From: an uncultured Verrucomicrobiae bacterium
GTDB taxonomy: Bacteria > Verrucomicrobiota > Verrucomicrobiia > Chthoniobacterales > UBA10450
Assembly: GCA_963726745.1 (NCBI GenBank)
Contig: CAVSDR010000006.1
Span: 640,001-704,000 of the forward strand
DNA length: 64,000 nucleotides
Direction: 5' to 3'
The translations under genes were made by a program, and so were the position numbers. Shown here in pieces: positions 1 to 64,000 of the stretch (position 1 is its first letter; every line of letters starts with the position of its first letter). The notes below the pieces were generated by a model. That model did no database searches. It was not told where the DNA came from and was given only the letters and a program-made list of their open reading frames with translations.

Positions 1-705
1 GACGCGCGCTGCATGGCCTTGATCGCGGAGCTGCAAAAAGAAGGCGCCATCTGGGCGATCAACACCGGCCGCTCGATGGCCTTGCTCGAGTCCGGCCTGG
101 TCGATTTCGACTTCCCGGTGCGGCCGGATTTTATCCTCACGAGCGAGCGCGATGTCTTCCGCCCGGCGCCGAAGGGGCGCGGAAACTGGGAGCCGTTTGG
201 CGATTGGAACCAGCGCGTGGCGCGCGATCACCAGGAGCTCTACACCTCGGCCGCGCCGATCTTTGCCGAGGTGCTCGACTTCGTCCAGCGGCACACGAAC
301 GCCCGCGTGCTCCACGAGACGCATGGGCCCGAGGGATTGATCGCGGAGAGCGAGGAGGAGATGGCGCGAATCCTCGAGTTTGTGGACGAGGTGCGCACGA
401 AGCACGCGAAGTTCCACTACCAGCACAACACGGTTTACCTGCGTTTTTGCCACGCGGATTACCATAAGGGCGCGGCCCTGGCGGAGCTGGCGCGCTTAAT
501 CGAAATCCCGCGCGAAGAAACCTTCGCCGCGGGCGATCACTTCAACGATCTCTCGATGCTCGACGGGCGTTACGCCGCGCTCCCGGCCTGCCCGGGGAAT
601 GCGATCCCGGAAGTGAAGGAAACCGTGCGGGCCGCCGACGGCTATGTGGCCGAGAGCCTCTGCGGTGCAGGCGTGTTTGAGGCGCTGCGCTACTTCGCTG
701 CCTGA
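1..705 (+). CDS. HAD-superfamily hydrolase (Cof/sucrose-phosphatase-like, subfamily IIB), 5' truncated
   Basis: Motifs INTGRS, KGAAL and AAGDHFNDLSML...GNA; the frame is open to position 1 and the N-terminal DxD motif is missing, so the gene starts before the window. Confidence 0.8.
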   Translation, partial: DARCMALIAELQKEGAIWAINTGRSMALLESGLVDFDFPVRPDFILTSERDVFRPAPKGRGNWEPFGDWNQRVARDHQELYTSAAPIFAEVLDFVQRHTNARVLHETHGPEGLIAESEEEMARILEFVDEVRTKHAKFHYQHNTVYLRFCHADYHKGAALAELARLIEIPREETFAAGDHFNDLSMLDGRYAALPACPGNAIPEVKETVRAADGYVAESLCGAGVFEALRYFAA

Positions 706-1208
706 GCCTCGGCGAGCTGCAGCTCGGGCGTTTCCTCGAGGAGCTCGTTCAGCGGCGGCCATTGCACCGAGCTGTCCATGTCGCGGAAAGCGTGGAGATA
801 AATCGCGACCGTCTCCGCCGGATATTTAGCCAGCAACTTGTCGATCGCGGCCTTGAGTTTCTCCTTCGAAGGACACGGACCAAGGTCCTCGACGGTGCCA
901 TCGGGATCGTGCGCGATCTCCAGGGCATCGAGGAAATCGCAAAGCATCTGCTTGTTCGCGCCCAAGAGCCAGGCCTGCACCAGGTGGCTTGCGAGAGTGT
1001 CGCTCAACGGCCGACTCAGCGCCTGCTTCATCCAGGGAAACCGCTCGTTAGGCGGTTTCCGCTCCACGAAAACGCCACGCAGGTTGCGCTGGTTCGCCAG
1101 GCCTTGGATCGCGGCCTTGTAGACCGGCTTCTCCTCCTTTTGCAGGAAGAGAAAAATTTCCGCGGCCACCGCGGGCGACATTTTCTGGAACAGTTCGTGG
1201 GCTCTCAT
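690..1208 (-). CDS. conserved hypothetical protein
   Basis: 172 aa ORF with natural helical protein composition and high-GC codon usage. Confidence 0.7.
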   Translation of the reverse strand: MRAHELFQKMSPAVAAEIFLFLQKEEKPVYKAAIQGLANQRNLRGVFVERKPPNERFPWMKQALSRPLSDTLASHLVQAWLLGANKQMLCDFLDALEIAHDPDGTVEDLGPCPSKEKLKAAIDKLLAKYPAETVAIYLHAFRDMDSSVQWPPLNELLEETPELQLAEAQAAK

Positions 1209-1215
1209 GCAGGGC

Positions 1216-1965
1216 TCATGTTTCGCCCAAGGGATCGGCCGTCGCCAGCGCCAATGGCTGATCGGCGACGATTTTTCCCGCGAAGGTGTTGGTCATGTAA
1301 GTCAGGATCAAAACCCAGAAAGTGAGCGCGAGCGCAAAGAGCGGATACTGCAGCGGGAGCGGGAGCGCGTAGATGATCGCCATCAACGGACCCCAAACCG
1401 CCCAGGTGGCTACAAGCGTGGGGACGATCTTGTCGCGGTAGTGCGTCCAGGTAAGCGCGCGCCGCAGCGAGCGCCAGGAGAAGCCTTCGTTTTTCCACTC
1501 GTAGACCAGCACCTCCGCGGGCGCGGCCAGGAAGGGATTGTAGCCAAACTGGTCGACGCAAACTTTTGCCACCAAGACGGGGAAGGTGACCGCGGTGCCG
1601 AACCAGATCGCGTTATAGCGATACATCAGGTCGACCAGGATGCCGTCAACCGCCCAAGTGGGAATGGTGAAGGCGAGGTTGCGCAGATTTTGCCGGCTCA
1701 TTTTTCCCCGTTGGAAAAAGCCGATGACGAAAAGTTCCGGCAGGAGTGCGCCGGCGATCACGGCCGAGCCGACGACGAAAACCAGCCCGTGCGCCTCGCG
1801 ATAGGCAGCAAGATGTTCGAGCGCGCGATGGACCGGCGGCGCAAAATAGTAGCCCACCAAGAGCGCGAGCATGAACGCCTGGAGGATGAAGCCGGGAAGC
1901 GCGTTCGCCTTGGCCGCTTCCCAACCAAGGGCGAACGGATGCGGGCGGCGGGCGCGGGCGGACAT
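1216..1965 (-). CDS. membrane protein, Mpv17/PMP22-like
   Basis: Several TM segments; KVCVDQFGYNPF...PTLVATWAVWGPLMAIIYALPLPLQ resembles the Mpv17/PMP22 signature; ATG at 1965. Confidence 0.6.
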   Translation of the reverse strand: MSARARRPHPFALGWEAAKANALPGFILQAFMLALLVGYYFAPPVHRALEHLAAYREAHGLVFVVGSAVIAGALLPELFVIGFFQRGKMSRQNLRNLAFTIPTWAVDGILVDLMYRYNAIWFGTAVTFPVLVAKVCVDQFGYNPFLAAPAEVLVYEWKNEGFSWRSLRRALTWTHYRDKIVPTLVATWAVWGPLMAIIYALPLPLQYPLFALALTFWVLILTYMTNTFAGKIVADQPLALATADPLGET

Positions 1966-2053
1966 GCGGCCAAAGCTGTCGCCGGCGCGGCGCGCGGCAA
2001 GTGCTTTCCGGCGCGCGGTTGGACGCGCGGGCTGCGCGCCCTTACTTTGCCGC

Positions 2054-3142
2054 GTGCAACCCGCGGCCAAACCTTCGATTTACTCCTGCTCGCTGGAGGA
2101 ATTGCGCGCGCACCTGGCGGAGCACGGGCAGCCGGCCTACCGCGCGAAACAGATCACCGATTGGCTCTACAAAAAACGCGTCGCGTCCTACGACGCGATG
2201 ACCGATCTGCCGCAGGCGTTGCGCACTTACCTCGCAGAGCACTTTGAGCTGCGTCCACTCGAACTGGTGCGCCTTCTCGGTTCCAAGGATACGACGCAGA
2301 AATTTCTTTTTCGGCTGCGCGACGAAAACCTGATCGAGGCGGTCCTGATTCCCGCGTCGCCCGCGCTCTACGGGCAAACCTCGGATCGCCGGACGATCTG
2401 CGTTTCCAGCCAGGTCGGCTGCGCTTACGGCTGCAAGTTTTGCGCGAGCGGACTCGATGGCTGGACGCGGAACCTCGATGCGGGCGAGATCGTGCAGCAG
2501 TTGCTCGCGGTCGAGGCCGAGAGCGGTGAGCGGATCGACAACGTCGTCTTCATGGGGATGGGCGAGCCGCTGGCTAATATGCAGAATCTTCTGCGCGCGA
2601 TCGCGATCATCAATCAGCCCTGGGGCATGGAGATTGGCGCGCGCCACATCACCGTCTCGACCAGCGGGCTGGCGCCGCAGATTCGGCAATTGGCTAACGA
2701 GACCACGCAGTTCCGCCTGGCGCTTTCGCTCCATGGCGCGACCGATGAAGTCCGCAGCCAGATCATGCCGGTGAACCGGAAGTATCCGCTCGAAGTGCTG
2801 CTCGAGGCTTGCGACGAATATGTCGCGAAGAAGCGGCGGATGCTCTTCGAATACATTCTGATCAACGACATCAACGACACCGAGGAACAGGCGCACGCGC
2901 TCGCGAAAATCGCGCGGAGGTTGTCGGCTAAAATCAATCTCATCCCCTACAATACGGTCGAGGGACTGGAGTGGACCCGGCCGCCACGCGCGCGGCAGGA
3001 GCGCTTCGCCGCGATCCTGCGCGAGCAGGGCGTGGTCGCGACGCTGCGCCGCGAGAAAGGGCACGACATTGCCGCAGCCTGCGGCCAACTGCGCCTGCAA
3101 ACCAAGCGCCGCGAAACGGAGACACGCGCAGCCGCAAGCTAG
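2054..3142 (+). CDS. rlmN: 23S rRNA (A2503-C2)/tRNA methyltransferase RlmN
   Basis: Radical SAM motif CVSSQVGCAYGCKFC, MGMGEPL, STSG, DIAAACGQL; probable GTG start at 2054. Confidence 0.95.
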   Translation: MQPAAKPSIYSCSLEELRAHLAEHGQPAYRAKQITDWLYKKRVASYDAMTDLPQALRTYLAEHFELRPLELVRLLGSKDTTQKFLFRLRDENLIEAVLIPASPALYGQTSDRRTICVSSQVGCAYGCKFCASGLDGWTRNLDAGEIVQQLLAVEAESGERIDNVVFMGMGEPLANMQNLLRAIAIINQPWGMEIGARHITVSTSGLAPQIRQLANETTQFRLALSLHGATDEVRSQIMPVNRKYPLEVLLEACDEYVAKKRRMLFEYILINDINDTEEQAHALAKIARRLSAKINLIPYNTVEGLEWTRPPRARQERFAAILREQGVVATLRREKGHDIAAACGQLRLQTKRRETETRAAAS

Positions 3143-3186
3143 GGAAAACTTTTGCGCGGGTTCGCAAGGTGCTCTAGAAAGAAATC

Positions 3187-3867
3187 ATGTCCGGCTACGA
3201 TCCAGAGCCCGATCGCGCTTGGGACGAGTACGATTGGGAGCGCTTTCTCCAGAAGCAGGATGAGAAAACGGAGAAGTACATGGAGCTGCTCGAGAAGTAT
3301 CTCGACCATCCGCAGCGCGACCAAATCATTGCCCGCGAGATGGGTTGGTCGAAGCTCTTGAACACGGGTGAAGAGTGGAACGATGAGGAGGCCGAGCTCC
3401 TCCCGCAGATCGACGACGAAGACGAGGAGATCGAGGAAGTGGACGCGCCCACTGCGATCGAGCAGATCATGGCCGGGAATGAGAGCTTCGAGGACCACAG
3501 TCTCTACCGCGCGGCTTTCGCCCTGACCGTCTGGATCGACCAGCTCTTCGATGAAACGCCCACGCTGCAAAGCGAGCCGGCGGCGGTGAAGCTGGCCACG
3601 CACGCGGCGCTCGCGAGCGCGAAATTAGCCGCCGCCTTGAGCGACGACGACGTGGACGAAATCGGAATGACGATCGCCTATTTGAAGCGCGCGCTGAAGG
3701 CGATCACGAACTCGATGGAAGCGGCCGGGCAATTGTTAGGCGAGCGCCTGATTTCCCCGCGGCAGCATGCGGTCGTCTTGCAGCGCCTCTTCCAGGTGCG
3801 CGACGGCATCATTACCCTGATGGGTGAGTACCGCGGCGAATGGCTCCGGCGCTTCGGCAGCCTTTGA
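3187..3867 (+). CDS. hypothetical protein, acidic N-terminus plus putative four-helix bundle
   Basis: 226 aa ORF with good codon usage; amphipathic helical C-terminal half. Confidence 0.7.
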   Translation: MSGYDPEPDRAWDEYDWERFLQKQDEKTEKYMELLEKYLDHPQRDQIIAREMGWSKLLNTGEEWNDEEAELLPQIDDEDEEIEEVDAPTAIEQIMAGNESFEDHSLYRAAFALTVWIDQLFDETPTLQSEPAAVKLATHAALASAKLAAALSDDDVDEIGMTIAYLKRALKAITNSMEAAGQLLGERLISPRQHAVVLQRLFQVRDGIITLMGEYRGEWLRRFGSL

Positions 3868-3916
3868 GTCGCGACGTGCCCGCGGTTGAATGAAATAGCG
3901 GGAATTCCGTCCATCT

Positions 3917-4528
3917 ATGCATACGGAAACGACCACGGCCCCGGCCGAAGTCTCAGATCACGATTTGGTGGCTCGCTGCCAGGAAGGTGACACGGAGGCC
4001 TTCGATCAGCTCGTGGGGCGTTACCGCACCCGAGTTTTTGGCATGATTTACAACATGGTGCATAGCGAACAGGACGCCTGGGATCTGGCCCAGGATAGTT
4101 TCCTGAAGGCGTGGAAATCCATTGGCCGCTTCCGCGGGCAATCGAGCTTCTACACCTGGATCTATCGCATCGTGATGAATGTGACCATCGACTGGCTGCG
4201 CAAAAAGCAGGTCAAGGGTACTGGCGCGGAGTTTGACGACGCGATCCAGCTTAAGGAAGTGGACCCGGCTTCGCGCACCCTGCCGAAGGCCGATGCGCTC
4301 CCGCACCAGCGGATGATGCACGGGGAAATCCGCCAGCGGATCGATGCCGCGATCGCCCAGCTCACGCCGGAACATCGCGCGGTCATTTTGATGAAGGAGA
4401 TCGAGGACATGCAATACCACGAGATTGCGGAAAGCCTCGGCTGCTCCATCGGCACGGTGATGTCGCGCCTGTTTTATGCGCGCAAGAAATTGCAGAATTT
4501 GTTGAGGGATCTTTATGAAAACGTTTGA
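3917..4528 (+). CDS. ECF RNA polymerase sigma factor (RpoE-like)
   Basis: DAWDLAQDSFLKAW, FYTWIYRIVMN, YHEIAESLGCSIGTVMSRLFYARKKL. Confidence 0.95.
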   Translation: MHTETTTAPAEVSDHDLVARCQEGDTEAFDQLVGRYRTRVFGMIYNMVHSEQDAWDLAQDSFLKAWKSIGRFRGQSSFYTWIYRIVMNVTIDWLRKKQVKGTGAEFDDAIQLKEVDPASRTLPKADALPHQRMMHGEIRQRIDAAIAQLTPEHRAVILMKEIEDMQYHEIAESLGCSIGTVMSRLFYARKKLQNLLRDLYENV

Positions 4529-5039
4529 GGAAAAGTGGACTGCCTGGCTCGACGGCGAGCTCAGCGGGAAAGAGCTGGCAGAGTTTGAGGCCTCGCTCCC
4601 GGACCCGCATGCTGCTGCGCAGGAGAAGCGCGAGGCACAGCAGCTCGGCCGGTTTCTCAAGGAACAGCTCAGCCTGCAGACGATGGCGAACGCGGACTTT
4701 TTCCAGCATCAGCTGCGGGAAGAGATTGCGCGCGAGCGTGCGCTCGCGACGCCGGCCCGCCCCGCGGCGCCGGTGGCAGCGGGTTGGTGGAGCATCGGCC
4801 GGCTGCTCTGGATGGGTGCGTCTGCGATGGCGGTGTTTGCGCTCTGCACGTTCTTCATTCTCCGCGACCAGCCAAATGCTGGCCGTTCGAGTTATCTCAC
4901 GCAGATCCAGAATGCGCGCATCGATCCCGTGACCAGCCCGGATGCGACCGTGTCGGTCTTCGAGACGAAGGAAGACCGCGTCACCGTGATCTGGATGAGC
5001 GGCCTGGAAATGTTGCCCTCGGAATACGCCGCGAAGTAA
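4515..5039 (+). CDS. putative anti-sigma factor (single TM)
   Basis: Overlaps the sigma gene; N-terminal AWLDGELS motif and one TM helix. Confidence 0.75.
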   Translation: MKTFEEKWTAWLDGELSGKELAEFEASLPDPHAAAQEKREAQQLGRFLKEQLSLQTMANADFFQHQLREEIARERALATPARPAAPVAAGWWSIGRLLWMGASAMAVFALCTFFILRDQPNAGRSSYLTQIQNARIDPVTSPDATVSVFETKEDRVTVIWMSGLEMLPSEYAAK

Positions 5040-5476
5040 TGCGCGCGCTCGCCCCTCTCGTCCTTTGCTTTGCGCTCCTGGTGTCTGCCAGCGGCGCGCA
5101 GGCTGGCGAGAGCGTCTGGAGCGGAATCGTGATCGCGCAAAATGTGGCCAACCCGGCGCCGATGCCGCCGGAGTTGAAACCCTTTGAGGGCACGCTCAAG
5201 GCGATCTTTGGCTACAACCAATTCCAAGTCATCGGGCAGGAGCGCCGCCGGCTGAAGACCGGCGAGGAAGAATGGCTCGCGCGGAGTAAATATTTCTCGC
5301 TGCAGGTGAAATCACAGGCCGCGGAAAAGGCCGGCTATGCGCTCAACCTCAAGCTTTACCAGGAAAGCAAAGTCCTGCTGGAGACCGAGGCGCGTTTGAC
5401 CGAGAGCAGCCCGCTGGTGATTCGCGGGCCGCAGATCGGCGACGGCCAGCTGGTGGTTTTGCTCGTCCTCGAGTAA
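5039..5476 (+). CDS. secreted hypothetical protein
   Basis: ATG overlaps the upstream TAA (taatg); signal peptide MRALAPLVLCFALLVSASGAQA. Confidence 0.7.
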   Translation: MRALAPLVLCFALLVSASGAQAGESVWSGIVIAQNVANPAPMPPELKPFEGTLKAIFGYNQFQVIGQERRRLKTGEEEWLARSKYFSLQVKSQAAEKAGYALNLKLYQESKVLLETEARLTESSPLVIRGPQIGDGQLVVLLVLE

Positions 5477-5695
5477 CCCCGGCGCAACTCTGCGCGCGGC
5501 GCGAAATTTTTGCTCCCGCGGGAGAATTCGCATTGACGGCCCGGAACGGAAGCGGCATGAAGCCTGCTCAAGTTTAACCGTCTCTCCATCAATGCTGACT
5601 ATCGGTTCCTTTGCCATCGCCCTCTCCGCCGTCCTTGGCTGCGTCTGGTGGGCTTGCGCGAAAGACCGCGGCCAGATGTGAGCGCCAGTTAAACT

Positions 5696-6472
5696 ATGCT
5701 CTCTCAAGAGGACCTGAAATGGATTGCCGCCACGTCGACGGAGTTGAACTCGATGTTGCAACAGATCTCGCGCTACGCGGACCTGGCTCGCACCCAGCGC
5801 CCTGAGGGCAATTATCTCGAGATGATGGGCGATCGAGTCGATCGCGCCACTCGCACCACCCAGGCCCTGTTCGACCGCGTCACCTCCGCCATCCTCGAAA
5901 GTAAAGTCGCCCGCCCAGCGACGGATGGGAAAAGCTTCCCGCCGTTCTCGGTGCTCCCGGCGCCGAGCAGCTCCGCGAGCCTCCCAGTGCGCGCGCCGAG
6001 CACCCCTCCTGCGCCGGTCGCGTCCCGTCCGCCCGCGCGGCCGGTCCACACGCCGCCTACGCCGGCGCTTCCCATCCGGAATGCGACGGGCGCGCGCGAA
6101 CTGCTGCTCTTGATCGATGACGATGCCGACATGGCCGAGGTGGCCACGCAGGTCCTGACCGCCGAAGGCTACAAGGTAATCGTCGCGCGCGACGGAGTGG
6201 AGGCGCTGGAAATCTACCGGCACGCTGGCGGCGACATCCGGCTGGTCATTCTCGATTTCTTCCTTCCCGTGCTCGATGGCGACGCCGTCTTCGACGAACT
6301 GCAAACGCTCAACCCGAACATCGCCGTCGTCTTGAGCAGCGGCTTTGCCGAGCAGACGAAGCTCAGCGCCATGCTCGCGCGCGGCTTGCGCGGCTTCATC
6401 CCAAAGCCCTACACGCGCGCGAAATTGCTCGAGCAGGTCCGCTCGATTCTCGACGCCAGCCGCGCGGCCTAA
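5696..6472 (+). CDS. response regulator receiver protein with N-terminal HisKA-like helix and Pro-rich linker
   Basis: C-terminal REC domain: LLLIDDD, LVILDFFLP, SSG, FIPKPY. Confidence 0.85.
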   Translation: MLSQEDLKWIAATSTELNSMLQQISRYADLARTQRPEGNYLEMMGDRVDRATRTTQALFDRVTSAILESKVARPATDGKSFPPFSVLPAPSSSASLPVRAPSTPPAPVASRPPARPVHTPPTPALPIRNATGARELLLLIDDDADMAEVATQVLTAEGYKVIVARDGVEALEIYRHAGGDIRLVILDFFLPVLDGDAVFDELQTLNPNIAVVLSSGFAEQTKLSAMLARGLRGFIPKPYTRAKLLEQVRSILDASRAA

Positions 6473-6606
6473 CGAGCGCAAGAACGCGCGCGCTTCGGGT
6501 TTCCGCGGAATTGCCTAACGAGACATCTCGTCGGCTATTTTTTTTCGCCGCCGCTTGATTGCTTCCGCTCGCTGGCACCGATTTAGCTTCTGCAGGGAGC
6601 ACGGCC

Positions 6607-7686
6607 ATGGCGCGCATTGACTCCTTCTTCAAATTGATGTCCGAGCAAAAAGCCTCGGATCTTCACCTCTCGACCAACAACCCGCCGATGCTGCGGATCA
6701 ACGGCGACCTCGTGCGGGTCGACTATCCGCCGCTGCAAAACGACGACCTCAAGGCGATGGTCTACGAGATCGCGCCCGAGGGGAAAATCAAAACCTTCGA
6801 GGAGCAATCCGACGTCGACTTCGGCTACGAAGTCCCCGGTGTCGCCCGTTACCGCGCAAATTTCTTCCAACAGAAATACGGCATCTCCGCGGTCTTTCGT
6901 TTGATTCCCTCGACCGTGCTCACGGTGGAGCAGCTCAACCTGCCGCCGGTGCTGAAGAAATTTCCGCTGCTCAAGAAAGGCCTCGTGCTCGTTACCGGCC
7001 CGACCGGTTCCGGCAAGTCGACCACGCTCGCGGCGATGATGGATTACGCGAACATGCAGCGCAACGACCACATCATCACGGTCGAGGACCCGATCGAGTT
7101 TGTGCACCGGAGCCAGAACTGCCTGGTGCAGCATCGCGAAGTGGGCGTGCATACGCGTTCCTTTTCCGCCGCTCTGCGCGGCGCGCTCCGCGAGGATCCG
7201 GATATTCTTCTCGTGGGCGAAATGCGCGATCTGGAGACGATCGAGCTCGCGCTGACCGCAGCCGCCACGGGTCACCTTGTGTTCGGCACGCTCCACACTT
7301 CGAGCGCGGCCAAAGCGGTCGACCGCATCATCGACGTCTTTCCCACGAGCCAGCAAAACCAGATCCGCGCGACCCTCGCGGAATCGCTCAAGGGCGTGAT
7401 CGCGCAAAACCTTTTCAAGCGCATCGACAAGCCCGGCCGCGTGGCCGCGCTGGAGATTTTAGTCGTCGACATGGCGATCGCGAACCTCGTGCGCGAAGCC
7501 AAGACGCACCAAATCCCCGGCATGATCCAGGTCGGCAAGAAGAAGGGCAACCAGCCGCTGGACGACGCAATCATGGAGCACCTGCGCCACCAGCGCGTCT
7601 CCGCGGAGGAAGCCTACGAGAAGTGCATCGACCGGAAAAAATTCCGCCCTTTCCTGAAAGAGCCGCCCATGGACGGGGAGGAATAA
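6607..7686 (+). CDS. pilT: type IV pilus retraction ATPase PilT
   Basis: ASDLHL, GPTGSGKSTT, EDPIEFVH, ALREDPDILLVGEMRD, GTLHT; ATG at 6607. Confidence 0.93.
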   Translation: MARIDSFFKLMSEQKASDLHLSTNNPPMLRINGDLVRVDYPPLQNDDLKAMVYEIAPEGKIKTFEEQSDVDFGYEVPGVARYRANFFQQKYGISAVFRLIPSTVLTVEQLNLPPVLKKFPLLKKGLVLVTGPTGSGKSTTLAAMMDYANMQRNDHIITVEDPIEFVHRSQNCLVQHREVGVHTRSFSAALRGALREDPDILLVGEMRDLETIELALTAAATGHLVFGTLHTSSAAKAVDRIIDVFPTSQQNQIRATLAESLKGVIAQNLFKRIDKPGRVAALEILVVDMAIANLVREAKTHQIPGMIQVGKKKGNQPLDDAIMEHLRHQRVSAEEAYEKCIDRKKFRPFLKEPPMDGEE

Positions 7687-7699
7687 GCGGAGCACGACC

Positions 7700-8868
7700 A
7701 TGAGAATCCCAGAATTAAACAACATTCTCCTGGCGATGCTGCAGACCTATGACGGCATCTCCGACCTCAATTTTTCCGTGGGCCACCCGTTGCAGGTGGA
7801 AGATTTCGGCGAGCTGAAACCGGTCTACATCGACCCGCCGATCGAGGCGCTCACGCCCTACCAGACGGAGCAGATCGCGCTCACCCTGATGCAGGGAAAT
7901 CGCCGGCTGATGTACGATTACCTCACCGGCGGCTCCTGCGACAGCAGCTACTCGTTAGGCGACGACGCCCGCTTCCGCGTGAATATTTTCCGCCAGCAGG
8001 GCCATTTTTCGATCGTCCTGCGGAAGCTCGAGGGCTCCGTGCCTTCGATCGAAGTCCTGGGCCTTTCCAGCATCTTTAAGGAAATCGCGCGCGAAAAAAC
8101 GGGGCTGGTCCTGGTCACCGGCGCCACTGGCAGCGGGAAGACGACCACGCTGGCGGCAATTCTTAACGAGATCAACCAGACCCAGCCGGTGCACGTGATC
8201 ACGCTGGAAGACCCGATCGAATACGTCCACCCGAAGCTCAAGGCGACCTTCAACCAGCGCGAACTGGGACACGATTTCAACAACTACCCAAATGGTCTCC
8301 GTGCTGCCCTGCGCCAGGCGCCCAAGGTCATCCTCGTGGGCGAAATGCGCGACCGCGCGACCGTGGAAGTGGCGCTCATGGCCGCGGAAACCGGTCACCT
8401 CGTCCTCAGCACCCTGCACACGGTCGATGCCGGGCAATCGATCAACCGTATCCTCGGCCTCTTCTCGTTAGGCGAGGAGCAACAGCTCCGCATCCGTCTT
8501 TCCGATAGCCTGCGCTACATCGTCAGCCAGCGCCTGGCGCCGAAGATCGGCGGCGGCCGGCAATTGCTCACCGAGGTCATGGGGCACAACCTCCGGACCA
8601 AGGAAGCGATCGCCCTCGGCGAAGGCGAGCACCGGAGCTTTTACGAGATCATCGAGAGCAGCTCGACCTACGGATGGATGACGTTCGACCAGTGCATCCT
8701 TCGCGCTTACGAAGAACGACTCACATCACCGAGGAGACCGCGCGCCTCTTTGCTTCCCGCAAGGGCCGCATCTCCCGCGGGATCGACTTGGTGCAGAAAG
8801 CCCGCGGGGTCGATAACGACCTCGATTCCGGCCTGCGCCTCGACGTGCCGGTCAACGCCTTCCGCTAA
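7700..8868 (+). CDS. PilT/PilU family ATPase (frameshift near 8720)
   Basis: GATGSGKTT, EDPIE, ALRQAPKVILVGEMRD, STLHT; the natural C-terminus (HITEETARLFASRK...) continues in ORF 8674..8868. Confidence 0.88.
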
Positions 8869-8877
8869 TCCACTCCC

Positions 8878-9342
8878 ATGGCTAACGAATCCGAATCTTT
8901 CTTCGACGCCGGCGATAACACCGCGCTCGTCTGCGTGGATCATCAGCAATACCAGAAGCTGGTCGTGCCGCAGCTGATCGACATCAACTACAAGGTCCAC
9001 CTCGGACTCTTCGAGGAAGACGTCCTCGTGAAGCTGCAGACCTACCACTACAACGTGGTCGTCGTTTACGAGAACTTCAAAGGCTCCACCCTGCCGACCA
9101 ATCCCATCCTGCAGCACATGGTGAAACGCTCCGGCTCGCAGCGGCGCCAGCACTTCGTGGTGCTCCTGAGCCATCGCTTCCCGACGAACGACGCCATGAG
9201 CGCCTTCGTGCAAAGCGTCGACCAGATCATCAACATCGGCGACCTTGCGCAGTTCAAGCCCGTCCTGCGCCGCGGCGTGGCTCAATACCGCGAGCTTTAC
9301 CAGCCCTTCCAGGAGACGCTCAAGGCCGTGCAGACGCTCTAG
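8878..9342 (+). CDS. hypothetical protein, degenerate receiver-like fold, PilT-associated
   Basis: 154 aa ORF directly after the ATPases; alternating beta/alpha pattern (ALVCVD...RRQHFVVLLS...SVDQIIN). Confidence 0.75.
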   Translation: MANESESFFDAGDNTALVCVDHQQYQKLVVPQLIDINYKVHLGLFEEDVLVKLQTYHYNVVVVYENFKGSTLPTNPILQHMVKRSGSQRRQHFVVLLSHRFPTNDAMSAFVQSVDQIINIGDLAQFKPVLRRGVAQYRELYQPFQETLKAVQTL

Positions 9343-9385
9343 GCCGGGCTTCGCCGCTTGACGCCGCCAGTCATCGCGCCGGAAA

Positions 9386-9712
9386 TTGCCGACGCCATGT
9401 CTCTCCGTTTTCCCCTTTCCCACTGTGAGCGCTGAACCTCCCGCGCCCGAGAAAAAGGCCGCGAGACCGGCCAGCGGCCAGCCCATTCCGCTGCGGCCTG
9501 GCCGCAGCCAGAAAGGACGCTCGAAACTTAACCAACCTGCCGAGCCGCCCCCGCCGCCGCCCGCGGCGACCGAACAGCCCGCACCCGCCAAGCCCGCGCC
9601 CTTTGAGGACGAGCCACTCATCCGCCGCATGCGCCTGAAGCGCTCCGGCCAGATAACGCAGGAATTGATCACGCCGCCCGAGCCCGACGACAAAAAAGAA
9701 GAAGAATATTAG
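9386..9712 (+). CDS. Pro-rich hypothetical protein
   Basis: Low-complexity ORF filling the gap before the tRNA; start uncertain. Confidence 0.4.
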   Translation: MPTPCLSVFPFPTVSAEPPAPEKKAARPASGQPIPLRPGRSQKGRSKLNQPAEPPPPPPAATEQPAPAKPAPFEDEPLIRRMRLKRSGQITQELITPPEPDDKKEEEY

Positions 9713-9760
9713 CCGGCAACTTCAGCGCTGAAGCCGGCGCCGCCGCCGTGAAAACGAAGG

Positions 9761-9836
<76 letters not shown>

Positions 9837-9921
9837 GTCGTGTGCCTGCCGCCGCGAGCGCGGAGCAGTCGAGCACTATGCAAGAATCCGTGCAGGCGGC
9901 AAGCGCCCAAATCGCTGGCTG

Positions 9922-10491
9922 TCACTCGAAAGTGCGCATCAAGGCCGCGGCCCGCGTGAGCCGGTGCATGTAATCGGTGCGCGCGATCTCGACCCCGCCG
10001 AAACGACGCAGGTGCGGCGTGAGCCACTGCGTGTCCAGGAGGACAAAACGCCGCGCGCGCAGGTGCTCCACGAGCGCACAGAGCGCGACCTTGGAGGCAT
10101 CGGTCACCTCATGGAACATCGACTCGCCGAAGAAAGCGCCGCCTAACGAGACACCATAGAGACCGCCCACGAGCTTCCCCGCCTGCCACGCTTCCACCGA
10201 GTGCGCATGCCCGAGCTCGTGCAGCCGGGTGTAGCTGCGCACGATCTCGCGGTTAATCCAGGTCTCCTCGCGCTCCGCGCAGCAGCGCATGATCTGCGGG
10301 AAGGCGGTGTTGCGCCGGATCTCAAACTCCCCCTTCCGCAACACCCGGGCGAGCGCATGCGGCACGTGGAATTCCTCCAGCGGAATGATCCCGCGCGGGT
10401 CGGGCGAGAACCACTCGATCGAGCCGTCCTCCATGCCCATCGGGAACACTCCCAGGCGATAACCCTGGAGCAGAACCTCGGGCGCAATCAT
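9922..10491 (-). CDS. aat: leucyl/phenylalanyl-tRNA--protein transferase
   Basis: LLQGYRLGVFPM, WFSPDPRG, TWI, AHSVEAW, GGLYGV, FFGESMF, DASKVAL, LDTQ. Confidence 0.95.
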   Translation of the reverse strand: MIAPEVLLQGYRLGVFPMGMEDGSIEWFSPDPRGIIPLEEFHVPHALARVLRKGEFEIRRNTAFPQIMRCCAEREETWINREIVRSYTRLHELGHAHSVEAWQAGKLVGGLYGVSLGGAFFGESMFHEVTDASKVALCALVEHLRARRFVLLDTQWLTPHLRRFGGVEIARTDYMHRLTRAAALMRTFE

Positions 10492-10590
10492 CGCCGCGAT
10501 TCTTCGGTGCGAACTGCCCGTGTGCAACTGCGGCGCGAGGAGCGTCGGGCATTTTCTTGCAATGAAAGGGGTCGCCTTTAATCTGCCCAA

Positions 10591-10785
10591 GTGAAGACAC
10601 TGTTGCTCGCGCTGCTGGCCGGAGCGCTCCTGGGATGTGCCAATGATGGGCCGACCTCGCAGGAATTAGGCGACCAATTGGGCCGCGGCGTCCGGGGCGA
10701 AGGCCAGCTGGGCACGATCGATCGCTCGAATGATCCCTACGTGAAGGCGCGCGAAGGCGAGGCGATGAAGCCGGAAGCGCAATGA
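10591..10785 (+). CDS. small lipoprotein
   Basis: Lipobox LLGC after a hydrophobic stretch; stop overlaps the guaA start. Confidence 0.65.
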
Positions 10786-12374
10786 GCGTCGCCGCGCCTT
10801 CGGCGCACTCGAAGATCCTGATCCTTGATTTCGGATCGCAGTACACCCAGGTCATCGCGCGGCGCATTCGCGAGTGCCAGGTCTACTCGGAAATCGTCCG
10901 CTACGACATTCCCGCAACCGAAGTGGCCGCCTCGCGTCCGAACGGGATCGTCCTCTCCGGCGGGCCGGCGAGCGTCTACGATGAAAAGGCGCCGCAGCTC
11001 GACCCGCAGATCTTCTCGTTAGGCATTCCGGTGCTGGGGATTTGCTACGGGATGCAGTTGATGGCGCGGCACCTTGGCGGCGAGGTGGAATACAGCCGGC
11101 AACGCGAGTACGGCGCCGGCTTGCTGCACGTCGCGCCCGGTTCGCAGCTCTTCAAGGGCGTGGGCGAACAGCTCGATATCTGGAACAGCCATGGCGACAA
11201 GGTGACGAAGCTCCCGGAAGGCTTCCGCGCCGCGGGTCACACGGATAACTCACCGCTGGCTGCGATCGAGAACGCCGACGCGCGGCTCTACGGCCTGCAG
11301 TTTCATCCCGAGGTCGGCCACACCCCGCGCGGGAAAGAGATCATCCAGAATTTTGTCTACGATATCTGCCGCTGCGCGATGGATTGGACCATGGGCTCGT
11401 TCATCGACGAAGCCTGTGCGCGCGTGCGCCAGCAGGTGGGCGATCAGAAGGTCGTGCTCGGACTGAGCGGTGGCGTCGATTCCTCGGTCGTAGCGGCCTT
11501 GCTGCACAAGGCAATTGGCGACCAGTTAACCTGCATCTTCGTGAACAACGGCCTCCTGCGCGCGCGCGAAGACGAGGTGGTGAAACGCATCTTCGGCGAG
11601 AACTTTCACCTCAAGCTCAAGTACGTCGACGCGTCCGAACGCTTCCTCTCCAAGCTCAAGGGCGTGACCGACCCCGAGCAGAAGCGGAAGATTATTGGCA
11701 ACGAATTCATCGACGTTTTCCAGCACGCGACCGAGGAGTTGCTCGAGGAAGACCAGGCGAACGCGTCGGCCCACGGCGGCTATCATTTCCTCGCGCAAGG
11801 CACGCTCTACCCGGACGTGATCGAGAGCGTTTCGATCAGCGGCAATCCGGCGCACCTGATCAAGAGTCATCACAATGTCGGCGGCCTGCCGGAGAAGATG
11901 CACTTCGAGCTGGTGGAACCGGTGCGGCAACTCTTCAAGGACGAGGTGCGCCAAGCCGGCTTGCAACTCGGGCTACCGAAGGAAGTGGTCTATCGCCAGC
12001 CATTCCCCGGGCCCGGCCTGGCGGTGCGCATCCTCGGCGAGGTCACGCCCGAGCGGCTGCGCATTCTCCGCGAAGCGGATACGATCGTAACCAGCGAGAT
12101 GGAAGCGGCCGACTGGTATTACCGCGTCTGGCAATCCTTCGCGGTCCTCCTGCCAGTCCGTTCCGTGGGGGTGATGGGCGACCAGCGAACCTACGAAGAC
12201 ACGATCGCGCTGCGGATTGTTGAAAGTCAGGACGGGATGACGGCCGATTGGGTGCGCGTGCCCTACGAGCTGCTCGCGCGCATCTCGACCCGCATCATCA
12301 ACGAGGTCAAAGGCGTCAATCGCGTCTGCTACGATATCTCGAGCAAGCCACCGAGCACGATCGAGTGGGAGTGA
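10782..12374 (+). CDS. guaA: GMP synthase (glutamine-hydrolysing)
   Basis: [48 protein letters not shown]. Confidence 0.98.
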
Positions 12375-12377
12375 GCG

Positions 12378-13022
12378 CTAGAAGCTGAAGCCTGCCCCGA
12401 TGGCCCCGCCGAGTTGGTCGATCCCATAGTTCGGCTTCGAGAGGCTCGCGTTCGAGATGTGGCGATAGCTCGCCTCGGCGTTGAGCGACCAGGTGTCGTT
12501 GAGGAGAAAACGCACGCCGCCGATCGCCTGGAGATTGAAATTGAAATCGGTGCTGACCGCATTCCCCGCGGCCGGGCCGTGCTCGATATCGGTGTAAATC
12601 CAGCCGCCGCCGGCCTGGAAATATGGGACCAGGCGCGCGCCGCGCTGGATGAAGTTGTAGCGAAAGAAATAGGTGTTCCCGAAGACGAAATTGCCGGCGC
12701 CATGGAAGATCGGGCCGCCAAAAAGTTCGCCGAGAAACTCGAGGTTGCCGCGGAGAATCCCCGGGCCGGTCGGCTGGTAAATCATGATGCCGAGGCGCGT
12801 GGTGTTGAGCGCGTAGTCGATCGTCGGGCGCACATTCCCGCGGCGATCGAAAAGGAAGAAAGTGCCCACAAGATCTTCCAACTCCCAAGAGCCGCGGTCG
12901 AAGCGGCTGCTGAGATCGCGCGGGTGGCTGTCGCTCTCACGCAGGGTCAGGTCCCCCGCCCTGGTGGAAGCGATCGTGAGCAGGCAAAGCAACGCAACGA
13001 CGACCGGGCGAAGATTCTTCAT
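12378..13022 (-). CDS. outer-membrane beta-barrel, PagL/acyloxyacyl hydrolase-like
   Basis: Signal peptide, FNFN, YRHISNASLSKPNYGID, terminal Phe. Confidence 0.8.
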   Translation of the reverse strand: MKNLRPVVVALLCLLTIASTRAGDLTLRESDSHPRDLSSRFDRGSWELEDLVGTFFLFDRRGNVRPTIDYALNTTRLGIMIYQPTGPGILRGNLEFLGELFGGPIFHGAGNFVFGNTYFFRYNFIQRGARLVPYFQAGGGWIYTDIEHGPAAGNAVSTDFNFNLQAIGGVRFLLNDTWSLNAEASYRHISNASLSKPNYGIDQLGGAIGAGFSF

Positions 13023-13071
13023 GGCGGGAGGATGCAAGACGAGAGCAGGCCTGCTGTCAATCACGCGCTCG

Positions 13072-13554
13072 CTAGCGGCTGGCGCGCGCCGGCGCCGGCA
13101 GGAACCAAAGCGCCGCGAGCGCGCCAAGGAGCGCGAGGTCGATGAGCATATGGGAGGTGAAGCTAAGGCCCTTGCTCACGCTCCCGAAGCACCCGCAATC
13201 GAGATTAATCCCCCGCGCGTGCGCGGAGATGGTCGCGCCGATGAAGACCACCATGAGTCCGGTTAAAATAGCCAGCGCTCCGTAGCGCAGGCGCCCGACG
13301 ATGAGCGCGAGGCCGCAAAGGATCTCGACCCACGGAAGGTAAAAGGCCAGCCGCACCGCGAGCCCGTACGGGAGCAGGTGAAAATTGCGCACGTCGATCG
13401 CGAACTGCACCGGGTCCCAGGCCTTGAGTGCGCCGGCGTAGACGAAGAGGCCCCCTACGGCCAGCGCAAGCAGAGTCCACAGAAGCGAGCGCGCCGCCGG
13501 CGCGGCCCGGCCGGATTGCATCAAGGGCGATTGCACATGCGAAGAAGTGCTCAC
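13072..13554 (-). CDS. MauE/DoxX family membrane protein
   Basis: FVYAGALK, LPWVEILCG, RGINLDCGCFG. Confidence 0.85.
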   Translation of the reverse strand: MSTSSHVQSPLMQSGRAAPAARSLLWTLLALAVGGLFVYAGALKAWDPVQFAIDVRNFHLLPYGLAVRLAFYLPWVEILCGLALIVGRLRYGALAILTGLMVVFIGATISAHARGINLDCGCFGSVSKGLSFTSHMLIDLALLGALAALWFLPAPARASR

Positions 13555-13982
13555 TTTTTTTGCGCCTCCTGCCAGGTTTCCCAGCCGCCGTGAAGCACGT
13601 AGACGTTGCCGAGGCCGGCTTCCGTCCGGAGGCGGCGCGCAACCTCATGGCTCAAGGCGCACGATTGGCTGCTGCAATAAACCACCGTCCGTTTTTCGGG
13701 CGACCAGGCGAGGAGGAAAGGAGGCAGCAGCTCGTTCCAGCGATCTTCATTCAGCGAGATCGCGCCGGGAATGTGGCTCTCGCCAAATTGCGCATCCGGC
13801 CGCGCATCGACCCAAAGGGTGGTCTCGCCCCACTCCTGCGCCTGCTGCACCGAAACCTCGTCCTTGGTGTAAGCCGCGGCGTCCCAGGCGATGCGTTCGC
13901 GCTGGTAAACGGCCTGGCCGATGGCGGGAATGAAGGCCAGCGCGAGGAGGATCAACGCCTGCCGCAGAAAAGCGCCCTTCAC
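13551..13982 (-). CDS. rhodanese-like domain protein
   Basis: WVDAR, HIPGAISL, VVYC..C, VYVLHGGW. Confidence 0.85.
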   Translation of the reverse strand: MKGAFLRQALILLALAFIPAIGQAVYQRERIAWDAAAYTKDEVSVQQAQEWGETTLWVDARPDAQFGESHIPGAISLNEDRWNELLPPFLLAWSPEKRTVVYCSSQSCALSHEVARRLRTEAGLGNVYVLHGGWETWQEAQKK

Positions 13983-13985
13983 AGC

Positions 13986-14657
13986 CTAACGATTCCCCAT
14001 CTCGCCCGTGGTCACGCGCGCGGTGGCGTAGAACGCCTGCGGGTAATCCGGCTGGATGGTCAGGACGGCGTTCAAAGGCTTGCTCGTGTCCTTCGGCTGC
14101 ACCTTGATCTTGAACTCGCCGGCGGCCGAGCCTTTCTCCACCTCTGCCTGGAAATCGGCGCTGGACGATTTGACGTCTAATTTCGTGATCGCCACATCCT
14201 TGGCCGCCTTCACCGTGATCATTTTTGGCTTGGGCGCCTCGCCCTGCTGCCAAAAGACGAACGCCGGCTGAATCTCCACCGGCTGCGCGACCGTCGCCTT
14301 GAGCACGAGATTAATCAGCGGCGCGTTCGGATCGTCCGTCTCGACTGCGATCATCTTCTGCTGGAGCCCGGTGCGGCCGCCGATCTTAAGCGTCGCGGTG
14401 AGGTTGCCGCCTTCGCCCGGAGCGACATCCTTTTTCTCGATCGTGGCCACGGTGCAACCGCAGGAGGTGCGCACATTGGTGATCTTGATCGGCTTGTCGG
14501 TTTTGTTCGTGTAATGGAACTGCGCCACGGTCTCGGCATCGCCCGCTTTCGGATGGAGTTCGACCTCGGTTTTCTCCCAGGTGAGCTGCGCCTGCGTGCT
14601 GCCCAAAGCGCCGGCTAAAACGAGAGCAACGAGGGAAGCGCGGCGGCGAAGATGCAT
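13986..14657 (-). CDS. DUF1573 domain secreted protein
   Basis: Signal peptide; FHYTN...ITNVRTSCGCT...VAPGE. Confidence 0.85.
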   Translation of the reverse strand: MHLRRRASLVALVLAGALGSTQAQLTWEKTEVELHPKAGDAETVAQFHYTNKTDKPIKITNVRTSCGCTVATIEKKDVAPGEGGNLTATLKIGGRTGLQQKMIAVETDDPNAPLINLVLKATVAQPVEIQPAFVFWQQGEAPKPKMITVKAAKDVAITKLDVKSSSADFQAEVEKGSAAGEFKIKVQPKDTSKPLNAVLTIQPDYPQAFYATARVTTGEMGNR

Positions 14658-14715
14658 GGAGGAAGCAAAGAGGTTCCGCGTTTTGCTGTCAAACCCCCAA
14701 GCGGAGCTCGGCGTT

Positions 14716-15603
14716 TTAGACAGCAACATGAGCACGCACATAATCCGCCACGGCCTCGCGCCAGCTGCGCGGGGTGGTCTTCGTTAGGCGAGTGAACCGG
14801 TCAGTCGAAAGCACGGTGTAAATCGGCCGGCGGGCGACGAAGTTTTTCATCTCCGCGAGGGTAATGGCGTCGACTCGATGCGCGCGCAGCGCGACTCCCG
14901 CCTGCCGGCAGCAATCGAGCGCCCATTGCCCGTATTCCTGCCAGCTGCATGCGCCCGCATTGGCCAGGTGCACCACTCCGCCGGGGAGCGCGCGGTCGAA
15001 GAACGGCCGCAGCATCGCGGCGATGTCCTGCGTGTAGGTGGGCGCGGAAATTTTATCCGCGACCGCGGCGACGCGTTCCTCCTTTAGCGCCTGGCCGATG
15101 ACCCAATCGATGAAGCTCGGCCGGTCCGGGCCGAAAACCCAGGAGACGCGCGCGACCAGATGGTCGGGGTCGACCGCGAGCACGCGCCGTTCGCCCTCGA
15201 GTTTGCTGGCGCCGTAAACGCTGATCGGCTCGGCGGCGTCGTCCTCGGTGTAGGGCGCGCGTTTCTCGCCATCGAAAACGTAATCGGTGCTGACGTGCAA
15301 AAGGCGCGCGCCCTTCGCGGAACAGATTTCCGCCAGCACGCGCGGCGCCTCGGCATTGAGCGCGAAGGCTTCCTCGGGCTCGGTCTCGCAACGGTCAACC
15401 AGGGTTTGCGCCGCGGTGTTGATCAGGAGATCGAACGGCAACGGCTCAAGCGTGCGGCGCAGCTGCGCGAGGTCGCCAAGATCCAGTTCCGCGCGGCGAA
15501 ACGGGACGACGGTGAATTCGGAAGCGTAGGCGCGCGCGAGCGCCATCCCGAGCCGGCCGCCGGCGCCGACCAAAGCGACGGTTAATTTTTCTCCCGCGGA
15601 CAT
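14716..15603 (-). CDS. rfbD: dTDP-4-dehydrorhamnose reductase
   Basis: GAGGRLG, STDYVFDG, YGASKLEGE, SAPT, ARRP. Confidence 0.92.
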   Translation of the reverse strand: MSAGEKLTVALVGAGGRLGMALARAYASEFTVVPFRRAELDLGDLAQLRRTLEPLPFDLLINTAAQTLVDRCETEPEEAFALNAEAPRVLAEICSAKGARLLHVSTDYVFDGEKRAPYTEDDAAEPISVYGASKLEGERRVLAVDPDHLVARVSWVFGPDRPSFIDWVIGQALKEERVAAVADKISAPTYTQDIAAMLRPFFDRALPGGVVHLANAGACSWQEYGQWALDCCRQAGVALRAHRVDAITLAEMKNFVARRPIYTVLSTDRFTRLTKTTPRSWREAVADYVRAHVAV

Positions 15604-15635
15604 GGGGGAGACTCTAGCGCGGGCGCCGACGGCGG

Positions 15636-18030
15636 CTACCGCACCGCGGGCGATTCCAACCGCTGGGCGCGCGCGGCTACCGGCGGCGCCACCACGACGA
15701 CGCGGTAGAAAGCCATCGGAAGGCTGGCATCGCCCGGGGCGACAAATTGCGCGGAGCCGTTGCTCGCGGGGGTGAGATTGGCCACGCCGCTCACCGGCGT
15801 CCAAGTGGGGCTGTTGAAGGTGAGTTTGCGCTCAAGGCGATAGGTCGTGCCGCCCATGGCGTTGAAGGTGACCACGACGTTGCCGCCCTGCTTCGCGATG
15901 CTGGTGATGATCAACTGCGGCTCGACCGAGACCACGGTGAGAACCACGCCGGTGGCGCTGACATCCGAGCGCACGGTGAAGCCGCTGCTGTTGATGGTGG
16001 AGAAATTTCCGCTCGCGCCGCTGCTGCTGATGATCGCGAAAGTCTGGCCAACCGAGGGGTTGAAGCCATTCGCGAGGCTAAGATTGAGCGTGCCTGCGAT
16101 CGAAGCCGCGCCGCTGACCGCGAGCCGATCAAAGCCGCTCCCGGGTGCGGTGCCGCCGAGTTGGATCTCAAGGTTGCCGTTGCTTGTCTGGTTATAGCTG
16201 CCGTTCACGGTCAAAGTGCCGAGCGCGCCAGAACCGGGGGAAACGGTGCCGCCGCTGTTGACGGTGACGCTACCGACCGCGCCGGTGCCGCCGAGGGTGG
16301 CCCCGGTGTTAACGACGACAGGGCTGGTGACGCTGCCGTTCACCAGCAGGATGCCGTTCGAGACCGTGGTCGTGCCGATGTAATTGTTCGTGCCGGTGAG
16401 GGTGAGCGTGCCGGCGCCGAGGAGCGGGCCACCGGCTTTGGTAAGCCCGCCGCTGCCGGTGAAGTTGCCGGCAAAAACTCCGGTGTGGCCGTTGGTTTCG
16501 AAACGGAGGCCGCCAGCCGAGATGTTGAAGTTGTTCGGCAAAGTGGTGTCGGCCTCGAGCCGGACGTAGCCGCCATTCGAGGTCAGGCTGGTGAAGCTGA
16601 GCACAGGGTCGGTCCCGAGGATGAGGCCGCCATTGCCGTAAAGCAGCGTCGCGGCCGCGGTCACCTGGCCGTTGCCGGAGACGTGCACTGCGCCGGGGCC
16701 GCCGGCGCCGGTGGTGTTGCCGCCGATGTAGAGGTTGCCGCCTAAAATCCATTTCGACCCGCCGGTCACGTAAACGTCGCCGCTTGAGCTCGGGTTCGCT
16801 GCCACGAAACCGTCGACGCTCGCATTCACGACCGCGCCGCTGGCAATTTCCAACAGCCCAATGCCGTTGCTGCCCACCGTGAGGCCGGTGTTATTCCAAG
16901 TGCTCCCCGCCCCGGTCACCATGACCGAACCGGAAGCGCTGCCATCGCGTCCGAGGACGCCGTTGCCGTTAATGACCACGCCGCCGCCGAGGATCTGCAT
17001 CCGCCCCGCAGTCGTGGCACCCACAGTCATGGCCCCGGTGCCGCCGCCGGCCGCCGGAGATCGGGGCGAAGTCGGCAATGTAGAGGCCGGGCGCGGTGGT
17101 CGAGCCGTTATCGACTTCGACAAAGCTGGTGTTGAAGACCTTGAGCACCGACGACTGGGCCGCGCCGCCGGTGAGGAGACGCAGGCTGCCGTTGCCGCCG
17201 CTGACGCCACTGGTGCCGACACCGCCGATGTAGAGGCCGTAAACGCTGTACCAAAATCCGCCCGAGTTGATCGTGACGGACCCGCTGGAACCGCCCAGGC
17301 GGGCGACTGAAGCCTCGCCATTGGCAACCACGCCGTTGTTGGAAATGGTGAGCGTGGCCGCGCCGGCCCGGCCCACATCGATCGGCTGGTTCGAGAGCGA
17401 CCAGTAGGAATTGGTCCCGGTGACGACCGCGGTGCCATCCGACCCGCTGGTGGCGGCGATCTGCGTGGCGCCGGTGGCCGCGAGAGCCCCGCCTTCCAGG
17501 TTCCAGAAGCCGTGGCTATTCCCGCTGCCGATCGTGAGATCGGGGATGTAGAAGAAGGTGTTCACGCCGGTGATGAGAACTGAACCAGTCGATCCTTGGT
17601 TGCCGGAGCCGACGGCGAAGAGGCCGCCGTTTTCGGTAAACGAGGAACCGTTGCGGACCTCGAGCAGGCCGTTGCCGACGACTCCGGTGGCGGTGGAGCC
17701 ACCAACGACCACGTTGCTGGCGACGGTTAACCCGCCCACGCCGGCGGTGCCGAGGCGGAGCGTCCCGGTGTTCCCGGTGCCCGCAGGCACGCCGAGGAAG
17801 AGCTGCTGTGCATTAGCCATCGAGCTGTTGAGCAGCGCGGTGCCGCCATTGGAGATGACGGCGTCGATGCTGGACGAGGGAAGCTGATTCCCGGTCCAAT
17901 TCCCGCTGTTAAACCAATCGCCGGTGGCGGGATTGATCCATTCCGTTTGGGCGGCGCTCAGGTTTTGGGAAAGAAACAGCGAGATGGGCGCCAGAAGGAC
18001 CGCGCATAGCTGGAGGGAATGTCTACGCAT
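15636..18030 (-). CDS. secreted beta-helix protein with T5SS/PEP-CTERM-associated and autotransporter-associated repeats (frameshift near 17050)
   Basis: Signal peptide, GDWFNSGNW, VTGAGSTW repeats, GGLTKAG...GTLTLTGTNNYIGTTTV; ORFs 16969..18030 and 15636..17438 join at ...ADFAPISGG/GGTGAMTV. Confidence 0.8.
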
Positions 18031-18201
18031 ATCGAGTAATGAAAAACGCGGTTTAGTCTAGAATATGTCCTGATTATGGAACGTGGGGAGGCGCCGCGGG
18101 CCATCCTTGGTAGCACTTGACCGCCTGCTTTGCACGACAATTTTCGCCGCGAAACGCGAGAAAACCTCCCGCACCGGCGTTCGCCTTCGCACCCAGAACG
18201 C

Positions 18202-18234
18202 AAAAGCCTGGCAAAGGTTTCCCCTTGCCAGGCT
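18202..18234 (-). terminator. intrinsic terminator
   Basis: Hairpin AGCCTGGCAA/TTGCCAGGCT followed by TTTT on the minus strand, downstream of the 18263 gene. Confidence 0.7.
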
Positions 18235-18262
18235 GCGTGAGGTCTAACGGTCGATCGCTGTC

Positions 18263-21200
18263 TTAGCGGGCGCTGACTGTTTCCACCCGGGGCGTCAAGG
18301 TGCCGCCGGCAGCAGCGCGGACGATGATCGCGTCGCCGCCGTTGATCGCGCCGTCGAGGTTGACGTCGGAGCGGAAGTTCGGCGCCGTCAACGGACCACC
18401 TGAACGGTTGCGCGTCTGGATGACGTCGCCGCTGTTCACGAAGGTGTCGCCAGTGGTATCACCGAGGAGGACGTTCAAGCCGCCGCGCACGGTGTTGCTG
18501 AGGTTGCCGGCATTATCCTGAACGCCGTTGAGCGTGATCCCGAGGTGCTGCGCATCAGTGACTCCGGTGAGTTGAACGACATACTCGCTCGGGTTGCTGC
18601 CGATGGCGCTGCTGGCCACCGTGCCGGTGCCCGTGAGGGAGACGCTGGCGACGCTGTTGAGCGGGTTTGCGAAGGTGAAGACGACGGTGTGCTCGCCGTT
18701 CGCGCCGCCGGTGCGGCATTCGATTCCAACACCGTTCAGGCCGAGGTCGAGATCCAGCGGACCGGCGCCTGCATGCGTCTTGCGCGAGACCACGCTGTTG
18801 AGCGTGACCGGCGTCGGCACCGGACCGGAGGGCAACGGCCAGGCGAAGGCGCCGCGGCCGCGGGTCCAGACCGAGAGGGTAGTCGCGCCGCGATCGATCT
18901 GCATATCCCAGATCATGACTGCGGGCATACCGTCCTTGAAGCGATACCAGACCGGCGAAGCGGCGGTGATGTCGTTCGTGTAGTAGAGGCCAAAGTCCGT
19001 GCCGGCGAAGACCTGCTGCGGGAAGTTCGGGTTGCTGATGACCGAACCGACGGGGATGTCCGGCAGGTTGCCGGTCTTGTCGAGCCAGGTGAAGGTCGCG
19101 CAGGTATCGCCGCAAGTGACCTGGAAGACGTGGCCCGGAGTAGTCGGCGAGTTGGCGTTGAAACCGCCTACGCCGGCGTAACCGACCGGGACGTTGCGCG
19201 CCGGGACCACGGGATCGAGAGCAACGCTAAGGATCGGGCGATTAGGCAGCACACTGTTGCCGCCGGTCACGTTGACCCAATTCGCCTGGCTGGCGGTGCC
19301 GGTGCCGAGGTTGAACCCGATTTGCACGTTGCCGTCGTTCGTCCCGACGATCGCGACCGAGTAATATTTCGGCGAATACTTCACCTGGTTGATGTAGGAA
19401 CGATTGCCCAAGGTCCCCTTGGTCAGGTTCGGCCCCGCGGCGGCGCCGACCGGGTTGTTCGTGATATACCAGGCGGTCGTGGGGACGGTGGCGCCAGCGC
19501 CGCTGATCGTCTCGTAAACGCGGGTGGTGGCGGCCAGCAAGCGGCCGCAACCGGTCGTCGGGCCGGCCGCGTCGCAGTCGTCGCCGCCGGGGATGCCACC
19601 GTGGAAGAGATTAATCGGCAGAACGAAGGACTGCTGGTCGCCCGTCCAGGCGCCGCGGCTGCTGGTGTAGGTCGCGCCAGAGTTCGAGCAATTGCTCACG
19701 CAACGGCTGAGGCCGCCGCTGTTATTGCCCTGCCAGACACGCAGGCTGCCGGGCAGACCGCCCTGGGTGGTTCCGCCGAGGAAACCGTTGCCGTTCATCG
19801 TGGTGTTGGTGCCGTTCTCGGTGAATTCGATGAAGTTCCCTACAGGGCCAGGAATCACCGAGGTCACGATCACATTCGCACCCGTGCCGCTGGCGGTCAC
19901 TTCCGTGGAATCGCGATTGATCGCGGTGCGGATGTTCGTGGCCGCGGTGTTCACCGTGGTGCTGGCCACGACGTTCCCGGGGCTGGTTCCCGACGCGACC
20001 CAAGTGAAGGTGACGCTGCCGATTTTGAAGGTCTCGCCCGCGATCGTGCCGCCAGTGGTCACAACCATGGTCCCTTGCGCCTGCGTCTGGCCGGTGCCGA
20101 TCGGATCGATCTGGCCGGAGAAGCCATCGCCGCCGAGGCCCATCTGCCATTGCACCGGACCGGTCGGGGTGCCGTTAAAGGTCACCGAGCTCGGGCCGTT
20201 ATCCTGCGCCCCGCCCACCGCCATGGGGTTGCTGGCGTTGGCAAAATTGCCGGAGATATCGCCGGCGTAGAATTCGATCGTGTTCAGACCGTTGTCCATA
20301 TTGAACCAGGTCGGGCGCGCGGTCCCTTCCTGCACAACATCGGCATTGGTGGTCGCGAAGATGCCGCCATCGCTGCCTTCCAGGAGAATGCTGGACGAGC
20401 CTGGGATGAAGGCGAGGGCATGATGGTCCACATGGACCACGTGGTTGGCCACAGGGGTGCCGCTATAGCCGCAGGTGACGTTGTAGAAGGTCGAGCCGGT
20501 CCGGTTCGCCACCCAGGTATCAAAGGTATCCACGAAGAGGCGGTCAGGATTGTTCGGATCCACCGCCAGGCCCTGGTCGTACCAGTTCTGCGGGTAGTCG
20601 CCGCCGCCGGCCGCTCCCGAACCCACGGCCGAAGTGCCGCCCGTCGCGCAGGCGCGCAGCGAACCGCCGGCTGAGCCTTGCATGAAGCTCCAGCTATTCC
20701 CGCCATCGATGCTCGACCAGACGCCGAGTTGGCAGCCGGAGCCGCCGCCGCAGCCGCTCGCCGTGTTGCCGGCGATCGAGCCGACCTGGGCGTAGATGTA
20801 ATTCGGGTTGCTCGGGGCGACCGCGATGTCCATCCGGCTCAATTGATTGCCGGTGGTCGCGTTGACGTAGGGATCGCCGCTGCCGGCATTCATCAAGGCG
20901 CCGGTAGTGTAAGGGCTGCCAGTCACCGCGGTGCCAAAGACGAAGCCGTTGTCGTTGCGCGTGAGGAGCGTGAAATCTGTCGGGCAACCGCTCGCGGGCA
21001 TGGTGCCTTTGTAGAGGCCGTTCGCGCCCTGCGCGCCGAGATCGTATTGCACTGGGGTCGCAAAGCCACGCGTGCCGATGGCCGCGAGGATGCGGGTCAC
21101 CCCGCCGCCCATGTCGGTCAGTTCGAGACCGGTAATGTCATGGCGCTGGGTGTTGAAGTTATTTGTGACGCAAGGTCCGGTCCAGCTCACGCCGCCGTCG

Positions 21201-22087
21201 TAGGAGAAGAAAAGGCCCTTCTTAGTCCCAGCGACCACGCGGCTGCTGCTGTTCGGGTCCACCCGGACTTTGCCGACGGCATCATACTGGGGGAACTGCC
21301 CCGCAGGCTGCACATAGGCCGCGCCGAAAACCGCCGAGCCGAGCACGGCCCAGGTTTTGCCGCCGTCGGTCGTCTTCAGGATGCCCTGGCTGCCCATGGA
21401 GAAGGAACCGAAATTCAAGTCGCCGGTGCCGGCGTAGAGGACGTTGTGGTTGCGCGGATCCATCGCCAGGGTGTCGACCGACGTCGTCGCGATCAAGGGA
21501 TCGTCCGTGGTCACGGTCCAGCTGGTCGTGGGGGTGCAGCAGTTGGTCGTCTTCCAGACGCCGCCGTTGACCGCGCCGATGTAGGCCGTGATCGAGCCGT
21601 TCGTCGTCGTCGTTGGGTCCACCGCGATCGCGTTCACGCGTCCTTGGGTGATGCCGTAATCATAGCAACCGGAGCAGCCGGTCATGCGTTCCGGCGCCGG
21701 CCCGAGCGCGGTGAACGTGGTCGGGTCGAGTCCGGCCGTCGAACGGTCGCGGTTGTAGCTGCGGGCGTTGATCCCGAGCGGAAGTTCGCGGCTGATGAGC
21801 GAATCCTGCTCCGCGGCCTGGCGCACCCACGCGGGGTCGAAGCGTCCAGTCGGATAAGTGAGGCGGTCGTGCCACATCAACTCCATGCGCGCGAGGTCAT
21901 CGGCCTCGCCCCCGGGCACGGGCATGTAACGCGGGGCTTCGTCCTTCTCGGCGACCGCGGGCACTACGGCCTGCGGGATTCCGGCGAGCGCAAAGAACGC
22001 CAGGAGGCCACCAAAGGAACAGAAAGCCAGGCCAAGCAGGAGGCGGCGCTTGGAAAAGCCGGAGGGAGTTGGGGATTTTAGTTTCAT
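18263..22087 (-). CDS. large secreted BNR/VPS10-like beta-propeller protein with C-terminal dockerin-like module
   Basis: Signal anchor, GRVNAIAVDP, GGVWKT, TTDGGKTW, SYDGGVSW, HVDHHA, GGAQDNG; C-terminal SRKTH...GIECR...GDTTGDTFVNSGD...DVNLDGAINGGD. Confidence 0.85.
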   Translation of the reverse strand: MKLKSPTPSGFSKRRLLLGLAFCSFGGLLAFFALAGIPQAVVPAVAEKDEAPRYMPVPGGEADDLARMELMWHDRLTYPTGRFDPAWVRQAAEQDSLISRELPLGINARSYNRDRSTAGLDPTTFTALGPAPERMTGCSGCYDYGITQGRVNAIAVDPTTTTNGSITAYIGAVNGGVWKTTNCCTPTTSWTVTTDDPLIATTSVDTLAMDPRNHNVLYAGTGDLNFGSFSMGSQGILKTTDGGKTWAVLGSAVFGAAYVQPAGQFPQYDAVGKVRVDPNSSSRVVAGTKKGLFFSYDGGVSWTGPCVTNNFNTQRHDITGLELTDMGGGVTRILAAIGTRGFATPVQYDLGAQGANGLYKGTMPASGCPTDFTLLTRNDNGFVFGTAVTGSPYTTGALMNAGSGDPYVNATTGNQLSRMDIAVAPSNPNYIYAQVGSIAGNTASGCGGGSGCQLGVWSSIDGGNSWSFMQGSAGGSLRACATGGTSAVGSGAAGGGDYPQNWYDQGLAVDPNNPDRLFVDTFDTWVANRTGSTFYNVTCGYSGTPVANHVVHVDHHALAFIPGSSSILLEGSDGGIFATTNADVVQEGTARPTWFNMDNGLNTIEFYAGDISGNFANASNPMAVGGAQDNGPSSVTFNGTPTGPVQWQMGLGGDGFSGQIDPIGTGQTQAQGTMVVTTGGTIAGETFKIGSVTFTWVASGTSPGNVVASTTVNTAATNIRTAINRDSTEVTASGTGANVIVTSVIPGPVGNFIEFTENGTNTTMNGNGFLGGTTQGGLPGSLRVWQGNNSGGLSRCVSNCSNSGATYTSSRGAWTGDQQSFVLPINLFHGGIPGGDDCDAAGPTTGCGRLLAATTRVYETISGAGATVPTTAWYITNNPVGAAAGPNLTKGTLGNRSYINQVKYSPKYYSVAIVGTNDGNVQIGFNLGTGTASQANWVNVTGGNSVLPNRPILSVALDPVVPARNVPVGYAGVGGFNANSPTTPGHVFQVTCGDTCATFTWLDKTGNLPDIPVGSVISNPNFPQQVFAGTDFGLYYTNDITAASPVWYRFKDGMPAVMIWDMQIDRGATTLSVWTRGRGAFAWPLPSGPVPTPVTLNSVVSRKTHAGAGPLDLDLGLNGVGIECRTGGANGEHTVVFTFANPLNSVASVSLTGTGTVASSAIGSNPSEYVVQLTGVTDAQHLGITLNGVQDNAGNLSNTVRGGLNVLLGDTTGDTFVNSGDVIQTRNRSGGPLTAPNFRSDVNLDGAINGGDAIIVRAAAGGTLTPRVETVSAR

Positions 22088-22276
22088 ACGGGATTTTGAG
22101 GGCGGGAGAGTGGTCAGGACGCGCCGCCACTGACAAGGAAAACTTTTTTTATTTTCAATCTCTCGAGGAAGTTGCGAATACATCGGGCTTTCCCATAAAA
22201 ACCAGACGCGGCTTCTGCGGCCGCGCCGGTTTTAGCCGACACTTTCACCCTCCAGCGCCCTCCCCGGCGGGAACGG

Positions 22277-24473
22277 TTACGGCAGCATTTGCCCGGCCCG
22301 TGACCGCGCGATGATGGCGTCGCCCGCGTTAATGAAACCGTCCGCGTTCAGGTCCGAGCGGACCGTCGTGGCGTCCGGACTGCCGGAGCGGCTGCGCACC
22401 TGCAGGCTGTCGCCGACATTGACCGTCCCGTCGCCGTTACTGTCGCCATAGAGAAACGCGATCGGCACCACGATGTCGCCCACGCCGCTGCCATCGTTCA
22501 CGCCTGCAAGCGTAACACTTAACCGGGAAACATCCGGCACATTGGCGAGATTGACCGTGATCACACTCCCGCTTGAGCTCGCGCTGCTAACCGTGGCCGG
22601 GCTCGTCACCGAAGCCCCGCTAAAGGTGACCGCAGTCGGAAACGTCACGACAATCTTGTGCTGGCCTGCGACCGGCCCGACGCGGCATTCGATCCCGCTG
22701 TTGCCGACGAGTGGCAGGTTAATATCGAGATCGCCTTCCGCGGCGTGCGCTTTCCGCGAAACCGCGGCACTCACCGGCGGCGCATACGGGAAGCGGAATT
22801 TCCCGATGCGCGTGCCCCAGGCCGAGCTGCTGGTGGCGGGATAGTATTCGTTCGTGTGCCAGAAGGAAAAGTTGTCCGCCGGATCGATCCCAAGTGCGCT
22901 GTAGTCGCCCCAGCGCCCGCTCGAGCTGGTCTGGTGCCCGCCGCCGGCGATGAGCACTGCCTCGCCTTGCGCAAGAGTATTCACTGGGTCCGCCGCGAGC
23001 CGTCCGGCATAACGAATCCCGGGCTCGATCGTGCTTCCGGAAGCCGAGTAGGCGATCGCCATGTTGCCCGCAGCATCGACCGAGATGCTGGGCATGAAGC
23101 GCCAGAGCCCATCGGCGGCGTTGGTGAAGGTCTGCTGCTGCGCCGCGGTCGCGGGAATCGTCCCGCCGGTGACGTTAAATTGATACCAGCGAATGCCGGT
23201 GGGGCCGGTGCCGGCCTGGTTATTGTTCACCGTGTGCGCGGCCCAAAGCGACTCGACCCCGGCGCGATTTTGGTAGACCACCGGCGACATGATCTTGTCG
23301 CCTAAAGTATCGAGCTTCGCCGTGGTGCCATTCTGCGGCACGATCAAGGTCGTGCTGGTGTAGGCATCCACAAAACCACTCACGGTGATGTCCGCATTGG
23401 CAGTGTGGTTTGCGCCCACGCCAAAGGTGGAATTCGCCGGCGTGGTGAAATCCGGCTGGAAGCGCCAGACGTGCACCTTCGTCTGGACCACACCGGCAGC
23501 GCCCGGGCTATCGATCGCGAGCAGATATTCCGCGGTCCCGGCCGGCGGCGGGCTCCCAGCGCGGAAGGTGGCCGCGACCAGGCTGTAGGCATCGCCGATG
23601 GTGGCAGCGTCAATCGTGTAGGCGATGGCGCCGGCATTAGGCGCGCCGGTGCCGTTGACCATCGCCTGGCGCGGCAGGGCAAAGACGCGCACGCCGTTAA
23701 AGGTGGTGTTGCTGCTGAAGAGATTCACCGTCAGGTAGTAGGCGTTCGGCCACAGCGCGATCTTCCCGTAATCGCCGAAGTGTGACGGGTTCGCCGGGTC
23801 GATCTGGACCGCGTAGAGCCACCAGCCGCCCGAGACCGGGATCGCTCGTCTTCGAGACGCCGATGCACTGGTAAAACGACACGCCGGGGAAAGCCGGGAA
23901 CGCAAAGTCGCTGACTACCCAGCGATCCGCGAGATGATCATAGAGCACCAGGCCGTCGCCTTGGTTTTGGTTTAAGCCGCACGGCGTGCCGCTGCTCGCG
24001 AGCCCGGAAAAAAAGCTGTTGTAGGTCGTGGGCGCGAGCAGCTGGTTGCCCGCCTTGTCGATGATCTTGATGCTGGAATTAACCGACTGGATGTAGTGGT
24101 TCGGCCCGACGTCGCCGTGCGTGTCCGGCGGCAGGCAACCGCAGCCGCTCTGCGCGGAATTAATCCCGGCAAAGGTCGCAAGCGGCGCCGGCATGGTCAC
24201 CGCCTGCGCGACCCGCCGCACGGCCCGGATCGCATCCTGTGCATCCGTTCCTTGGAACGCTGGGTAACGGGTAAGCCGCTGCTCATCAGCTTCCATCGTC
24301 GCCGGCTCAAACGGCAGGTCGCGCAGGTCGGTATCCATCGAGACCGGCCCGATCAATGGGACCACATCTGGCTGGCCCGCGGCCGGAGCCTTTCCGTCCG
24401 GCTCCGCAGCGGCGACGGGAAACGTCAGGAGCGTGAGGGCGAAAATGTGGGCGAGGCCAAGTATCTTTTTCAT
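22277..24473 (-). CDS. secreted protein with C-terminal dockerin-like module (frameshift near 23835)
   Basis: Signal peptide, PPDTHGDVGP, RWGDYS; ORFs 23697..24515 and 22277..23905 join at SKTSDP/VSGGWW; C-terminal GDSNGDGTVNVGD...DLNADGFINAGD. Confidence 0.8.
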
Positions 24474-24524
24474 AAAAGCGGGGAAGGACGAGAACAGAAG
24501 TCTTTTGCCCGCCAAAAGTCACGC

Positions 24525-26285
24525 CTAATCCAGGGTGTAAGCCTCGACCGTGGCCACACCGAGGCTCCCGTTCTTGCCGCGCACGATCGCGGTGTGCGCC
24601 GTCGGCGGAAGCGTGGCCACGATGGCCGCCTCGAGGTCGTTTGGCGGCGGCACCGTGCTGTCGATGATCTCCTGCTGCTGGCCGCCGGTGCGCCAGTTAT
24701 CGTTTGTCGCCAGGAGCACGCCGTCTTTGTTGTAAAGCTCGAGCGTGGGGTCGGCTAATTTGTTCGCGACCGCGAGCGACGGCCCGAGCGAGCGCACGAT
24801 CACTTTCTTGTTCGTCGTCCCGGTGATGATGAAGCCGCCGATCATGACGTCATTCCCGGTCTGGACAAAGCCGCGGCTGGAGATGTTTGCCAGGGTGGAA
24901 TCGGCCGCCGGATCGAGGTCGTAGATTTCCACCGAGCCAATCCCGGTGCCGCCGCCGACGCCGCGGACGATCGCGGTGTAAGCGGTGCGATTCGCTGGCA
25001 AAGTCGCGATGAGCGCGGCCTCGAGGTCATTCGTCGGCGGGACCGTGCTGTCGATGATCGCCTGCTCCTGGCCGCCGGTGCGCCAGTTGTCATTCGTCGC
25101 GATCAAGCCGCCCGGTCCGTGCAATTCCAGGATCGGGTCGGCTAATTTGCCGGCCAGATTGTAGGACGGCCCGAGCGAGCGAATGATCACCCGCTTCGGC
25201 TGCGTGCCGGTGACGATGAAACCGCCGATGAGGACGTTGTCGCCCGTGCCCACATTCATTCGCGTGGAGATATTGCCGAAGCGCGCCGGGGCGCCGACTG
25301 CGGCCGCGAGGTAATCGACTTTCGCGTTCAACAAGCCGCTGACGGTGGTCGTGCGCTGCGTAGTCGCGACGCCGCTGCCGCTGAAGGTCGCGGTGTAGGC
25401 GCCGTTCCCCGGCACCGGCACGGAGTAGCCGCCAGACGCGCTCGTGATCGCAAAGAAGTTCGAGCCGTTCACGTCCACGCGGACGCCGCCGATCCCCTCG
25501 CCCGGGTCGTAGAAATTGTTTCCGTTGGCATCGTTGTAGACCACGCCGGTGACAAAGGGCGTGCCGCCGCTCTGCGTGCCGAAGTTTTGCACCACGTAGA
25601 AGGAATCCCACGGGCCGCCGGGCTGGCCGGGATTATTCTGGTTATCCGTGCCCACGGAAATGCCGATGCCGGCCTCGCGCCAAAAGCCGAGCATGGTCGT
25701 GTTGCGATGACCGCGGCCGGGCACGGTCAGGTCGGTGAAGAGATCGTTGTGCGCCTGGAGGATGGCGCTGATTAATTTCGCGCCGCTATACGGTCCGCTC
25801 CCCTGCGACTCGGCGATGGCGACATTCTCCGCGCCCGGAAAAAATCCGGAAGTGGTCGTGGGCCCGTTATACGTCGCTTTCACATAGCCGGTAGCCGCGA
25901 TGCGCTGGTCCGGCGTGCTTCCGCCAAAGGTGTGGGGCGAGCCGCCGAGGAAAAATTGGTCGGCGTTGTTGAGATTGTTTGCATGGTTTTGCGCGGCGGT
26001 CTGGAGCTGCGGATTCCACGAGAGCGGCTGGTTCGCATTCGCAATCGTCCACACTTCGCCATTGTAATTCGGCGGGCCTTCCTGCAACCCGCTTAAGCCC
26101 AAGCGCGTCGCCTCCGCGCCGCCGTTGGCCCGCGCGCGGTTGATCAGCTCGAGCATGTATTGCTGCTCATTCGAGGGGTTGCCGATGGAATACTGCGTCT
26201 GCCCCTGCGCTCCGGCCGCGAGCGCGAGCAATCCCACCACCACACCAACCCCAGCCCCAAAACGACGAAACTCCGTAGCATGCAT
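24525..26285 (-). CDS. secreted CAP (SCP)-like domain protein with C-terminal tandem 'NISTR' domains
   Basis: EQQYMLELINRARAN, AAQNHA, AENVA, GHR, VQNFG; then NISTR...IGGF and NISSRG...IGGF repeats. Confidence 0.85.
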   Translation of the reverse strand: MHATEFRRFGAGVGVVVGLLALAAGAQGQTQYSIGNPSNEQQYMLELINRARANGGAEATRLGLSGLQEGPPNYNGEVWTIANANQPLSWNPQLQTAAQNHANNLNNADQFFLGGSPHTFGGSTPDQRIAATGYVKATYNGPTTTSGFFPGAENVAIAESQGSGPYSGAKLISAILQAHNDLFTDLTVPGRGHRNTTMLGFWREAGIGISVGTDNQNNPGQPGGPWDSFYVVQNFGTQSGGTPFVTGVVYNDANGNNFYDPGEGIGGVRVDVNGSNFFAITSASGGYSVPVPGNGAYTATFSGSGVATTQRTTTVSGLLNAKVDYLAAAVGAPARFGNISTRMNVGTGDNVLIGGFIVTGTQPKRVIIRSLGPSYNLAGKLADPILELHGPGGLIATNDNWRTGGQEQAIIDSTVPPTNDLEAALIATLPANRTAYTAIVRGVGGGTGIGSVEIYDLDPAADSTLANISSRGFVQTGNDVMIGGFIITGTTNKKVIVRSLGPSLAVANKLADPTLELYNKDGVLLATNDNWRTGGQQQEIIDSTVPPPNDLEAAIVATLPPTAHTAIVRGKNGSLGVATVEAYTLD

Positions 26286-27095
26286 GGGCGCACGCTACGG
26301 AGTTCGCGAATTTCTCTCAAGCCTCGAGAGGCTGAGAATGCTGACTAATTTAAGGTGTAGGCTTCCACCGTAGCCACCCCGGTGCTGCCGTCTTTGCCGC
26401 GAACGATCACAGTGTGAGCGGTCGACGGCAGGGTGGCGACGATCGCCGCTTCGAGGTCGTTCGGCGGAGCCACGGTGCTGTCGATGATCTCCTGCTGCTG
26501 GCCGCCGGTGCGCCAGTCGTCATTCGAGGCGATGAGCACGCCGTTGGCGTTGTAGAGCTCGAGCGTCGGGTTCGCGAGTTTCCCCGCAACCGTAAGGCTC
26601 GGCCCGAGCGAACGGACGATTACTTTCTTCATGCCGCCGCCGCGGATAATGAAGCCGCCGATCATGACGTTGTCCGCTGTCTGGACAAAGCCGCGGCTGC
26701 AGATGTTCGCCAGGGCGGAATCAGCCGTCGGATTGAGGTCGTAGATTTCCACTGAGGCGATGCCGGTGCCGCCATCCTTCCCACGCACAATCGCGGTGTA
26801 ACCGGTGCGGCCCGCAGGGAGCGTGGCCACGATTGCCGGCTCGAGATCGTTCGAGGGAGCGACCGTGCTGTCGATGATCTCCTGCTCCTGACCACCGGCG
26901 CGCCAGTTGTCATTCGAGGTGATCAAGCCGCCAGGACCGTAGAGCTCCAGCGTCGGGTCGGCCAATTTGCCGGCAAAAGTGTAGGACGGTCCGATCGCGC
27001 GGATGATGACTTTCTTCGGCGCCGTGCCGGTAACGATGAACCCGCCGATGAGGGCGTTGTCGCCCGTCTCCACGCGCATGCGAGTGGCGATGTTG
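24525..27095. repeat. duplicated C-terminal NISTR module (about 24525-25275 and 26345-27095), each internally duplicated
   Basis: Near-identical DNA such as GTGCTGTCGATGATCTCCTGCTGCTGGCCGCCGGTGCGCCAG near 24655 and 26475, with variants near 25045 and 26865. Confidence 0.85.
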
Positions 27096-29357
27096 CCGAA
27101 GATGGTCGGCGTCGCGCTCGGGGTCGGCGTGGGAGTCGAGTCGGGTCGGGGTCGGGGTCGCTGTAGGCGTTGGCGTGGCCGTTGGGGTCGGCGTCGGCGT
27201 CGGCGTTGGCGTAGCCGTCGGAGTCGGCGTCGGAGTCGGAGTCGGCGTCGGGGTCGGGGTGCCGGCGTTGATCGTCAGGTCGGCGTCCGAGATGTCGAAG
27301 AAGACGTTGCCCACCGCTTCGACCTTGATGCGGCCGGTGGTGGTGTCGACGTTCGGCAAGGTCACGCTGGCGCTGCCGTTGTTCGGAACCGAGCCCGCGA
27401 GGACGGTCGGGAAGGTTTGCCCGCCATCGGTCGAGAGGCTGATCTTCACATTCGCGGCGTTCACTGGCGCGGCGTTGGTGTTGGCCACACTCCAGGTCAC
27501 AGTCACGGCGGTGTTGCCAGTGAGCGTGGTGGCAGTGTTCGGCGCGGTGATCACGAACGGGCCGCTGGCTGCATCGACCGTTACGGTGGTGCCGGCATCG
27601 ACCACGCCGCCGCGACCGTCGCGTGCGACCACGCGGAAGTTCATCGTGCGGGCGACAGCCGGCAGGATCTCGCCGGTCACGCAAGTGATCCCGGTCTCGC
27701 AGACTGCACCCATCGGCGAAGTGCCGGTGAAGGTGAGAGGCGGGAGGTTCGCGTTATTCAGGATGTAAGGCAGGCTCGGGAAGGTGCGCGTAGGGCTGGC
27801 CGAGGGCGCGTAGACGCGGAAGAGCGGGCGCAAAACGCCATCGCTATCCTGATCGTAAGCGCCGGGCGGCATCCCCTCGGGACCGCTGGCCGCGGCCGCG
27901 AGATCGTATTCTTCCCAGGAGTAGCTCAAGGGATCGTTGTCGGCGTCGGTGCCGAGCGCGGTGAGCGCAAACGGCGTCTGCTTTGGAATGGTGTAGCTGG
28001 CGCCGGCACTGACCGTGGGGACGTTGTTCCCCGTGGCGGTGTTCGTGCCGCAGCTGCCGCCGCCCGTGGCGTCGGCTAATTCCGTGAAGATCTGCGTCAG
28101 GCTGCGCACCGAGAAGGTGTCGAGCGAATACTGCTGCAGGTTGCGCGCGCCGCAGATGCCGACGTAGGACATGATCGTCGAGCCGCTGGCCGGCTCGTAG
28201 GCGTCATTCGCCGAGCGCGTGCTGCAGGTGCCGGTTTCCTTGGTGTTATAGGTGTGCTGTGCGGAGAGCTGGTGTCCCATTTCGTGCGCCACGTAGTCGA
28301 CCCAGAACGGGTCGCCCGTAGGGGGGACGCGCGCGGAATAGCCTTCCCCCTTTTGCGCCGAGCAAATCGAGGGGCTGCTGGCCACGCCGCCGCCGCCGGT
28401 GCCGAAGAGATGGCCGAGATCGTAATTGGCATTGCCAACGATGGTATCGAGCTGGGTCTGGTTAATCGAAAGCTGGTTGGTGTTGTCGGTGTTGTCGTAG
28501 GGGTCGGTCGCCGGGTCCGGGAAGACGATGTTTTTGCCCGAGACGAGCGTGAGCGCGACCGAGAGATCGCGCCGGTAGATGGTATTGATCCGGTTGACCG
28601 CGTTCATCACGTCGGCAAAAGCGGCATCCTGCCCGCCGCGGTTCACGGTGTATTCCCCGGTGGTGGCAATGGCCACGCGGTAGGTGCGAAGATTCGCGCC
28701 GTTGCTAAAGCGCGGAGCGATCGCGCGCTTCGCGGTCTTTTCCTGCGAGGGGCCCGGGTGCTTCGTCTCGTCGGCTAAATAGCGATCGAGTTCGCAATGG
28801 AAAGCGTTCTGCGCCGCAGCGACGTCGCTCTTGAAGTAAGTCACGCAATGCGCGCGATCGCTCGCGCTGCGCGGATCGACCAAATACGCGCCATCCTTCC
28901 CGATCACGTAGGCCGAGAATCCTTCCCGCGACCAGCTCAAGCGTGCCACCGCAGTGGTGTCGTCGAGGCCGCGCGCGGAATAGGTCTTCCAATCCGGGCG
29001 CTCCGCCGCGGCTTTGCCGGCGAGCATCGGGGACTCTTCGATCCGGAAACGCTCCACCTGCCCATCCGGGCGCGGCAGCGTGATCTCGATTGCGATCATT
29101 TCGGCCGCAGGCGTGAACTCCATCGGCGCGCTCTCCAGGATGGATTCCATCGCCGGGACGTCGAGCGCCAGGGTGCGTGCGCCCGCCGGAGCAGAGTGGT
29201 TTTGCGGCAGGGCCGCCAACTCTTTCTGGTCGACGCTGCGCCACAGAGTCGATTGCGCGGCAGCAGTGGCCGCGAGGAAGACACACGCCAAGCTGGCGGC
29301 GAATAAAGGCTGCAAACGTAGGAGCGCTCGGAAGCGCAGAGGACAATTCTTTATCAT
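26345..29357 (-). CDS. reprolysin-like (M12B) zinc metallopeptidase with Pro-Thr linker and NISTR domains (frameshift near 27140)
   Basis: YRVAIATTGEY, VAHEMGHQLSAQH, EPASGSTIMSY; the PT linker joins in another frame to PTIFGNIATRMRV of ORF 26345..27079. Confidence 0.85.
27112..27262 (-). repeat. (Pro-Thr)n low-complexity linker repeat
   Basis: Tandem 6-nt units (GGCGTC/GGAGTC/GGGGTC) encoding PTPTPTPT. Confidence 0.9.
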
Positions 29358-29468
29358 GTGGATTTTCGAGATTCTCAGACACGCGTCAGTCACCTGCACA
29401 CTTTATGCAGGTTCATGCGCGGGCGGACGTTAGCGCGGAAGAGCTGGTTTTCCAGCGCTATGATAAAA

Positions 29469-30458
29469 TTAATAGCGCCCAGCGCGTTCGAGCAGCGGCT
29501 GCCACCAATGCTGGTTTGCCAAATACCAGTCGATCGTCGCTTCAAGGCCTTCGCGGAAGTGGTGCCGCGGGCTCCACTTCAACTCCTGGAGCGCGAAGGA
29601 GGAATCGATCGCATACCGCCGGTCGTGCCCCAACCGGTCGGTCACAAATTGAATCAGCGAATGCGGCTTCCCGAGCTTGTCCAGGATCAGGCGCACGACG
29701 TCGATGTTCACCATCTCGCTGTTGCCGCCGAAGTTGTAGACCGTGCCCGGTTTCCCCTCGAAAAGCGCGGCCACGATCCCGGCGCAATGATCTTCCACGT
29801 GGATCCAGTCGCGCACGTTTTGCCCATCGCCGTAGACCGGGAGCGGCTCGTCGCGCATCGCCTTGATGATCATCAACGGGATCAGCTTCTCGGGAAATTG
29901 ATACGGCCCATAGTTGTTCGAGCAGCGGGTCACCACGACCTCCTGGTCGAAGGTCTTGTGCGAGGCGAGGGCAATCAAATCCGCGCCCGCCTTGCTCGCG
30001 GAATAGGGCGAGCTCGGCTCGATCGGCGATTGCTCGGTGAAGCGGCCGGTCGCGCCTAACGAGCCGTAGACCTCGTCGGTCGAGACCTGGACGAACCGCT
30101 GCACCCCGTGGCGCCGGGCGCAGTCGAGCAGGATGCTGGTGCCGACGACGTTCGTGTGGATGAAATTTTGCGGATCGTTGATCGAGCGATCGACGTGCGA
30201 TTCGGCCGCGAAGTTGACCACGGCAAAAAAAAGATGCTCGCGCATGAGCGCATCCATCTGGTCGGCGTTGGCGATGTCCGCCTGGAAGAACTCGTAGCGC
30301 TCGCCATGTTCCTCCGCCACCCCGTCGAGGTTGGCCAGGTTCCCCGCGTAAGTCAGGACATCGACATTGCTCAGCGACGCCTGCTTGTAATGTTCGAGAA
30401 CGTAGCGAATAAAGTTGCTCCCGATGAAGCCGCAGCCGCCCGTAACTAAAATGCGCAT
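29469..30458 (-). CDS. rfbB: dTDP-glucose 4,6-dehydratase
   Basis: MRILVTGGCGFIGSN, AAESHVDRSI, STDEVYG, PYSASKA, RDWIHVEDH, DRLGHDRRYA. Confidence 0.96.
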   Translation of the reverse strand: MRILVTGGCGFIGSNFIRYVLEHYKQASLSNVDVLTYAGNLANLDGVAEEHGERYEFFQADIANADQMDALMREHLFFAVVNFAAESHVDRSINDPQNFIHTNVVGTSILLDCARRHGVQRFVQVSTDEVYGSLGATGRFTEQSPIEPSSPYSASKAGADLIALASHKTFDQEVVVTRCSNNYGPYQFPEKLIPLMIIKAMRDEPLPVYGDGQNVRDWIHVEDHCAGIVAALFEGKPGTVYNFGGNSEMVNIDVVRLILDKLGKPHSLIQFVTDRLGHDRRYAIDSSFALQELKWSPRHHFREGLEATIDWYLANQHWWQPLLERAGRY

Positions 30459-32001
30459 GGCAGCGCGTACTAGCAGTGCCCCCCACGCCGCGCTAGCGGA
30501 TTCTCCCGCGGGCTTCGATTGGACGCCTTGGGCCATCCTCGCCGTCGGCGCTTTCCTGCGCCTCTTCCTCCTGGCCTTGAAGCCGCCGCATTTCGACGAG
30601 GGGATCAACGGCTGGTTTGTCGACCAGATGACCAAGAACGGCTTCTACCGTTACGACCCGACGAACTACCACGGGCCGCTCCATTTCTACATTCTCTTCC
30701 TCGCGCAAACGCTCTTCGGCCGGAACCTCTGGGCCTTACGGATGCCGGTGGTTCTCGGCAGTCTCGCGAGCCTCTGGTTGATGTTTAAGTTCGAGCCATT
30801 CCTCGGCCGGCGAGTGGCCCGGCTGGCAGCGCTCGCGATGGCCGTCTCCCCGGCTTTCGTTTTCTACGGTCGCTACTCCATCCACGAAGTTTGGATGCTC
30901 CTTTTCTCCATGCTCTTCCTCCTGGGCTTGATCGGTCTTTGGCGGAAAGGCGAGACCGCCTACCTCTGGTGCACCGGCCTGGGAATAGCCGGCATGATCC
31001 TGACCAAGGAGACTTACATCATCCATCTTGGCTGCGCCCTTATCGCCGGTGGCGTCGCCTGGGTTTCGCACAAGATCACTCCGGCGACGGACGCGAGCCG
31101 CGCCGAACAACAGTGGGGCCACCGCGACCTCCTCCTCGTTATCGGCGTCGGCCTGCTGGCGATCGTCTTCTTTTATTCCGGCACCTTCATGAACTTGAAA
31201 GGTCTCAAGGGACTCTATGAGACTTTCGGCGCTTGGTTCGCCACCGGCACCAATGGCAACGGCCACGAGAAACCCTGGCCTTACTGGCTGGAATTAATCG
31301 GCCGCTACGAGATTCCGGTCGCGCTCGGCTTACTGGCTTGCGCGCTTTGCCAGTTCTTCAAGGAAATCAGCCTGCGTTATCTGGCGATCTACGCGGTCGG
31401 GTTGCTCGCGGCCTACAGCATCGTGCATTACAAGACGCCTTGGTGCATCATTAGCATCGTCTGGCCCTTCTTCTTCGTTTTTGCCGCCGGCATTTATTTG
31501 CTCGAGGCCCGGATTGCCCGGCTTGGCCTGGGACTGGCGGCCCTCGCCCTTCTCCTCTCGCTGGTGCTTTGCGTGCGATTGAACTTCTTTCGCGCGACCA
31601 CCGACACCGAGCCTTATGTTTACGTCCAGACTTACAACGACGTCCGGCTGCTTACCAAACCGGTCTTGGCTTTGGCAAAAGCCGATCCGCGCAACTACCA
31701 AATGGTTGGCCACATAATTCGCGCGAGCGCCTATCCCCTCCCCTGGATGCTGGGCGATTTTCCCAAGGTAGGTTATTACGAGAAGGATTCCCTGCCCTCG
31801 CCGCTCGACGCGGCTTTCCTGCTCGTGCAGGAGGATAAAGTCGCCGGGGTGGAAGCGAAGCTGCACGAGAGTTACTACACCATGCCGCTGACGATTCGGC
31901 CTTACCAGGATACTTCCAAGCTCTACTTAAACGCGCGCGTCTTTAAGGATTTCTTCCAGGGCAAAGTGCCGGACTTCCCGGGAGCAAATCCTCTCCGATG
32001 A
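30457..32001 (+). CDS. GT-C fold membrane protein (PMT/GT39-like, TIGR03663/Agl23-like)
   Basis: PPHFDEGING, YRYDPTNYHGP, TKE, GHEKPWPY, YKTPW, YVYVQT; many TM helices. Confidence 0.8.
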   Translation: MAARTSSAPHAALADSPAGFDWTPWAILAVGAFLRLFLLALKPPHFDEGINGWFVDQMTKNGFYRYDPTNYHGPLHFYILFLAQTLFGRNLWALRMPVVLGSLASLWLMFKFEPFLGRRVARLAALAMAVSPAFVFYGRYSIHEVWMLLFSMLFLLGLIGLWRKGETAYLWCTGLGIAGMILTKETYIIHLGCALIAGGVAWVSHKITPATDASRAEQQWGHRDLLLVIGVGLLAIVFFYSGTFMNLKGLKGLYETFGAWFATGTNGNGHEKPWPYWLELIGRYEIPVALGLLACALCQFFKEISLRYLAIYAVGLLAAYSIVHYKTPWCIISIVWPFFFVFAAGIYLLEARIARLGLGLAALALLLSLVLCVRLNFFRATTDTEPYVYVQTYNDVRLLTKPVLALAKADPRNYQMVGHIIRASAYPLPWMLGDFPKVGYYEKDSLPSPLDAAFLLVQEDKVAGVEAKLHESYYTMPLTIRPYQDTSKLYLNARVFKDFFQGKVPDFPGANPLR

Positions 32002-33722
32002 AGTGGCTTTCCGGCGGGCTCACCTTCGTTAACCTCGCCGTCTGCGCCGCGCTGCTGCTTGGCCTCGCCGCCGGCGGGTTAGGCAGCGGGATCGCACTCT
32101 GCGCTGGTCTTGTCGGCCTCGGCGGAGCGGCCCTGGCTTTCTGGCGGACCGAAAGTGGCGAGGCCTCGGCAACAAATCGTTGCCTCGGATTTTGGCTGCT
32201 GGCTGGCTGCTTCGGCTTTGTCGCCTTCCGTTCATTCTGCTGGCTTATCTTTAGCGACGGCACCGAGCTAAAGGTCCAATCGATTAATAACCTCGGCGAC
32301 CTCTCGCTCCATCTCACCTACATCCGGAACTTTGCCAGCGGCGTCGCCTTGTGGCCGGAAAACCCGATCCACTTTGCCAGTCATCTCCGCTACCCGGCCG
32401 GGACGGACCTGTTTAACTCCCTCCTGCTTCTCCTCGGGCTCGACCTCTATCATGGGCTCATCTGGGCCGGCCTGCTCGGGTCGCTGGCTACTTTCTATGC
32501 GCTCCATCGCTGGGGCGGTAATTTCGCGATCGCCGGCTTTCTTTTTAACGGCGGCCTTGCCGGCTTGCAGTTCTTCCACAGTTGGAAACTGCTCGATTAC
32601 CAGGGCGACAAGAGCGTTGCCTGGAAAAGCCTGCCGCTTTCCATGCTTGTGACCCAGCGCGGCCTGCTTTACGCGCTCCCCGCCGGTTTGCTGCTCCTGG
32701 CGAGCTGGCGTTCCCGTTACGCGGAGGAAAAAAAGGCGCCGCTCCCCTTTTGGCTCGAGCTCTCGCTCTATGCCTCGATGCCACTTTTCCACATCCATAC
32801 TTTCATGGCCTTAAGTATCGTGGCCGCCTGCTTGTTTGTCTTTGCGGAGCGCCCCTTGCGCCTCTACTTCGCGAAGCTGGTGGGGCTGGCTTTTCTCCCC
32901 GCGACCTTCTTTGTCTGGACGATTACGGATCACTTCCAAGCCAGCTCGCTACTGACCTGGAAGCCGGGCTGGGTGCAGAACAATGGCGACTTCGCGATGC
33001 CTTTCCTTAAGTTCTGGCTGTTTAATTTCGGTCTCTGGCCGGTCTTCGTGTTTCTTCTCCTGGGTTTTTGTTTCTGGCAGGCCGGAAAAGCCAGGCGAGT
33101 AACTCCCAGCCTGGCTTTTCTCCTCCCGGCCAGCTTGCTGTTTATTTTCGCCTGGCTGGTGAAGACGGCGCCTTGGGAATGGGATAACATCAAAATCATC
33201 CTTTGGGCTTACCTGATCATGCTTCCTTTTCTTTGGCGGGAGTTGGTGGCCCGCTGGTCGATGCCGGTGCAAGTTGCTGTCTGTTTGGCGCTCTTTAGTT
33301 CCGGCGCGCTTTCCTTGCTTGGTGGTTTGGTCAGCAACCAAAGCGGTTTCGGTGTAGCTAACCGGGCCGAGCTCGACGCCGTCGGCGTAGTGGTGGCGAC
33401 GCTCCCGCCGGAAGCGCGCTTCGCGGCCTTCCCGACTTACAATCACCCGCTCCTGCTCCAGGGCCGGAAGGTGGTCCTGGGTTATCCCGGTCATCTCTGG
33501 ACCCAAGGCTTTGAGTATGGGCCGGCGATGGAGCAACTGAACGCGCTCATGCTGGGCGCACCCGGCTGGCGCGACACGGCCGGCAAGTTGCGCGTGCGTT
33601 ATCTCTTCTGGGGACGCGAAGAAAAGGCGAACTATGCCCGCAGCACCCGGCCTTGGGAACACGAGGCGACGTTAGTCGCAGAGGGCGACTGGGGCGCGAT
33701 CTACGATCTCGGCACTCGTTAG
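31998..33722 (+). CDS. polytopic membrane protein, putative GT-C glycosyltransferase
   Basis: More than 10 TM helices; GDLSLH...WPENP...YP, WEWDNIK, LGYPGHLWTQG; overlaps the upstream stop (atga). Confidence 0.75.
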   Translation: MKWLSGGLTFVNLAVCAALLLGLAAGGLGSGIALCAGLVGLGGAALAFWRTESGEASATNRCLGFWLLAGCFGFVAFRSFCWLIFSDGTELKVQSINNLGDLSLHLTYIRNFASGVALWPENPIHFASHLRYPAGTDLFNSLLLLLGLDLYHGLIWAGLLGSLATFYALHRWGGNFAIAGFLFNGGLAGLQFFHSWKLLDYQGDKSVAWKSLPLSMLVTQRGLLYALPAGLLLLASWRSRYAEEKKAPLPFWLELSLYASMPLFHIHTFMALSIVAACLFVFAERPLRLYFAKLVGLAFLPATFFVWTITDHFQASSLLTWKPGWVQNNGDFAMPFLKFWLFNFGLWPVFVFLLLGFCFWQAGKARRVTPSLAFLLPASLLFIFAWLVKTAPWEWDNIKIILWAYLIMLPFLWRELVARWSMPVQVAVCLALFSSGALSLLGGLVSNQSGFGVANRAELDAVGVVVATLPPEARFAAFPTYNHPLLLQGRKVVLGYPGHLWTQGFEYGPAMEQLNALMLGAPGWRDTAGKLRVRYLFWGREEKANYARSTRPWEHEATLVAEGDWGAIYDLGTR

Positions 33723-34533
33723 GAGCGGACGCGTCGCCGGCGCCAGTTGGTCCGGGCCCAGGACGACTTGCCGCACCTTCAGCTTTTGCGCGACAAAGTA
33801 AGGCACGCCGCCGCCCGGGACAATGTCCTCCGCAGCGAGAAACACGATCAGCTTGCCTTCCCGGCCGTCGCTGCGATACCCGCGCACGATCTGCTCCGCG
33901 GCGAACTCTTGCCGGAGGAGTTGTGCGCGATAGGCCGCCGGCAGGTCGGGCTCACGGCCGGCCATCCGCTCTGCAAAAACCTGGTAGCCCTCGCGCGGCG
34001 TCTTGTAACCCGCGGGCAGAGAAGCCGCGCTCTTCACTCGTTAGGTTCTCGCCGCGCGCGACTTTTTCCCGCAGCGGTCCCGGCAAACCGAGCGCGAGCT
34101 GCGGCACCCCGGCAAGCTCGCGCAGGACTGCGCGGCAATGCTCGCGCGCCCGCCCGGTGCCGCCGACCTCCAGACGACTGACCAACTCGCCTCGCGCGCT
34201 CCCGTTACGTCCAGTCAGGTCGTCGAGCAGCGGCTGTTGCGTCGCGGCCACGCTCCCCCAGGCGATCACCAGCGGCAGGCCGCTCTGCTGCGCCGCTTCC
34301 ACCAGGAGGGCGGCAGGCTCTGCGCGGGCGCCGAAGACGGCGCGTTCCTGCGGGAAGTAGATAATGTCGGCTGCGCGCACGAGCGCGCTGTAATCGGTCG
34401 CAGCCGCAGGACCGCCGGCGTGCTCGATCGAGGAATGGCGCGGCAAAGGCGGCTGCGAGGAAAAAAGGGCGCACCCCCCGAAGGCGACGGCCAGGGTCGC
34501 AAGTAGCACTAGCCTAACGAGTCGTCTAGCCAC
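33672..34533 (-). CDS. putative lipoprotein, ChaN-like (frameshift near 34020)
   Basis: Lipobox FGGC; ADIIYFP...LREKVARGE then LPAGY...FAERM...AYRAQLLRQEFAAEQI in a second frame. Confidence 0.55.
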
Positions 34534-35344
34534 AGCGTTCCGGAAGGCGAATGGGCGGAGCGCAAGCCTCCGCGGAAGCAGCCGCGAACCGCCGGTGAGT
34601 TCGCCAGCCAGCCGCGAGAATGCGGCAGCCGATGGCAAAAGTGCGCCGCCAGTTCACCCCCGAGACCTTCTGCTCCCCGGCGCGGCGCGGACGCTCGGCG
34701 GCGTTCGTTTCCAAAATCCCCGCGCCCAGCCGCGCTGCGGCCACCTGGGCCTCGATCGTCCAGCCAAAGGTCATCTCGCGCGGGGCGATTCGCTCGAAGA
34801 GCGTCCGCTCAATCAAGCGCAACGGCGCGAGGTCGCTGAACCAGCGCCGCCCGAGCAAAGCCGCCCAAAGGCCCAAGGAAAAATTAGCCAGCACATGCGA
34901 CCAGCCCATGATTCGCCAATTCCTCCGCAAACGGGTGCGCGCGCCCAGGACAAGCGCGTAGCCCTGCTCCCACGCCCGGCTGAGCACGAGCACATCGGCC
35001 GGATCGCTGGCGCCATCACCGGCGAAAAAAACGTAAGCCCGCACGTCCGGCGCGACCGCCGCGAGCGCATCGATGGCCGCCTGGCAGCCGTGGCCATAGC
35101 CGCGCGCCGTGGTCTCGGCCACGACCACCGGATAACGCCGGGCGATTTCCGCGGTGCGATCGCAGGAAGCGTTCACACCCACGGCGACGATAAATTTCGG
35201 GGAAGCCAACGCGGTCAACAACTCCTCGAGGACGGCGCCGATGCAGGCCTCCTCGTTGCACGCCGGGATGACGATGGCGATGCGCGCTTCCTCCGCCGGG
35301 CGCGGGACGCGGCGAGCGGTCGGAAGCAGAATGGAGGAGTTCAC
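34526..35344 (-). CDS. family 2 glycosyltransferase
   Basis: IVIPACNEE, GYGHGC, AGDGASDP, LVLGAR, FGWTIEAQ. Confidence 0.85.
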   Translation of the reverse strand: MNSSILLPTARRVPRPAEEARIAIVIPACNEEACIGAVLEELLTALASPKFIVAVGVNASCDRTAEIARRYPVVVAETTARGYGHGCQAAIDALAAVAPDVRAYVFFAGDGASDPADVLVLSRAWEQGYALVLGARTRLRRNWRIMGWSHVLANFSLGLWAALLGRRWFSDLAPLRLIERTLFERIAPREMTFGWTIEAQVAAARLGAGILETNAAERPRRAGEQKVSGVNWRRTFAIGCRILAAGWRTHRRFAAASAEACAPPIRLPERCG

Positions 35345-35391
35345 CGGGAAAGTGTTACGGATGAGCGAAGGGGCGGGTTACCCTTCTTCTA

Positions 35392-35811
35392 TCACCGAGC
35401 GAGCGCCAAGACCAACTGCCCTTCGGCCACCGGCACGCCCTCGACCGAGGCGCGCACGGAAAACTGCCGCAGCTCGCCCATGGTCCCGATCTGTTCCGCG
35501 CGCAGCGCGATGACTTCTGCGGGGCGCGCCGCGCGGTGGAATTTCATCCCGCGAATCGCCGAGAGCAGGAAAAGCGGCCGCGCATTCTCCGGAAAACCGG
35601 AGGCCGCGGTGATGCCGGCTATTTGCGCCAGCGCCTCGGTCAAGATCACGCCCGGGACGAGCGGGTTGCCCGGGAAATGCCCGGCAAACATCGGGTCGCC
35701 CGCGTCAAACCAGGTCGCGCCCTCGGCCCACACGCCGGCCTCGAGGGCGCGCAACTCGCGCACGAAAACGAAGGGCGGCCGATGCGGCAGGCCAAGAAAT
35801 TCCGCCTCCAC
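35392..35811 (-). CDS. 3-hydroxyacyl-ACP dehydratase FabZ/FabA family
   Basis: LPHRPPF, FAGHFPGNPLVPGVILTEALAQ. Confidence 0.88.
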   Translation of the reverse strand: MEAEFLGLPHRPPFVFVRELRALEAGVWAEGATWFDAGDPMFAGHFPGNPLVPGVILTEALAQIAGITAASGFPENARPLFLLSAIRGMKFHRAARPAEVIALRAEQIGTMGELRQFSVRASVEGVPVAEGQLVLALAR

Positions 35812-35812
35812 C

Positions 35813-36277
35813 TCAACCGTTCACGAAGTAAGCAAACTTCCAGCTGCCGTTGACCCGCCGGATGCCGGCGCGGTAGCCGGTGTAATCGACCGTGGGATTC
35901 GCGAATTGCGCGGGTGCGACCATGTAATCGCCCTTGGTCACGAAATTTTCCGTGATGATGCCCTCGAGCTCCGGCCAGAGGCCGTTCTCATCCCAATAGC
36001 GGAAGACGCCGTCGCCTTTGCGATCGGCCTCCGGGGTATCGCCCATGACGAAGGCAAAATCTTCCGTCATCATCGAGGCGATCGTGTGCACGTCGTGCGC
36101 CTCGATCGCCTTTCGCAAGCGCCCGAGGAAAGCATTGAAGTCCTGGTCCGCGGTCGGCTGGGCGGGTTGCTCTTTCTTGGTCTGGGCCGGCTCTTTTTTC
36201 TCCTTCTTCCCCCCGGAGCTTTTACAGCCGGCGAGGAAGACCGCGGAGAGGAGCAAGGAAAGAGCGAGGCGTTTCAT
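35813..36277 (-). CDS. hypothetical lipoprotein
   Basis: MKRLALSLLLSAVFLAGC lipobox. Confidence 0.75.
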   Translation of the reverse strand: MKRLALSLLLSAVFLAGCKSSGGKKEKKEPAQTKKEQPAQPTADQDFNAFLGRLRKAIEAHDVHTIASMMTEDFAFVMGDTPEADRKGDGVFRYWDENGLWPELEGIITENFVTKGDYMVAPAQFANPTVDYTGYRAGIRRVNGSWKFAYFVNG

Positions 36278-36312
36278 GTCGCGACAACGTCTTGCAGGTT
36301 CCCCCGGTGGAT

Positions 36313-37071
36313 TCAAGGCTGGCGTGCGCGCGCGCCTCCGTGCTGGTGACCGCCATGGCGCCGCTTTTGCAGCGGATGGCCGATGAAGATGAAATACATC
36401 GTCTTGAAGAGATCGCGGAAACTGCACGCTGGACTCGTTAGGCGACCCTCGCCCCGGCGCAGTGCGGCGAAGATATTCTCCGCGGTCAGCGCCGGCGGAC
36501 GCGGGATGCTGGTGTAGTGGTGGCCAAAGGCGCTCAATTGATGCGCATCGGACGTCGCCAGAAGTGGTCGGCTAAATTCTGCGGCAATCCGTCGCGCCGG
36601 GCGGTTACGATCGAACCAGCCCTTGTGGAAATGGCAGATCTCGATCGCATCGAAGCAATCGATCTGGGCCCGCAGGCGCGCCCCGCCGATGGAGCCGCCC
36701 ATGACGTAAAAGGGGTGCGGCGCGAAGGTAAAGAGCGAGTCCCCGCGCGCCGCGCGCAACCGGCGCAGATCGTCGAAGTCGTGCAGCCCCGCCGCTTCGG
36801 CCGCGGTCACGTTGAGCAGCACCACGTCCGCCCCGCGCAGCCGCATTTCCGCCGCCGGGATCAACAGGATGCCCATGGCCGCGGCATCGGCGAAGACTTC
36901 CGCCCGGTCGAAGACCGAGTCATGCAGGGTAATAGCCAGCACTTTGATCCCGAGCGCCCGCGCGCGCTCGAGCAATTGATGCGCGGTGTAGTCGAGGAAA
37001 TCCTTGGTGTCGTCGAGCGTATGGATGTGCAGGTCGAGCTTGATCGACTCTGGTTCCGGCGGCGGCGACAT
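36313..37071 (-). CDS. PHP domain metal-dependent phosphoesterase
   Basis: DLHIHT, AITLHD, PHP, SDAH. Confidence 0.85.
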   Translation of the reverse strand: MSPPPEPESIKLDLHIHTLDDTKDFLDYTAHQLLERARALGIKVLAITLHDSVFDRAEVFADAAAMGILLIPAAEMRLRGADVVLLNVTAAEAAGLHDFDDLRRLRAARGDSLFTFAPHPFYVMGGSIGGARLRAQIDCFDAIEICHFHKGWFDRNRPARRIAAEFSRPLLATSDAHQLSAFGHHYTSIPRPPALTAENIFAALRRGEGRLTSPACSFRDLFKTMYFIFIGHPLQKRRHGGHQHGGARARQP

Positions 37072-37256
37072 GGACCACGATGAAAGCAGACCAGAGGCCA
37101 TTCAACCCGCGGAGACCGGTTAAGAATTTTCGCGGCCGGCTGTTCCAGGCTTGACCCGGAACAACACCTTCAAGTAGGCCATCTCCTCGTCACTACCCCC
37201 GCCGCGGCTGGCGCTGCGGCTGGGCGCCCCCTCCTCCTCCTAACTCCGCCCCCCTT

Positions 37257-39848
37257 ATGAAGCTCTTTTCCTTGCACCCGCGGTGTGTCCTGCCTGCGGC
37301 TTCGCTCCTCGTTCTGGTCTTCTTTTTGCAACCCGAGGCTCGCGCGCAGCGCGAGACGCGCTCGAGTGCCTCCGCCGCCGGCGCGCAGGTCGGCGTGCCC
37401 GAAGCCGGCGCCGTCGCGATCAGCGCCACCACGGCCGAGATCATGGCCAACCCCAAAGCCACCGCCCCGCGCGACATCCAGTGGATCAAGCGCGAGCGCG
37501 ATGTCCCCGGCCGGGAGAATCGCCCGCCGCATCCCGCGGCCCAGCCAGTCTCGGGTTACCCGGAGGCCAGCGCTCCGGCCGAGCCGCTCCGCCGCGCGCT
37601 CCAGGTGGACGCTCCCCAAGCTGTCGGCACCAACTTTGCCGGCGCCACCCTGGCCGAGACCTTTTCCGTTCCGCCCGATTCCATGGGCGCGGTCGGCCCT
37701 TCGCAATTTGTCGTCTTCGTGAACGGCCGTCTCCGCACCTTCAACAAAAACACCGGCACGCCGGACGGCGTGCTCAATGCCAATCCCGACGTCTTTTTCG
37801 CCCCGGTCATGACCCCGGTGGTTTCGCCGGTTCTGCAAAACTTCACCAGCGATCCGCAGGTGCGCTACGATCGCCTCTCCCAGCGGTGGTTCCTCATCAT
37901 CATCGATGTCCCCTGCACCGACGCCTCCTGCGTCAGCACCGCGCCCAACCGCGTCCTCGTGGCTGTCTCCGATGCGGCCAGCGCGGGCGTGCTCAGCAAC
38001 ACCACCGTCTGGTCGTATTTCTATGCGCAACAGGACACCGTCGGCGGGGCGAATACGAATGAGTTCCTCGATTATCCCTCGCTGGGCGTGGACAAGAACG
38101 CGCTCTACATCGGCGGGAACATGTTTGACGCCACCGGCGGCACCTTCAACGGCTGCTCCGTTTTCGTTGTCCGGAAAAGTTCGATCCTGGGGGCGGGTCC
38201 GATCGTCACGACGGCTTTCCGCGGGGTGGTCCCTTCTCCAAGCTCCGACGGCCCTTACTCCCCGCGCGGGGTGGACAACTACGACCCCAGCGCCACGGAG
38301 GGATACTTCATCGGCGTCAGCAATGCGTTTAGCGGCAGCCTCATTCTTCGTCGCATTACCAATCCCGCAGGCACGCCGACGATCTCGGCGAATATCCCTT
38401 TCGCCGTTTCCAGCACTGCGGCTCCCATCCCGGTGGCTCACCTCGGCAATACGGGAGGCAATAACGGCCGACTCGATGCCCTCGACGATCGCCTTTACGC
38501 GGCCCACATCCGCAATGGCCGCCTCTGGACGGCGCACAGCATCGCCGTTGCCGCCACAGGCGTAGCTTCGGGCACCAACAGCGCCCGCCGCACCGCGGTG
38601 CGCTGGTATGAGTTGAATGTCCCAGCCACCACCGGCACGCCCACCGTAGTCCAGTCCGGCACGGTCTTTGACAGCGCCAGCACCGTCGCGGCCGCACGCC
38701 AGTTTTGGATCCCTACGATTATGGTTTCGGGGCAAGGCCACGCCGCCCTCGGCTTCAGCACCGCGGGCACGCCAAACTACGCCAACGGCGCCGCCAACGG
38801 GCGCCTCAAGAACGACACTCTCGGCACGCTCGGCGCCTTTAGCCTGATCAGCGCCAGCTCCACGGCCTACAATCCAGCGAGCGATCCCGGCGGCACCTCC
38901 GGCCGGCGCTGGGGCGATTACTCCTACACCAGTCTCGATCCGAACGACGACATGACCATGTGGACCATTCAGGAGTATTGCGACAATACGAACTCCTACG
39001 CCGTCCGCGTCGCCCGCTTGCTGGCCCCGCCCCCCGCGACTCCGGCTTCCACCAATAGCAGTGTGCCGCCTAACCAGTCCTCCACCAGCGTCGTGCTCAC
39101 CGGCACCTCCACCGCCGGCTCCGGCTTCTTCGATCCCGGCTCCGGTTTTGCCAGCCACATCAACGTCACCGTCAGCGGCGGCGTCGTCGTGAATTCCATC
39201 ACCTACACCGACCCGACCCACCTGACGCTCAACCTCGACACCACCGGCGCCACCACTGGCGCGAAGAACGTCACCGTGACCAATCCCGACGGCCAGGCGC
39301 TCACCGGAAACGGCATTCTCACCGTGGGCAATCCGCTTGTCCTCACCAGCGCGGCCTCCCGCCTGACCCACCAGAATGGCGGCGGCGATTTCGACATCGT
39401 CTTGCCCCTCAGCGGGACCGCCGGGGTCGAGCCGCGTAATGGCAACGGCAGCTACCTCCTCGTGCTGACCTTTGACCATCCGATCAGTGCCGGCAGTGCC
39501 GCCGTCACTTCCGGGACAGGCACCGCTGGAGCCATCACTTTTAGCGGCAATGAAATGCGGATTCCGCTCACCGGCGTGACCGATCAGCAAGAAACCACCG
39601 TTACCGCCACCAACGTCAGCGGACCGGGCACCATCACCCTCGCTTCCACCGTCGTGAAGGTGGGCTTCCTCATCGGCGATGCCAATACCGACCGGATGAT
39701 CAACTCGGGCGATGCCATCGTGACCCGCAACCGCTCCTCGGCCGCCCTCGATGCCAATACCTGCAAGTCAGATGTGAACCTCGACGGCCTGATCAACACC
39801 GGCGATACCATCATCGTGCGCAACCGGGCGGGTAACGCCCTGCCTTAG
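37257..39848 (+). CDS. secreted protein with Ig-like domain and C-terminal dockerin-like module
   Basis: Signal peptide, PPDSMGAVGP, DYP.LG, RWGDYS, VTVTNPDG; SRLTH...FDIVLPL...GVEPR...GDANTDRMINSGD...DVNLDGLINTGD. Confidence 0.85.
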   Translation: MKLFSLHPRCVLPAASLLVLVFFLQPEARAQRETRSSASAAGAQVGVPEAGAVAISATTAEIMANPKATAPRDIQWIKRERDVPGRENRPPHPAAQPVSGYPEASAPAEPLRRALQVDAPQAVGTNFAGATLAETFSVPPDSMGAVGPSQFVVFVNGRLRTFNKNTGTPDGVLNANPDVFFAPVMTPVVSPVLQNFTSDPQVRYDRLSQRWFLIIIDVPCTDASCVSTAPNRVLVAVSDAASAGVLSNTTVWSYFYAQQDTVGGANTNEFLDYPSLGVDKNALYIGGNMFDATGGTFNGCSVFVVRKSSILGAGPIVTTAFRGVVPSPSSDGPYSPRGVDNYDPSATEGYFIGVSNAFSGSLILRRITNPAGTPTISANIPFAVSSTAAPIPVAHLGNTGGNNGRLDALDDRLYAAHIRNGRLWTAHSIAVAATGVASGTNSARRTAVRWYELNVPATTGTPTVVQSGTVFDSASTVAAARQFWIPTIMVSGQGHAALGFSTAGTPNYANGAANGRLKNDTLGTLGAFSLISASSTAYNPASDPGGTSGRRWGDYSYTSLDPNDDMTMWTIQEYCDNTNSYAVRVARLLAPPPATPASTNSSVPPNQSSTSVVLTGTSTAGSGFFDPGSGFASHINVTVSGGVVVNSITYTDPTHLTLNLDTTGATTGAKNVTVTNPDGQALTGNGILTVGNPLVLTSAASRLTHQNGGGDFDIVLPLSGTAGVEPRNGNGSYLLVLTFDHPISAGSAAVTSGTGTAGAITFSGNEMRIPLTGVTDQQETTVTATNVSGPGTITLASTVVKVGFLIGDANTDRMINSGDAIVTRNRSSAALDANTCKSDVNLDGLINTGDTIIVRNRAGNALP

Positions 39849-39863
39849 CGCAATTTTTTTCAC

Positions 39864-39907
39864 CGCCCGCCGGGTCGCGCCTGGGGCGCCGCACGGCGGG
39901 CGTTTTT
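39864..39907 (+). terminator. intrinsic terminator
   Basis: CGCCCGCCG...CGGCGGGCG followed by TTTTT, between convergent genes. Confidence 0.6.
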
Positions 39908-39913
39908 GTTTCG

Positions 39914-40447
39914 TTAGGCGCCGGGCGCGCTTTTCTTCGCCGCCTCCAGGATCATCTGGCGGAAGGCGTCGCCGGCGGCTTTCACCGTCGCCGCCGGGCC
40001 GGTCAGCTTCACGTAAACATCGCCGCCCGCATCCTCCAGGATCGCGCCGCGGAGCGCGTAGTCGGCCATCGGTTGCGTCGGACCGCCCGGCATCCCGCTG
40101 CTAAAAGTTCCCTCGGTGGTCGCGAAGGTCACCTTTACCGCGCCCACCTGAACCATCTCGGTTTTTTGTTTCGCTTCACTCCCGGCGAATTGGCCAAACC
40201 AGCGCTGGACGTTATCCGTCGCCGTCCCGCTCCCGCCGCCAAAGTGAAAGAAAGTCACGTCCGCCTTGGCCGCGTCCTGGCCCACTGCGAGCTGCGCGTT
40301 CCGCATCGGCGAACTCGGCTCCACTTTTTGCCAGCCCTCCGGCACGGCGAAGGTGAACGCCGCCACCTTGAAAGACTCGCCCGCGTGCAGCGGCGCCGCG
40401 GCGAGCAGGAAATGAAAGGCCAGCAAGGCGAGGAATCGTGAGCTCAT
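39914..40447 (-). CDS. secreted hypothetical protein
   Basis: Signal peptide; VPEGW...SSPMR...NVQRWFGQF...YVKLTGP. Confidence 0.75.
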   Translation of the reverse strand: MSSRFLALLAFHFLLAAAPLHAGESFKVAAFTFAVPEGWQKVEPSSPMRNAQLAVGQDAAKADVTFFHFGGGSGTATDNVQRWFGQFAGSEAKQKTEMVQVGAVKVTFATTEGTFSSGMPGGPTQPMADYALRGAILEDAGGDVYVKLTGPAATVKAAGDAFRQMILEAAKKSAPGA

Positions 40448-40567
40448 GCAGGACCTTGCCGCAACTGCTGCGCCCCGTCCAAGGCCGCAAAAAACAAAAC
40501 GCCGGCTCTCTTGCTTTCTCGTGTTGCTGACTAAATTGGAGGCCGCGCAAAACTCTGCGCCCACTCC

Positions 40568-40647
40568 GCTCGGGTGGTGAAATGGCAGACACGTACGTTT
40601 GAGGGGCGTATGCCGCAAGGCATGGGGGTTCAAGTCCCCCCCGAGCA
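40568..40647 (+). tRNA. tRNA-Leu (GAG)
   Basis: GCTCGGGTGGTGAAATGGCAGACACGTACGTTTGAGGGGCGTA, long variable arm, GGGGGTTCAAGTCCCCC; no encoded CCA; the C-run appears one base short. Confidence 0.92.
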
Positions 40648-40670
40648 CTTCTTTGCGCGGCGTTCCGCGC

Positions 40671-41211
40671 TCAGCGCCTAACGACCACCGGCGTGCCCGG
40701 CTTGACCGCTTCGTAGAACTGCTTCGCCCGCCAGTAGGGCATGCGAATGCAGCCGTGCGACGCTGGCTGGCCCGGGAGGTAGCCCGCGTGCAACCCGTAG
40801 CCCGGCGAGAACTGCACGAAGTACGGCATCGCCGCGCCCATGTAATGCGTCCCGCGCGGCTTGCGCTCGCGCCGCACGTCGACGTTCGCTCGCACCACCC
40901 GGCCCCGCGCATCTACGTAGGAACCGTAAGGCTGAGCGATGATCGGCGTCTTTCCGCTGCACCGCGAAAGTGCCACGCGGCGTCCCGTGCCCTTCGCGTC
41001 CGCTGGAGATGCGCGAGACCGCGGCCACGCCCGCCGCGATAGAGGTAGGCCCGCTGCTCGCTCAGGTCCACGACCACGCGGGCGCGACCAGAGTGCCGCT
41101 CGGGCAAATGCGTGGCCACGAGATCGCCCACGGTGCTGCAGGCGTTCAGGCCGCAGAGACTCGGAGCGCGAGCAGGAAAAGGGAAAGTCGGCGCACGCTC
41201 CTCCTTCGCAT
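40671..41211 (-). CDS. L,D-transpeptidase (YkuD/ErfK) lipoprotein, about three frameshifts
   Basis: Pieces in successive frames: signal/LNAC lipobox, VVVDLSEQRAYLY, ISSGREGHGTP.G.F, MPYF...GLHAG...PASHGCIRMP. Confidence 0.75.
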
Positions 41212-41274
41212 CCCGCCAACGCGCCGCAAGCCCCTTGCGCGCGGGCGCGGCGAAGGGGAAGGGAAATTGCCGCC

Positions 41275-42033
41275 ATGACGCACCTGCTCGTCCTTTGCGC
41301 TTTCTCGATGCTCGCCGGTTTCGTCGATGCCGCAGTCGGCGGCGGCGGCCTGATCCAACTTCCGGCTGCGCTCATCCTGCTGCCTGGCGTGCCCATCCCC
41401 ACGATTCTCGGGACAAATAAATTCGCCGCGCTCTGCGGGACCAGCTTTGCCCTCCAGCGTTACGCGCGGCATGTGCGGATCGATTGGCACCTCGTCGGGC
41501 CCACGGCCTTGGTCGCCTTTCTCTGCGCCTTCGGCGGAGCGCGCGCGGTCAACTTGCTGGACCCAAAGCTCCTCCGCCCGGTCATTCTCCTGCTGCTCGT
41601 GGTCGTGGCGATTTACGTCTTGCTGGCTAAAAATCTCGGCCTGGTCCACGCGCCGAAGCACACCCCGCGGAAGGCGCTGGGCCTCGGTCTCGTGGTCGGC
41701 GCGGCGCTCGGCTTTTACGACGGCTTTTTCGGCCCGGGCATGGGCAGCTTCCTCATCTTCGCCTTCGTCGGCTTGTTTGGCTTCGACTTCCTTTCCGCTT
41801 CCGCTTCGGCCAAGGCGGTCAACTGGTCGACTAATTTCGCCTCCTTGATCTACTTCGGCCTAACGAATCAAATCCTCTTCAAGATCGGCCTGGCCATGGC
41901 CGCGAGTAATGTCGTCGGCGCTCTCCTCGGTTCGCACCTCGCGATCGCCAAGGGCAGCCGCTTCGTCCGTGGCCTTTTCCTGGTGGTCGTCGGCGCGCTC
42001 ATCTTGAAGCTCACGCAGATGATGCTGTGGTAG
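41275..42033 (+). CDS. TSUP (TauE/SafE) family transporter
   Basis: AGFVDAAVGGGGLIQLP, LGTNK, GFYDGFFGPG.GSF. Confidence 0.9.
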   Translation: MTHLLVLCAFSMLAGFVDAAVGGGGLIQLPAALILLPGVPIPTILGTNKFAALCGTSFALQRYARHVRIDWHLVGPTALVAFLCAFGGARAVNLLDPKLLRPVILLLLVVVAIYVLLAKNLGLVHAPKHTPRKALGLGLVVGAALGFYDGFFGPGMGSFLIFAFVGLFGFDFLSASASAKAVNWSTNFASLIYFGLTNQILFKIGLAMAASNVVGALLGSHLAIAKGSRFVRGLFLVVVGALILKLTQMMLW

Positions 42034-42042
42034 GGTGCAGCT

Positions 42043-42684
42043 ATGAGCTCACTCGATCATCTCTTCGCCAGCAATCGCGCCTGGGCCGAGCGCATTCGGA
42101 AACAGGATCCGAATTTTTTCGCCAACCTCTCGAAGCAGCAGGCTCCGGGTTATCTCTGGATCGGCTGCTCGGATTCGCGCGTGCCCGCGAACGAAATCGT
42201 CGACCTCGCGCCGGGCGAACTTTTCGTGCATCGCAACGTGGCCAACATCGTGGTGCATACCGACCTGAATTGTCTCTCGGTGATGCAATTCGCGGTCGAT
42301 ATCCTCAAGGTCCGGCACATCATCGTCACCGGGCACTACGGCTGCAGCGGCGTGGCCGCGGCGCTCCTGCGCAAGCGCATTGGCCTGGCGGATAATTGGC
42401 TGCGCCATGTGCAGGACGTGCGCGAGAAGCATCAGGCGCGGCTGGAGAATCTGGACGATACCCGGGCCGCCTCGCACCTCTGCGAATTGAACGTGATCGA
42501 ACAGGTGGCCAACGTTTGCCAGACCACGATCGCGCGCGACGCCTGGGAGCGCGGCCAGGAACTCACGGTCCACGGCTGGATCTACGGACTCCACGACGGG
42601 CTGCTGCGCGACCTTGGGCTGAACGTTTCCGACTTCGCCGAGGCCGAGCCGGCTTATCACGAAGCGCTTGCCGCGCTCGCCTAA
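42043..42684 (+). CDS. can: beta-carbonic anhydrase
   Basis: WIGCSDSRVP, FVHRNVAN, GHYGCSGV, LCELNVIEQ, HGWIY. Confidence 0.95.
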   Translation: MSSLDHLFASNRAWAERIRKQDPNFFANLSKQQAPGYLWIGCSDSRVPANEIVDLAPGELFVHRNVANIVVHTDLNCLSVMQFAVDILKVRHIIVTGHYGCSGVAAALLRKRIGLADNWLRHVQDVREKHQARLENLDDTRAASHLCELNVIEQVANVCQTTIARDAWERGQELTVHGWIYGLHDGLLRDLGLNVSDFAEAEPAYHEALAALA

Positions 42685-42702
42685 ACCGCAGAGAACTGCG
42701 GC

Positions 42703-42984
42703 ATGAATCACCTGCAAAAGCTCGGCCTCGCTTCCTTTTTCTTCTTCGGGCTCGGCGTTTTTGCCGGCGCCTTGCGCGTCGTCGCCGGTTGGAATCCGCA
42801 AACGCTCGTGGCCGTGGCCCTCGTCTGCTACGCAGTCGCGCTGGTCTTCGCGCTGGTGGCGTTCATGAAGTCGCGCCGCGGCCAAAGCCTCGACGGCACC
42901 ACGAAATTCCTCGCGCGCGCCCCGCTCGCGATCGTGACCCTCGGCGTGCTCGTCTTTTTCCTGCGCGCGATGGTCGGGGTCTAA
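42703..42984 (+). CDS. small membrane protein
   Basis: 93 aa with three hydrophobic helices. Confidence 0.65.
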   Translation: MNHLQKLGLASFFFFGLGVFAGALRVVAGWNPQTLVAVALVCYAVALVFALVAFMKSRRGQSLDGTTKFLARAPLAIVTLGVLVFFLRAMVGV

Positions 42985-44771
42985 CGAGGCGTCGCCGGCC
43001 ACATCAGCGGGATGCAGACGCTGGCCACGCCCCAGAGGAGAAAATTAAGCAGCAAGCCGACCCGCGGGAAATCGGCGAAGCGATAACCGCCCGCGCCGTA
43101 GACGTAGGTGTTCGTCTGGTAACCGATGGGCGTGGCGAAGCAGGCGCTGGAAGCGAAGATGACCGCGACCACAAAGCCGCGGCCATCGACGTGCATCTGC
43201 TCCGCGAGCTGCAGGACGAGCGGCGTCAGCAGCGCGGCGGTGGCGTTGTTGCTCACTAGTTCCGTGATCACGACGGTGACGAAGTAAATCACCGAGACCA
43301 TGACCACCGGGCCGAAGTGCCCGAAGGCATTGATCGCGCCGCTGGCGACGAGCGCCGCCGCGCCGGTTTTCTCCACTGCCACCCCGACCGTGAGCATGCC
43401 GATGATCAGAAAAATTACCTTCCACTCGATCGCCTGGTAAGCCTCGGCGGCATCGACGCAGCGGAACAAAACCACCGCGATGGCCGCGAGGATCGCGAGC
43501 AAAACTACCGGCACTTTGAAAGTCGCGAGCGCGACCACGAGGACGATCGCGGCGATCGCGATCGGCGCGCGGGAACGCCGATACGATTGCTGTTTCGGCT
43601 CGCTCAAGCTCAGGAAATCGCGCTCCTCCATCAGGCGATGGATTCCTTCCGCCGGTCCTTGCACCAACAAAGTGTCGCCAAAAGCGAGGCGCACATTCTC
43701 GAACTTCTCGCGCAGATTATGCCCTTGCCGATGGACCGCGAGAATAAGCGCGCCGTATTTTTGCCGGAAGTTCAACTGCTGAAGGGTGCGCCCGACCATG
43801 CTCGATTGCGGGCCGATGATTCCCTCCATCAGCACCGCGGAGCGCGTCTCCACGTTCGTTAGGCCGAGCGCTTCCTGCGGCTGGAAATCGATCCCCGCCG
43901 TTTCCTGGATGCCTTTGACCCCGGCGGTGATCGTCTTCAAGAGCAGCTGGTCGCCCTTCTCGAAAATGAGTTCGTTCAACGGCGTGCGCAGACGCGCGCC
44001 GTGGCGCAGGACTTCGATGATCCGGACCTCGCGCATCTTCGCCAGCGGCGTTTCCGCGAGCTTGTGACCGACCAGCGGCGAGTCCTGCGTGATCACCGCC
44101 TGGGTGAGGAATTCCTTGATCTCGCTCGGGTTGATCATCGAGGAGAGGGTCTCGCGTTGCGGGAGCAAGAGGCGGCCAATCGTGAGCAGGTAGGCGATGC
44201 CGACGACGGCGTAGATCACGCCCAGTTTCGAGAACTCAAACATCCCGAAAGGCGCCATCCCGTGCCCGCGGGCGATGCCGTCGACCACGAGATTCGTCGA
44301 GGTGCCGAGGAGGGTGCAGGTGCCGCCGAGCATCGCCGCGAAAGAGAGCGGGATGAGCATGCGCGAGGCTTTCACCCCCGTGGTGCGCGAGAGGCCGAGG
44401 ACGATCGGCATGAAGACGACCACCACCGGCGTGTTGTTCACGAAAGCCGAGGCGGTCGCGACCACGAGCATGAGCGTGAGCAGGACGCGCAGCTCGGTCT
44501 TGCCCGCGACCCGCGCGAAGAGATGCCCCATGGCGTCGATCGTGCCGGTGCGCTCGAGCGCGGCGCTCAAGACAAACATGCAAGCGATCGTGATCGGCGC
44601 GTGATTGCTGAAAGCCGCGAGCACATCCGGCGTTTTGAGAATGCCGGCTAAAACCAGCAGCGCCATCGCGCTGAGCGCGATCAGGTCGGCGCTGGCCCAC
44701 TCGCGCAGGAAAGCCAGAAAAACGCCCACGACGACGAAGCCGATAACGACGAGCTGGAAGGTGGGGCTCAT
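42981..44771 (-). CDS. SLC13 family permease with TrkA-C domains
   Basis: SAFVNNTP, GGTCTLLGTSTNL, two RCK-C repeats, SNNAT, TPIGYQTN. Confidence 0.92.
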   Translation of the reverse strand: MSPTFQLVVIGFVVVGVFLAFLREWASADLIALSAMALLVLAGILKTPDVLAAFSNHAPITIACMFVLSAALERTGTIDAMGHLFARVAGKTELRVLLTLMLVVATASAFVNNTPVVVVFMPIVLGLSRTTGVKASRMLIPLSFAAMLGGTCTLLGTSTNLVVDGIARGHGMAPFGMFEFSKLGVIYAVVGIAYLLTIGRLLLPQRETLSSMINPSEIKEFLTQAVITQDSPLVGHKLAETPLAKMREVRIIEVLRHGARLRTPLNELIFEKGDQLLLKTITAGVKGIQETAGIDFQPQEALGLTNVETRSAVLMEGIIGPQSSMVGRTLQQLNFRQKYGALILAVHRQGHNLREKFENVRLAFGDTLLVQGPAEGIHRLMEERDFLSLSEPKQQSYRRSRAPIAIAAIVLVVALATFKVPVVLLAILAAIAVVLFRCVDAAEAYQAIEWKVIFLIIGMLTVGVAVEKTGAAALVASGAINAFGHFGPVVMVSVIYFVTVVITELVSNNATAALLTPLVLQLAEQMHVDGRGFVVAVIFASSACFATPIGYQTNTYVYGAGGYRFADFPRVGLLLNFLLWGVASVCIPLMWPATPR

Positions 44772-44876
44772 GGCGCGTCCTACTTGCAGCGCGCGCCGCG
44801 CCGAGGTCAAGCTCGATGGCGCCGCTGCAGAATCGTGATCGCTTTTCCCGCGCAGCCACGGCAGAAACGAAAGACG

Positions 44877-45330
44877 ATGAAACTTCGCTTCCTCCTTCCG
44901 CTGGTTTTAGCCAGCACTCTCTTGGCGCAAAGCGCGCCCGACGCCGCCGAGCTGACGAAATTGCTGAAAGATTTCCTGGCCGGCGCCTCGAAGAATGATC
45001 CCGCAATGCACGAGCGTTTCTGGGCCGATGACGTGATCTACACCGGCTCCGGCGGACGCCGCCGCGGCAAGGCAGAGATCATGCAGGACGTCCGCGCGCC
45101 CGCGAAAAAAGAAGCCGGAGCCCGAGCCGACCTACACCGCCGAGGACATCCGCATCCAGCAATATGGCGACACTGCGATCGTCGCCTTCCGGCTCGTTTC
45201 CACCGCGGAAAAGGAGGGCAAACCGGAGATCAAAAATTACCTCAACACCGGCACTTTCCTGAAACGCAACGGCGAGTGGCGCGTGATCGCGTGGCAGGCC
45301 ACGGTGAAACCGGACGCGCCCGCGCCGTAG
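44877..45330 (+). CDS. secreted NTF2-like (DUF4440) protein (frameshift near 45120)
   Basis: Signal peptide, FWADDVIYTG; continues in another frame as YTAEDIRIQQYGDTAIV...FLKRNGEWRVIAWQ to TAG at 45330. Confidence 0.75.
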
Positions 45331-45331
45331 C

Positions 45332-47734
<2,403 letters not shown>

Positions 47735-47738
<4 letters not shown>

Positions 47739-48331
47739 GCGGCGGCCATTTCCCGTTTGAGCCAGAGCTTGGCCACGGCCCACTCGCGTTTCACCGTGGC
47801 CGGCGAAATCTCCAGGACTTCCGCGATTTCCGAAATGCTTAAGCCGCCGAAGAAGCGCAACTCCACGATCTGCCCCTGCCGCGGATCGAGAGCCTCGAGG
47901 TCCTGCAGCGCCGCTTGCAGCGCTTCGGCCGGGATGTTTCGCCGCTCAAAGACTTCGAGCGCGAAGTCGAGGCTCAGGCGCGGGACGTTCTGCCCGCGCT
48001 TGGCGGTGCCACGGGCTTCTGCGTGGCGAATGAGAATGCGGCGCATGATGCGCGCGGAGATGGCAAGGAGGTGGGCCCGGTTTTGCCAACTGGGCGTGCG
48101 TTGATCGACCAGGCGGAGGTAGGCCTCGTGCACCAGCGCGGTGGGTTGCAACGTGTGATCGGACCGTTCCCGCTGCAGGTAGCTCGCGGCAAGCCGCCGC
48201 ATCTCGTCGTAAACCTCCGGGAGCAATTGCGTTAACGAAACGCCTCCCTCGCGGAAGAATGTCCGGGTCGCTTCCGGCAGCAAGGCCAGCAACTCCTCGA
48301 CCTCGGCGGACTGACCTTGAACCCCTGACAC
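47735..48331 (-). CDS. ECF sigma factor, TIGR02999-type (kinase-associated)
   Basis: VYDEMRRLA, HTLQPTALVHEAYLRL, VELRFFGGL, TVKREW; stop overlaps the kinase start. Confidence 0.92.
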
Positions 48332-48435
48332 CTGATAATTCTAGGCCAAGCGGAGTTGTTTCGTCATCTACGAAAAACTTCTTTGAGCCGTTTCGTCTGC
48401 ATTTCCGGCGTCTTTGGAAAAGGACCGTTCCGCTG

Positions 48436-48861
48436 GTGCGCGACTCATTCTCATTTTTCTGCCTGGTGCTCGCCGCGGCGAGCGTCTCCCAACTACCTGC
48501 GCAGGTGCCGAACGCCGTTCCCCGAAATGTCAGTGAAGTCACGGCCACCGTGCTCGCGTGCCAAACGTGGCCGGCCGGCGCTTTTGCCAAGGCGCGCCCA
48601 GTTTTGCCACCGGAGCAGATGCGCCATTCGGTGACTCTGAAAATTTTAGCCAGCAAACTGGCGCCCGAAGGCAGCAACAGCCACGCAACCGTGGGGCAAA
48701 CGATCGAGGCCTTCACTGCCAGCGACCTCGGCGGCCTCACGCCGGGCCAGAAGATTTCCGCGACCGTCGTCCTCGTGGGCGACGAGCGCGAAGTGCGCTG
48801 GTCGCTGCGCGAATTTCAACCCCTCCCTCAATCAAAATCATCAAGCAACGCCCCACTTTGA
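48436..48861 (+). CDS. secreted hypothetical protein
   Basis: Probable GTG start with signal-like FCLVLAAAS; the stop overlaps the TTG start of the giant gene. Confidence 0.55.
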   Translation: MRDSFSFFCLVLAAASVSQLPAQVPNAVPRNVSEVTATVLACQTWPAGAFAKARPVLPPEQMRHSVTLKILASKLAPEGSNSHATVGQTIEAFTASDLGGLTPGQKISATVVLVGDEREVRWSLREFQPLPQSKSSSNAPL

Positions 48862-51800
48862 AACCCCGCACCCATCTCCTTCTCTCCGTGCTGACCGCCC
48901 TCGCTTTTTTGCCGCTGGCCCACGGCCAAACTCAAGCGCGGGCGCAGAAAACTTTCGCGCAAACCGAGGCCGAAAGAGCCGCGGAATTCCCCGCCATGAG
49001 CAAGCGCAAGCCCTACCAGCGCGAGGCCTGGAGCTTCCAGCAGCGCGCCTTCCCTACCGGTTTAATCCCGACCGGCGCGCTGGAAACCGCCGTGAAACAG
49101 ATCGAGGCCCAACAGGCTTCGCGCGCCGCCGTCGAAACCGACGCAGCCGCGATCGAAGGCGGCCGCCTGACCAACTGGGTCAATCTCGGCCCGAGCCCAA
49201 TCACCAACGGCCAAACCTCGCCTTCGCAGGCGGTCACTGGTCGCATCACCTCGATCGCGATCGATCCCGCGAATGGCAACCGCTGGCTGGTCGGCGCGGC
49301 GCAGGGCGGCGTGTGGGTGACGGAGGATGCGGGCGCCAACTGGTCGGCTAAAACCGACGGTATGCCCTCGCTCGCGATCGGCGCGATTGCTTTCGCCCCG
49401 GGCAGCCCGAACACGGTCTATGCAGGCACGGGTGAATCGGTCGGCTCGGATTCCTACGGTGGCATGGGTCTGCTGAAGTCGACCGATGGCGGCAATACCT
49501 GGATGCAGGTGTCGGAGTCGCTGCCGAACCCGTTTTCGACCCCGAAACTTGAAGGCGTTTCCGTGAGCGAACTGCGGGTCGATCCAGCCAATGCCAATAA
49601 CATTGTCGCCACGACTACGCAGGGTGCCTATGGGCGCAGCAACGGCGGAGCGCCAACCGTCGGCTCACGCGGCGTGCTCCGGTCGACCGATGGTGGAGAG
49701 ACCTGGCAGCGCACGCTTCCGGCGACCAATTCCCAGGATGCGAGCGACATCGAAGTCGACGGGTCAAATTTCAACAATCAGTTCGCCGCGATCAGCCACA
49801 ATTTCGGCACCACCTCCAACGGCGTCTATCGCTCGAGCGACGGCGGCCAGACCTGGGCACTCATCGACGGCCCGTGGACGAACACGACTAATTTTCCAGG
49901 CGGCATCGGGCGGATCGAGCTGGCCATTTCGCCGGCCGACCCAAACGTTCTTTATGTAAGCATCCAGGACCGGACCGACAAGGTCGGCAGCGATGGCAAC
50001 CTGCTCGGTATCTGGCGCACGGCCGACGCCCTCGCGGCCACGCCCACCTGGTCGCAGCTTCCCTCTCCTAGCGCCAGTCTGATGGCTAATCTTTGGTACA
50101 ACCAGCAACTGCTGGTCGACCCGACGGACTCGCGCCTGCTTTACTTCGGCACGAGCAATTTCCTGCGCTACGACGGCCGGCCGGGAGCCAATCCCGTCTG
50201 GAAAAATCTTCAGCGCAACCTGCACACCGACCAGCACGCGATGGCCTTTAGCGGCCAGAACCGCCTCGTGATTGGCAACGACGGGGGCGTGTATCGACGC
50301 GACGACCATGGGGCGACCACGGCCAACTGGGTCAACTGCAATACCAACCTCAGCACGGTGCAAATTTATGAAGGAGTCGCCCACCCGACCGAGCGCGATT
50401 TCCTCATTGCCGGCGCGCAAGACAACGGCACCTCGTATTATGCGGGCGCCCAGATGTGGGAGCGGGTCGGTTTTGGCGACGGAGCCGACGCGATCATTTC
50501 CTCGCAGCAGAGCTACGCGATCTCTTCGCAGGGGTTAACGATCCTACGGACGTCGAACGGCGGAGCGTCCTTCATCCAGGCGGATGTCGGCATCACCGAC
50601 AATGAAGATGATGGCGACGACGCGAACCGTGCGCCCTTCATCGCGCGGATCACGCGCCATCCGGCCAATGCCAACATCGTCCTGGCGGGCACGGATAACC
50701 TCTGGCGCTCAAACAATTTCTTCTCCGGCGCCACCCCTACCTGGGCGATCAACAGCCCCGACATGACCAGCAACGGAGAGGTCGCGCGGATCAGCGCGAT
50801 CGCCTTTGCCGGGAGCGACACCACGGCCAACACCTATGCCTTCGCGACCGCCTTTGGTCAGCTACGCCTGACGACGGACGGCGGCGCCACCTGGCGGAAT
50901 CTCGACGCCTCCGACGTGGTCCCACAGCGCTACGTGACCAACATGGTTTTCGACCCGACGAACGCGAACATCCTCTACGTCACGCTGTCGGGTTTCGACT
51001 CGAACACGCCCGGAAAGCCCGGCCACGTTTTCCGCACCAAGAATGCCCTCGCCGCCACGCCTACCTGGGACAACCTCACGCCGGCCATCGACGTCCCGCA
51101 CAACGCCATCACGATCGATCCGAACTTCCCGCAAATCATCTATGTAGGCACCGATCTCGGCCTCTGGGAGATCATCACCTCGGAGACGGAGCCGACCATT
51201 TTCACTCACATGGGACCCGAACAGGGGATGCCGAACGTGGCCGTCTTCGACCTCGACTTCCAAGGCGGTTGGAATCGCCGGATTACCGCCTTCACCCACG
51301 GACGCGGCGCCTTCATTGCCGATGTCCACCCGCGGAACGAATTCAAGGTCGACGCACGCCTCTTGCCCACGGCCAGCGGGCGGATCGCCAATACCAACAT
51401 CAACGCCGGGGTGGAAACAGGGGAGCCGGACCACTTCACGGCCACGCCGGAAAAGGGCGCGCACTCGGTTTGGTTTCGTTGGATCGCGCCCTTCGACGGG
51501 CAGGCGACCTTCGACACCATCGGCAGTTTTTTCGATACCGATCTCGCTGTCTATACCGGCGGCAATAACTGGAACGGCCTCGCCCTCCCTGCACTCACGA
51601 GCGACAACAACAGCGGCGGCAACGGCACCAGCCGGGTGGTTTTCCAGGCGACCGCGGGCACGGAATATTTCATCGCCCTCAATGGCTCCAGCCGGGACGA
51701 CGTGGGCCACTACGCGCTCTCCTGGTCGATCGTGGACAACGCGCCTCCGGGATTGGCCGTGACCTGGCCAACGCATGAAGGCGCAGTGCAGGCGTTGACC

Positions 51801-54800
51801 AACATCAGCGGGACCGCGCACGACTCCGGCGGCATCCAGGGGAACAAGGTCACCTTCACGCTTTACCATGCGGGCACGGGACAATTCTGGACGGGCAGCG
51901 ATTGGACCTCGACCCTGACCGCGCTCGACGCGCCGGTGACCGCGAGCGGCACCTGGACTTACACGAACCTGCCCACCGGTTCCAAGGTGCGCTCCGGGCA
52001 ATTCTTCATCAGCGCCAGCATGCGCGACACCGCGGGGAATCTCTCGCAAGCACTGCCCGGGGTAAACCAGACCTCGTTTACCCTCGATGCGAATCCGCCG
52101 AATGTGGCCATTACCTCACCGGCCAACGGCAGCAACATTTCGCAGCAGATCTTTCCCTTCACGGGAACCGCCAGCGACAGCGGCGGCATTGCGCGCGTGC
52201 TCCTCTTCATCCGTCGCAATGCGGACAACAAGTATTGGAACGGCAGCAGTTGGGTCGTGGATCCACTGCAAGCCAACCTGAGTTCCTCTTTCGACAGTTC
52301 CGCCGGCACCTGGTCCTGCAGCGCGAGCCGTCCCCTGCCGGGCTCGAACGCCTCGATCAACATGGTCAACGGAAGCTACAACTTCATCGCCATCGCCTTC
52401 GACAAGGCCGGGAACCAAACCCAGACAGACGCGCAGTTCACCCTCGAATACTATCGCTCGCTCGTCTGGAGCGGTCGTCGCAGCAGCGATTGGAACGACC
52501 CGGCAAACTGGGACTCGAGCGACATCGGCGCCGGCACCATCGTGCCCGACGAGAACGCCATCGTGCGGATCAACAACGGGCAGACGGTCGTCTCCTCTGG
52601 CAGCCGCACGGTGCGACAGTTACACCTCGGCTCGGGGCACCTGTATTTCCCCACCGCGGGCGACCAGCGACTCACGACGACGCACCAGTCCACTTGGGAG
52701 GGCGGCACCTTCACCGGCATCTGGCAAAACAATGCCGGCGCGACCATTAACGTAAGCGGTGCGGGCACGAAATATCTCAATGACGGCAGTGTGCTGGATA
52801 ATTTCGGCACCGTGAACTGGGCCGGCCCCGGCACCATCCAGGGACGCGGAAACTGCGCTTGGAATAACAAGCCCGAGAGTTATTTCGTGGCGGCCGACGA
52901 TGGCGACCTCTTCTCGCAATACAACGGCAACAACCGCTTCAACAACGAAGCGGGCGCACATTTCTTCAAGTTGCTCGGCGCGGCCAATTCCTCCTCCTAC
53001 ATCGACGAGTGGACCTTTAATAACGCCGGCAAAATCGAGTGCGGCGAGGGCACGATCCATTTCAATACCATCCTCAATCTCGCCCCTGGCACCGAGTTCG
53101 CCGGCGACGGACGTTTACTCCTGCAAGGCACGACGAACCTGGGCGCAGAAGTCGTCTCAACCGGTCACCCGGAACTTATCGGTTCCCTGATCGGCACGAC
53201 ATCCGAGGCCGGCTTTCGCGGCACGCAGCCATTCGTTTGGAGCAATGGCGCGATCAGTGGCTCCTTCACCCTCGCGCCAGGCAGCGTCCTCGACCTTACG
53301 ACCACAGCGACCAAGACCCTGGGCGGTGGTTCCGTCTTTACAAACCATGGGCATTTCCGCTGGCGCGATGGCGGACTCCTACGGGGTTACGACACGAGCA
53401 CGTTTAACAACGAGTCCGACGCCACCTTTGAAATCACGACCGATGGCGACGTCTTCGCGCAATACAACGGCAACAACAACTTCAACAACAAAGCTGGCGC
53501 ACTCCTCGTCAAGAGCGGACGGACCGCCGATCCCGACGGCAGTTCCTATGTCGATGAATGGACCGTGAACAACAACGGCACCATCCGCTCCGACACCGGC
53601 ACGCTGCGTTTCCACACGATCCTGAACCTCAACGCTGGTGGCGTGATCTCGCGCCTCGGAGCACTCAGCGCGCGGGTGCGTTCGACCTATTACTTCGTGC
53701 TCACCGGCACGACTACGGTCGCTAACACCACTTTCGAAGCCGGCGGCGACTGGCATGGCAATCTGACCGCGGGCACCGCCGGTAACGGCACCATCGCCAC
53801 GACTGGCAATGGCGTCTTCGAGTGGACCGCGGGCACCGCGCACAACACGGTCAACCTGGCCGCGAACAGCACCTTTGTGATCGCGGGCGACGCCACGAAG
53901 CAGATCGGCGGCGGCGGGCGTAATCAATAATTTCGGCAGCACCACCCTCTCAGGCGAAGGGTCGCTGCGCGGTTACGATACCTCCACCTTCCGCAACTAC
54001 GGCCTCTTCACCGCGACTTCCGATGCCGATTTCACCTACTACAACGGCAACAACCATTTCGTGAATCTCGCGGGCGCCACCTTCCAGAAAACCGGCGGCA
54101 CCGAGAACAATCGCTTCGATTGGGCCTTCGATAATGCAGGCAGCGTCCTCTGCTCCAGCGGCGCGATCACCTTTAACGAAGGCGGCCTTTCCAGCGGCAG
54201 CTTCGCGCCTTCGGGCAGCGGACTGGTGCAGTTCACCAACGGCACCCACGATCTGATCACCGGCGCGACCTTCGGCGGCACCGGCAAGCTCCAGGTCTAC
54301 GGTGGACTCGTTCGCGGAGTGAATCCGGTCACCTGGAATACCAGCGCCGGCCTGCTCGAACTCATCGGCGGCACAGTCACGAGCGCCCCGAGTGGCTCGG
54401 TCAACGTCCAGGGCAATATCACTTGGACTGGCGGCGCTATTGCCGGCACTTTCAACGTCCAGCCAGGCAGCAATTTCCTCATTACCGGCAGCGCCGGGCG
54501 CGACCTCGGGTCCGGCGGCGTGATCAATAATTCCGGCAACGCGATCTGGACCGGCCCAGCCGCCATCCGCGGCTACGACACCACTCGGTGGAACAACAAA
54601 TCTGGCAGCATCTTCACCATGGCGGCCGATGGCGACGTCTTCAGCCAATACAACGGCAACAACATCTTCACCAACGAAGCCGGCGCGACCTTCATCAAGA
54701 GCGTGGGCGGCAGCGCCACCGATGCCTGGAGTTACATCGATGAATGGACCTTCAATAATGCGGGGACCATCAGCAGCCAGCAGGGCACCTTGCACTTCAA

Positions 54801-57123
54801 CACCATCCTGAACCTCAATCCGGGCTCGGCCCTGGCCGGTGCCGGGCGCGTCCTGCTCAATGGCACTACCAACCTCAGCACCCAGCTCACCTCCAGCGGC
54901 CATCTGGAATTAGTCAGCACCTTGAATGGGACGAACCCGGACGCGGGCTACACCGGGACGCACCCGATGGTCTGGAGTTCTGGCGTGATCAATGGCCAAT
55001 TCCGACTCGCGGCCGGGAGCGTGGTGGAACTCACGAGCACCGCCTCAAAGTGGCTTGGGACCGGTGCCGTGTTGAACAACTTCGGCCTGGTCAACTGGCG
55101 CGATAGCGGCCTCCTCCGCGGCTACGACACGTCTACCTTCAACAACGAAGCCGGAGCCATCTTCGACCTCGTCGGCGATGGCGATGTCTTCGGCACGTAT
55201 AACGGCAACAACGTTTTCAATAACAAGGCCGGCGCGACCATCTTGAAATCCATCGGCGCCGCGACCAACGCTTCCGCTTATTTCGACGAGTGGACGATCA
55301 ATAATTCCGGCATGGTCAATGTCCTCCAGGGCACGCTGCACCTGAACACGACCTTCAACCTCAACGCCGGCTCGCAATTCGCCGGCGCCGGCAAGCTCCT
55401 CCTCGACGGCACCACCAACCTCAACGCCGCCCTGGTTTCGACTGCCAACCAGGAATTAGTCGGCATCCTGAACGCGACCACACCCGGCTCCTCCTTCACC
55501 GGCAGCCGGCCGCTTGTCTGGAGTAACGGCTGGATCACCGGCACCTTCCGGCTCGAGAGCGGCAGCGTTTGCGACCTCGCGACTTCGGCGACCAAAAGCC
55601 TCGGCGGAGGCAGCGTCTTCACGAACAAGGGGCGCGTAAACTGGCGCGATGGCGGGCCGCTTCGCGGCTACGATACCTCCACCTTCAACAACGAGGCCGG
55701 CGGGGTCTTCAACGCCGTCACTGACGGCGACATCTTCAGCCAATACAACGGCAACAATGTCTTCCAGAACAAAGCCGGCGCGCTCTTCCTCAAGAGCGGC
55801 CGTAGCGCCGATGCCGCCGGCGTCTCCTGGGTCGACGAATGGAGATTCAACAATTACGGCACCATCCAGTCCGATGACGGCACGCTGCAATTCCACACCG
55901 CGCTCTGGCTTTACCCGGACGGCTTGATCGCGCACAGCGGCACGCTGCCGGCGCTCGTGCGGAGCAGCTATTATTTAGTGCTCACCGGCACCACGACGGT
56001 GCGCAACATCCGCCTGCTGACCGCCGACTGGCACGGCAACCTCGAAGCGGGCACCGCTGGCAATGGCACCATCGCGACTGACCAAGGGGGTGTCTTCGAG
56101 TGGAGCGGCGGCACGGCGCATAACACCGTCAATCTCGCGCCCGGCTCCAACTTCCAGCTCACCGGCGGATTCAAGCAGATCGGTGGTGGCGGACACATTC
56201 AGAATGCCGGCACCGCTACCTGGACCAGCGGGGAACTGCGCGGCTACGACACGTCCACCTTTACTAATCTCCCCACTGCGACCTTCGTCGCCGCGGCCGA
56301 TGCCGCTTTCACCAACTACAACGGAAATAACACCTTTCGGAACGCTGGACGCCTGGTCCTCAGCGCGCCCGCAGGGATCACGCGGATCGATTGGAACTAC
56401 CAGCAAACTGCCACGGGCCGTTTGGACTTCGATCTGGCAGGGACCGCGCCCGGGCAATTCGATCAGCTTCAGCTCGGCGGCTTCGCGGACTTAGCCGGCA
56501 ACATCGGCGTCAGCCTGGTCGGAAATTACACCCCGGTGCCGAACAGCGCCTTCCCCGTGATCACCTTCCCGAGCCGAACCGGCACGCTCACGCCGATCCT
56601 TAGCCTCGGCGATTTCGTGACACACAATTACCAGTCGAACAGCCTCATCCTCGTGGCGAAGGATTACCCGCAGGAGAACGTCGCCTGGAAGCAATACCAT
56701 TTCGGCGATCCTAATTCGCCGGCGGCCCAGCCCTTGGCCAACCCCAGCGGCGACGGCGTGCCGAATTTGCTCAAGTATGCGCTCGGGCAAAACCCAAATA
56801 ACGGCGGCAGCTTTGGCCTTGGCCTCGGCAGCGTGGCCCAGGCCGAAGGCTATCCGTCGCTGACGGTGGAACAAGGCGGCCAGCGCTACCTTGCCTTCGC
56901 CTTCACTCGGCCGGCGGGCGCGGCCGTCCTCACCGACGTCGGCTACTCCGCGGAGCGCGCTTCCTCGGTGAGTTTGCGCGACTGGGCCGCGGCCGACACC
57001 GTGATCCACAGCATCACCCCCGGGCCCGGGCCGGATCGTGAGACCGTGATCATGCGTTCGACCCATCCGATGAGCGCAGCCAGCCGGGAATTCCTGCGGC
57101 TCCGGGTTAATCTCCTGCCGTAG
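48858..57123 (+). CDS. giant (~2750 aa) secreted protein: BNR/VPS10-like propeller, Ig-like domains, seven beta-helix-like repeats, C-terminal Verrucomicrobia-type domain (frameshift near 53920)
   Basis: Signal peptide; STDGG.TW repeats; DNAPP/DANPP Ig-like units; RGYDT...YNGNN...DEW repeats; ORFs 48558..53930 and 54061..57123 join at KQIGGGG/VINNFG; ends GDGVPNLLKYALG...EFLRLRV. Confidence 0.85.
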
Positions 57124-57275
57124 CCACGAAAATAATTGAAATTTTGTGACCCAATCCGGCCAGAAATAACGCGTGATCAGACGACGGTCGGAAGAGGTCA
57201 GGGCGCCGCTTTATTAAGGCTAACCCCGTCCGCTGTTTTACGAGAAAAAGCGTCAATACTTTATACCGAAATACC

Positions 57276-57303
57276 TTGCTAAATCATCGGCAGTTTGTAA
57301 CCT
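57276..57303 (+). promoter_or_regulatory. possible sigma70-type promoter
   Basis: TTGCTA-N16-TAACCT in an AT-rich intergenic region about 30 nt upstream of ATG 57335. Confidence 0.3.
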
Positions 57304-57334
57304 CTGCACCTCGTCCGGACTTCCGCATATCGTT

Positions 57335-58942
57335 ATGAAAACATCGTTCCTTCCCTCTCTCGCTGTCGCTGTTGCTCTCCTTTCGGGTAGCGCCGCCTCG
57401 GGCGTTACCGTCGCTTCCGATCCAGTCGGTTTCGCCACGCTGAGCCTCCCCGCCAACTCCGATTCCTATGTCTCGGTTCCCTTCACCCGGCCCCCGGAGT
57501 TCACCGGCGGCATCCAATCTGTTGCCGGTAATGTCATCACGGTGAGCGGCACACCTGGCTGGACGGCCAACCAATTCGTTTACGCTGGCACTGGCCAGCC
57601 GAAGCATTTCTACGCGCTCATTGGGCCCGGCGGGAGCAGCAATCCCAAGGAAGGTCACACCTACCCGGTGACCGCGAATGGCTCGAACACGATCACGGTT
57701 GACACTTCAGCCGACAACCTCACCGGGATTACCGCCAACACCCAGGTGGTGCTCATTCCCTACTGGACCGTCGCCACCGTTTTCCCGGCGACCGACGCGA
57801 ATATCTCCTTCGCCCCTTCGACCTCCTCGGCTTCGCTCAAGACCCTCGTCCGCGTGCCAAACGATGCCGCCAACGGCATCAACCTGCCCTATCTCGCTGA
57901 CTATTATTTTAGCAGCAACATCGACGGCACCAGTTCGAACGTCGGCTGGCGCAAAGTGGGCGACGGCAACACCGTGGATCATGGCGACGACGTCCTGCTC
58001 CCGGATAGCTACTTCGTCGTCCGCAATCAAAACGGCGCCCCGACCACGGCCCTGACTGCGCTCGGGTCGGTGCTCCTGAAGAAGCTGGCTGTTCCGCTTC
58101 GCACTTCCACCACCGGCCAGCAGGACAATCCCGTTTCGCTTCTGCGCCCGATGGACGTCGCCTTGAGCATGACCGGCTTGAATCCGACCGACGGTTCCTT
58201 TACGGCCAACGATCAGCTGCTGGTCTACAACAACGCGCAGATCGGCTTCAACAAGTCGCCTTCCGCCGTTTATTACCGCGATCCGGCGAATGGTTTTAAC
58301 TGGCGTCTTGTAGGCGATAACAACCTCCTCGATCACGGCAATGACGTCATCCCGCTCGGCACCGGTTTCGTGGTACGCAAAGCAGCGACCGCTTCCGGCG
58401 CGAACGTCTTCTGGACCAATACTCTCCCCGTGCAGGCCGCCAGTGCGGTTTCCCGCAAACTTCACGGCGGCACACCGTTTGACATCAATCTCCCGCTTAC
58501 CACCGGCACGCCCGGCATCGAGCCTCGCAACCTCGGCTCGGGCTATCAGGTCGTCGTCAATTTCCCGGCAGCGGTCACCTTCACCGGTGCAACGGTGACT
58601 TCCGGCACGGCCACCCTCGGCACGGTTTCGGGCAGTGGCACCACGCAGGCGACGATCAACATCACCGCGGCGAACACCGCGCAGTTCGTCACCTTGAACC
58701 TGGCCAACGTAAACGACGGCGTGAACACCAACGATGTGCCGGTGACCATGGGTATCCTCGTAGGCGACGTGAATCAAAACGGGACGGTAAACGCCGGCGA
58801 TACCTTGGTGACGCGGAATCGAGCCGGCGGCCCGGTCGATGCAACGACCTTCTACTCGGACATCAATGCGGACGGCTCTGTGAACGCGGGCGATACCCTG
58901 TCCGTGCGGAATCGGTCCAACGACACGCTGTTCCCGAACTAA
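57335..58942 (+). CDS. TIGR02597-like secreted protein fused to a dockerin-like module
   Basis: VASDPVGF...NSDSYVSVPFTRP..F.G, LIPYWT, LLPDSYFVVR; C-terminal SRKLH...GIEPR...GDVNQNGTVNAGD...DINADGSVNAGD. Confidence 0.8.
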   Translation: MKTSFLPSLAVAVALLSGSAASGVTVASDPVGFATLSLPANSDSYVSVPFTRPPEFTGGIQSVAGNVITVSGTPGWTANQFVYAGTGQPKHFYALIGPGGSSNPKEGHTYPVTANGSNTITVDTSADNLTGITANTQVVLIPYWTVATVFPATDANISFAPSTSSASLKTLVRVPNDAANGINLPYLADYYFSSNIDGTSSNVGWRKVGDGNTVDHGDDVLLPDSYFVVRNQNGAPTTALTALGSVLLKKLAVPLRTSTTGQQDNPVSLLRPMDVALSMTGLNPTDGSFTANDQLLVYNNAQIGFNKSPSAVYYRDPANGFNWRLVGDNNLLDHGNDVIPLGTGFVVRKAATASGANVFWTNTLPVQAASAVSRKLHGGTPFDINLPLTTGTPGIEPRNLGSGYQVVVNFPAAVTFTGATVTSGTATLGTVSGSGTTQATINITAANTAQFVTLNLANVNDGVNTNDVPVTMGILVGDVNQNGTVNAGDTLVTRNRAGGPVDATTFYSDINADGSVNAGDTLSVRNRSNDTLFPN

Positions 58943-58969
58943 GCGCTCGTCCGTCCGAAAAGTTTCTCG

Positions 58970-59008
58970 AGAACGCCGCGTGGTTTTCCACGCGGCGTTT
59001 CTTTTTTT
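58970..59008 (+). terminator. intrinsic terminator
   Basis: AACGCCGCGTGG-TTTT-CCACGCGGCGTT followed by a T-tract. Confidence 0.85.
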
Positions 59009-59028
59009 AGGCTATAACTTCGCAGCTC

Positions 59029-59877
59029 ATGAGTCGCGCTTCCGCCCGTAATCATTCCCTCGGACAGATGGTGCTCAGTTACATCTTGCTGGCTCTTTTT
59101 GGCGCCTTCGCGCTTTTTCCCATTCTTCAGATCGTCACCATTGCGCTGCGTCCGGGCGACCAGTTGCTCTCGACCTCGCTTAGCCTCATCCCCCAAGGCG
59201 CAACGCTGGCGAATTTCCGGATTCTTCTCACCGAGACCGCCTTTCTCCGCTGGGTGCTCAACTCCACCTTGATCGCCCTGGCCGTCACCATTACCGGGGT
59301 CGTCCTCGCTTCCACCGCGGGCTACGCGCTCTCGCGCTTCCGCTTCCTCGGTCGCAGCTCGGTCCTAAACGGCCTGCTCGTGACCCAGATGTTTCCCGCG
59401 ACCATGCTCCTGCTCCCGCTGTATCTCATCCTGATCAAGCTCAGCCTGATCAACTCCTACCTCGGCGTGATTGTGATCTACGCCGCCACCGCGCTCCCCT
59501 TCTGCATCTGGCAGCTTAAGGGCTACTACGACACCATCCCCTTCTCCCTCGAGGAAGCCGCCGGCATCGATGGTTGCTCGCGCTGGCAATCCTTCTACCT
59601 CATCGTCCTGCCATTGGCCCAGCCGGCGATGGTTATCACCGCGCTCTTTTCCTTCATGACCGCCTGGAATGAATACGTCGTCGCGGCCCTCATCCTCCAG
59701 GACGCGGAGAAATTCACTCTGCCGCTGGGCTTGAAAATGTTTCAGGCCAACATGAGCAGCCAGTGGGGCCTCTACGCCTCCGGCGCCTTGCTCGTGAGCA
59801 TCCCGGTGGTCCTCCTTTTCCTGCTCCTCAGCCGCTACCTGGTTTCCGGTCTTAGCTCCGGCGCGGTCAAAGGTTAG
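59029..59877 (+). CDS. sugar ABC transporter permease (MalG-like)
   Basis: NS..IA, AGYALSRFRF, QMFP, LKGYYDTIP..LEEAA.IDG, AWNEY, GAVKG. Confidence 0.92.
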   Translation: MSRASARNHSLGQMVLSYILLALFGAFALFPILQIVTIALRPGDQLLSTSLSLIPQGATLANFRILLTETAFLRWVLNSTLIALAVTITGVVLASTAGYALSRFRFLGRSSVLNGLLVTQMFPATMLLLPLYLILIKLSLINSYLGVIVIYAATALPFCIWQLKGYYDTIPFSLEEAAGIDGCSRWQSFYLIVLPLAQPAMVITALFSFMTAWNEYVVAALILQDAEKFTLPLGLKMFQANMSSQWGLYASGALLVSIPVVLLFLLLSRYLVSGLSSGAVKG

Positions 59878-59941
59878 CCCCCGCGCTTTTTCCGTTCGAC
59901 TCCCCCGGCGCTCCGCGCGTAAAAGCTTAGACCTCCAAGCT

Positions 59942-60715
59942 ATGAAAAGACTCGTCTCCTTCGGTGCTCTCACTCTCCTCGTCACCTGCGGCCTTGCCTT
60001 GGCCGAACCGACCAACCTCGCCGAGGACGATGCCGCCAGTTATGGCAACTGGGAAAACGACAAGGGCAGCGGCACCGGTTTCGGCAATTGGACCCTGGTC
60101 ACGGAAGCGGGCGGCGAGAATCGCCACGCCGGCTTCTTCATTGCCAGCAAGGAGAACAATCCCGACCTCGAAGGCATCGGCAAGGATGGGAAAGCTTTCG
60201 GCCTTTACGCTAATGGCGATGGCTTCGAACAGGCCGTGGCCTTTCGTCCTTTCAACAAACCGCTCGCCGTCGGCGACTCCTTTTCCTTCATGATGGAGAC
60301 CGGGAAATTTGAGAAAAAATCACCGAAAGACGAAGGCGTAAATGGCTCCGTCGGCCTCGTCCTGCGCTCTGGAAACGCCAATGCTGCCACGGGCGATTAC
60401 AACCATGGCGCGCTCTTCGAATTCGGCCATTACCAGGGGAAAGAGAACTACCAGATCTACGATGGCTCCGGCGCCTCGGCGAACGACTCCGGGGTCCCCT
60501 TCACCGATCAGGGCGTCATCGTGACCGTCACGGTCACGGGCGACGACACCTACGACCTGGAAATCCAGGCCTTGCCCGAGAAAAAGCTGACTAAATTGCC
60601 CGGCCGTAAGTTCAGCAGCAGCGGCAAGGCGGAAAGCTTCGCCATCTTCAATCGCAACAGCGAAAAGAACGACGCCTTCTTCAATCAATTCCAGGTCACG
60701 CACGACGAGAAGTAA
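59942..60715 (+). CDS. secreted hypothetical protein (beta-rich)
   Basis: Signal peptide; 257 aa with natural composition. Confidence 0.75.
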   Translation: MKRLVSFGALTLLVTCGLALAEPTNLAEDDAASYGNWENDKGSGTGFGNWTLVTEAGGENRHAGFFIASKENNPDLEGIGKDGKAFGLYANGDGFEQAVAFRPFNKPLAVGDSFSFMMETGKFEKKSPKDEGVNGSVGLVLRSGNANAATGDYNHGALFEFGHYQGKENYQIYDGSGASANDSGVPFTDQGVIVTVTVTGDDTYDLEIQALPEKKLTKLPGRKFSSSGKAESFAIFNRNSEKNDAFFNQFQVTHDEK

Positions 60716-60755
60716 TCTCGCTGTCTAAACCTCTCGCCCTTTCCGGAGCTTTGCC

Positions 60756-62270
60756 GTGAATCAACCGCGCCTGACTTTTTGGCAGATCTGGAATATGAGC
60801 TTCGGCTTCCTGGGCATCCAGTTCGGCTTCGGCTTGCAGCTCGCGAACATGAGCGCGATCTACGCCAAGCTCGGCGCGGAGCCGGATAAGATTCCCATGC
60901 TCTGGCTGGCCGGCCCGATGACCGGCCTGCTCGTCCAGCCGATCATCGGCTCGATGAGCGATCGCACCTGGAATCGCCTCGGCCGTCGGCGCCCCTATTT
61001 CCTCACCGGCGCAATCCTTTCCAGCATCGCGCTTTTCTTTATGCCCGATGCACCGCTTCTCTGGGTCGCCGCCGGCATGCTCTGGATCCTCGACGCCTCG
61101 ATCAATGTAAGCATGGAACCTTTCCGCGCGTTCGTGGCCGATAAGCTCAACCTCGAGCAGCGCACCGCCGGCTTCGTCATGCAAAGTTTCTTCATCGGCG
61201 TCGGCGCCGCGGTCGCGAATGCCCTGCCCTCGATCTTCAAATACTTCGGCGTCGCCGGTCAGGCGGCCAATGGTGTCCCGCTCACCGTGCAGTATTCCTT
61301 CAAGCTCGGCGCGGCAGTCTTCTTTCTCGCGGTCCTCTGGACCGTGCTGACCACGAAGGAAACGCCGCCGGCCGACATGGAAGCCTTCGAGCGCGAACGT
61401 CGGGAGCGAATACCTTTCCGCCTCCAGCCAGTCTTCCTTGCTGTCGGCGTCGCTGCGGGTGCCACTCTCGGCGCTTCGCGCGGCGCGCTCGTGGAGCACG
61501 AGCTCACGCTCTGGCACATCCTCGCCGGCGGCGCCATCGGCGGCGCGATTGCCGCCGTTCTCTCGAAGCCCGAGGTCGCGGTCGCCATTCGCGAAATGCC
61601 CAAGACCATGCGTCAGCTCGCGGTCGTGCAGTTCTTCACCTGGCTGGGGCTTTTCTGCATGTGGATGTTCTTTAGCCTCGCGACCGCGCAACAGATCTTC
61701 GGGGCGACTGATCCGAAGTCCGCGCGCTTTGACGAAGGCACCGAGTTTGGCGGCCAAACCTTTGCCATCTATTCCATTGTCTGTTTTGCCGTCGCTTTCA
61801 TCCTGCCGAAGTTCGCCCGCCTAACGAGTCGCAAAACCGTCCACACCGTCGCCCTGACCTGCGGCGCGCTCAGCTTGCTGTCTACTTTCTTCATCCACGA
61901 TCCCACGTTGTGGCGCTGCACCATGATCGGCATCGGCATCGCCTGGGCCTCCATCCTCTCGATGCCCTACGCGATCCTCTCCGGCGCGCTCCCCTCGAAT
62001 CGCATGGGCGTTTACATGGGCATCTTCAATTTCTTCATCGTCATCCCCGAGATCCTGGCCTCCCTCGCCCTGCAGCCGGTAGTCAAACAGCTCTTCAATA
62101 ACGACCCCGTAAAGGTCGTCATGCTCGGCGGTGGCTCGTTGCTGCTCGCAGCCATCGCCACCCAGTTCGTCTTCGAACCGGCACACCAGGCCGATGCCCA
62201 GCTCCCGGAGATCGCCCGCGATGAAGCGGTCAGCCTTTCCGCCGTCCCGCCGGAAAGTCCGCTTCCGTGA
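60756..62270 (+). CDS. MFS maltose/sucrose-type transporter (MalT/SLC45-like)
   Basis: [58 protein letters not shown]. Confidence 0.92.
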
Positions 62271-64000
62271 AGTCGGTCCAGCGCATGGCCGCGCTCGCCC
62301 TTCTAAGCTCGGCTATCTCCCTGCAGGGAGCAGGAGACGGGGCAATCCTGCGCTTTGCGCGCACCGAGAACGCACTCGTATTGCGTTATGGCCTAACGAA
62401 ACCAAGCACCGATCGCCAGACGGTCTTCCTGGCCCTCGGCGACCGCTCCCCGGGCGGGTCGGCAATTCTCCCTTTCGGCGAGAACGCCGAGGGCTCGACC
62501 GTTTTTCTCCCCTTTCGCGCACAGCAGCTTTTCCTCCTGCGACCAGGAAAAAATAGACAGCGCCTTTGGCAAGACTGGCAGTGGGGTCCCACGGCGGACC
62601 TGCCACCGGCCATCCAGGTCGAGTTCAGCGAGAGTGAAGTCAGCGTGACCCTGCCTAACGAGTGGCTGACTGAACGCCCGCAGCTCCAGGTCGCCGCCTA
62701 CGCCAAGGATTTTGGCAGCCAATCCTGGGGCTGGTTTTTCGGCGCGAGCGATCCCACGGTCGCTCCCGGCTTGGGCGACAAATACCTCCCGCGCTTCCTC
62801 GAGCTCGATCTCTCTACACCGGAGAAAGTGTCGGCAAAATCTCGCGCACGCCTCGAGGCCGGCGAACGCCTCCGCATTTACCAGCTCTTCGTGCGACTCT
62901 TCGGCAACACCAACGAGACCCGCCGGGAAAATGGCACCCTGGCCGAGAATGGCGTCGGCAAGTTTGCCGACCTCAACGACGCCGCCCTTGCTTCGCTGCG
63001 CGCTCATGGGCTGCAGCCACCTCTGGCTCACGGGCGTGCTGCAGCAGGCCACCGGCACTGATTATGCCAGCATCGGCCAGCCCGCGGACGACCCCGATCT
63101 CCTCAAAGGCGTCGCCGGCAGCCCCTACGCGATTCGCGATTACTTCGACGTCTCGCCCGATTACGCCACCGACCCCGCGAAGCGAATCGAGGAATTTCGC
63201 GCGCTCCTTGAGCGCATCCACGCTCGCGGGCTCAAGGCGTTGATCGACTTCGTCCCAAATCACGTCGCGCGCAGCTATGCCTCCGACGTCCGGCCGGAGC
63301 TGGACTTCGGCCGGCAGGATGACCGCTCAAAGTTCTTCGACCCAGGGAACAATTTCTTCTACCTCGCCCCGGGCGCCGGCGGCCCGCCGTTGCGCCTGCC
63401 AACGTTGCAGAAAGGGAAGGTCGTTAGTCCTACCTGTCAGCTTCCGGGTTTCGACTGCGATGGCCTCTTTCCCCCGGAGACCGAGCATGGTCGCGTGACC
63501 GGCAACAACCGCGTCACCTGGACGCCGGAGCTTGGGGATTGGTATGAGACCGTGAAACTTAATTACGGCTACGATTTCACCGGCAAAGCCTCCGCCCCGA
63601 AGTTGTATCCCCATGCGGGCGCCGCCGGGGAAACCGCTGCCCGATACCTGGAAGAAGATGGACCAGGTCCTGGCCTATTGGCAGTCGTTAGGCGTGGATG
63701 GTTTCCGCTGCGACATGGCGCACATGGAGCCGCCGGAGTTCTGGCATTGGGCGATCGCGCAGGCTCGCGCGCGCAATCCGGAAGTGGTCTTCGTGGCCGA
63801 AGCTTACGACAACGATCCGGCGAAAGTTCCCGGGAGCGACCCGGTGGTCGCGCAGCTGCACCACGGAAAATCGAACGTGATGTTCGACTTGCTCAATGCC
63901 GGCTTCGACGCGGTCTACGATGACCCGAGCTACAAGGCGGTGAAGAAGATCTACGAGGGCGGCGGCTGGGCCAACGACCTCGATCGCGCCCGCAGCGACG
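62267..64000 (+). CDS. GH13 alpha-amylase family protein with N-terminal extension, 3' truncated (frameshifts near 63005 and 63625)
   Basis: IYQLFVRLFGN, GSPYAIRDY, IDFVPNH, WYETVKLNYG, then GVDGFRCDMAHM and VFVAEAY in a third frame. Confidence 0.88.

What the first reader, a model, noticed from the sequence alone, without database searches (positions are those of the whole stretch)
1045..63693. Highly over-represented non-palindromic 9-mer GCCTAACGA: candidate new DNA uptake sequence or genome-wide binding motif
Seen: 23 exact copies by manual count (14 plus, 9 minus; positions in the feature list), usually extended to GCCTAACGAG. Seven more one-mismatch copies keep the CTAACGA core (2692, 8880, 33716, 34038, 42979, 45920, 63421). 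A rough base-composition estimate at about 65% GC gives fewer than 1 expected copy in the window. Inside genes it is read in at least four frames: S-L-G (tcg TTA ggc in the PilU-like gene twice, guaA, aat, rfbB, the kinase twice, GH13), L-T (CTA acg in rfbD, PHP, TSUP, SLC13, MFS, GH13), P-N-E and V-R (gtt AGG). It forces TTA/CTA/AGG codons that are otherwise rare here, so it is maintained at the DNA level, not the protein level. Established: Neisseria DUS (GCCGTCTGAA) and Pasteurellaceae USS (AAGTGCGGT) are non-palindromic 9-10-mers dispersed on both strands and within core genes; Chi and KOPS are strand-polarised; cyanobacterial HIP1 is palindromic. Inference: a DUS-like self-recognition tag for natural transformation, or a binding site for a nucleoid, repair or methylation protein. 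I know of no such motif described for Verrucomicrobiota.
Basis: partly seen in the sequence, partly recalled or inferred. Interest (0 to 1): 0.92.

Follow-up and report, generated by a model that had tools for sequence, protein, structure and literature searches.

The report
Family-wide hyper-abundant DNA word
An uncultured family of soil Verrucomicrobiota writes the DNA word GCCTAACGA(G) more than a thousand times into its genes, stop codons and spacers, much as Neisseria and Haemophilus write their DNA-uptake tags, and the same letters form the crossover core of this family's integron sites.

Summary
The window has 23 exact copies against 0.26 expected. The 3.41-Mb genome has 1312 (681 +, 631 -), and GCCTAACGAG is its commonest 10-mer.

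The word is imposed at DNA level. It occurs 935 times inside coding sequence against about 21 after synonymous shuffling. It encodes 423 of 745 S-L-G tripeptides through a rare TTA codon. It shows no strand or replichore polarity.

It is enriched in most of 36 genera of one Chthoniobacterales family and is at background in 15 sister families. Of 74 sites aligned with a 73%-identical relative, 34 are shared, against 9.8% for any 9-mer. It is missing from polysaccharide islands with atypical codon usage.

New here: the core CTAACGAG is the attI/attC crossover core of the family's own integrons. Word density nevertheless does not follow integrase presence.

Best reading (0.45): a DUS/USS-like self tag amplified through natural transformation. 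It is unproven. No ComP orthologue was found, and the competence genes do not discriminate between lineages. This genome also has a second, lineage-specific word. The scan has noted similar hyper-abundant words on other DNA before.

The parts
1045..1053 (-). Exact word, sense strand of ORF 690-1208 (-), read P-N-D/E
   Evidence: frame by arithmetic
6467..6475 (+). Exact word; its TAA is the stop codon of the response-regulator ORF 5696-6472
6513..6521 (+). Exact word in the spacer before the PilT-like gene
7952..7960 (-). Exact word, antisense in the PilU-like T2SSE ATPase ORF 7700-8977, read S-L-G; shared with G013 only among 4 relatives aligned
8465..8473 (-). Exact word, antisense in the same ORF, read S-L-G; shared at the orthologous place by G013, G154, G078; G002 keeps S-L-G with other codons
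10141..10149 (+). Exact word, antisense in the Leu/Phe-tRNA protein transferase ORF 9922-10590 (-), read S-L-G
11016..11024 (-). Exact word, antisense in guaA 10782-12374, read S-L-G; the same conserved S-L-G is written with the word in 26 of 81 relatives
13984..13992 (+). Exact word; its complement TAG is the stop codon of the DUF1573 ORF 13986-14741 (-)
14781..14789 (-). Exact word in a spacer
30054..30062 (+). Exact word in a spacer; first copy after a 15-kb gap (14790-30053) that holds large secreted-protein genes
34512..34520 (+). Exact word in a spacer
36435..36443 (-). Exact word, sense in the PHP_C ORF 36313-37101 (-), read L-T
39911..39919 (-). Exact word; its TAA is the stop codon of ORF 39914-40912 (-)
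40676..40684 (+). Exact word, antisense in ORF 39914-40912 (-), read S-L-G
41858..41866 (+). Exact word, sense in the TauE ORF 40939-42033, read L-T
43856..43864 (-). Exact word, sense in the CitMHS transporter ORF 42981-44810 (-), read L-T
45330..45338 (+). Exact word in a spacer
45755..45763 (+). Exact word; its TAA is the stop codon of ORF 45371-45760
46926..46934 (+). Exact word, antisense in the Ser/Thr kinase ORF 46041-47783 (-), read S-L-G; followed by a 15-kb gap (46935-61818) with giant surface-protein genes
61819..61827 (+). Exact word, sense in the MFS ORF 60756-62270, read L-T
62391..62399 (+). Exact word, sense in ORF 62267-63061, read L-T
62653..62661 (+). Exact word, sense in ORF 62267-63061, read P-N-D/E
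63685..63693 (-). Exact word; context not classified (no complete ORF called before the window ends)
2692..2700 (+). One-mismatch copy GGCTAACGA (core kept)
8880..8888 (+). One-mismatch copy GGCTAACGA (core kept)
33716..33724 (-). One-mismatch copy TCCTAACGA (core kept)
34038..34046 (-). One-mismatch copy ACCTAACGA (core kept)
42979..42987 (+). One-mismatch copy GTCTAACGA (core kept)
45920..45928 (+). One-mismatch copy GTCTAACGA (core kept)
63421..63429 (-). One-mismatch copy GACTAACGA (core kept)
6559..8977 (+). Two adjacent T2SSE (PilT/PilU-like) ATPase genes, possible pilus-retraction motors of a DNA-uptake apparatus; the association with the word is inferred only
   Evidence: PF00437, E 6.7e-46 and 5.6e-44

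Best explanation
GCCTAACGA(G) is a lineage-specific 'self' word. The strict core is C-T-A-A-C, then a soft G, then A; the two 5' letters and the tenth letter are soft. Point substitutions write it into coding DNA in all four stop-free frames, into stop codons and into spacers. This happens across an uncultured soil family of Chthoniobacterales whose nearest named relatives are MAGs labelled Chthoniobacterales or Candidatus Udaeobacter. I think it most likely works like the DUS of Neisseriaceae and the USS of Pasteurellaceae. In that model, cells that take up DNA prefer, at uptake or at a later step of transformation, fragments that carry the word. Alleles with the word are then over-transmitted by recombination (molecular drive), and the word accumulates wherever the proteins tolerate it. 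Because the 8-base core is also the crossover core of the family's integron attI and attC sites, every integron cassette of the family carries the tag. Shown: the enrichment, its DNA-level nature, symmetry, taxonomic range, conservation, absence from atypical islands, and identity with the integron core. Inferred: that transformation is the driver, and which protein reads the word.
For: (1) Abundance is of DUS/USS order. There are 1312 copies, 0.385 per kb. It is the second commonest 9-mer, and its extended form is the commonest 10-mer. It is 122x a masked order-3 Markov expectation.
(2) It is a DNA-level constraint. There are 935 copies in CDS against about 21 after synonymous shuffling. TCGTTAGGC encodes 423 of 745 S-L-G, although TTA is 2.9% of Leu codons. 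S-L-G is 1.6x and P-N-E 2.4x over-represented in the proteome. In total 206 sites lie on 371 P-N-D/E tripeptides.
(3) It is strand-symmetric (681/631). All 50-kb windows hold mixed orientations, with no correlation with GC skew or gene strand.
(4) It is position-indifferent. Density is 0.46-0.48 per kb in tandem, divergent and convergent spacers, and 0.32 per kb in CDS. In 138 cases the word supplies a stop codon.
(5) The range is family-wide. Genus medians exceed 100 per Mb in 9 of 36 genera and are at least 20 per Mb in 29 of 36. Sixteen genomes of 15 other families in the order hold 0-6 copies, except G028, whose 14 copies include the integron sites inspected.
(6) It is maintained. 34 of 74 aligned sites are shared with G154, where flanks are 71% identical, against 9.8% for any 9-mer. 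Only 1 of 34 is shared with the word-poor congener G002.
(7) The logo is the same, including soft +9/+10/+13 positions, in G154, whose sampled 400 kb has 56% GC against 64% in G000.
(8) The largest deserts (35 and 24 kb) are low-GC, atypical-codon polysaccharide islands.
(9) In G000, close pairs are depleted: 11 within 100 bp against 49 expected, and 33 within 200 bp against 97. Even spacing is reported for USS (passage in PMC1939737).
(10) Uptake and processing genes are present: ComEC, DprA, a ComEA-like ORF, 3 secretins, 16 prepilin-type ORFs, PilT/PilU and PilM.
(11) The literature links transformation with integron cassette recruitment (abstract of PMC12614218). It also now proposes the cyanobacterial HIP1 as an uptake sequence (abstract of PMC13756078).
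Against: No uptake or transformation data exist for this uncultured family.
The competence genes do not discriminate. ComEC was found in 40 of 41 relatives, including families without the word. PilM matched in 120 of 121 family genomes, and 3 of the 14 high-quality genomes lacking a strong hit still have over 500 copies.
The ComP_DUS model reaches 21.9 bits against a cut-off of 27.3.
Unlike DUS, the word does not form inverted pairs or terminators. Only 5 inverted pairs lie within 100 bp among 1305 gaps.
The deficit of close pairs is weak and not significant in G154: 8 against 12.3, with 111 of 1000 simulations as low. It is absent for the different word of G073.
G000 also carries a second, unrelated hyper-abundant word (about 1140-1235 copies), found otherwise only in G015. 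G073 has yet another word. One uptake receptor does not predict several unrelated words.
Earlier unchecked notes of this scan report similar words in phages and giant viruses, which do not transform.
The identity with the integron core may instead point to an intracellular reader.
Confidence: 0.45

Rival explanations
1. The word is a genome-wide double-stranded binding site for an intracellular protein of the tyrosine-recombinase type (integron integrase or a Xer-like relative), or for another factor that also acts at integron sites. Under this reading it is kept by selection, for example as landing, decoy or organising sites, and not by uptake bias.
For: The 8-base core CTAACGAG (complement CTCGTTAG) is the inner end of one arm of every attC inspected. 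This holds in G000's own integrase-less attC cluster and in the integrons of G016, G018, G021, G023, G005, G013 and G028.
The attI junction 75-250 bases upstream of intI reads TCTCG|TTAGRY in 4 genus-g1 genomes and in 5 of the 7 other family genomes whose intI flank was fetched; one of the 7 showed a different junction and one showed nothing. G063 is among the five, and there the word is at background.
No CTCGTTAG was seen next to intI in 6 other families, though the flanks were short.
Integrase binds attI as double-stranded DNA, and the R'' of attC_aadB is GCCTAAC (passages of PMC12901181).
Integron integrase hits at E <= 1e-60 occur in 73 of 121 family genomes.
Integrases insert cassettes at double-stranded genomic attG sites (passages of 10.1101/2022.09.11.507474).
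Against: G000 has no integron integrase. The best TIGR02249 hit is 80 bits against a cut-off of 265, and tblastn finds only Xer-like genes and a 63-residue fragment. G024, with 1549 copies, has none either.
Among 82 genomes at least 90% complete, word density does not differ by integrase presence. Medians are 45.7 and 28.8 per Mb (Mann-Whitney p 0.21), and 15 of 57 against 6 of 25 reach 100 per Mb.
G028 and G063 have integrase and the same att core but no genome-wide enrichment.
The word prefers GC before the core: 65% of cases, a 6-fold enrichment, with AT in only 7 copies. The attC arms mostly use AT, then AC, GT and GC.
The sites are solitary, with no attC flanks.
71% lie inside genes, where cassette insertion would be destructive.
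Reported attG sites have only a GWT consensus.
Confidence: 0.2
2. The word has no function. It is the by-product of a sequence-biased repair or gene-conversion process, for example very-short-patch-like repair coupled to a methyltransferase, that converts near-cognate sequences into the word.
For: Near-cognate words are depleted. Two-mismatch forms have O/E 0.77, and one-mismatch forms at core positions 0.4-0.9, whereas the exact word is 122x.
Several unrelated, quickly changing words occur in related genomes: a second word only in G000 and G015, and another in G073. This resembles the turnover of methyltransferase specificities.
Biased repair was one classical idea for HIP1 (abstracts of PMC4390886 in the listing, and of PMC5861425).
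Against: The Vsr endonuclease family was not found in G000 (94.7% complete). It was found in only 3 of 24 congeners, with no relation to word density.
A contiguous non-palindromic 9-10-mer is not a typical methyltransferase site (established knowledge, not tested here).
No methylation data could be examined.
Conservation at 46% of orthologous sites fits selection or drive, but does not exclude continuous repair bias.
Confidence: 0.15
3. The word is a Chi-, KOPS- or other replication-oriented polar signal.
For: It is a short over-represented non-palindromic word. That is the only shared feature.
Against: Copies split 681/631 between strands. Every 50-kb window mixes orientations. Spearman rho with GC skew is -0.05 (p 0.71). 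Counts are 166/154 in positive-skew and 511/474 in negative-skew windows. GC skew is weak in this assembly, so replichores are not well defined, but the local mixing alone excludes polarity.
Confidence: 0.02
4. The word reflects a protein motif, codon usage, or a small mobile repeat (REP/MITE).
For: None beyond the recurrence of S-L-G.
Against: Four frames and both orientations are used. Shuffles that keep the proteins give about 21 copies against 935. No sequence conservation extends beyond +13. At orthologous S-L-G sites, relatives use other codons.
Confidence: 0.01

Closest known systems
DNA uptake sequences: DUS of Neisseriaceae (GCCGTCTGAA and dialects) and USS of Pasteurellaceae (AAGTGCGGT types), together DUES
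   Same: Both are short non-palindromic words of 9-12 bases in hundreds to thousands of copies, on both strands and without replichore polarity. Both lie inside genes in several frames, at a cost to codons and amino acids. Both are family-wide, with a strict core and soft outer positions. Both are conserved between species and scarce in imported islands. Published figures: about 1900 DUS in 2.2-2.3 Mb and up to about 6000 in 2.4 Mb; a 3-base core is essential; one species holds two dialects (passages of PMC3630211). 65% of H. influenzae and 35% of N. gonorrhoeae copies lie in ORFs, and even spacing is reported (passages of PMC1939737).
   Different: The phylum differs, and the organisms are uncultured with no known competence. 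Density is lower (0.39 per kb). There are no inverted pairs and no terminator association, whereas about half of DUES lie in terminators (abstract of 10.1101/2025.10.24.684340). No ComP orthologue reaches the Pfam cut-off. Density varies about 30-fold within one genus. The word coincides with an integron core site. Unrelated extra words occur in the same or sister genomes, and they are not one- or two-letter dialects.
HIP1 (GCGATCGC) of cyanobacteria
   Same: HIP1 is a hyper-abundant word, 15- to 300-fold over-represented, conserved within and between ORFs. Its function was debated for decades and it is now proposed to act in transformation or uptake (abstracts of PMC5861425 and PMC13756078; listing of 10.1101/2024.09.10.611283).
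   Different: HIP1 is a palindrome that contains known methyltransferase sites and is phylum-wide. The present word is non-palindromic and family-wide, and no methyltransferase link was found or could be tested.
Integron recombination sites (attC R''/R' boxes RYYYAAC / GTTRRRY; attI R box)
   Same: GCCTAAC fits RYYYAAC, and it is the R'' of attC_aadB (passages of PMC12901181). The word's 8-base core equals the conserved inner end of this family's attC arm and the attI junction.
   Different: The genomic copies are solitary. They lack a partner arm, attC flanks and cassettes, and they arise by substitution within conserved codons. They prefer GC before the core and do not show the R-Y variety of attC. 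Their density is independent of integrase presence.
Chi and KOPS/AIMS polar octamers
   Same: Both are short over-represented non-palindromic words.
   Different: Those are strongly co-oriented with replication. This word is not.

Membership tests
DUS/USS-type uptake sequence (DUES) | Hundreds to thousands of copies, far above composition-based expectation | tested here: met
   1312 copies, 0.385 per kb. Enrichment is 67x against an order-3 Markov model and 122x against a masked one. The extended form is the commonest 10-mer.
DUS/USS-type uptake sequence (DUES) | Both strands equally, no replichore polarity | tested here: met
   681 + and 631 -, with mixed orientation in all 50-kb windows.
DUS/USS-type uptake sequence (DUES) | Imposed on coding sequence at DNA level, in several frames | tested here: met
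   Four frames are used. There are 935 copies against about 21 under synonymous shuffling, and 423 of 745 S-L-G carry the word.
DUS/USS-type uptake sequence (DUES) | Shared by a bacterial family, with a conserved core and variant forms | tested here: met
   Genus medians are at least 20 per Mb in 29 of 36 genera and exceed 100 per Mb in 9. Sixteen genomes of other families hold 0-6 copies apart from G028's 14, which include its attC sites. The tenth letter varies, for example A in the G048 sample. The tallies include unpublished genomes G001, G008, G042, G046 and G053.
DUS/USS-type uptake sequence (DUES) | A cognate receptor (ComP minor pilin in Neisseriaceae) | tested here: not met
   The best PF16732 hit is 21.9 bits against a cut-off of 27.3, over the generic pilin N-terminus. 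Sixteen prepilin-type ORFs exist, but none is tied to the word.
DUS/USS-type uptake sequence (DUES) | Preferential uptake or transformation by DNA carrying the word | not testable with these tools
   No culture and no assay are available.
DUS/USS-type uptake sequence (DUES) | Competence machinery present | tested here: met
   ComEC, DprA, a ComEA-like ORF, secretins, PilT/PilU and PilM are present. This does not discriminate: ComEC is in 40 of 41 relatives.
DUS/USS-type uptake sequence (DUES) | Frequent inverted pairs in transcription terminators | tested here: not met
   Five inverted pairs lie within 100 bp among 1305 gaps. Density is equal in convergent, divergent and tandem spacers.
DUS/USS-type uptake sequence (DUES) | Scarce in recently imported DNA | tested here: met
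   The largest deserts are low-GC, atypical-codon polysaccharide islands. The lowest codon-typicality quintile has 0.27 per kb against 0.38 in the middle quintile.
Integron attC / attI site | Core sequence RYYYAAC / GTTRRRY | tested here: met
   GCCTAAC fits the consensus. The 8-base core is identical to the family's att core.
Integron attC / attI site | Imperfect inverted repeat of two arms 50-150 bases apart, in arrays with cassettes | tested here: not met
   Genome-wide there are 38 R''/R' pairs against 26 in the control. Only one array exists, at G000:C6:742.2-747.2 kb (7 attC sites by alignment). The other roughly 1300 copies are solitary.
Integron attC / attI site | Dependence on an integron integrase | tested here: not met
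   G000 has no IntI. There is no association across 82 high-quality genomes.
Chi / KOPS | Orientation bias with replication direction | tested here: not met
HIP1-like palindromic word | Palindrome containing methyltransferase sites | tested here: not met
   The word is not its own reverse complement, as the sequence shows directly. Methylation itself could not be tested.
REP / MITE | A longer conserved element with a hairpin, in spacers | tested here: not met
   No conservation extends beyond +13. 71% of copies are inside CDS.

The most novel reading that the evidence does not exclude
In this abundant soil family, the specificity of natural transformation (uptake or integration) and the specificity of the integron are written in the same eight letters. 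The family's self-recognition tag would be the attI/attC crossover core. Kin chromosomal DNA and every integron cassette would then be imported by one signal, and the chromosome has filled with that signal by drive. This would couple DNA-uptake specificity to integron cassette traffic, which has not been described.
Probability: 0.2. Interest if true: 0.9.

Novelty: new variant of a known kind. Interest (0 to 1): 0.8.

Why it matters
Experimentally established uptake sequences are known from two families of Proteobacteria. HIP1 of cyanobacteria has only recently been proposed as a third case.

A DUS-like word spanning 36 genera of an uncultured Chthoniobacterales family would imply frequent, kin-biased DNA exchange in a major soil lineage. 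The family's relatives include MAGs labelled Candidatus Udaeobacter. That exchange has never been observed in culture.

The word is also a practical marker. It separates native from imported DNA in these MAGs, flags contamination and mis-binning, and offers a ready test sequence for binding or uptake assays.

The identity with the integron core is unexpected. It makes a specific question testable: do uptake specificity and integron recombination share a signal?

The coexistence of lineage-specific extra words shows that this family generates such words repeatedly. That makes it a good system for finding their cause by comparative genomics.

Tried and rejected
(1) Chi/KOPS polarity is rejected.
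(2) A protein or codon origin is rejected.
(3) A mobile-repeat origin is rejected.
(4) ComEC as a discriminator: it is present in 40 of 41 relatives, so it is uninformative. The word-poor G005 has a split ComEC, but the word-poorest G002 has an intact one.
(5) PilM as a discriminator: 120 of 121 genomes match. Fourteen high-quality genomes have only a weak hit, and three of these have over 500 copies, so no link appears.
(6) Vsr-type repair: not found in G000, and found in 3 of 24 congeners.
(7) Integron integrase as driver: no association.
(8) The idea that the word's drive shaped the att sites is disfavoured. G063 and G082, with background word density, have the same att core.
(9) Even spacing as a general property is strong in G000 but not reproduced in the 400-kb G154 sample or for the G073 word.
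(10) Fixed spacing between the word and the second word: none.
(11) The dialect search in G002 found longer repeats (a repeated coding segment and tandem repeats), not short words.
(12) attC detection beside intI in six other families found nothing comparable. The flanks were 0.7-7 kb and my detector was crude, so absence is not shown. One of seven family flanks (G096) also gave nothing.
(13) First-pass orthologue extraction failed for G024 at pilT/U and for four of five genomes at guaA. It was replaced by BLAST-based analysis and 80 guaA loci.
(14) Literature: the word's letters occur only in primers and unrelated sequences. No paper pairs uptake sequences with Verrucomicrobia in a relevant way. 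No listed paper mentions Udaeobacter together with integrons or competence.
(15) The scan's own notes hold nothing for this genome or for look-alike stretches.
(16) Rfam finds nothing in the G028 clusters.

Full report
**Observation.** The window (G000:C6:640001-704000) holds 23 exact copies of GCCTAACGA at the listed coordinates, 14 on + and 9 on -. Dinucleotide-preserving shuffles give a mean of 0.26 and a maximum of 2. Allowing one mismatch gives 37 matches against 11.9 expected.

The whole assembly has 3,406,779 bases in 7 contigs, GC 0.62-0.64, completeness 94.7%. It carries 1312 copies (681 +, 631 -), at 0.32-0.53 per kb on every contig. The word is the second commonest 9-mer, and GCCTAACGAG (820 copies) is the commonest 10-mer, despite an A+T-rich centre in a 64% G+C genome. 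Against an order-3 Markov model the 9-mer is 67-fold enriched. When the word is masked from the background it is 122-fold enriched.

**Anatomy of the word.** Positions 2-6 (C-T-A-A-C) and position 8 (A) are strict. One-mismatch forms there have O/E 0.4-1.2. Positions 0, 1 and 7 are soft, with O/E 10-19. Two-mismatch forms are depleted, with O/E 0.77.

The tenth letter is G in 62% of copies and almost never T. There are weak preferences for T at +10 and for A/T at +13, and nothing beyond that. Of all CTAA in the genome, 2025 of 6288 are followed by CGA. The two letters before the core are GC in 65% of cases, a 6-fold enrichment, followed by GG, CC, GA, GT and AC.

**DNA level, not protein level.** I used my own gene calls: 2746 ORFs, 85.5% coding, from an iterated codon model.
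- 935 copies lie inside coding sequence.
- 232 lie in spacers.
- 138 contain the stop codon of a called gene: 76 TAA, 44 TAG on the other strand, and 18 that serve two convergent genes at once.
- 7 touch gene ends in other ways.

Inside genes, all four stop-free frames are used: antisense S-L-G 423, sense L-T 217, sense P-N-D/E 206, antisense V-R 93.

Twenty synonymous shuffles that keep every protein and each gene's codon usage give 13.9 + 6.8 copies, against 419 + 516 observed. Codon-order shuffles give about 7. TCGTTAGGC encodes 423 of 745 S-L-G tripeptides, although TTA is 2.9% of leucine codons. S-L-G is 1.6-fold and P-N-E 2.4-fold more frequent than independence predicts, so the word has also shifted protein sequences.

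Spacer density is 0.46-0.48 per kb whether the flanking genes are tandem, divergent or convergent. The word is therefore neither a promoter nor a terminator element. Density is lowest in the least typical and in the most typical codon-usage quintiles (0.27 and 0.26 per kb) and highest in the middle one (0.38).

**No polarity.** Every 50-kb window mixes both orientations. Orientation correlates neither with GC skew (rho -0.05) nor with gene strand (rho 0.06). GC skew is weak in this assembly, but the local mixing alone excludes Chi- or KOPS-like behaviour.

**Spacing and deserts.** In G000, close pairs are rare: 11 within 100 bp against 49 expected, 33 within 200 bp against 97, and 71 within 300 bp against 142. 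No inverted-pair class exists.

This self-avoidance is weak and not significant in a 400-kb sample of G154 (8 against 12.3). It is absent for the word of G073. I treat it as suggestive only.

The largest gaps are C7:60,030-95,400 and C6:413,728-437,792. They have GC 0.59-0.60 and atypical codon usage. They encode glycosyltransferases, DegT aminotransferases, Wzz, ABC transporter parts and an exosortase, so they are surface-polysaccharide islands. The two 15-kb gaps in the window hold large secreted or surface proteins.

**Taxonomic range.** GuaA of the window is 79-89% identical to proteins of MAGs labelled Chthoniobacterales, Verrucomicrobiota, Spartobacteria or Candidatus Udaeobacter.

In 24 congeners the 10-mer ranges from 51 copies (reversed control 40) to 1549 (control 57). 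In 16 genomes of 15 other families of the order it occurs 0-6 times, at or below the control. The exception is G028, with 14 copies.

In 120 further genomes of the family (36 genera), genus medians exceed 100 per Mb in 9 genera. They are 50-100 in 4, 20-49 in 16 and below 20 in 7. The reversed control in the same genomes is roughly 5-15 per Mb. These tallies include the unpublished genomes G001, G008, G042, G046 and G053. No conclusion rests on them alone.

The logo in G154, whose sampled 400 kb has 56% GC, is the same as in G000.

**Maintenance and turnover.** Between G000 and G154 (73% identity over 228 kb aligned), 34 of 74 G000 sites have the word at the same place in G154. Any gap-free 9-mer is identical in 9.8% of cases, and the flanks of these sites are 71% identical.

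With the word-poor congener G002, 1 of 34 sites is shared (control 14.7%). With G073, 3 of 47 are shared.

In pilU, one site is shared by four of five genomes, while G002 keeps S-L-G with other codons. In guaA, a conserved S-L-G is written with the word in 26 of 81 relatives and with ordinary codons in most others. The word is thus made in place by substitution. It is kept where the process is active and is absent where it is not.

**Other words.** De novo k-mer analysis shows that G000 has a second hyper-abundant family, with core GGCTAAW inside an 18-base degenerate logo. It has 1139-1235 copies depending on the definition, and 78% lie in coding sequence in several frames. It is Poisson-spaced and has no fixed distance to the first word. 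Among 24 congeners it is found only in G015.

G073, from another genus where the first word is only 5-fold enriched, has its own strand-symmetric, multi-frame word around GTCGATCT: 70 copies of a 10-mer against 1.9 expected in 288 kb. It is weaker in G048.

G002's top k-mers belong to longer repeats. The family therefore generates such words repeatedly. One is ancient and shared, and the others are young.

**Competence genes.** G000 has the following:
- ComEC, in an 849-residue ORF.
- DprA.
- A small HHH_3 ComEA-like ORF.
- Three secretins.
- 16 prepilin-type ORFs.
- A PilM-like gene next to a secretin.
- In the window, two PilT/PilU-like ATPases.

None of these discriminates. ComEC is found in 40 of 41 relatives, including families without the word. 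PilM matches in 120 of 121 family genomes, with no relation to density. The ComP_DUS model stays below its cut-off.

**The integron connection.** G028's 14 copies include its integron attC sites, in the four clusters I fetched and inspected. The arrays have about 103-nt (102-154 nt) imperfect inverted repeats every 0.4-1 kb at contig ends, beside an intact integron integrase.

G000 itself has an integrase-less cluster of 7 attC sites of 119-124 nt at C6:742.2-747.2 kb, with small ORFs that have no Pfam match.

The attC sites of G000, G016, G018, G021 and G028 share conserved ends. One arm reads RY-CTAAC-GAG and the other reads RY-CTAAC-CA.

The attI junction upstream of intI reads TCTCG|TTAGRY in G023, G018, G021 and G017. 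It reads the same in G063, G051, G082, G140 and G123, from three other genera. G063 and G082 are included, and there the word is at background. Of the seven family flanks fetched, G080 showed a different junction and G096 showed nothing.

R'' = RYYYAAC and R' = GTTRRRY, the R'' GCCTAAC of attC_aadB, and double-stranded binding of attI by the integrase are stated in PMC12901181 (passages). The word's 8-base core is therefore the crossover core of the family's integrons. Because it is present irrespective of word density, it is not a by-product of the process that spreads the word.

Three things argue against simple integrase dependence.
- Integron integrase hits (E <= 1e-60) occur in 73 of 121 family genomes, but are unrelated to word density: medians of 45.7 and 28.8 per Mb among 82 high-quality genomes, p 0.21. 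G000 and G024 lack the gene.
- The genomic copies are solitary and lack attC flanks.
- They prefer GC before the core, whereas attC arms mostly use AT, AC and GT.

**Interpretation.** The best-supported reading is a DUS/USS-like self tag amplified through natural transformation (0.45). All computable hallmarks agree with it. The literature now ties transformation both to integron cassette recruitment (abstract of PMC12614218) and to another hyper-abundant word, HIP1 (abstract of PMC13756078).

The main rivals are an intracellular reader of the tyrosine-recombinase type (0.2) and a function-less repair or conversion bias (0.15). Vsr was not found in G000. The presence of several unrelated words, together with earlier unchecked notes of similar words in viruses, keeps my confidence in uptake below one half.

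**Novelty.** No paper in the held library contains the word as a bacterial element or links uptake sequences to this phylum. One search listed none that ties Udaeobacter to integrons or competence. I file the finding as a new variant of a known kind. It works like a DUES, but in a new phylum, without terminator pairing or ComP, and with an unexplained identity to the integron core.

Noticed in passing
G000 genome-wide (e.g. 427 copies of GCTGGCTAAW); outside the finding's word: G000 has a second hyper-abundant, strand-symmetric word family with core GGCTAAW inside an 18-base degenerate logo. It has about 1140-1235 copies, and 78% are in CDS in several frames. It is Poisson-spaced. Among 24 congeners it is present only in G015 (106 copies).
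   Followed up: partly
G073 (loci L036-L052) and G048 (L053-L063): Another genus of the family has its own hyper-abundant multi-frame word around GTCGATCT: 70 copies of a 10-mer against 1.9 expected in 288 kb. The finding's word is only 5-fold enriched there. G048 shows both words weakly.
   Followed up: partly
G000:C6:742,245-747,190 (about 38 kb beyond the window's end): A cluster of 7 integron attC sites (119-124 nt) sits among small ORFs with no Pfam match and no integron integrase nearby. Some sites are nearly identical to attC sites of G018.
   Followed up: partly
G028 loci L182-L185 (C7, C21, C13, C2 contig ends): A genome of another family has a large chromosomal integron, broken over several contig ends. 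Its attC sites are about 103 nt long (102-154 nt) and share the arm ends of this family's attC sites. They include its copies of the 10-mer inspected here.
   Followed up: partly
Family-wide: Integron integrase is unusually common: 73 of 121 family genomes and 21 of 41 relatives over the cut-off. More than a dozen of the listed matches carry in-frame stops or are split.
   Followed up: no
G000 genome-wide: 138 copies of the word supply a gene's stop codon. Eighteen of them end two convergent genes at once, through overlapping TAA and TAG on opposite strands.
   Followed up: partly
G005:C12:409,293-409,950: ComEC of the word-poor congener G005 is split into two ORFs and may be a pseudogene. The word-poorest G002 has an intact ComEC, so no rule follows.
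   Followed up: no
G000 genome-wide: The tandem hexamer GTTGGC forms the commonest 12-mers (about 145 copies). I did not look at where these arrays lie.
   Followed up: no
G000:C7:60,030-95,400 and C6:413,728-437,792: Two low-GC, atypical-codon surface-polysaccharide islands hold no copy of the word across 35 and 24 kb.
   Followed up: yes
G000:C6:618,852-624,200, and window 6559-8977: dprA (C6:620,352-620,972) and a 452-residue prepilin-type ORF (C6:624,108) lie 16-20 kb upstream of the window's PilT/PilU pair.
   Followed up: no
G002 loci L005-L017: The top k-mers of G002 belong to a repeated coding segment of at least 37 bases and to tandem repeats (units of 7-8 bases). They are not short dispersed words.
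   Followed up: partly
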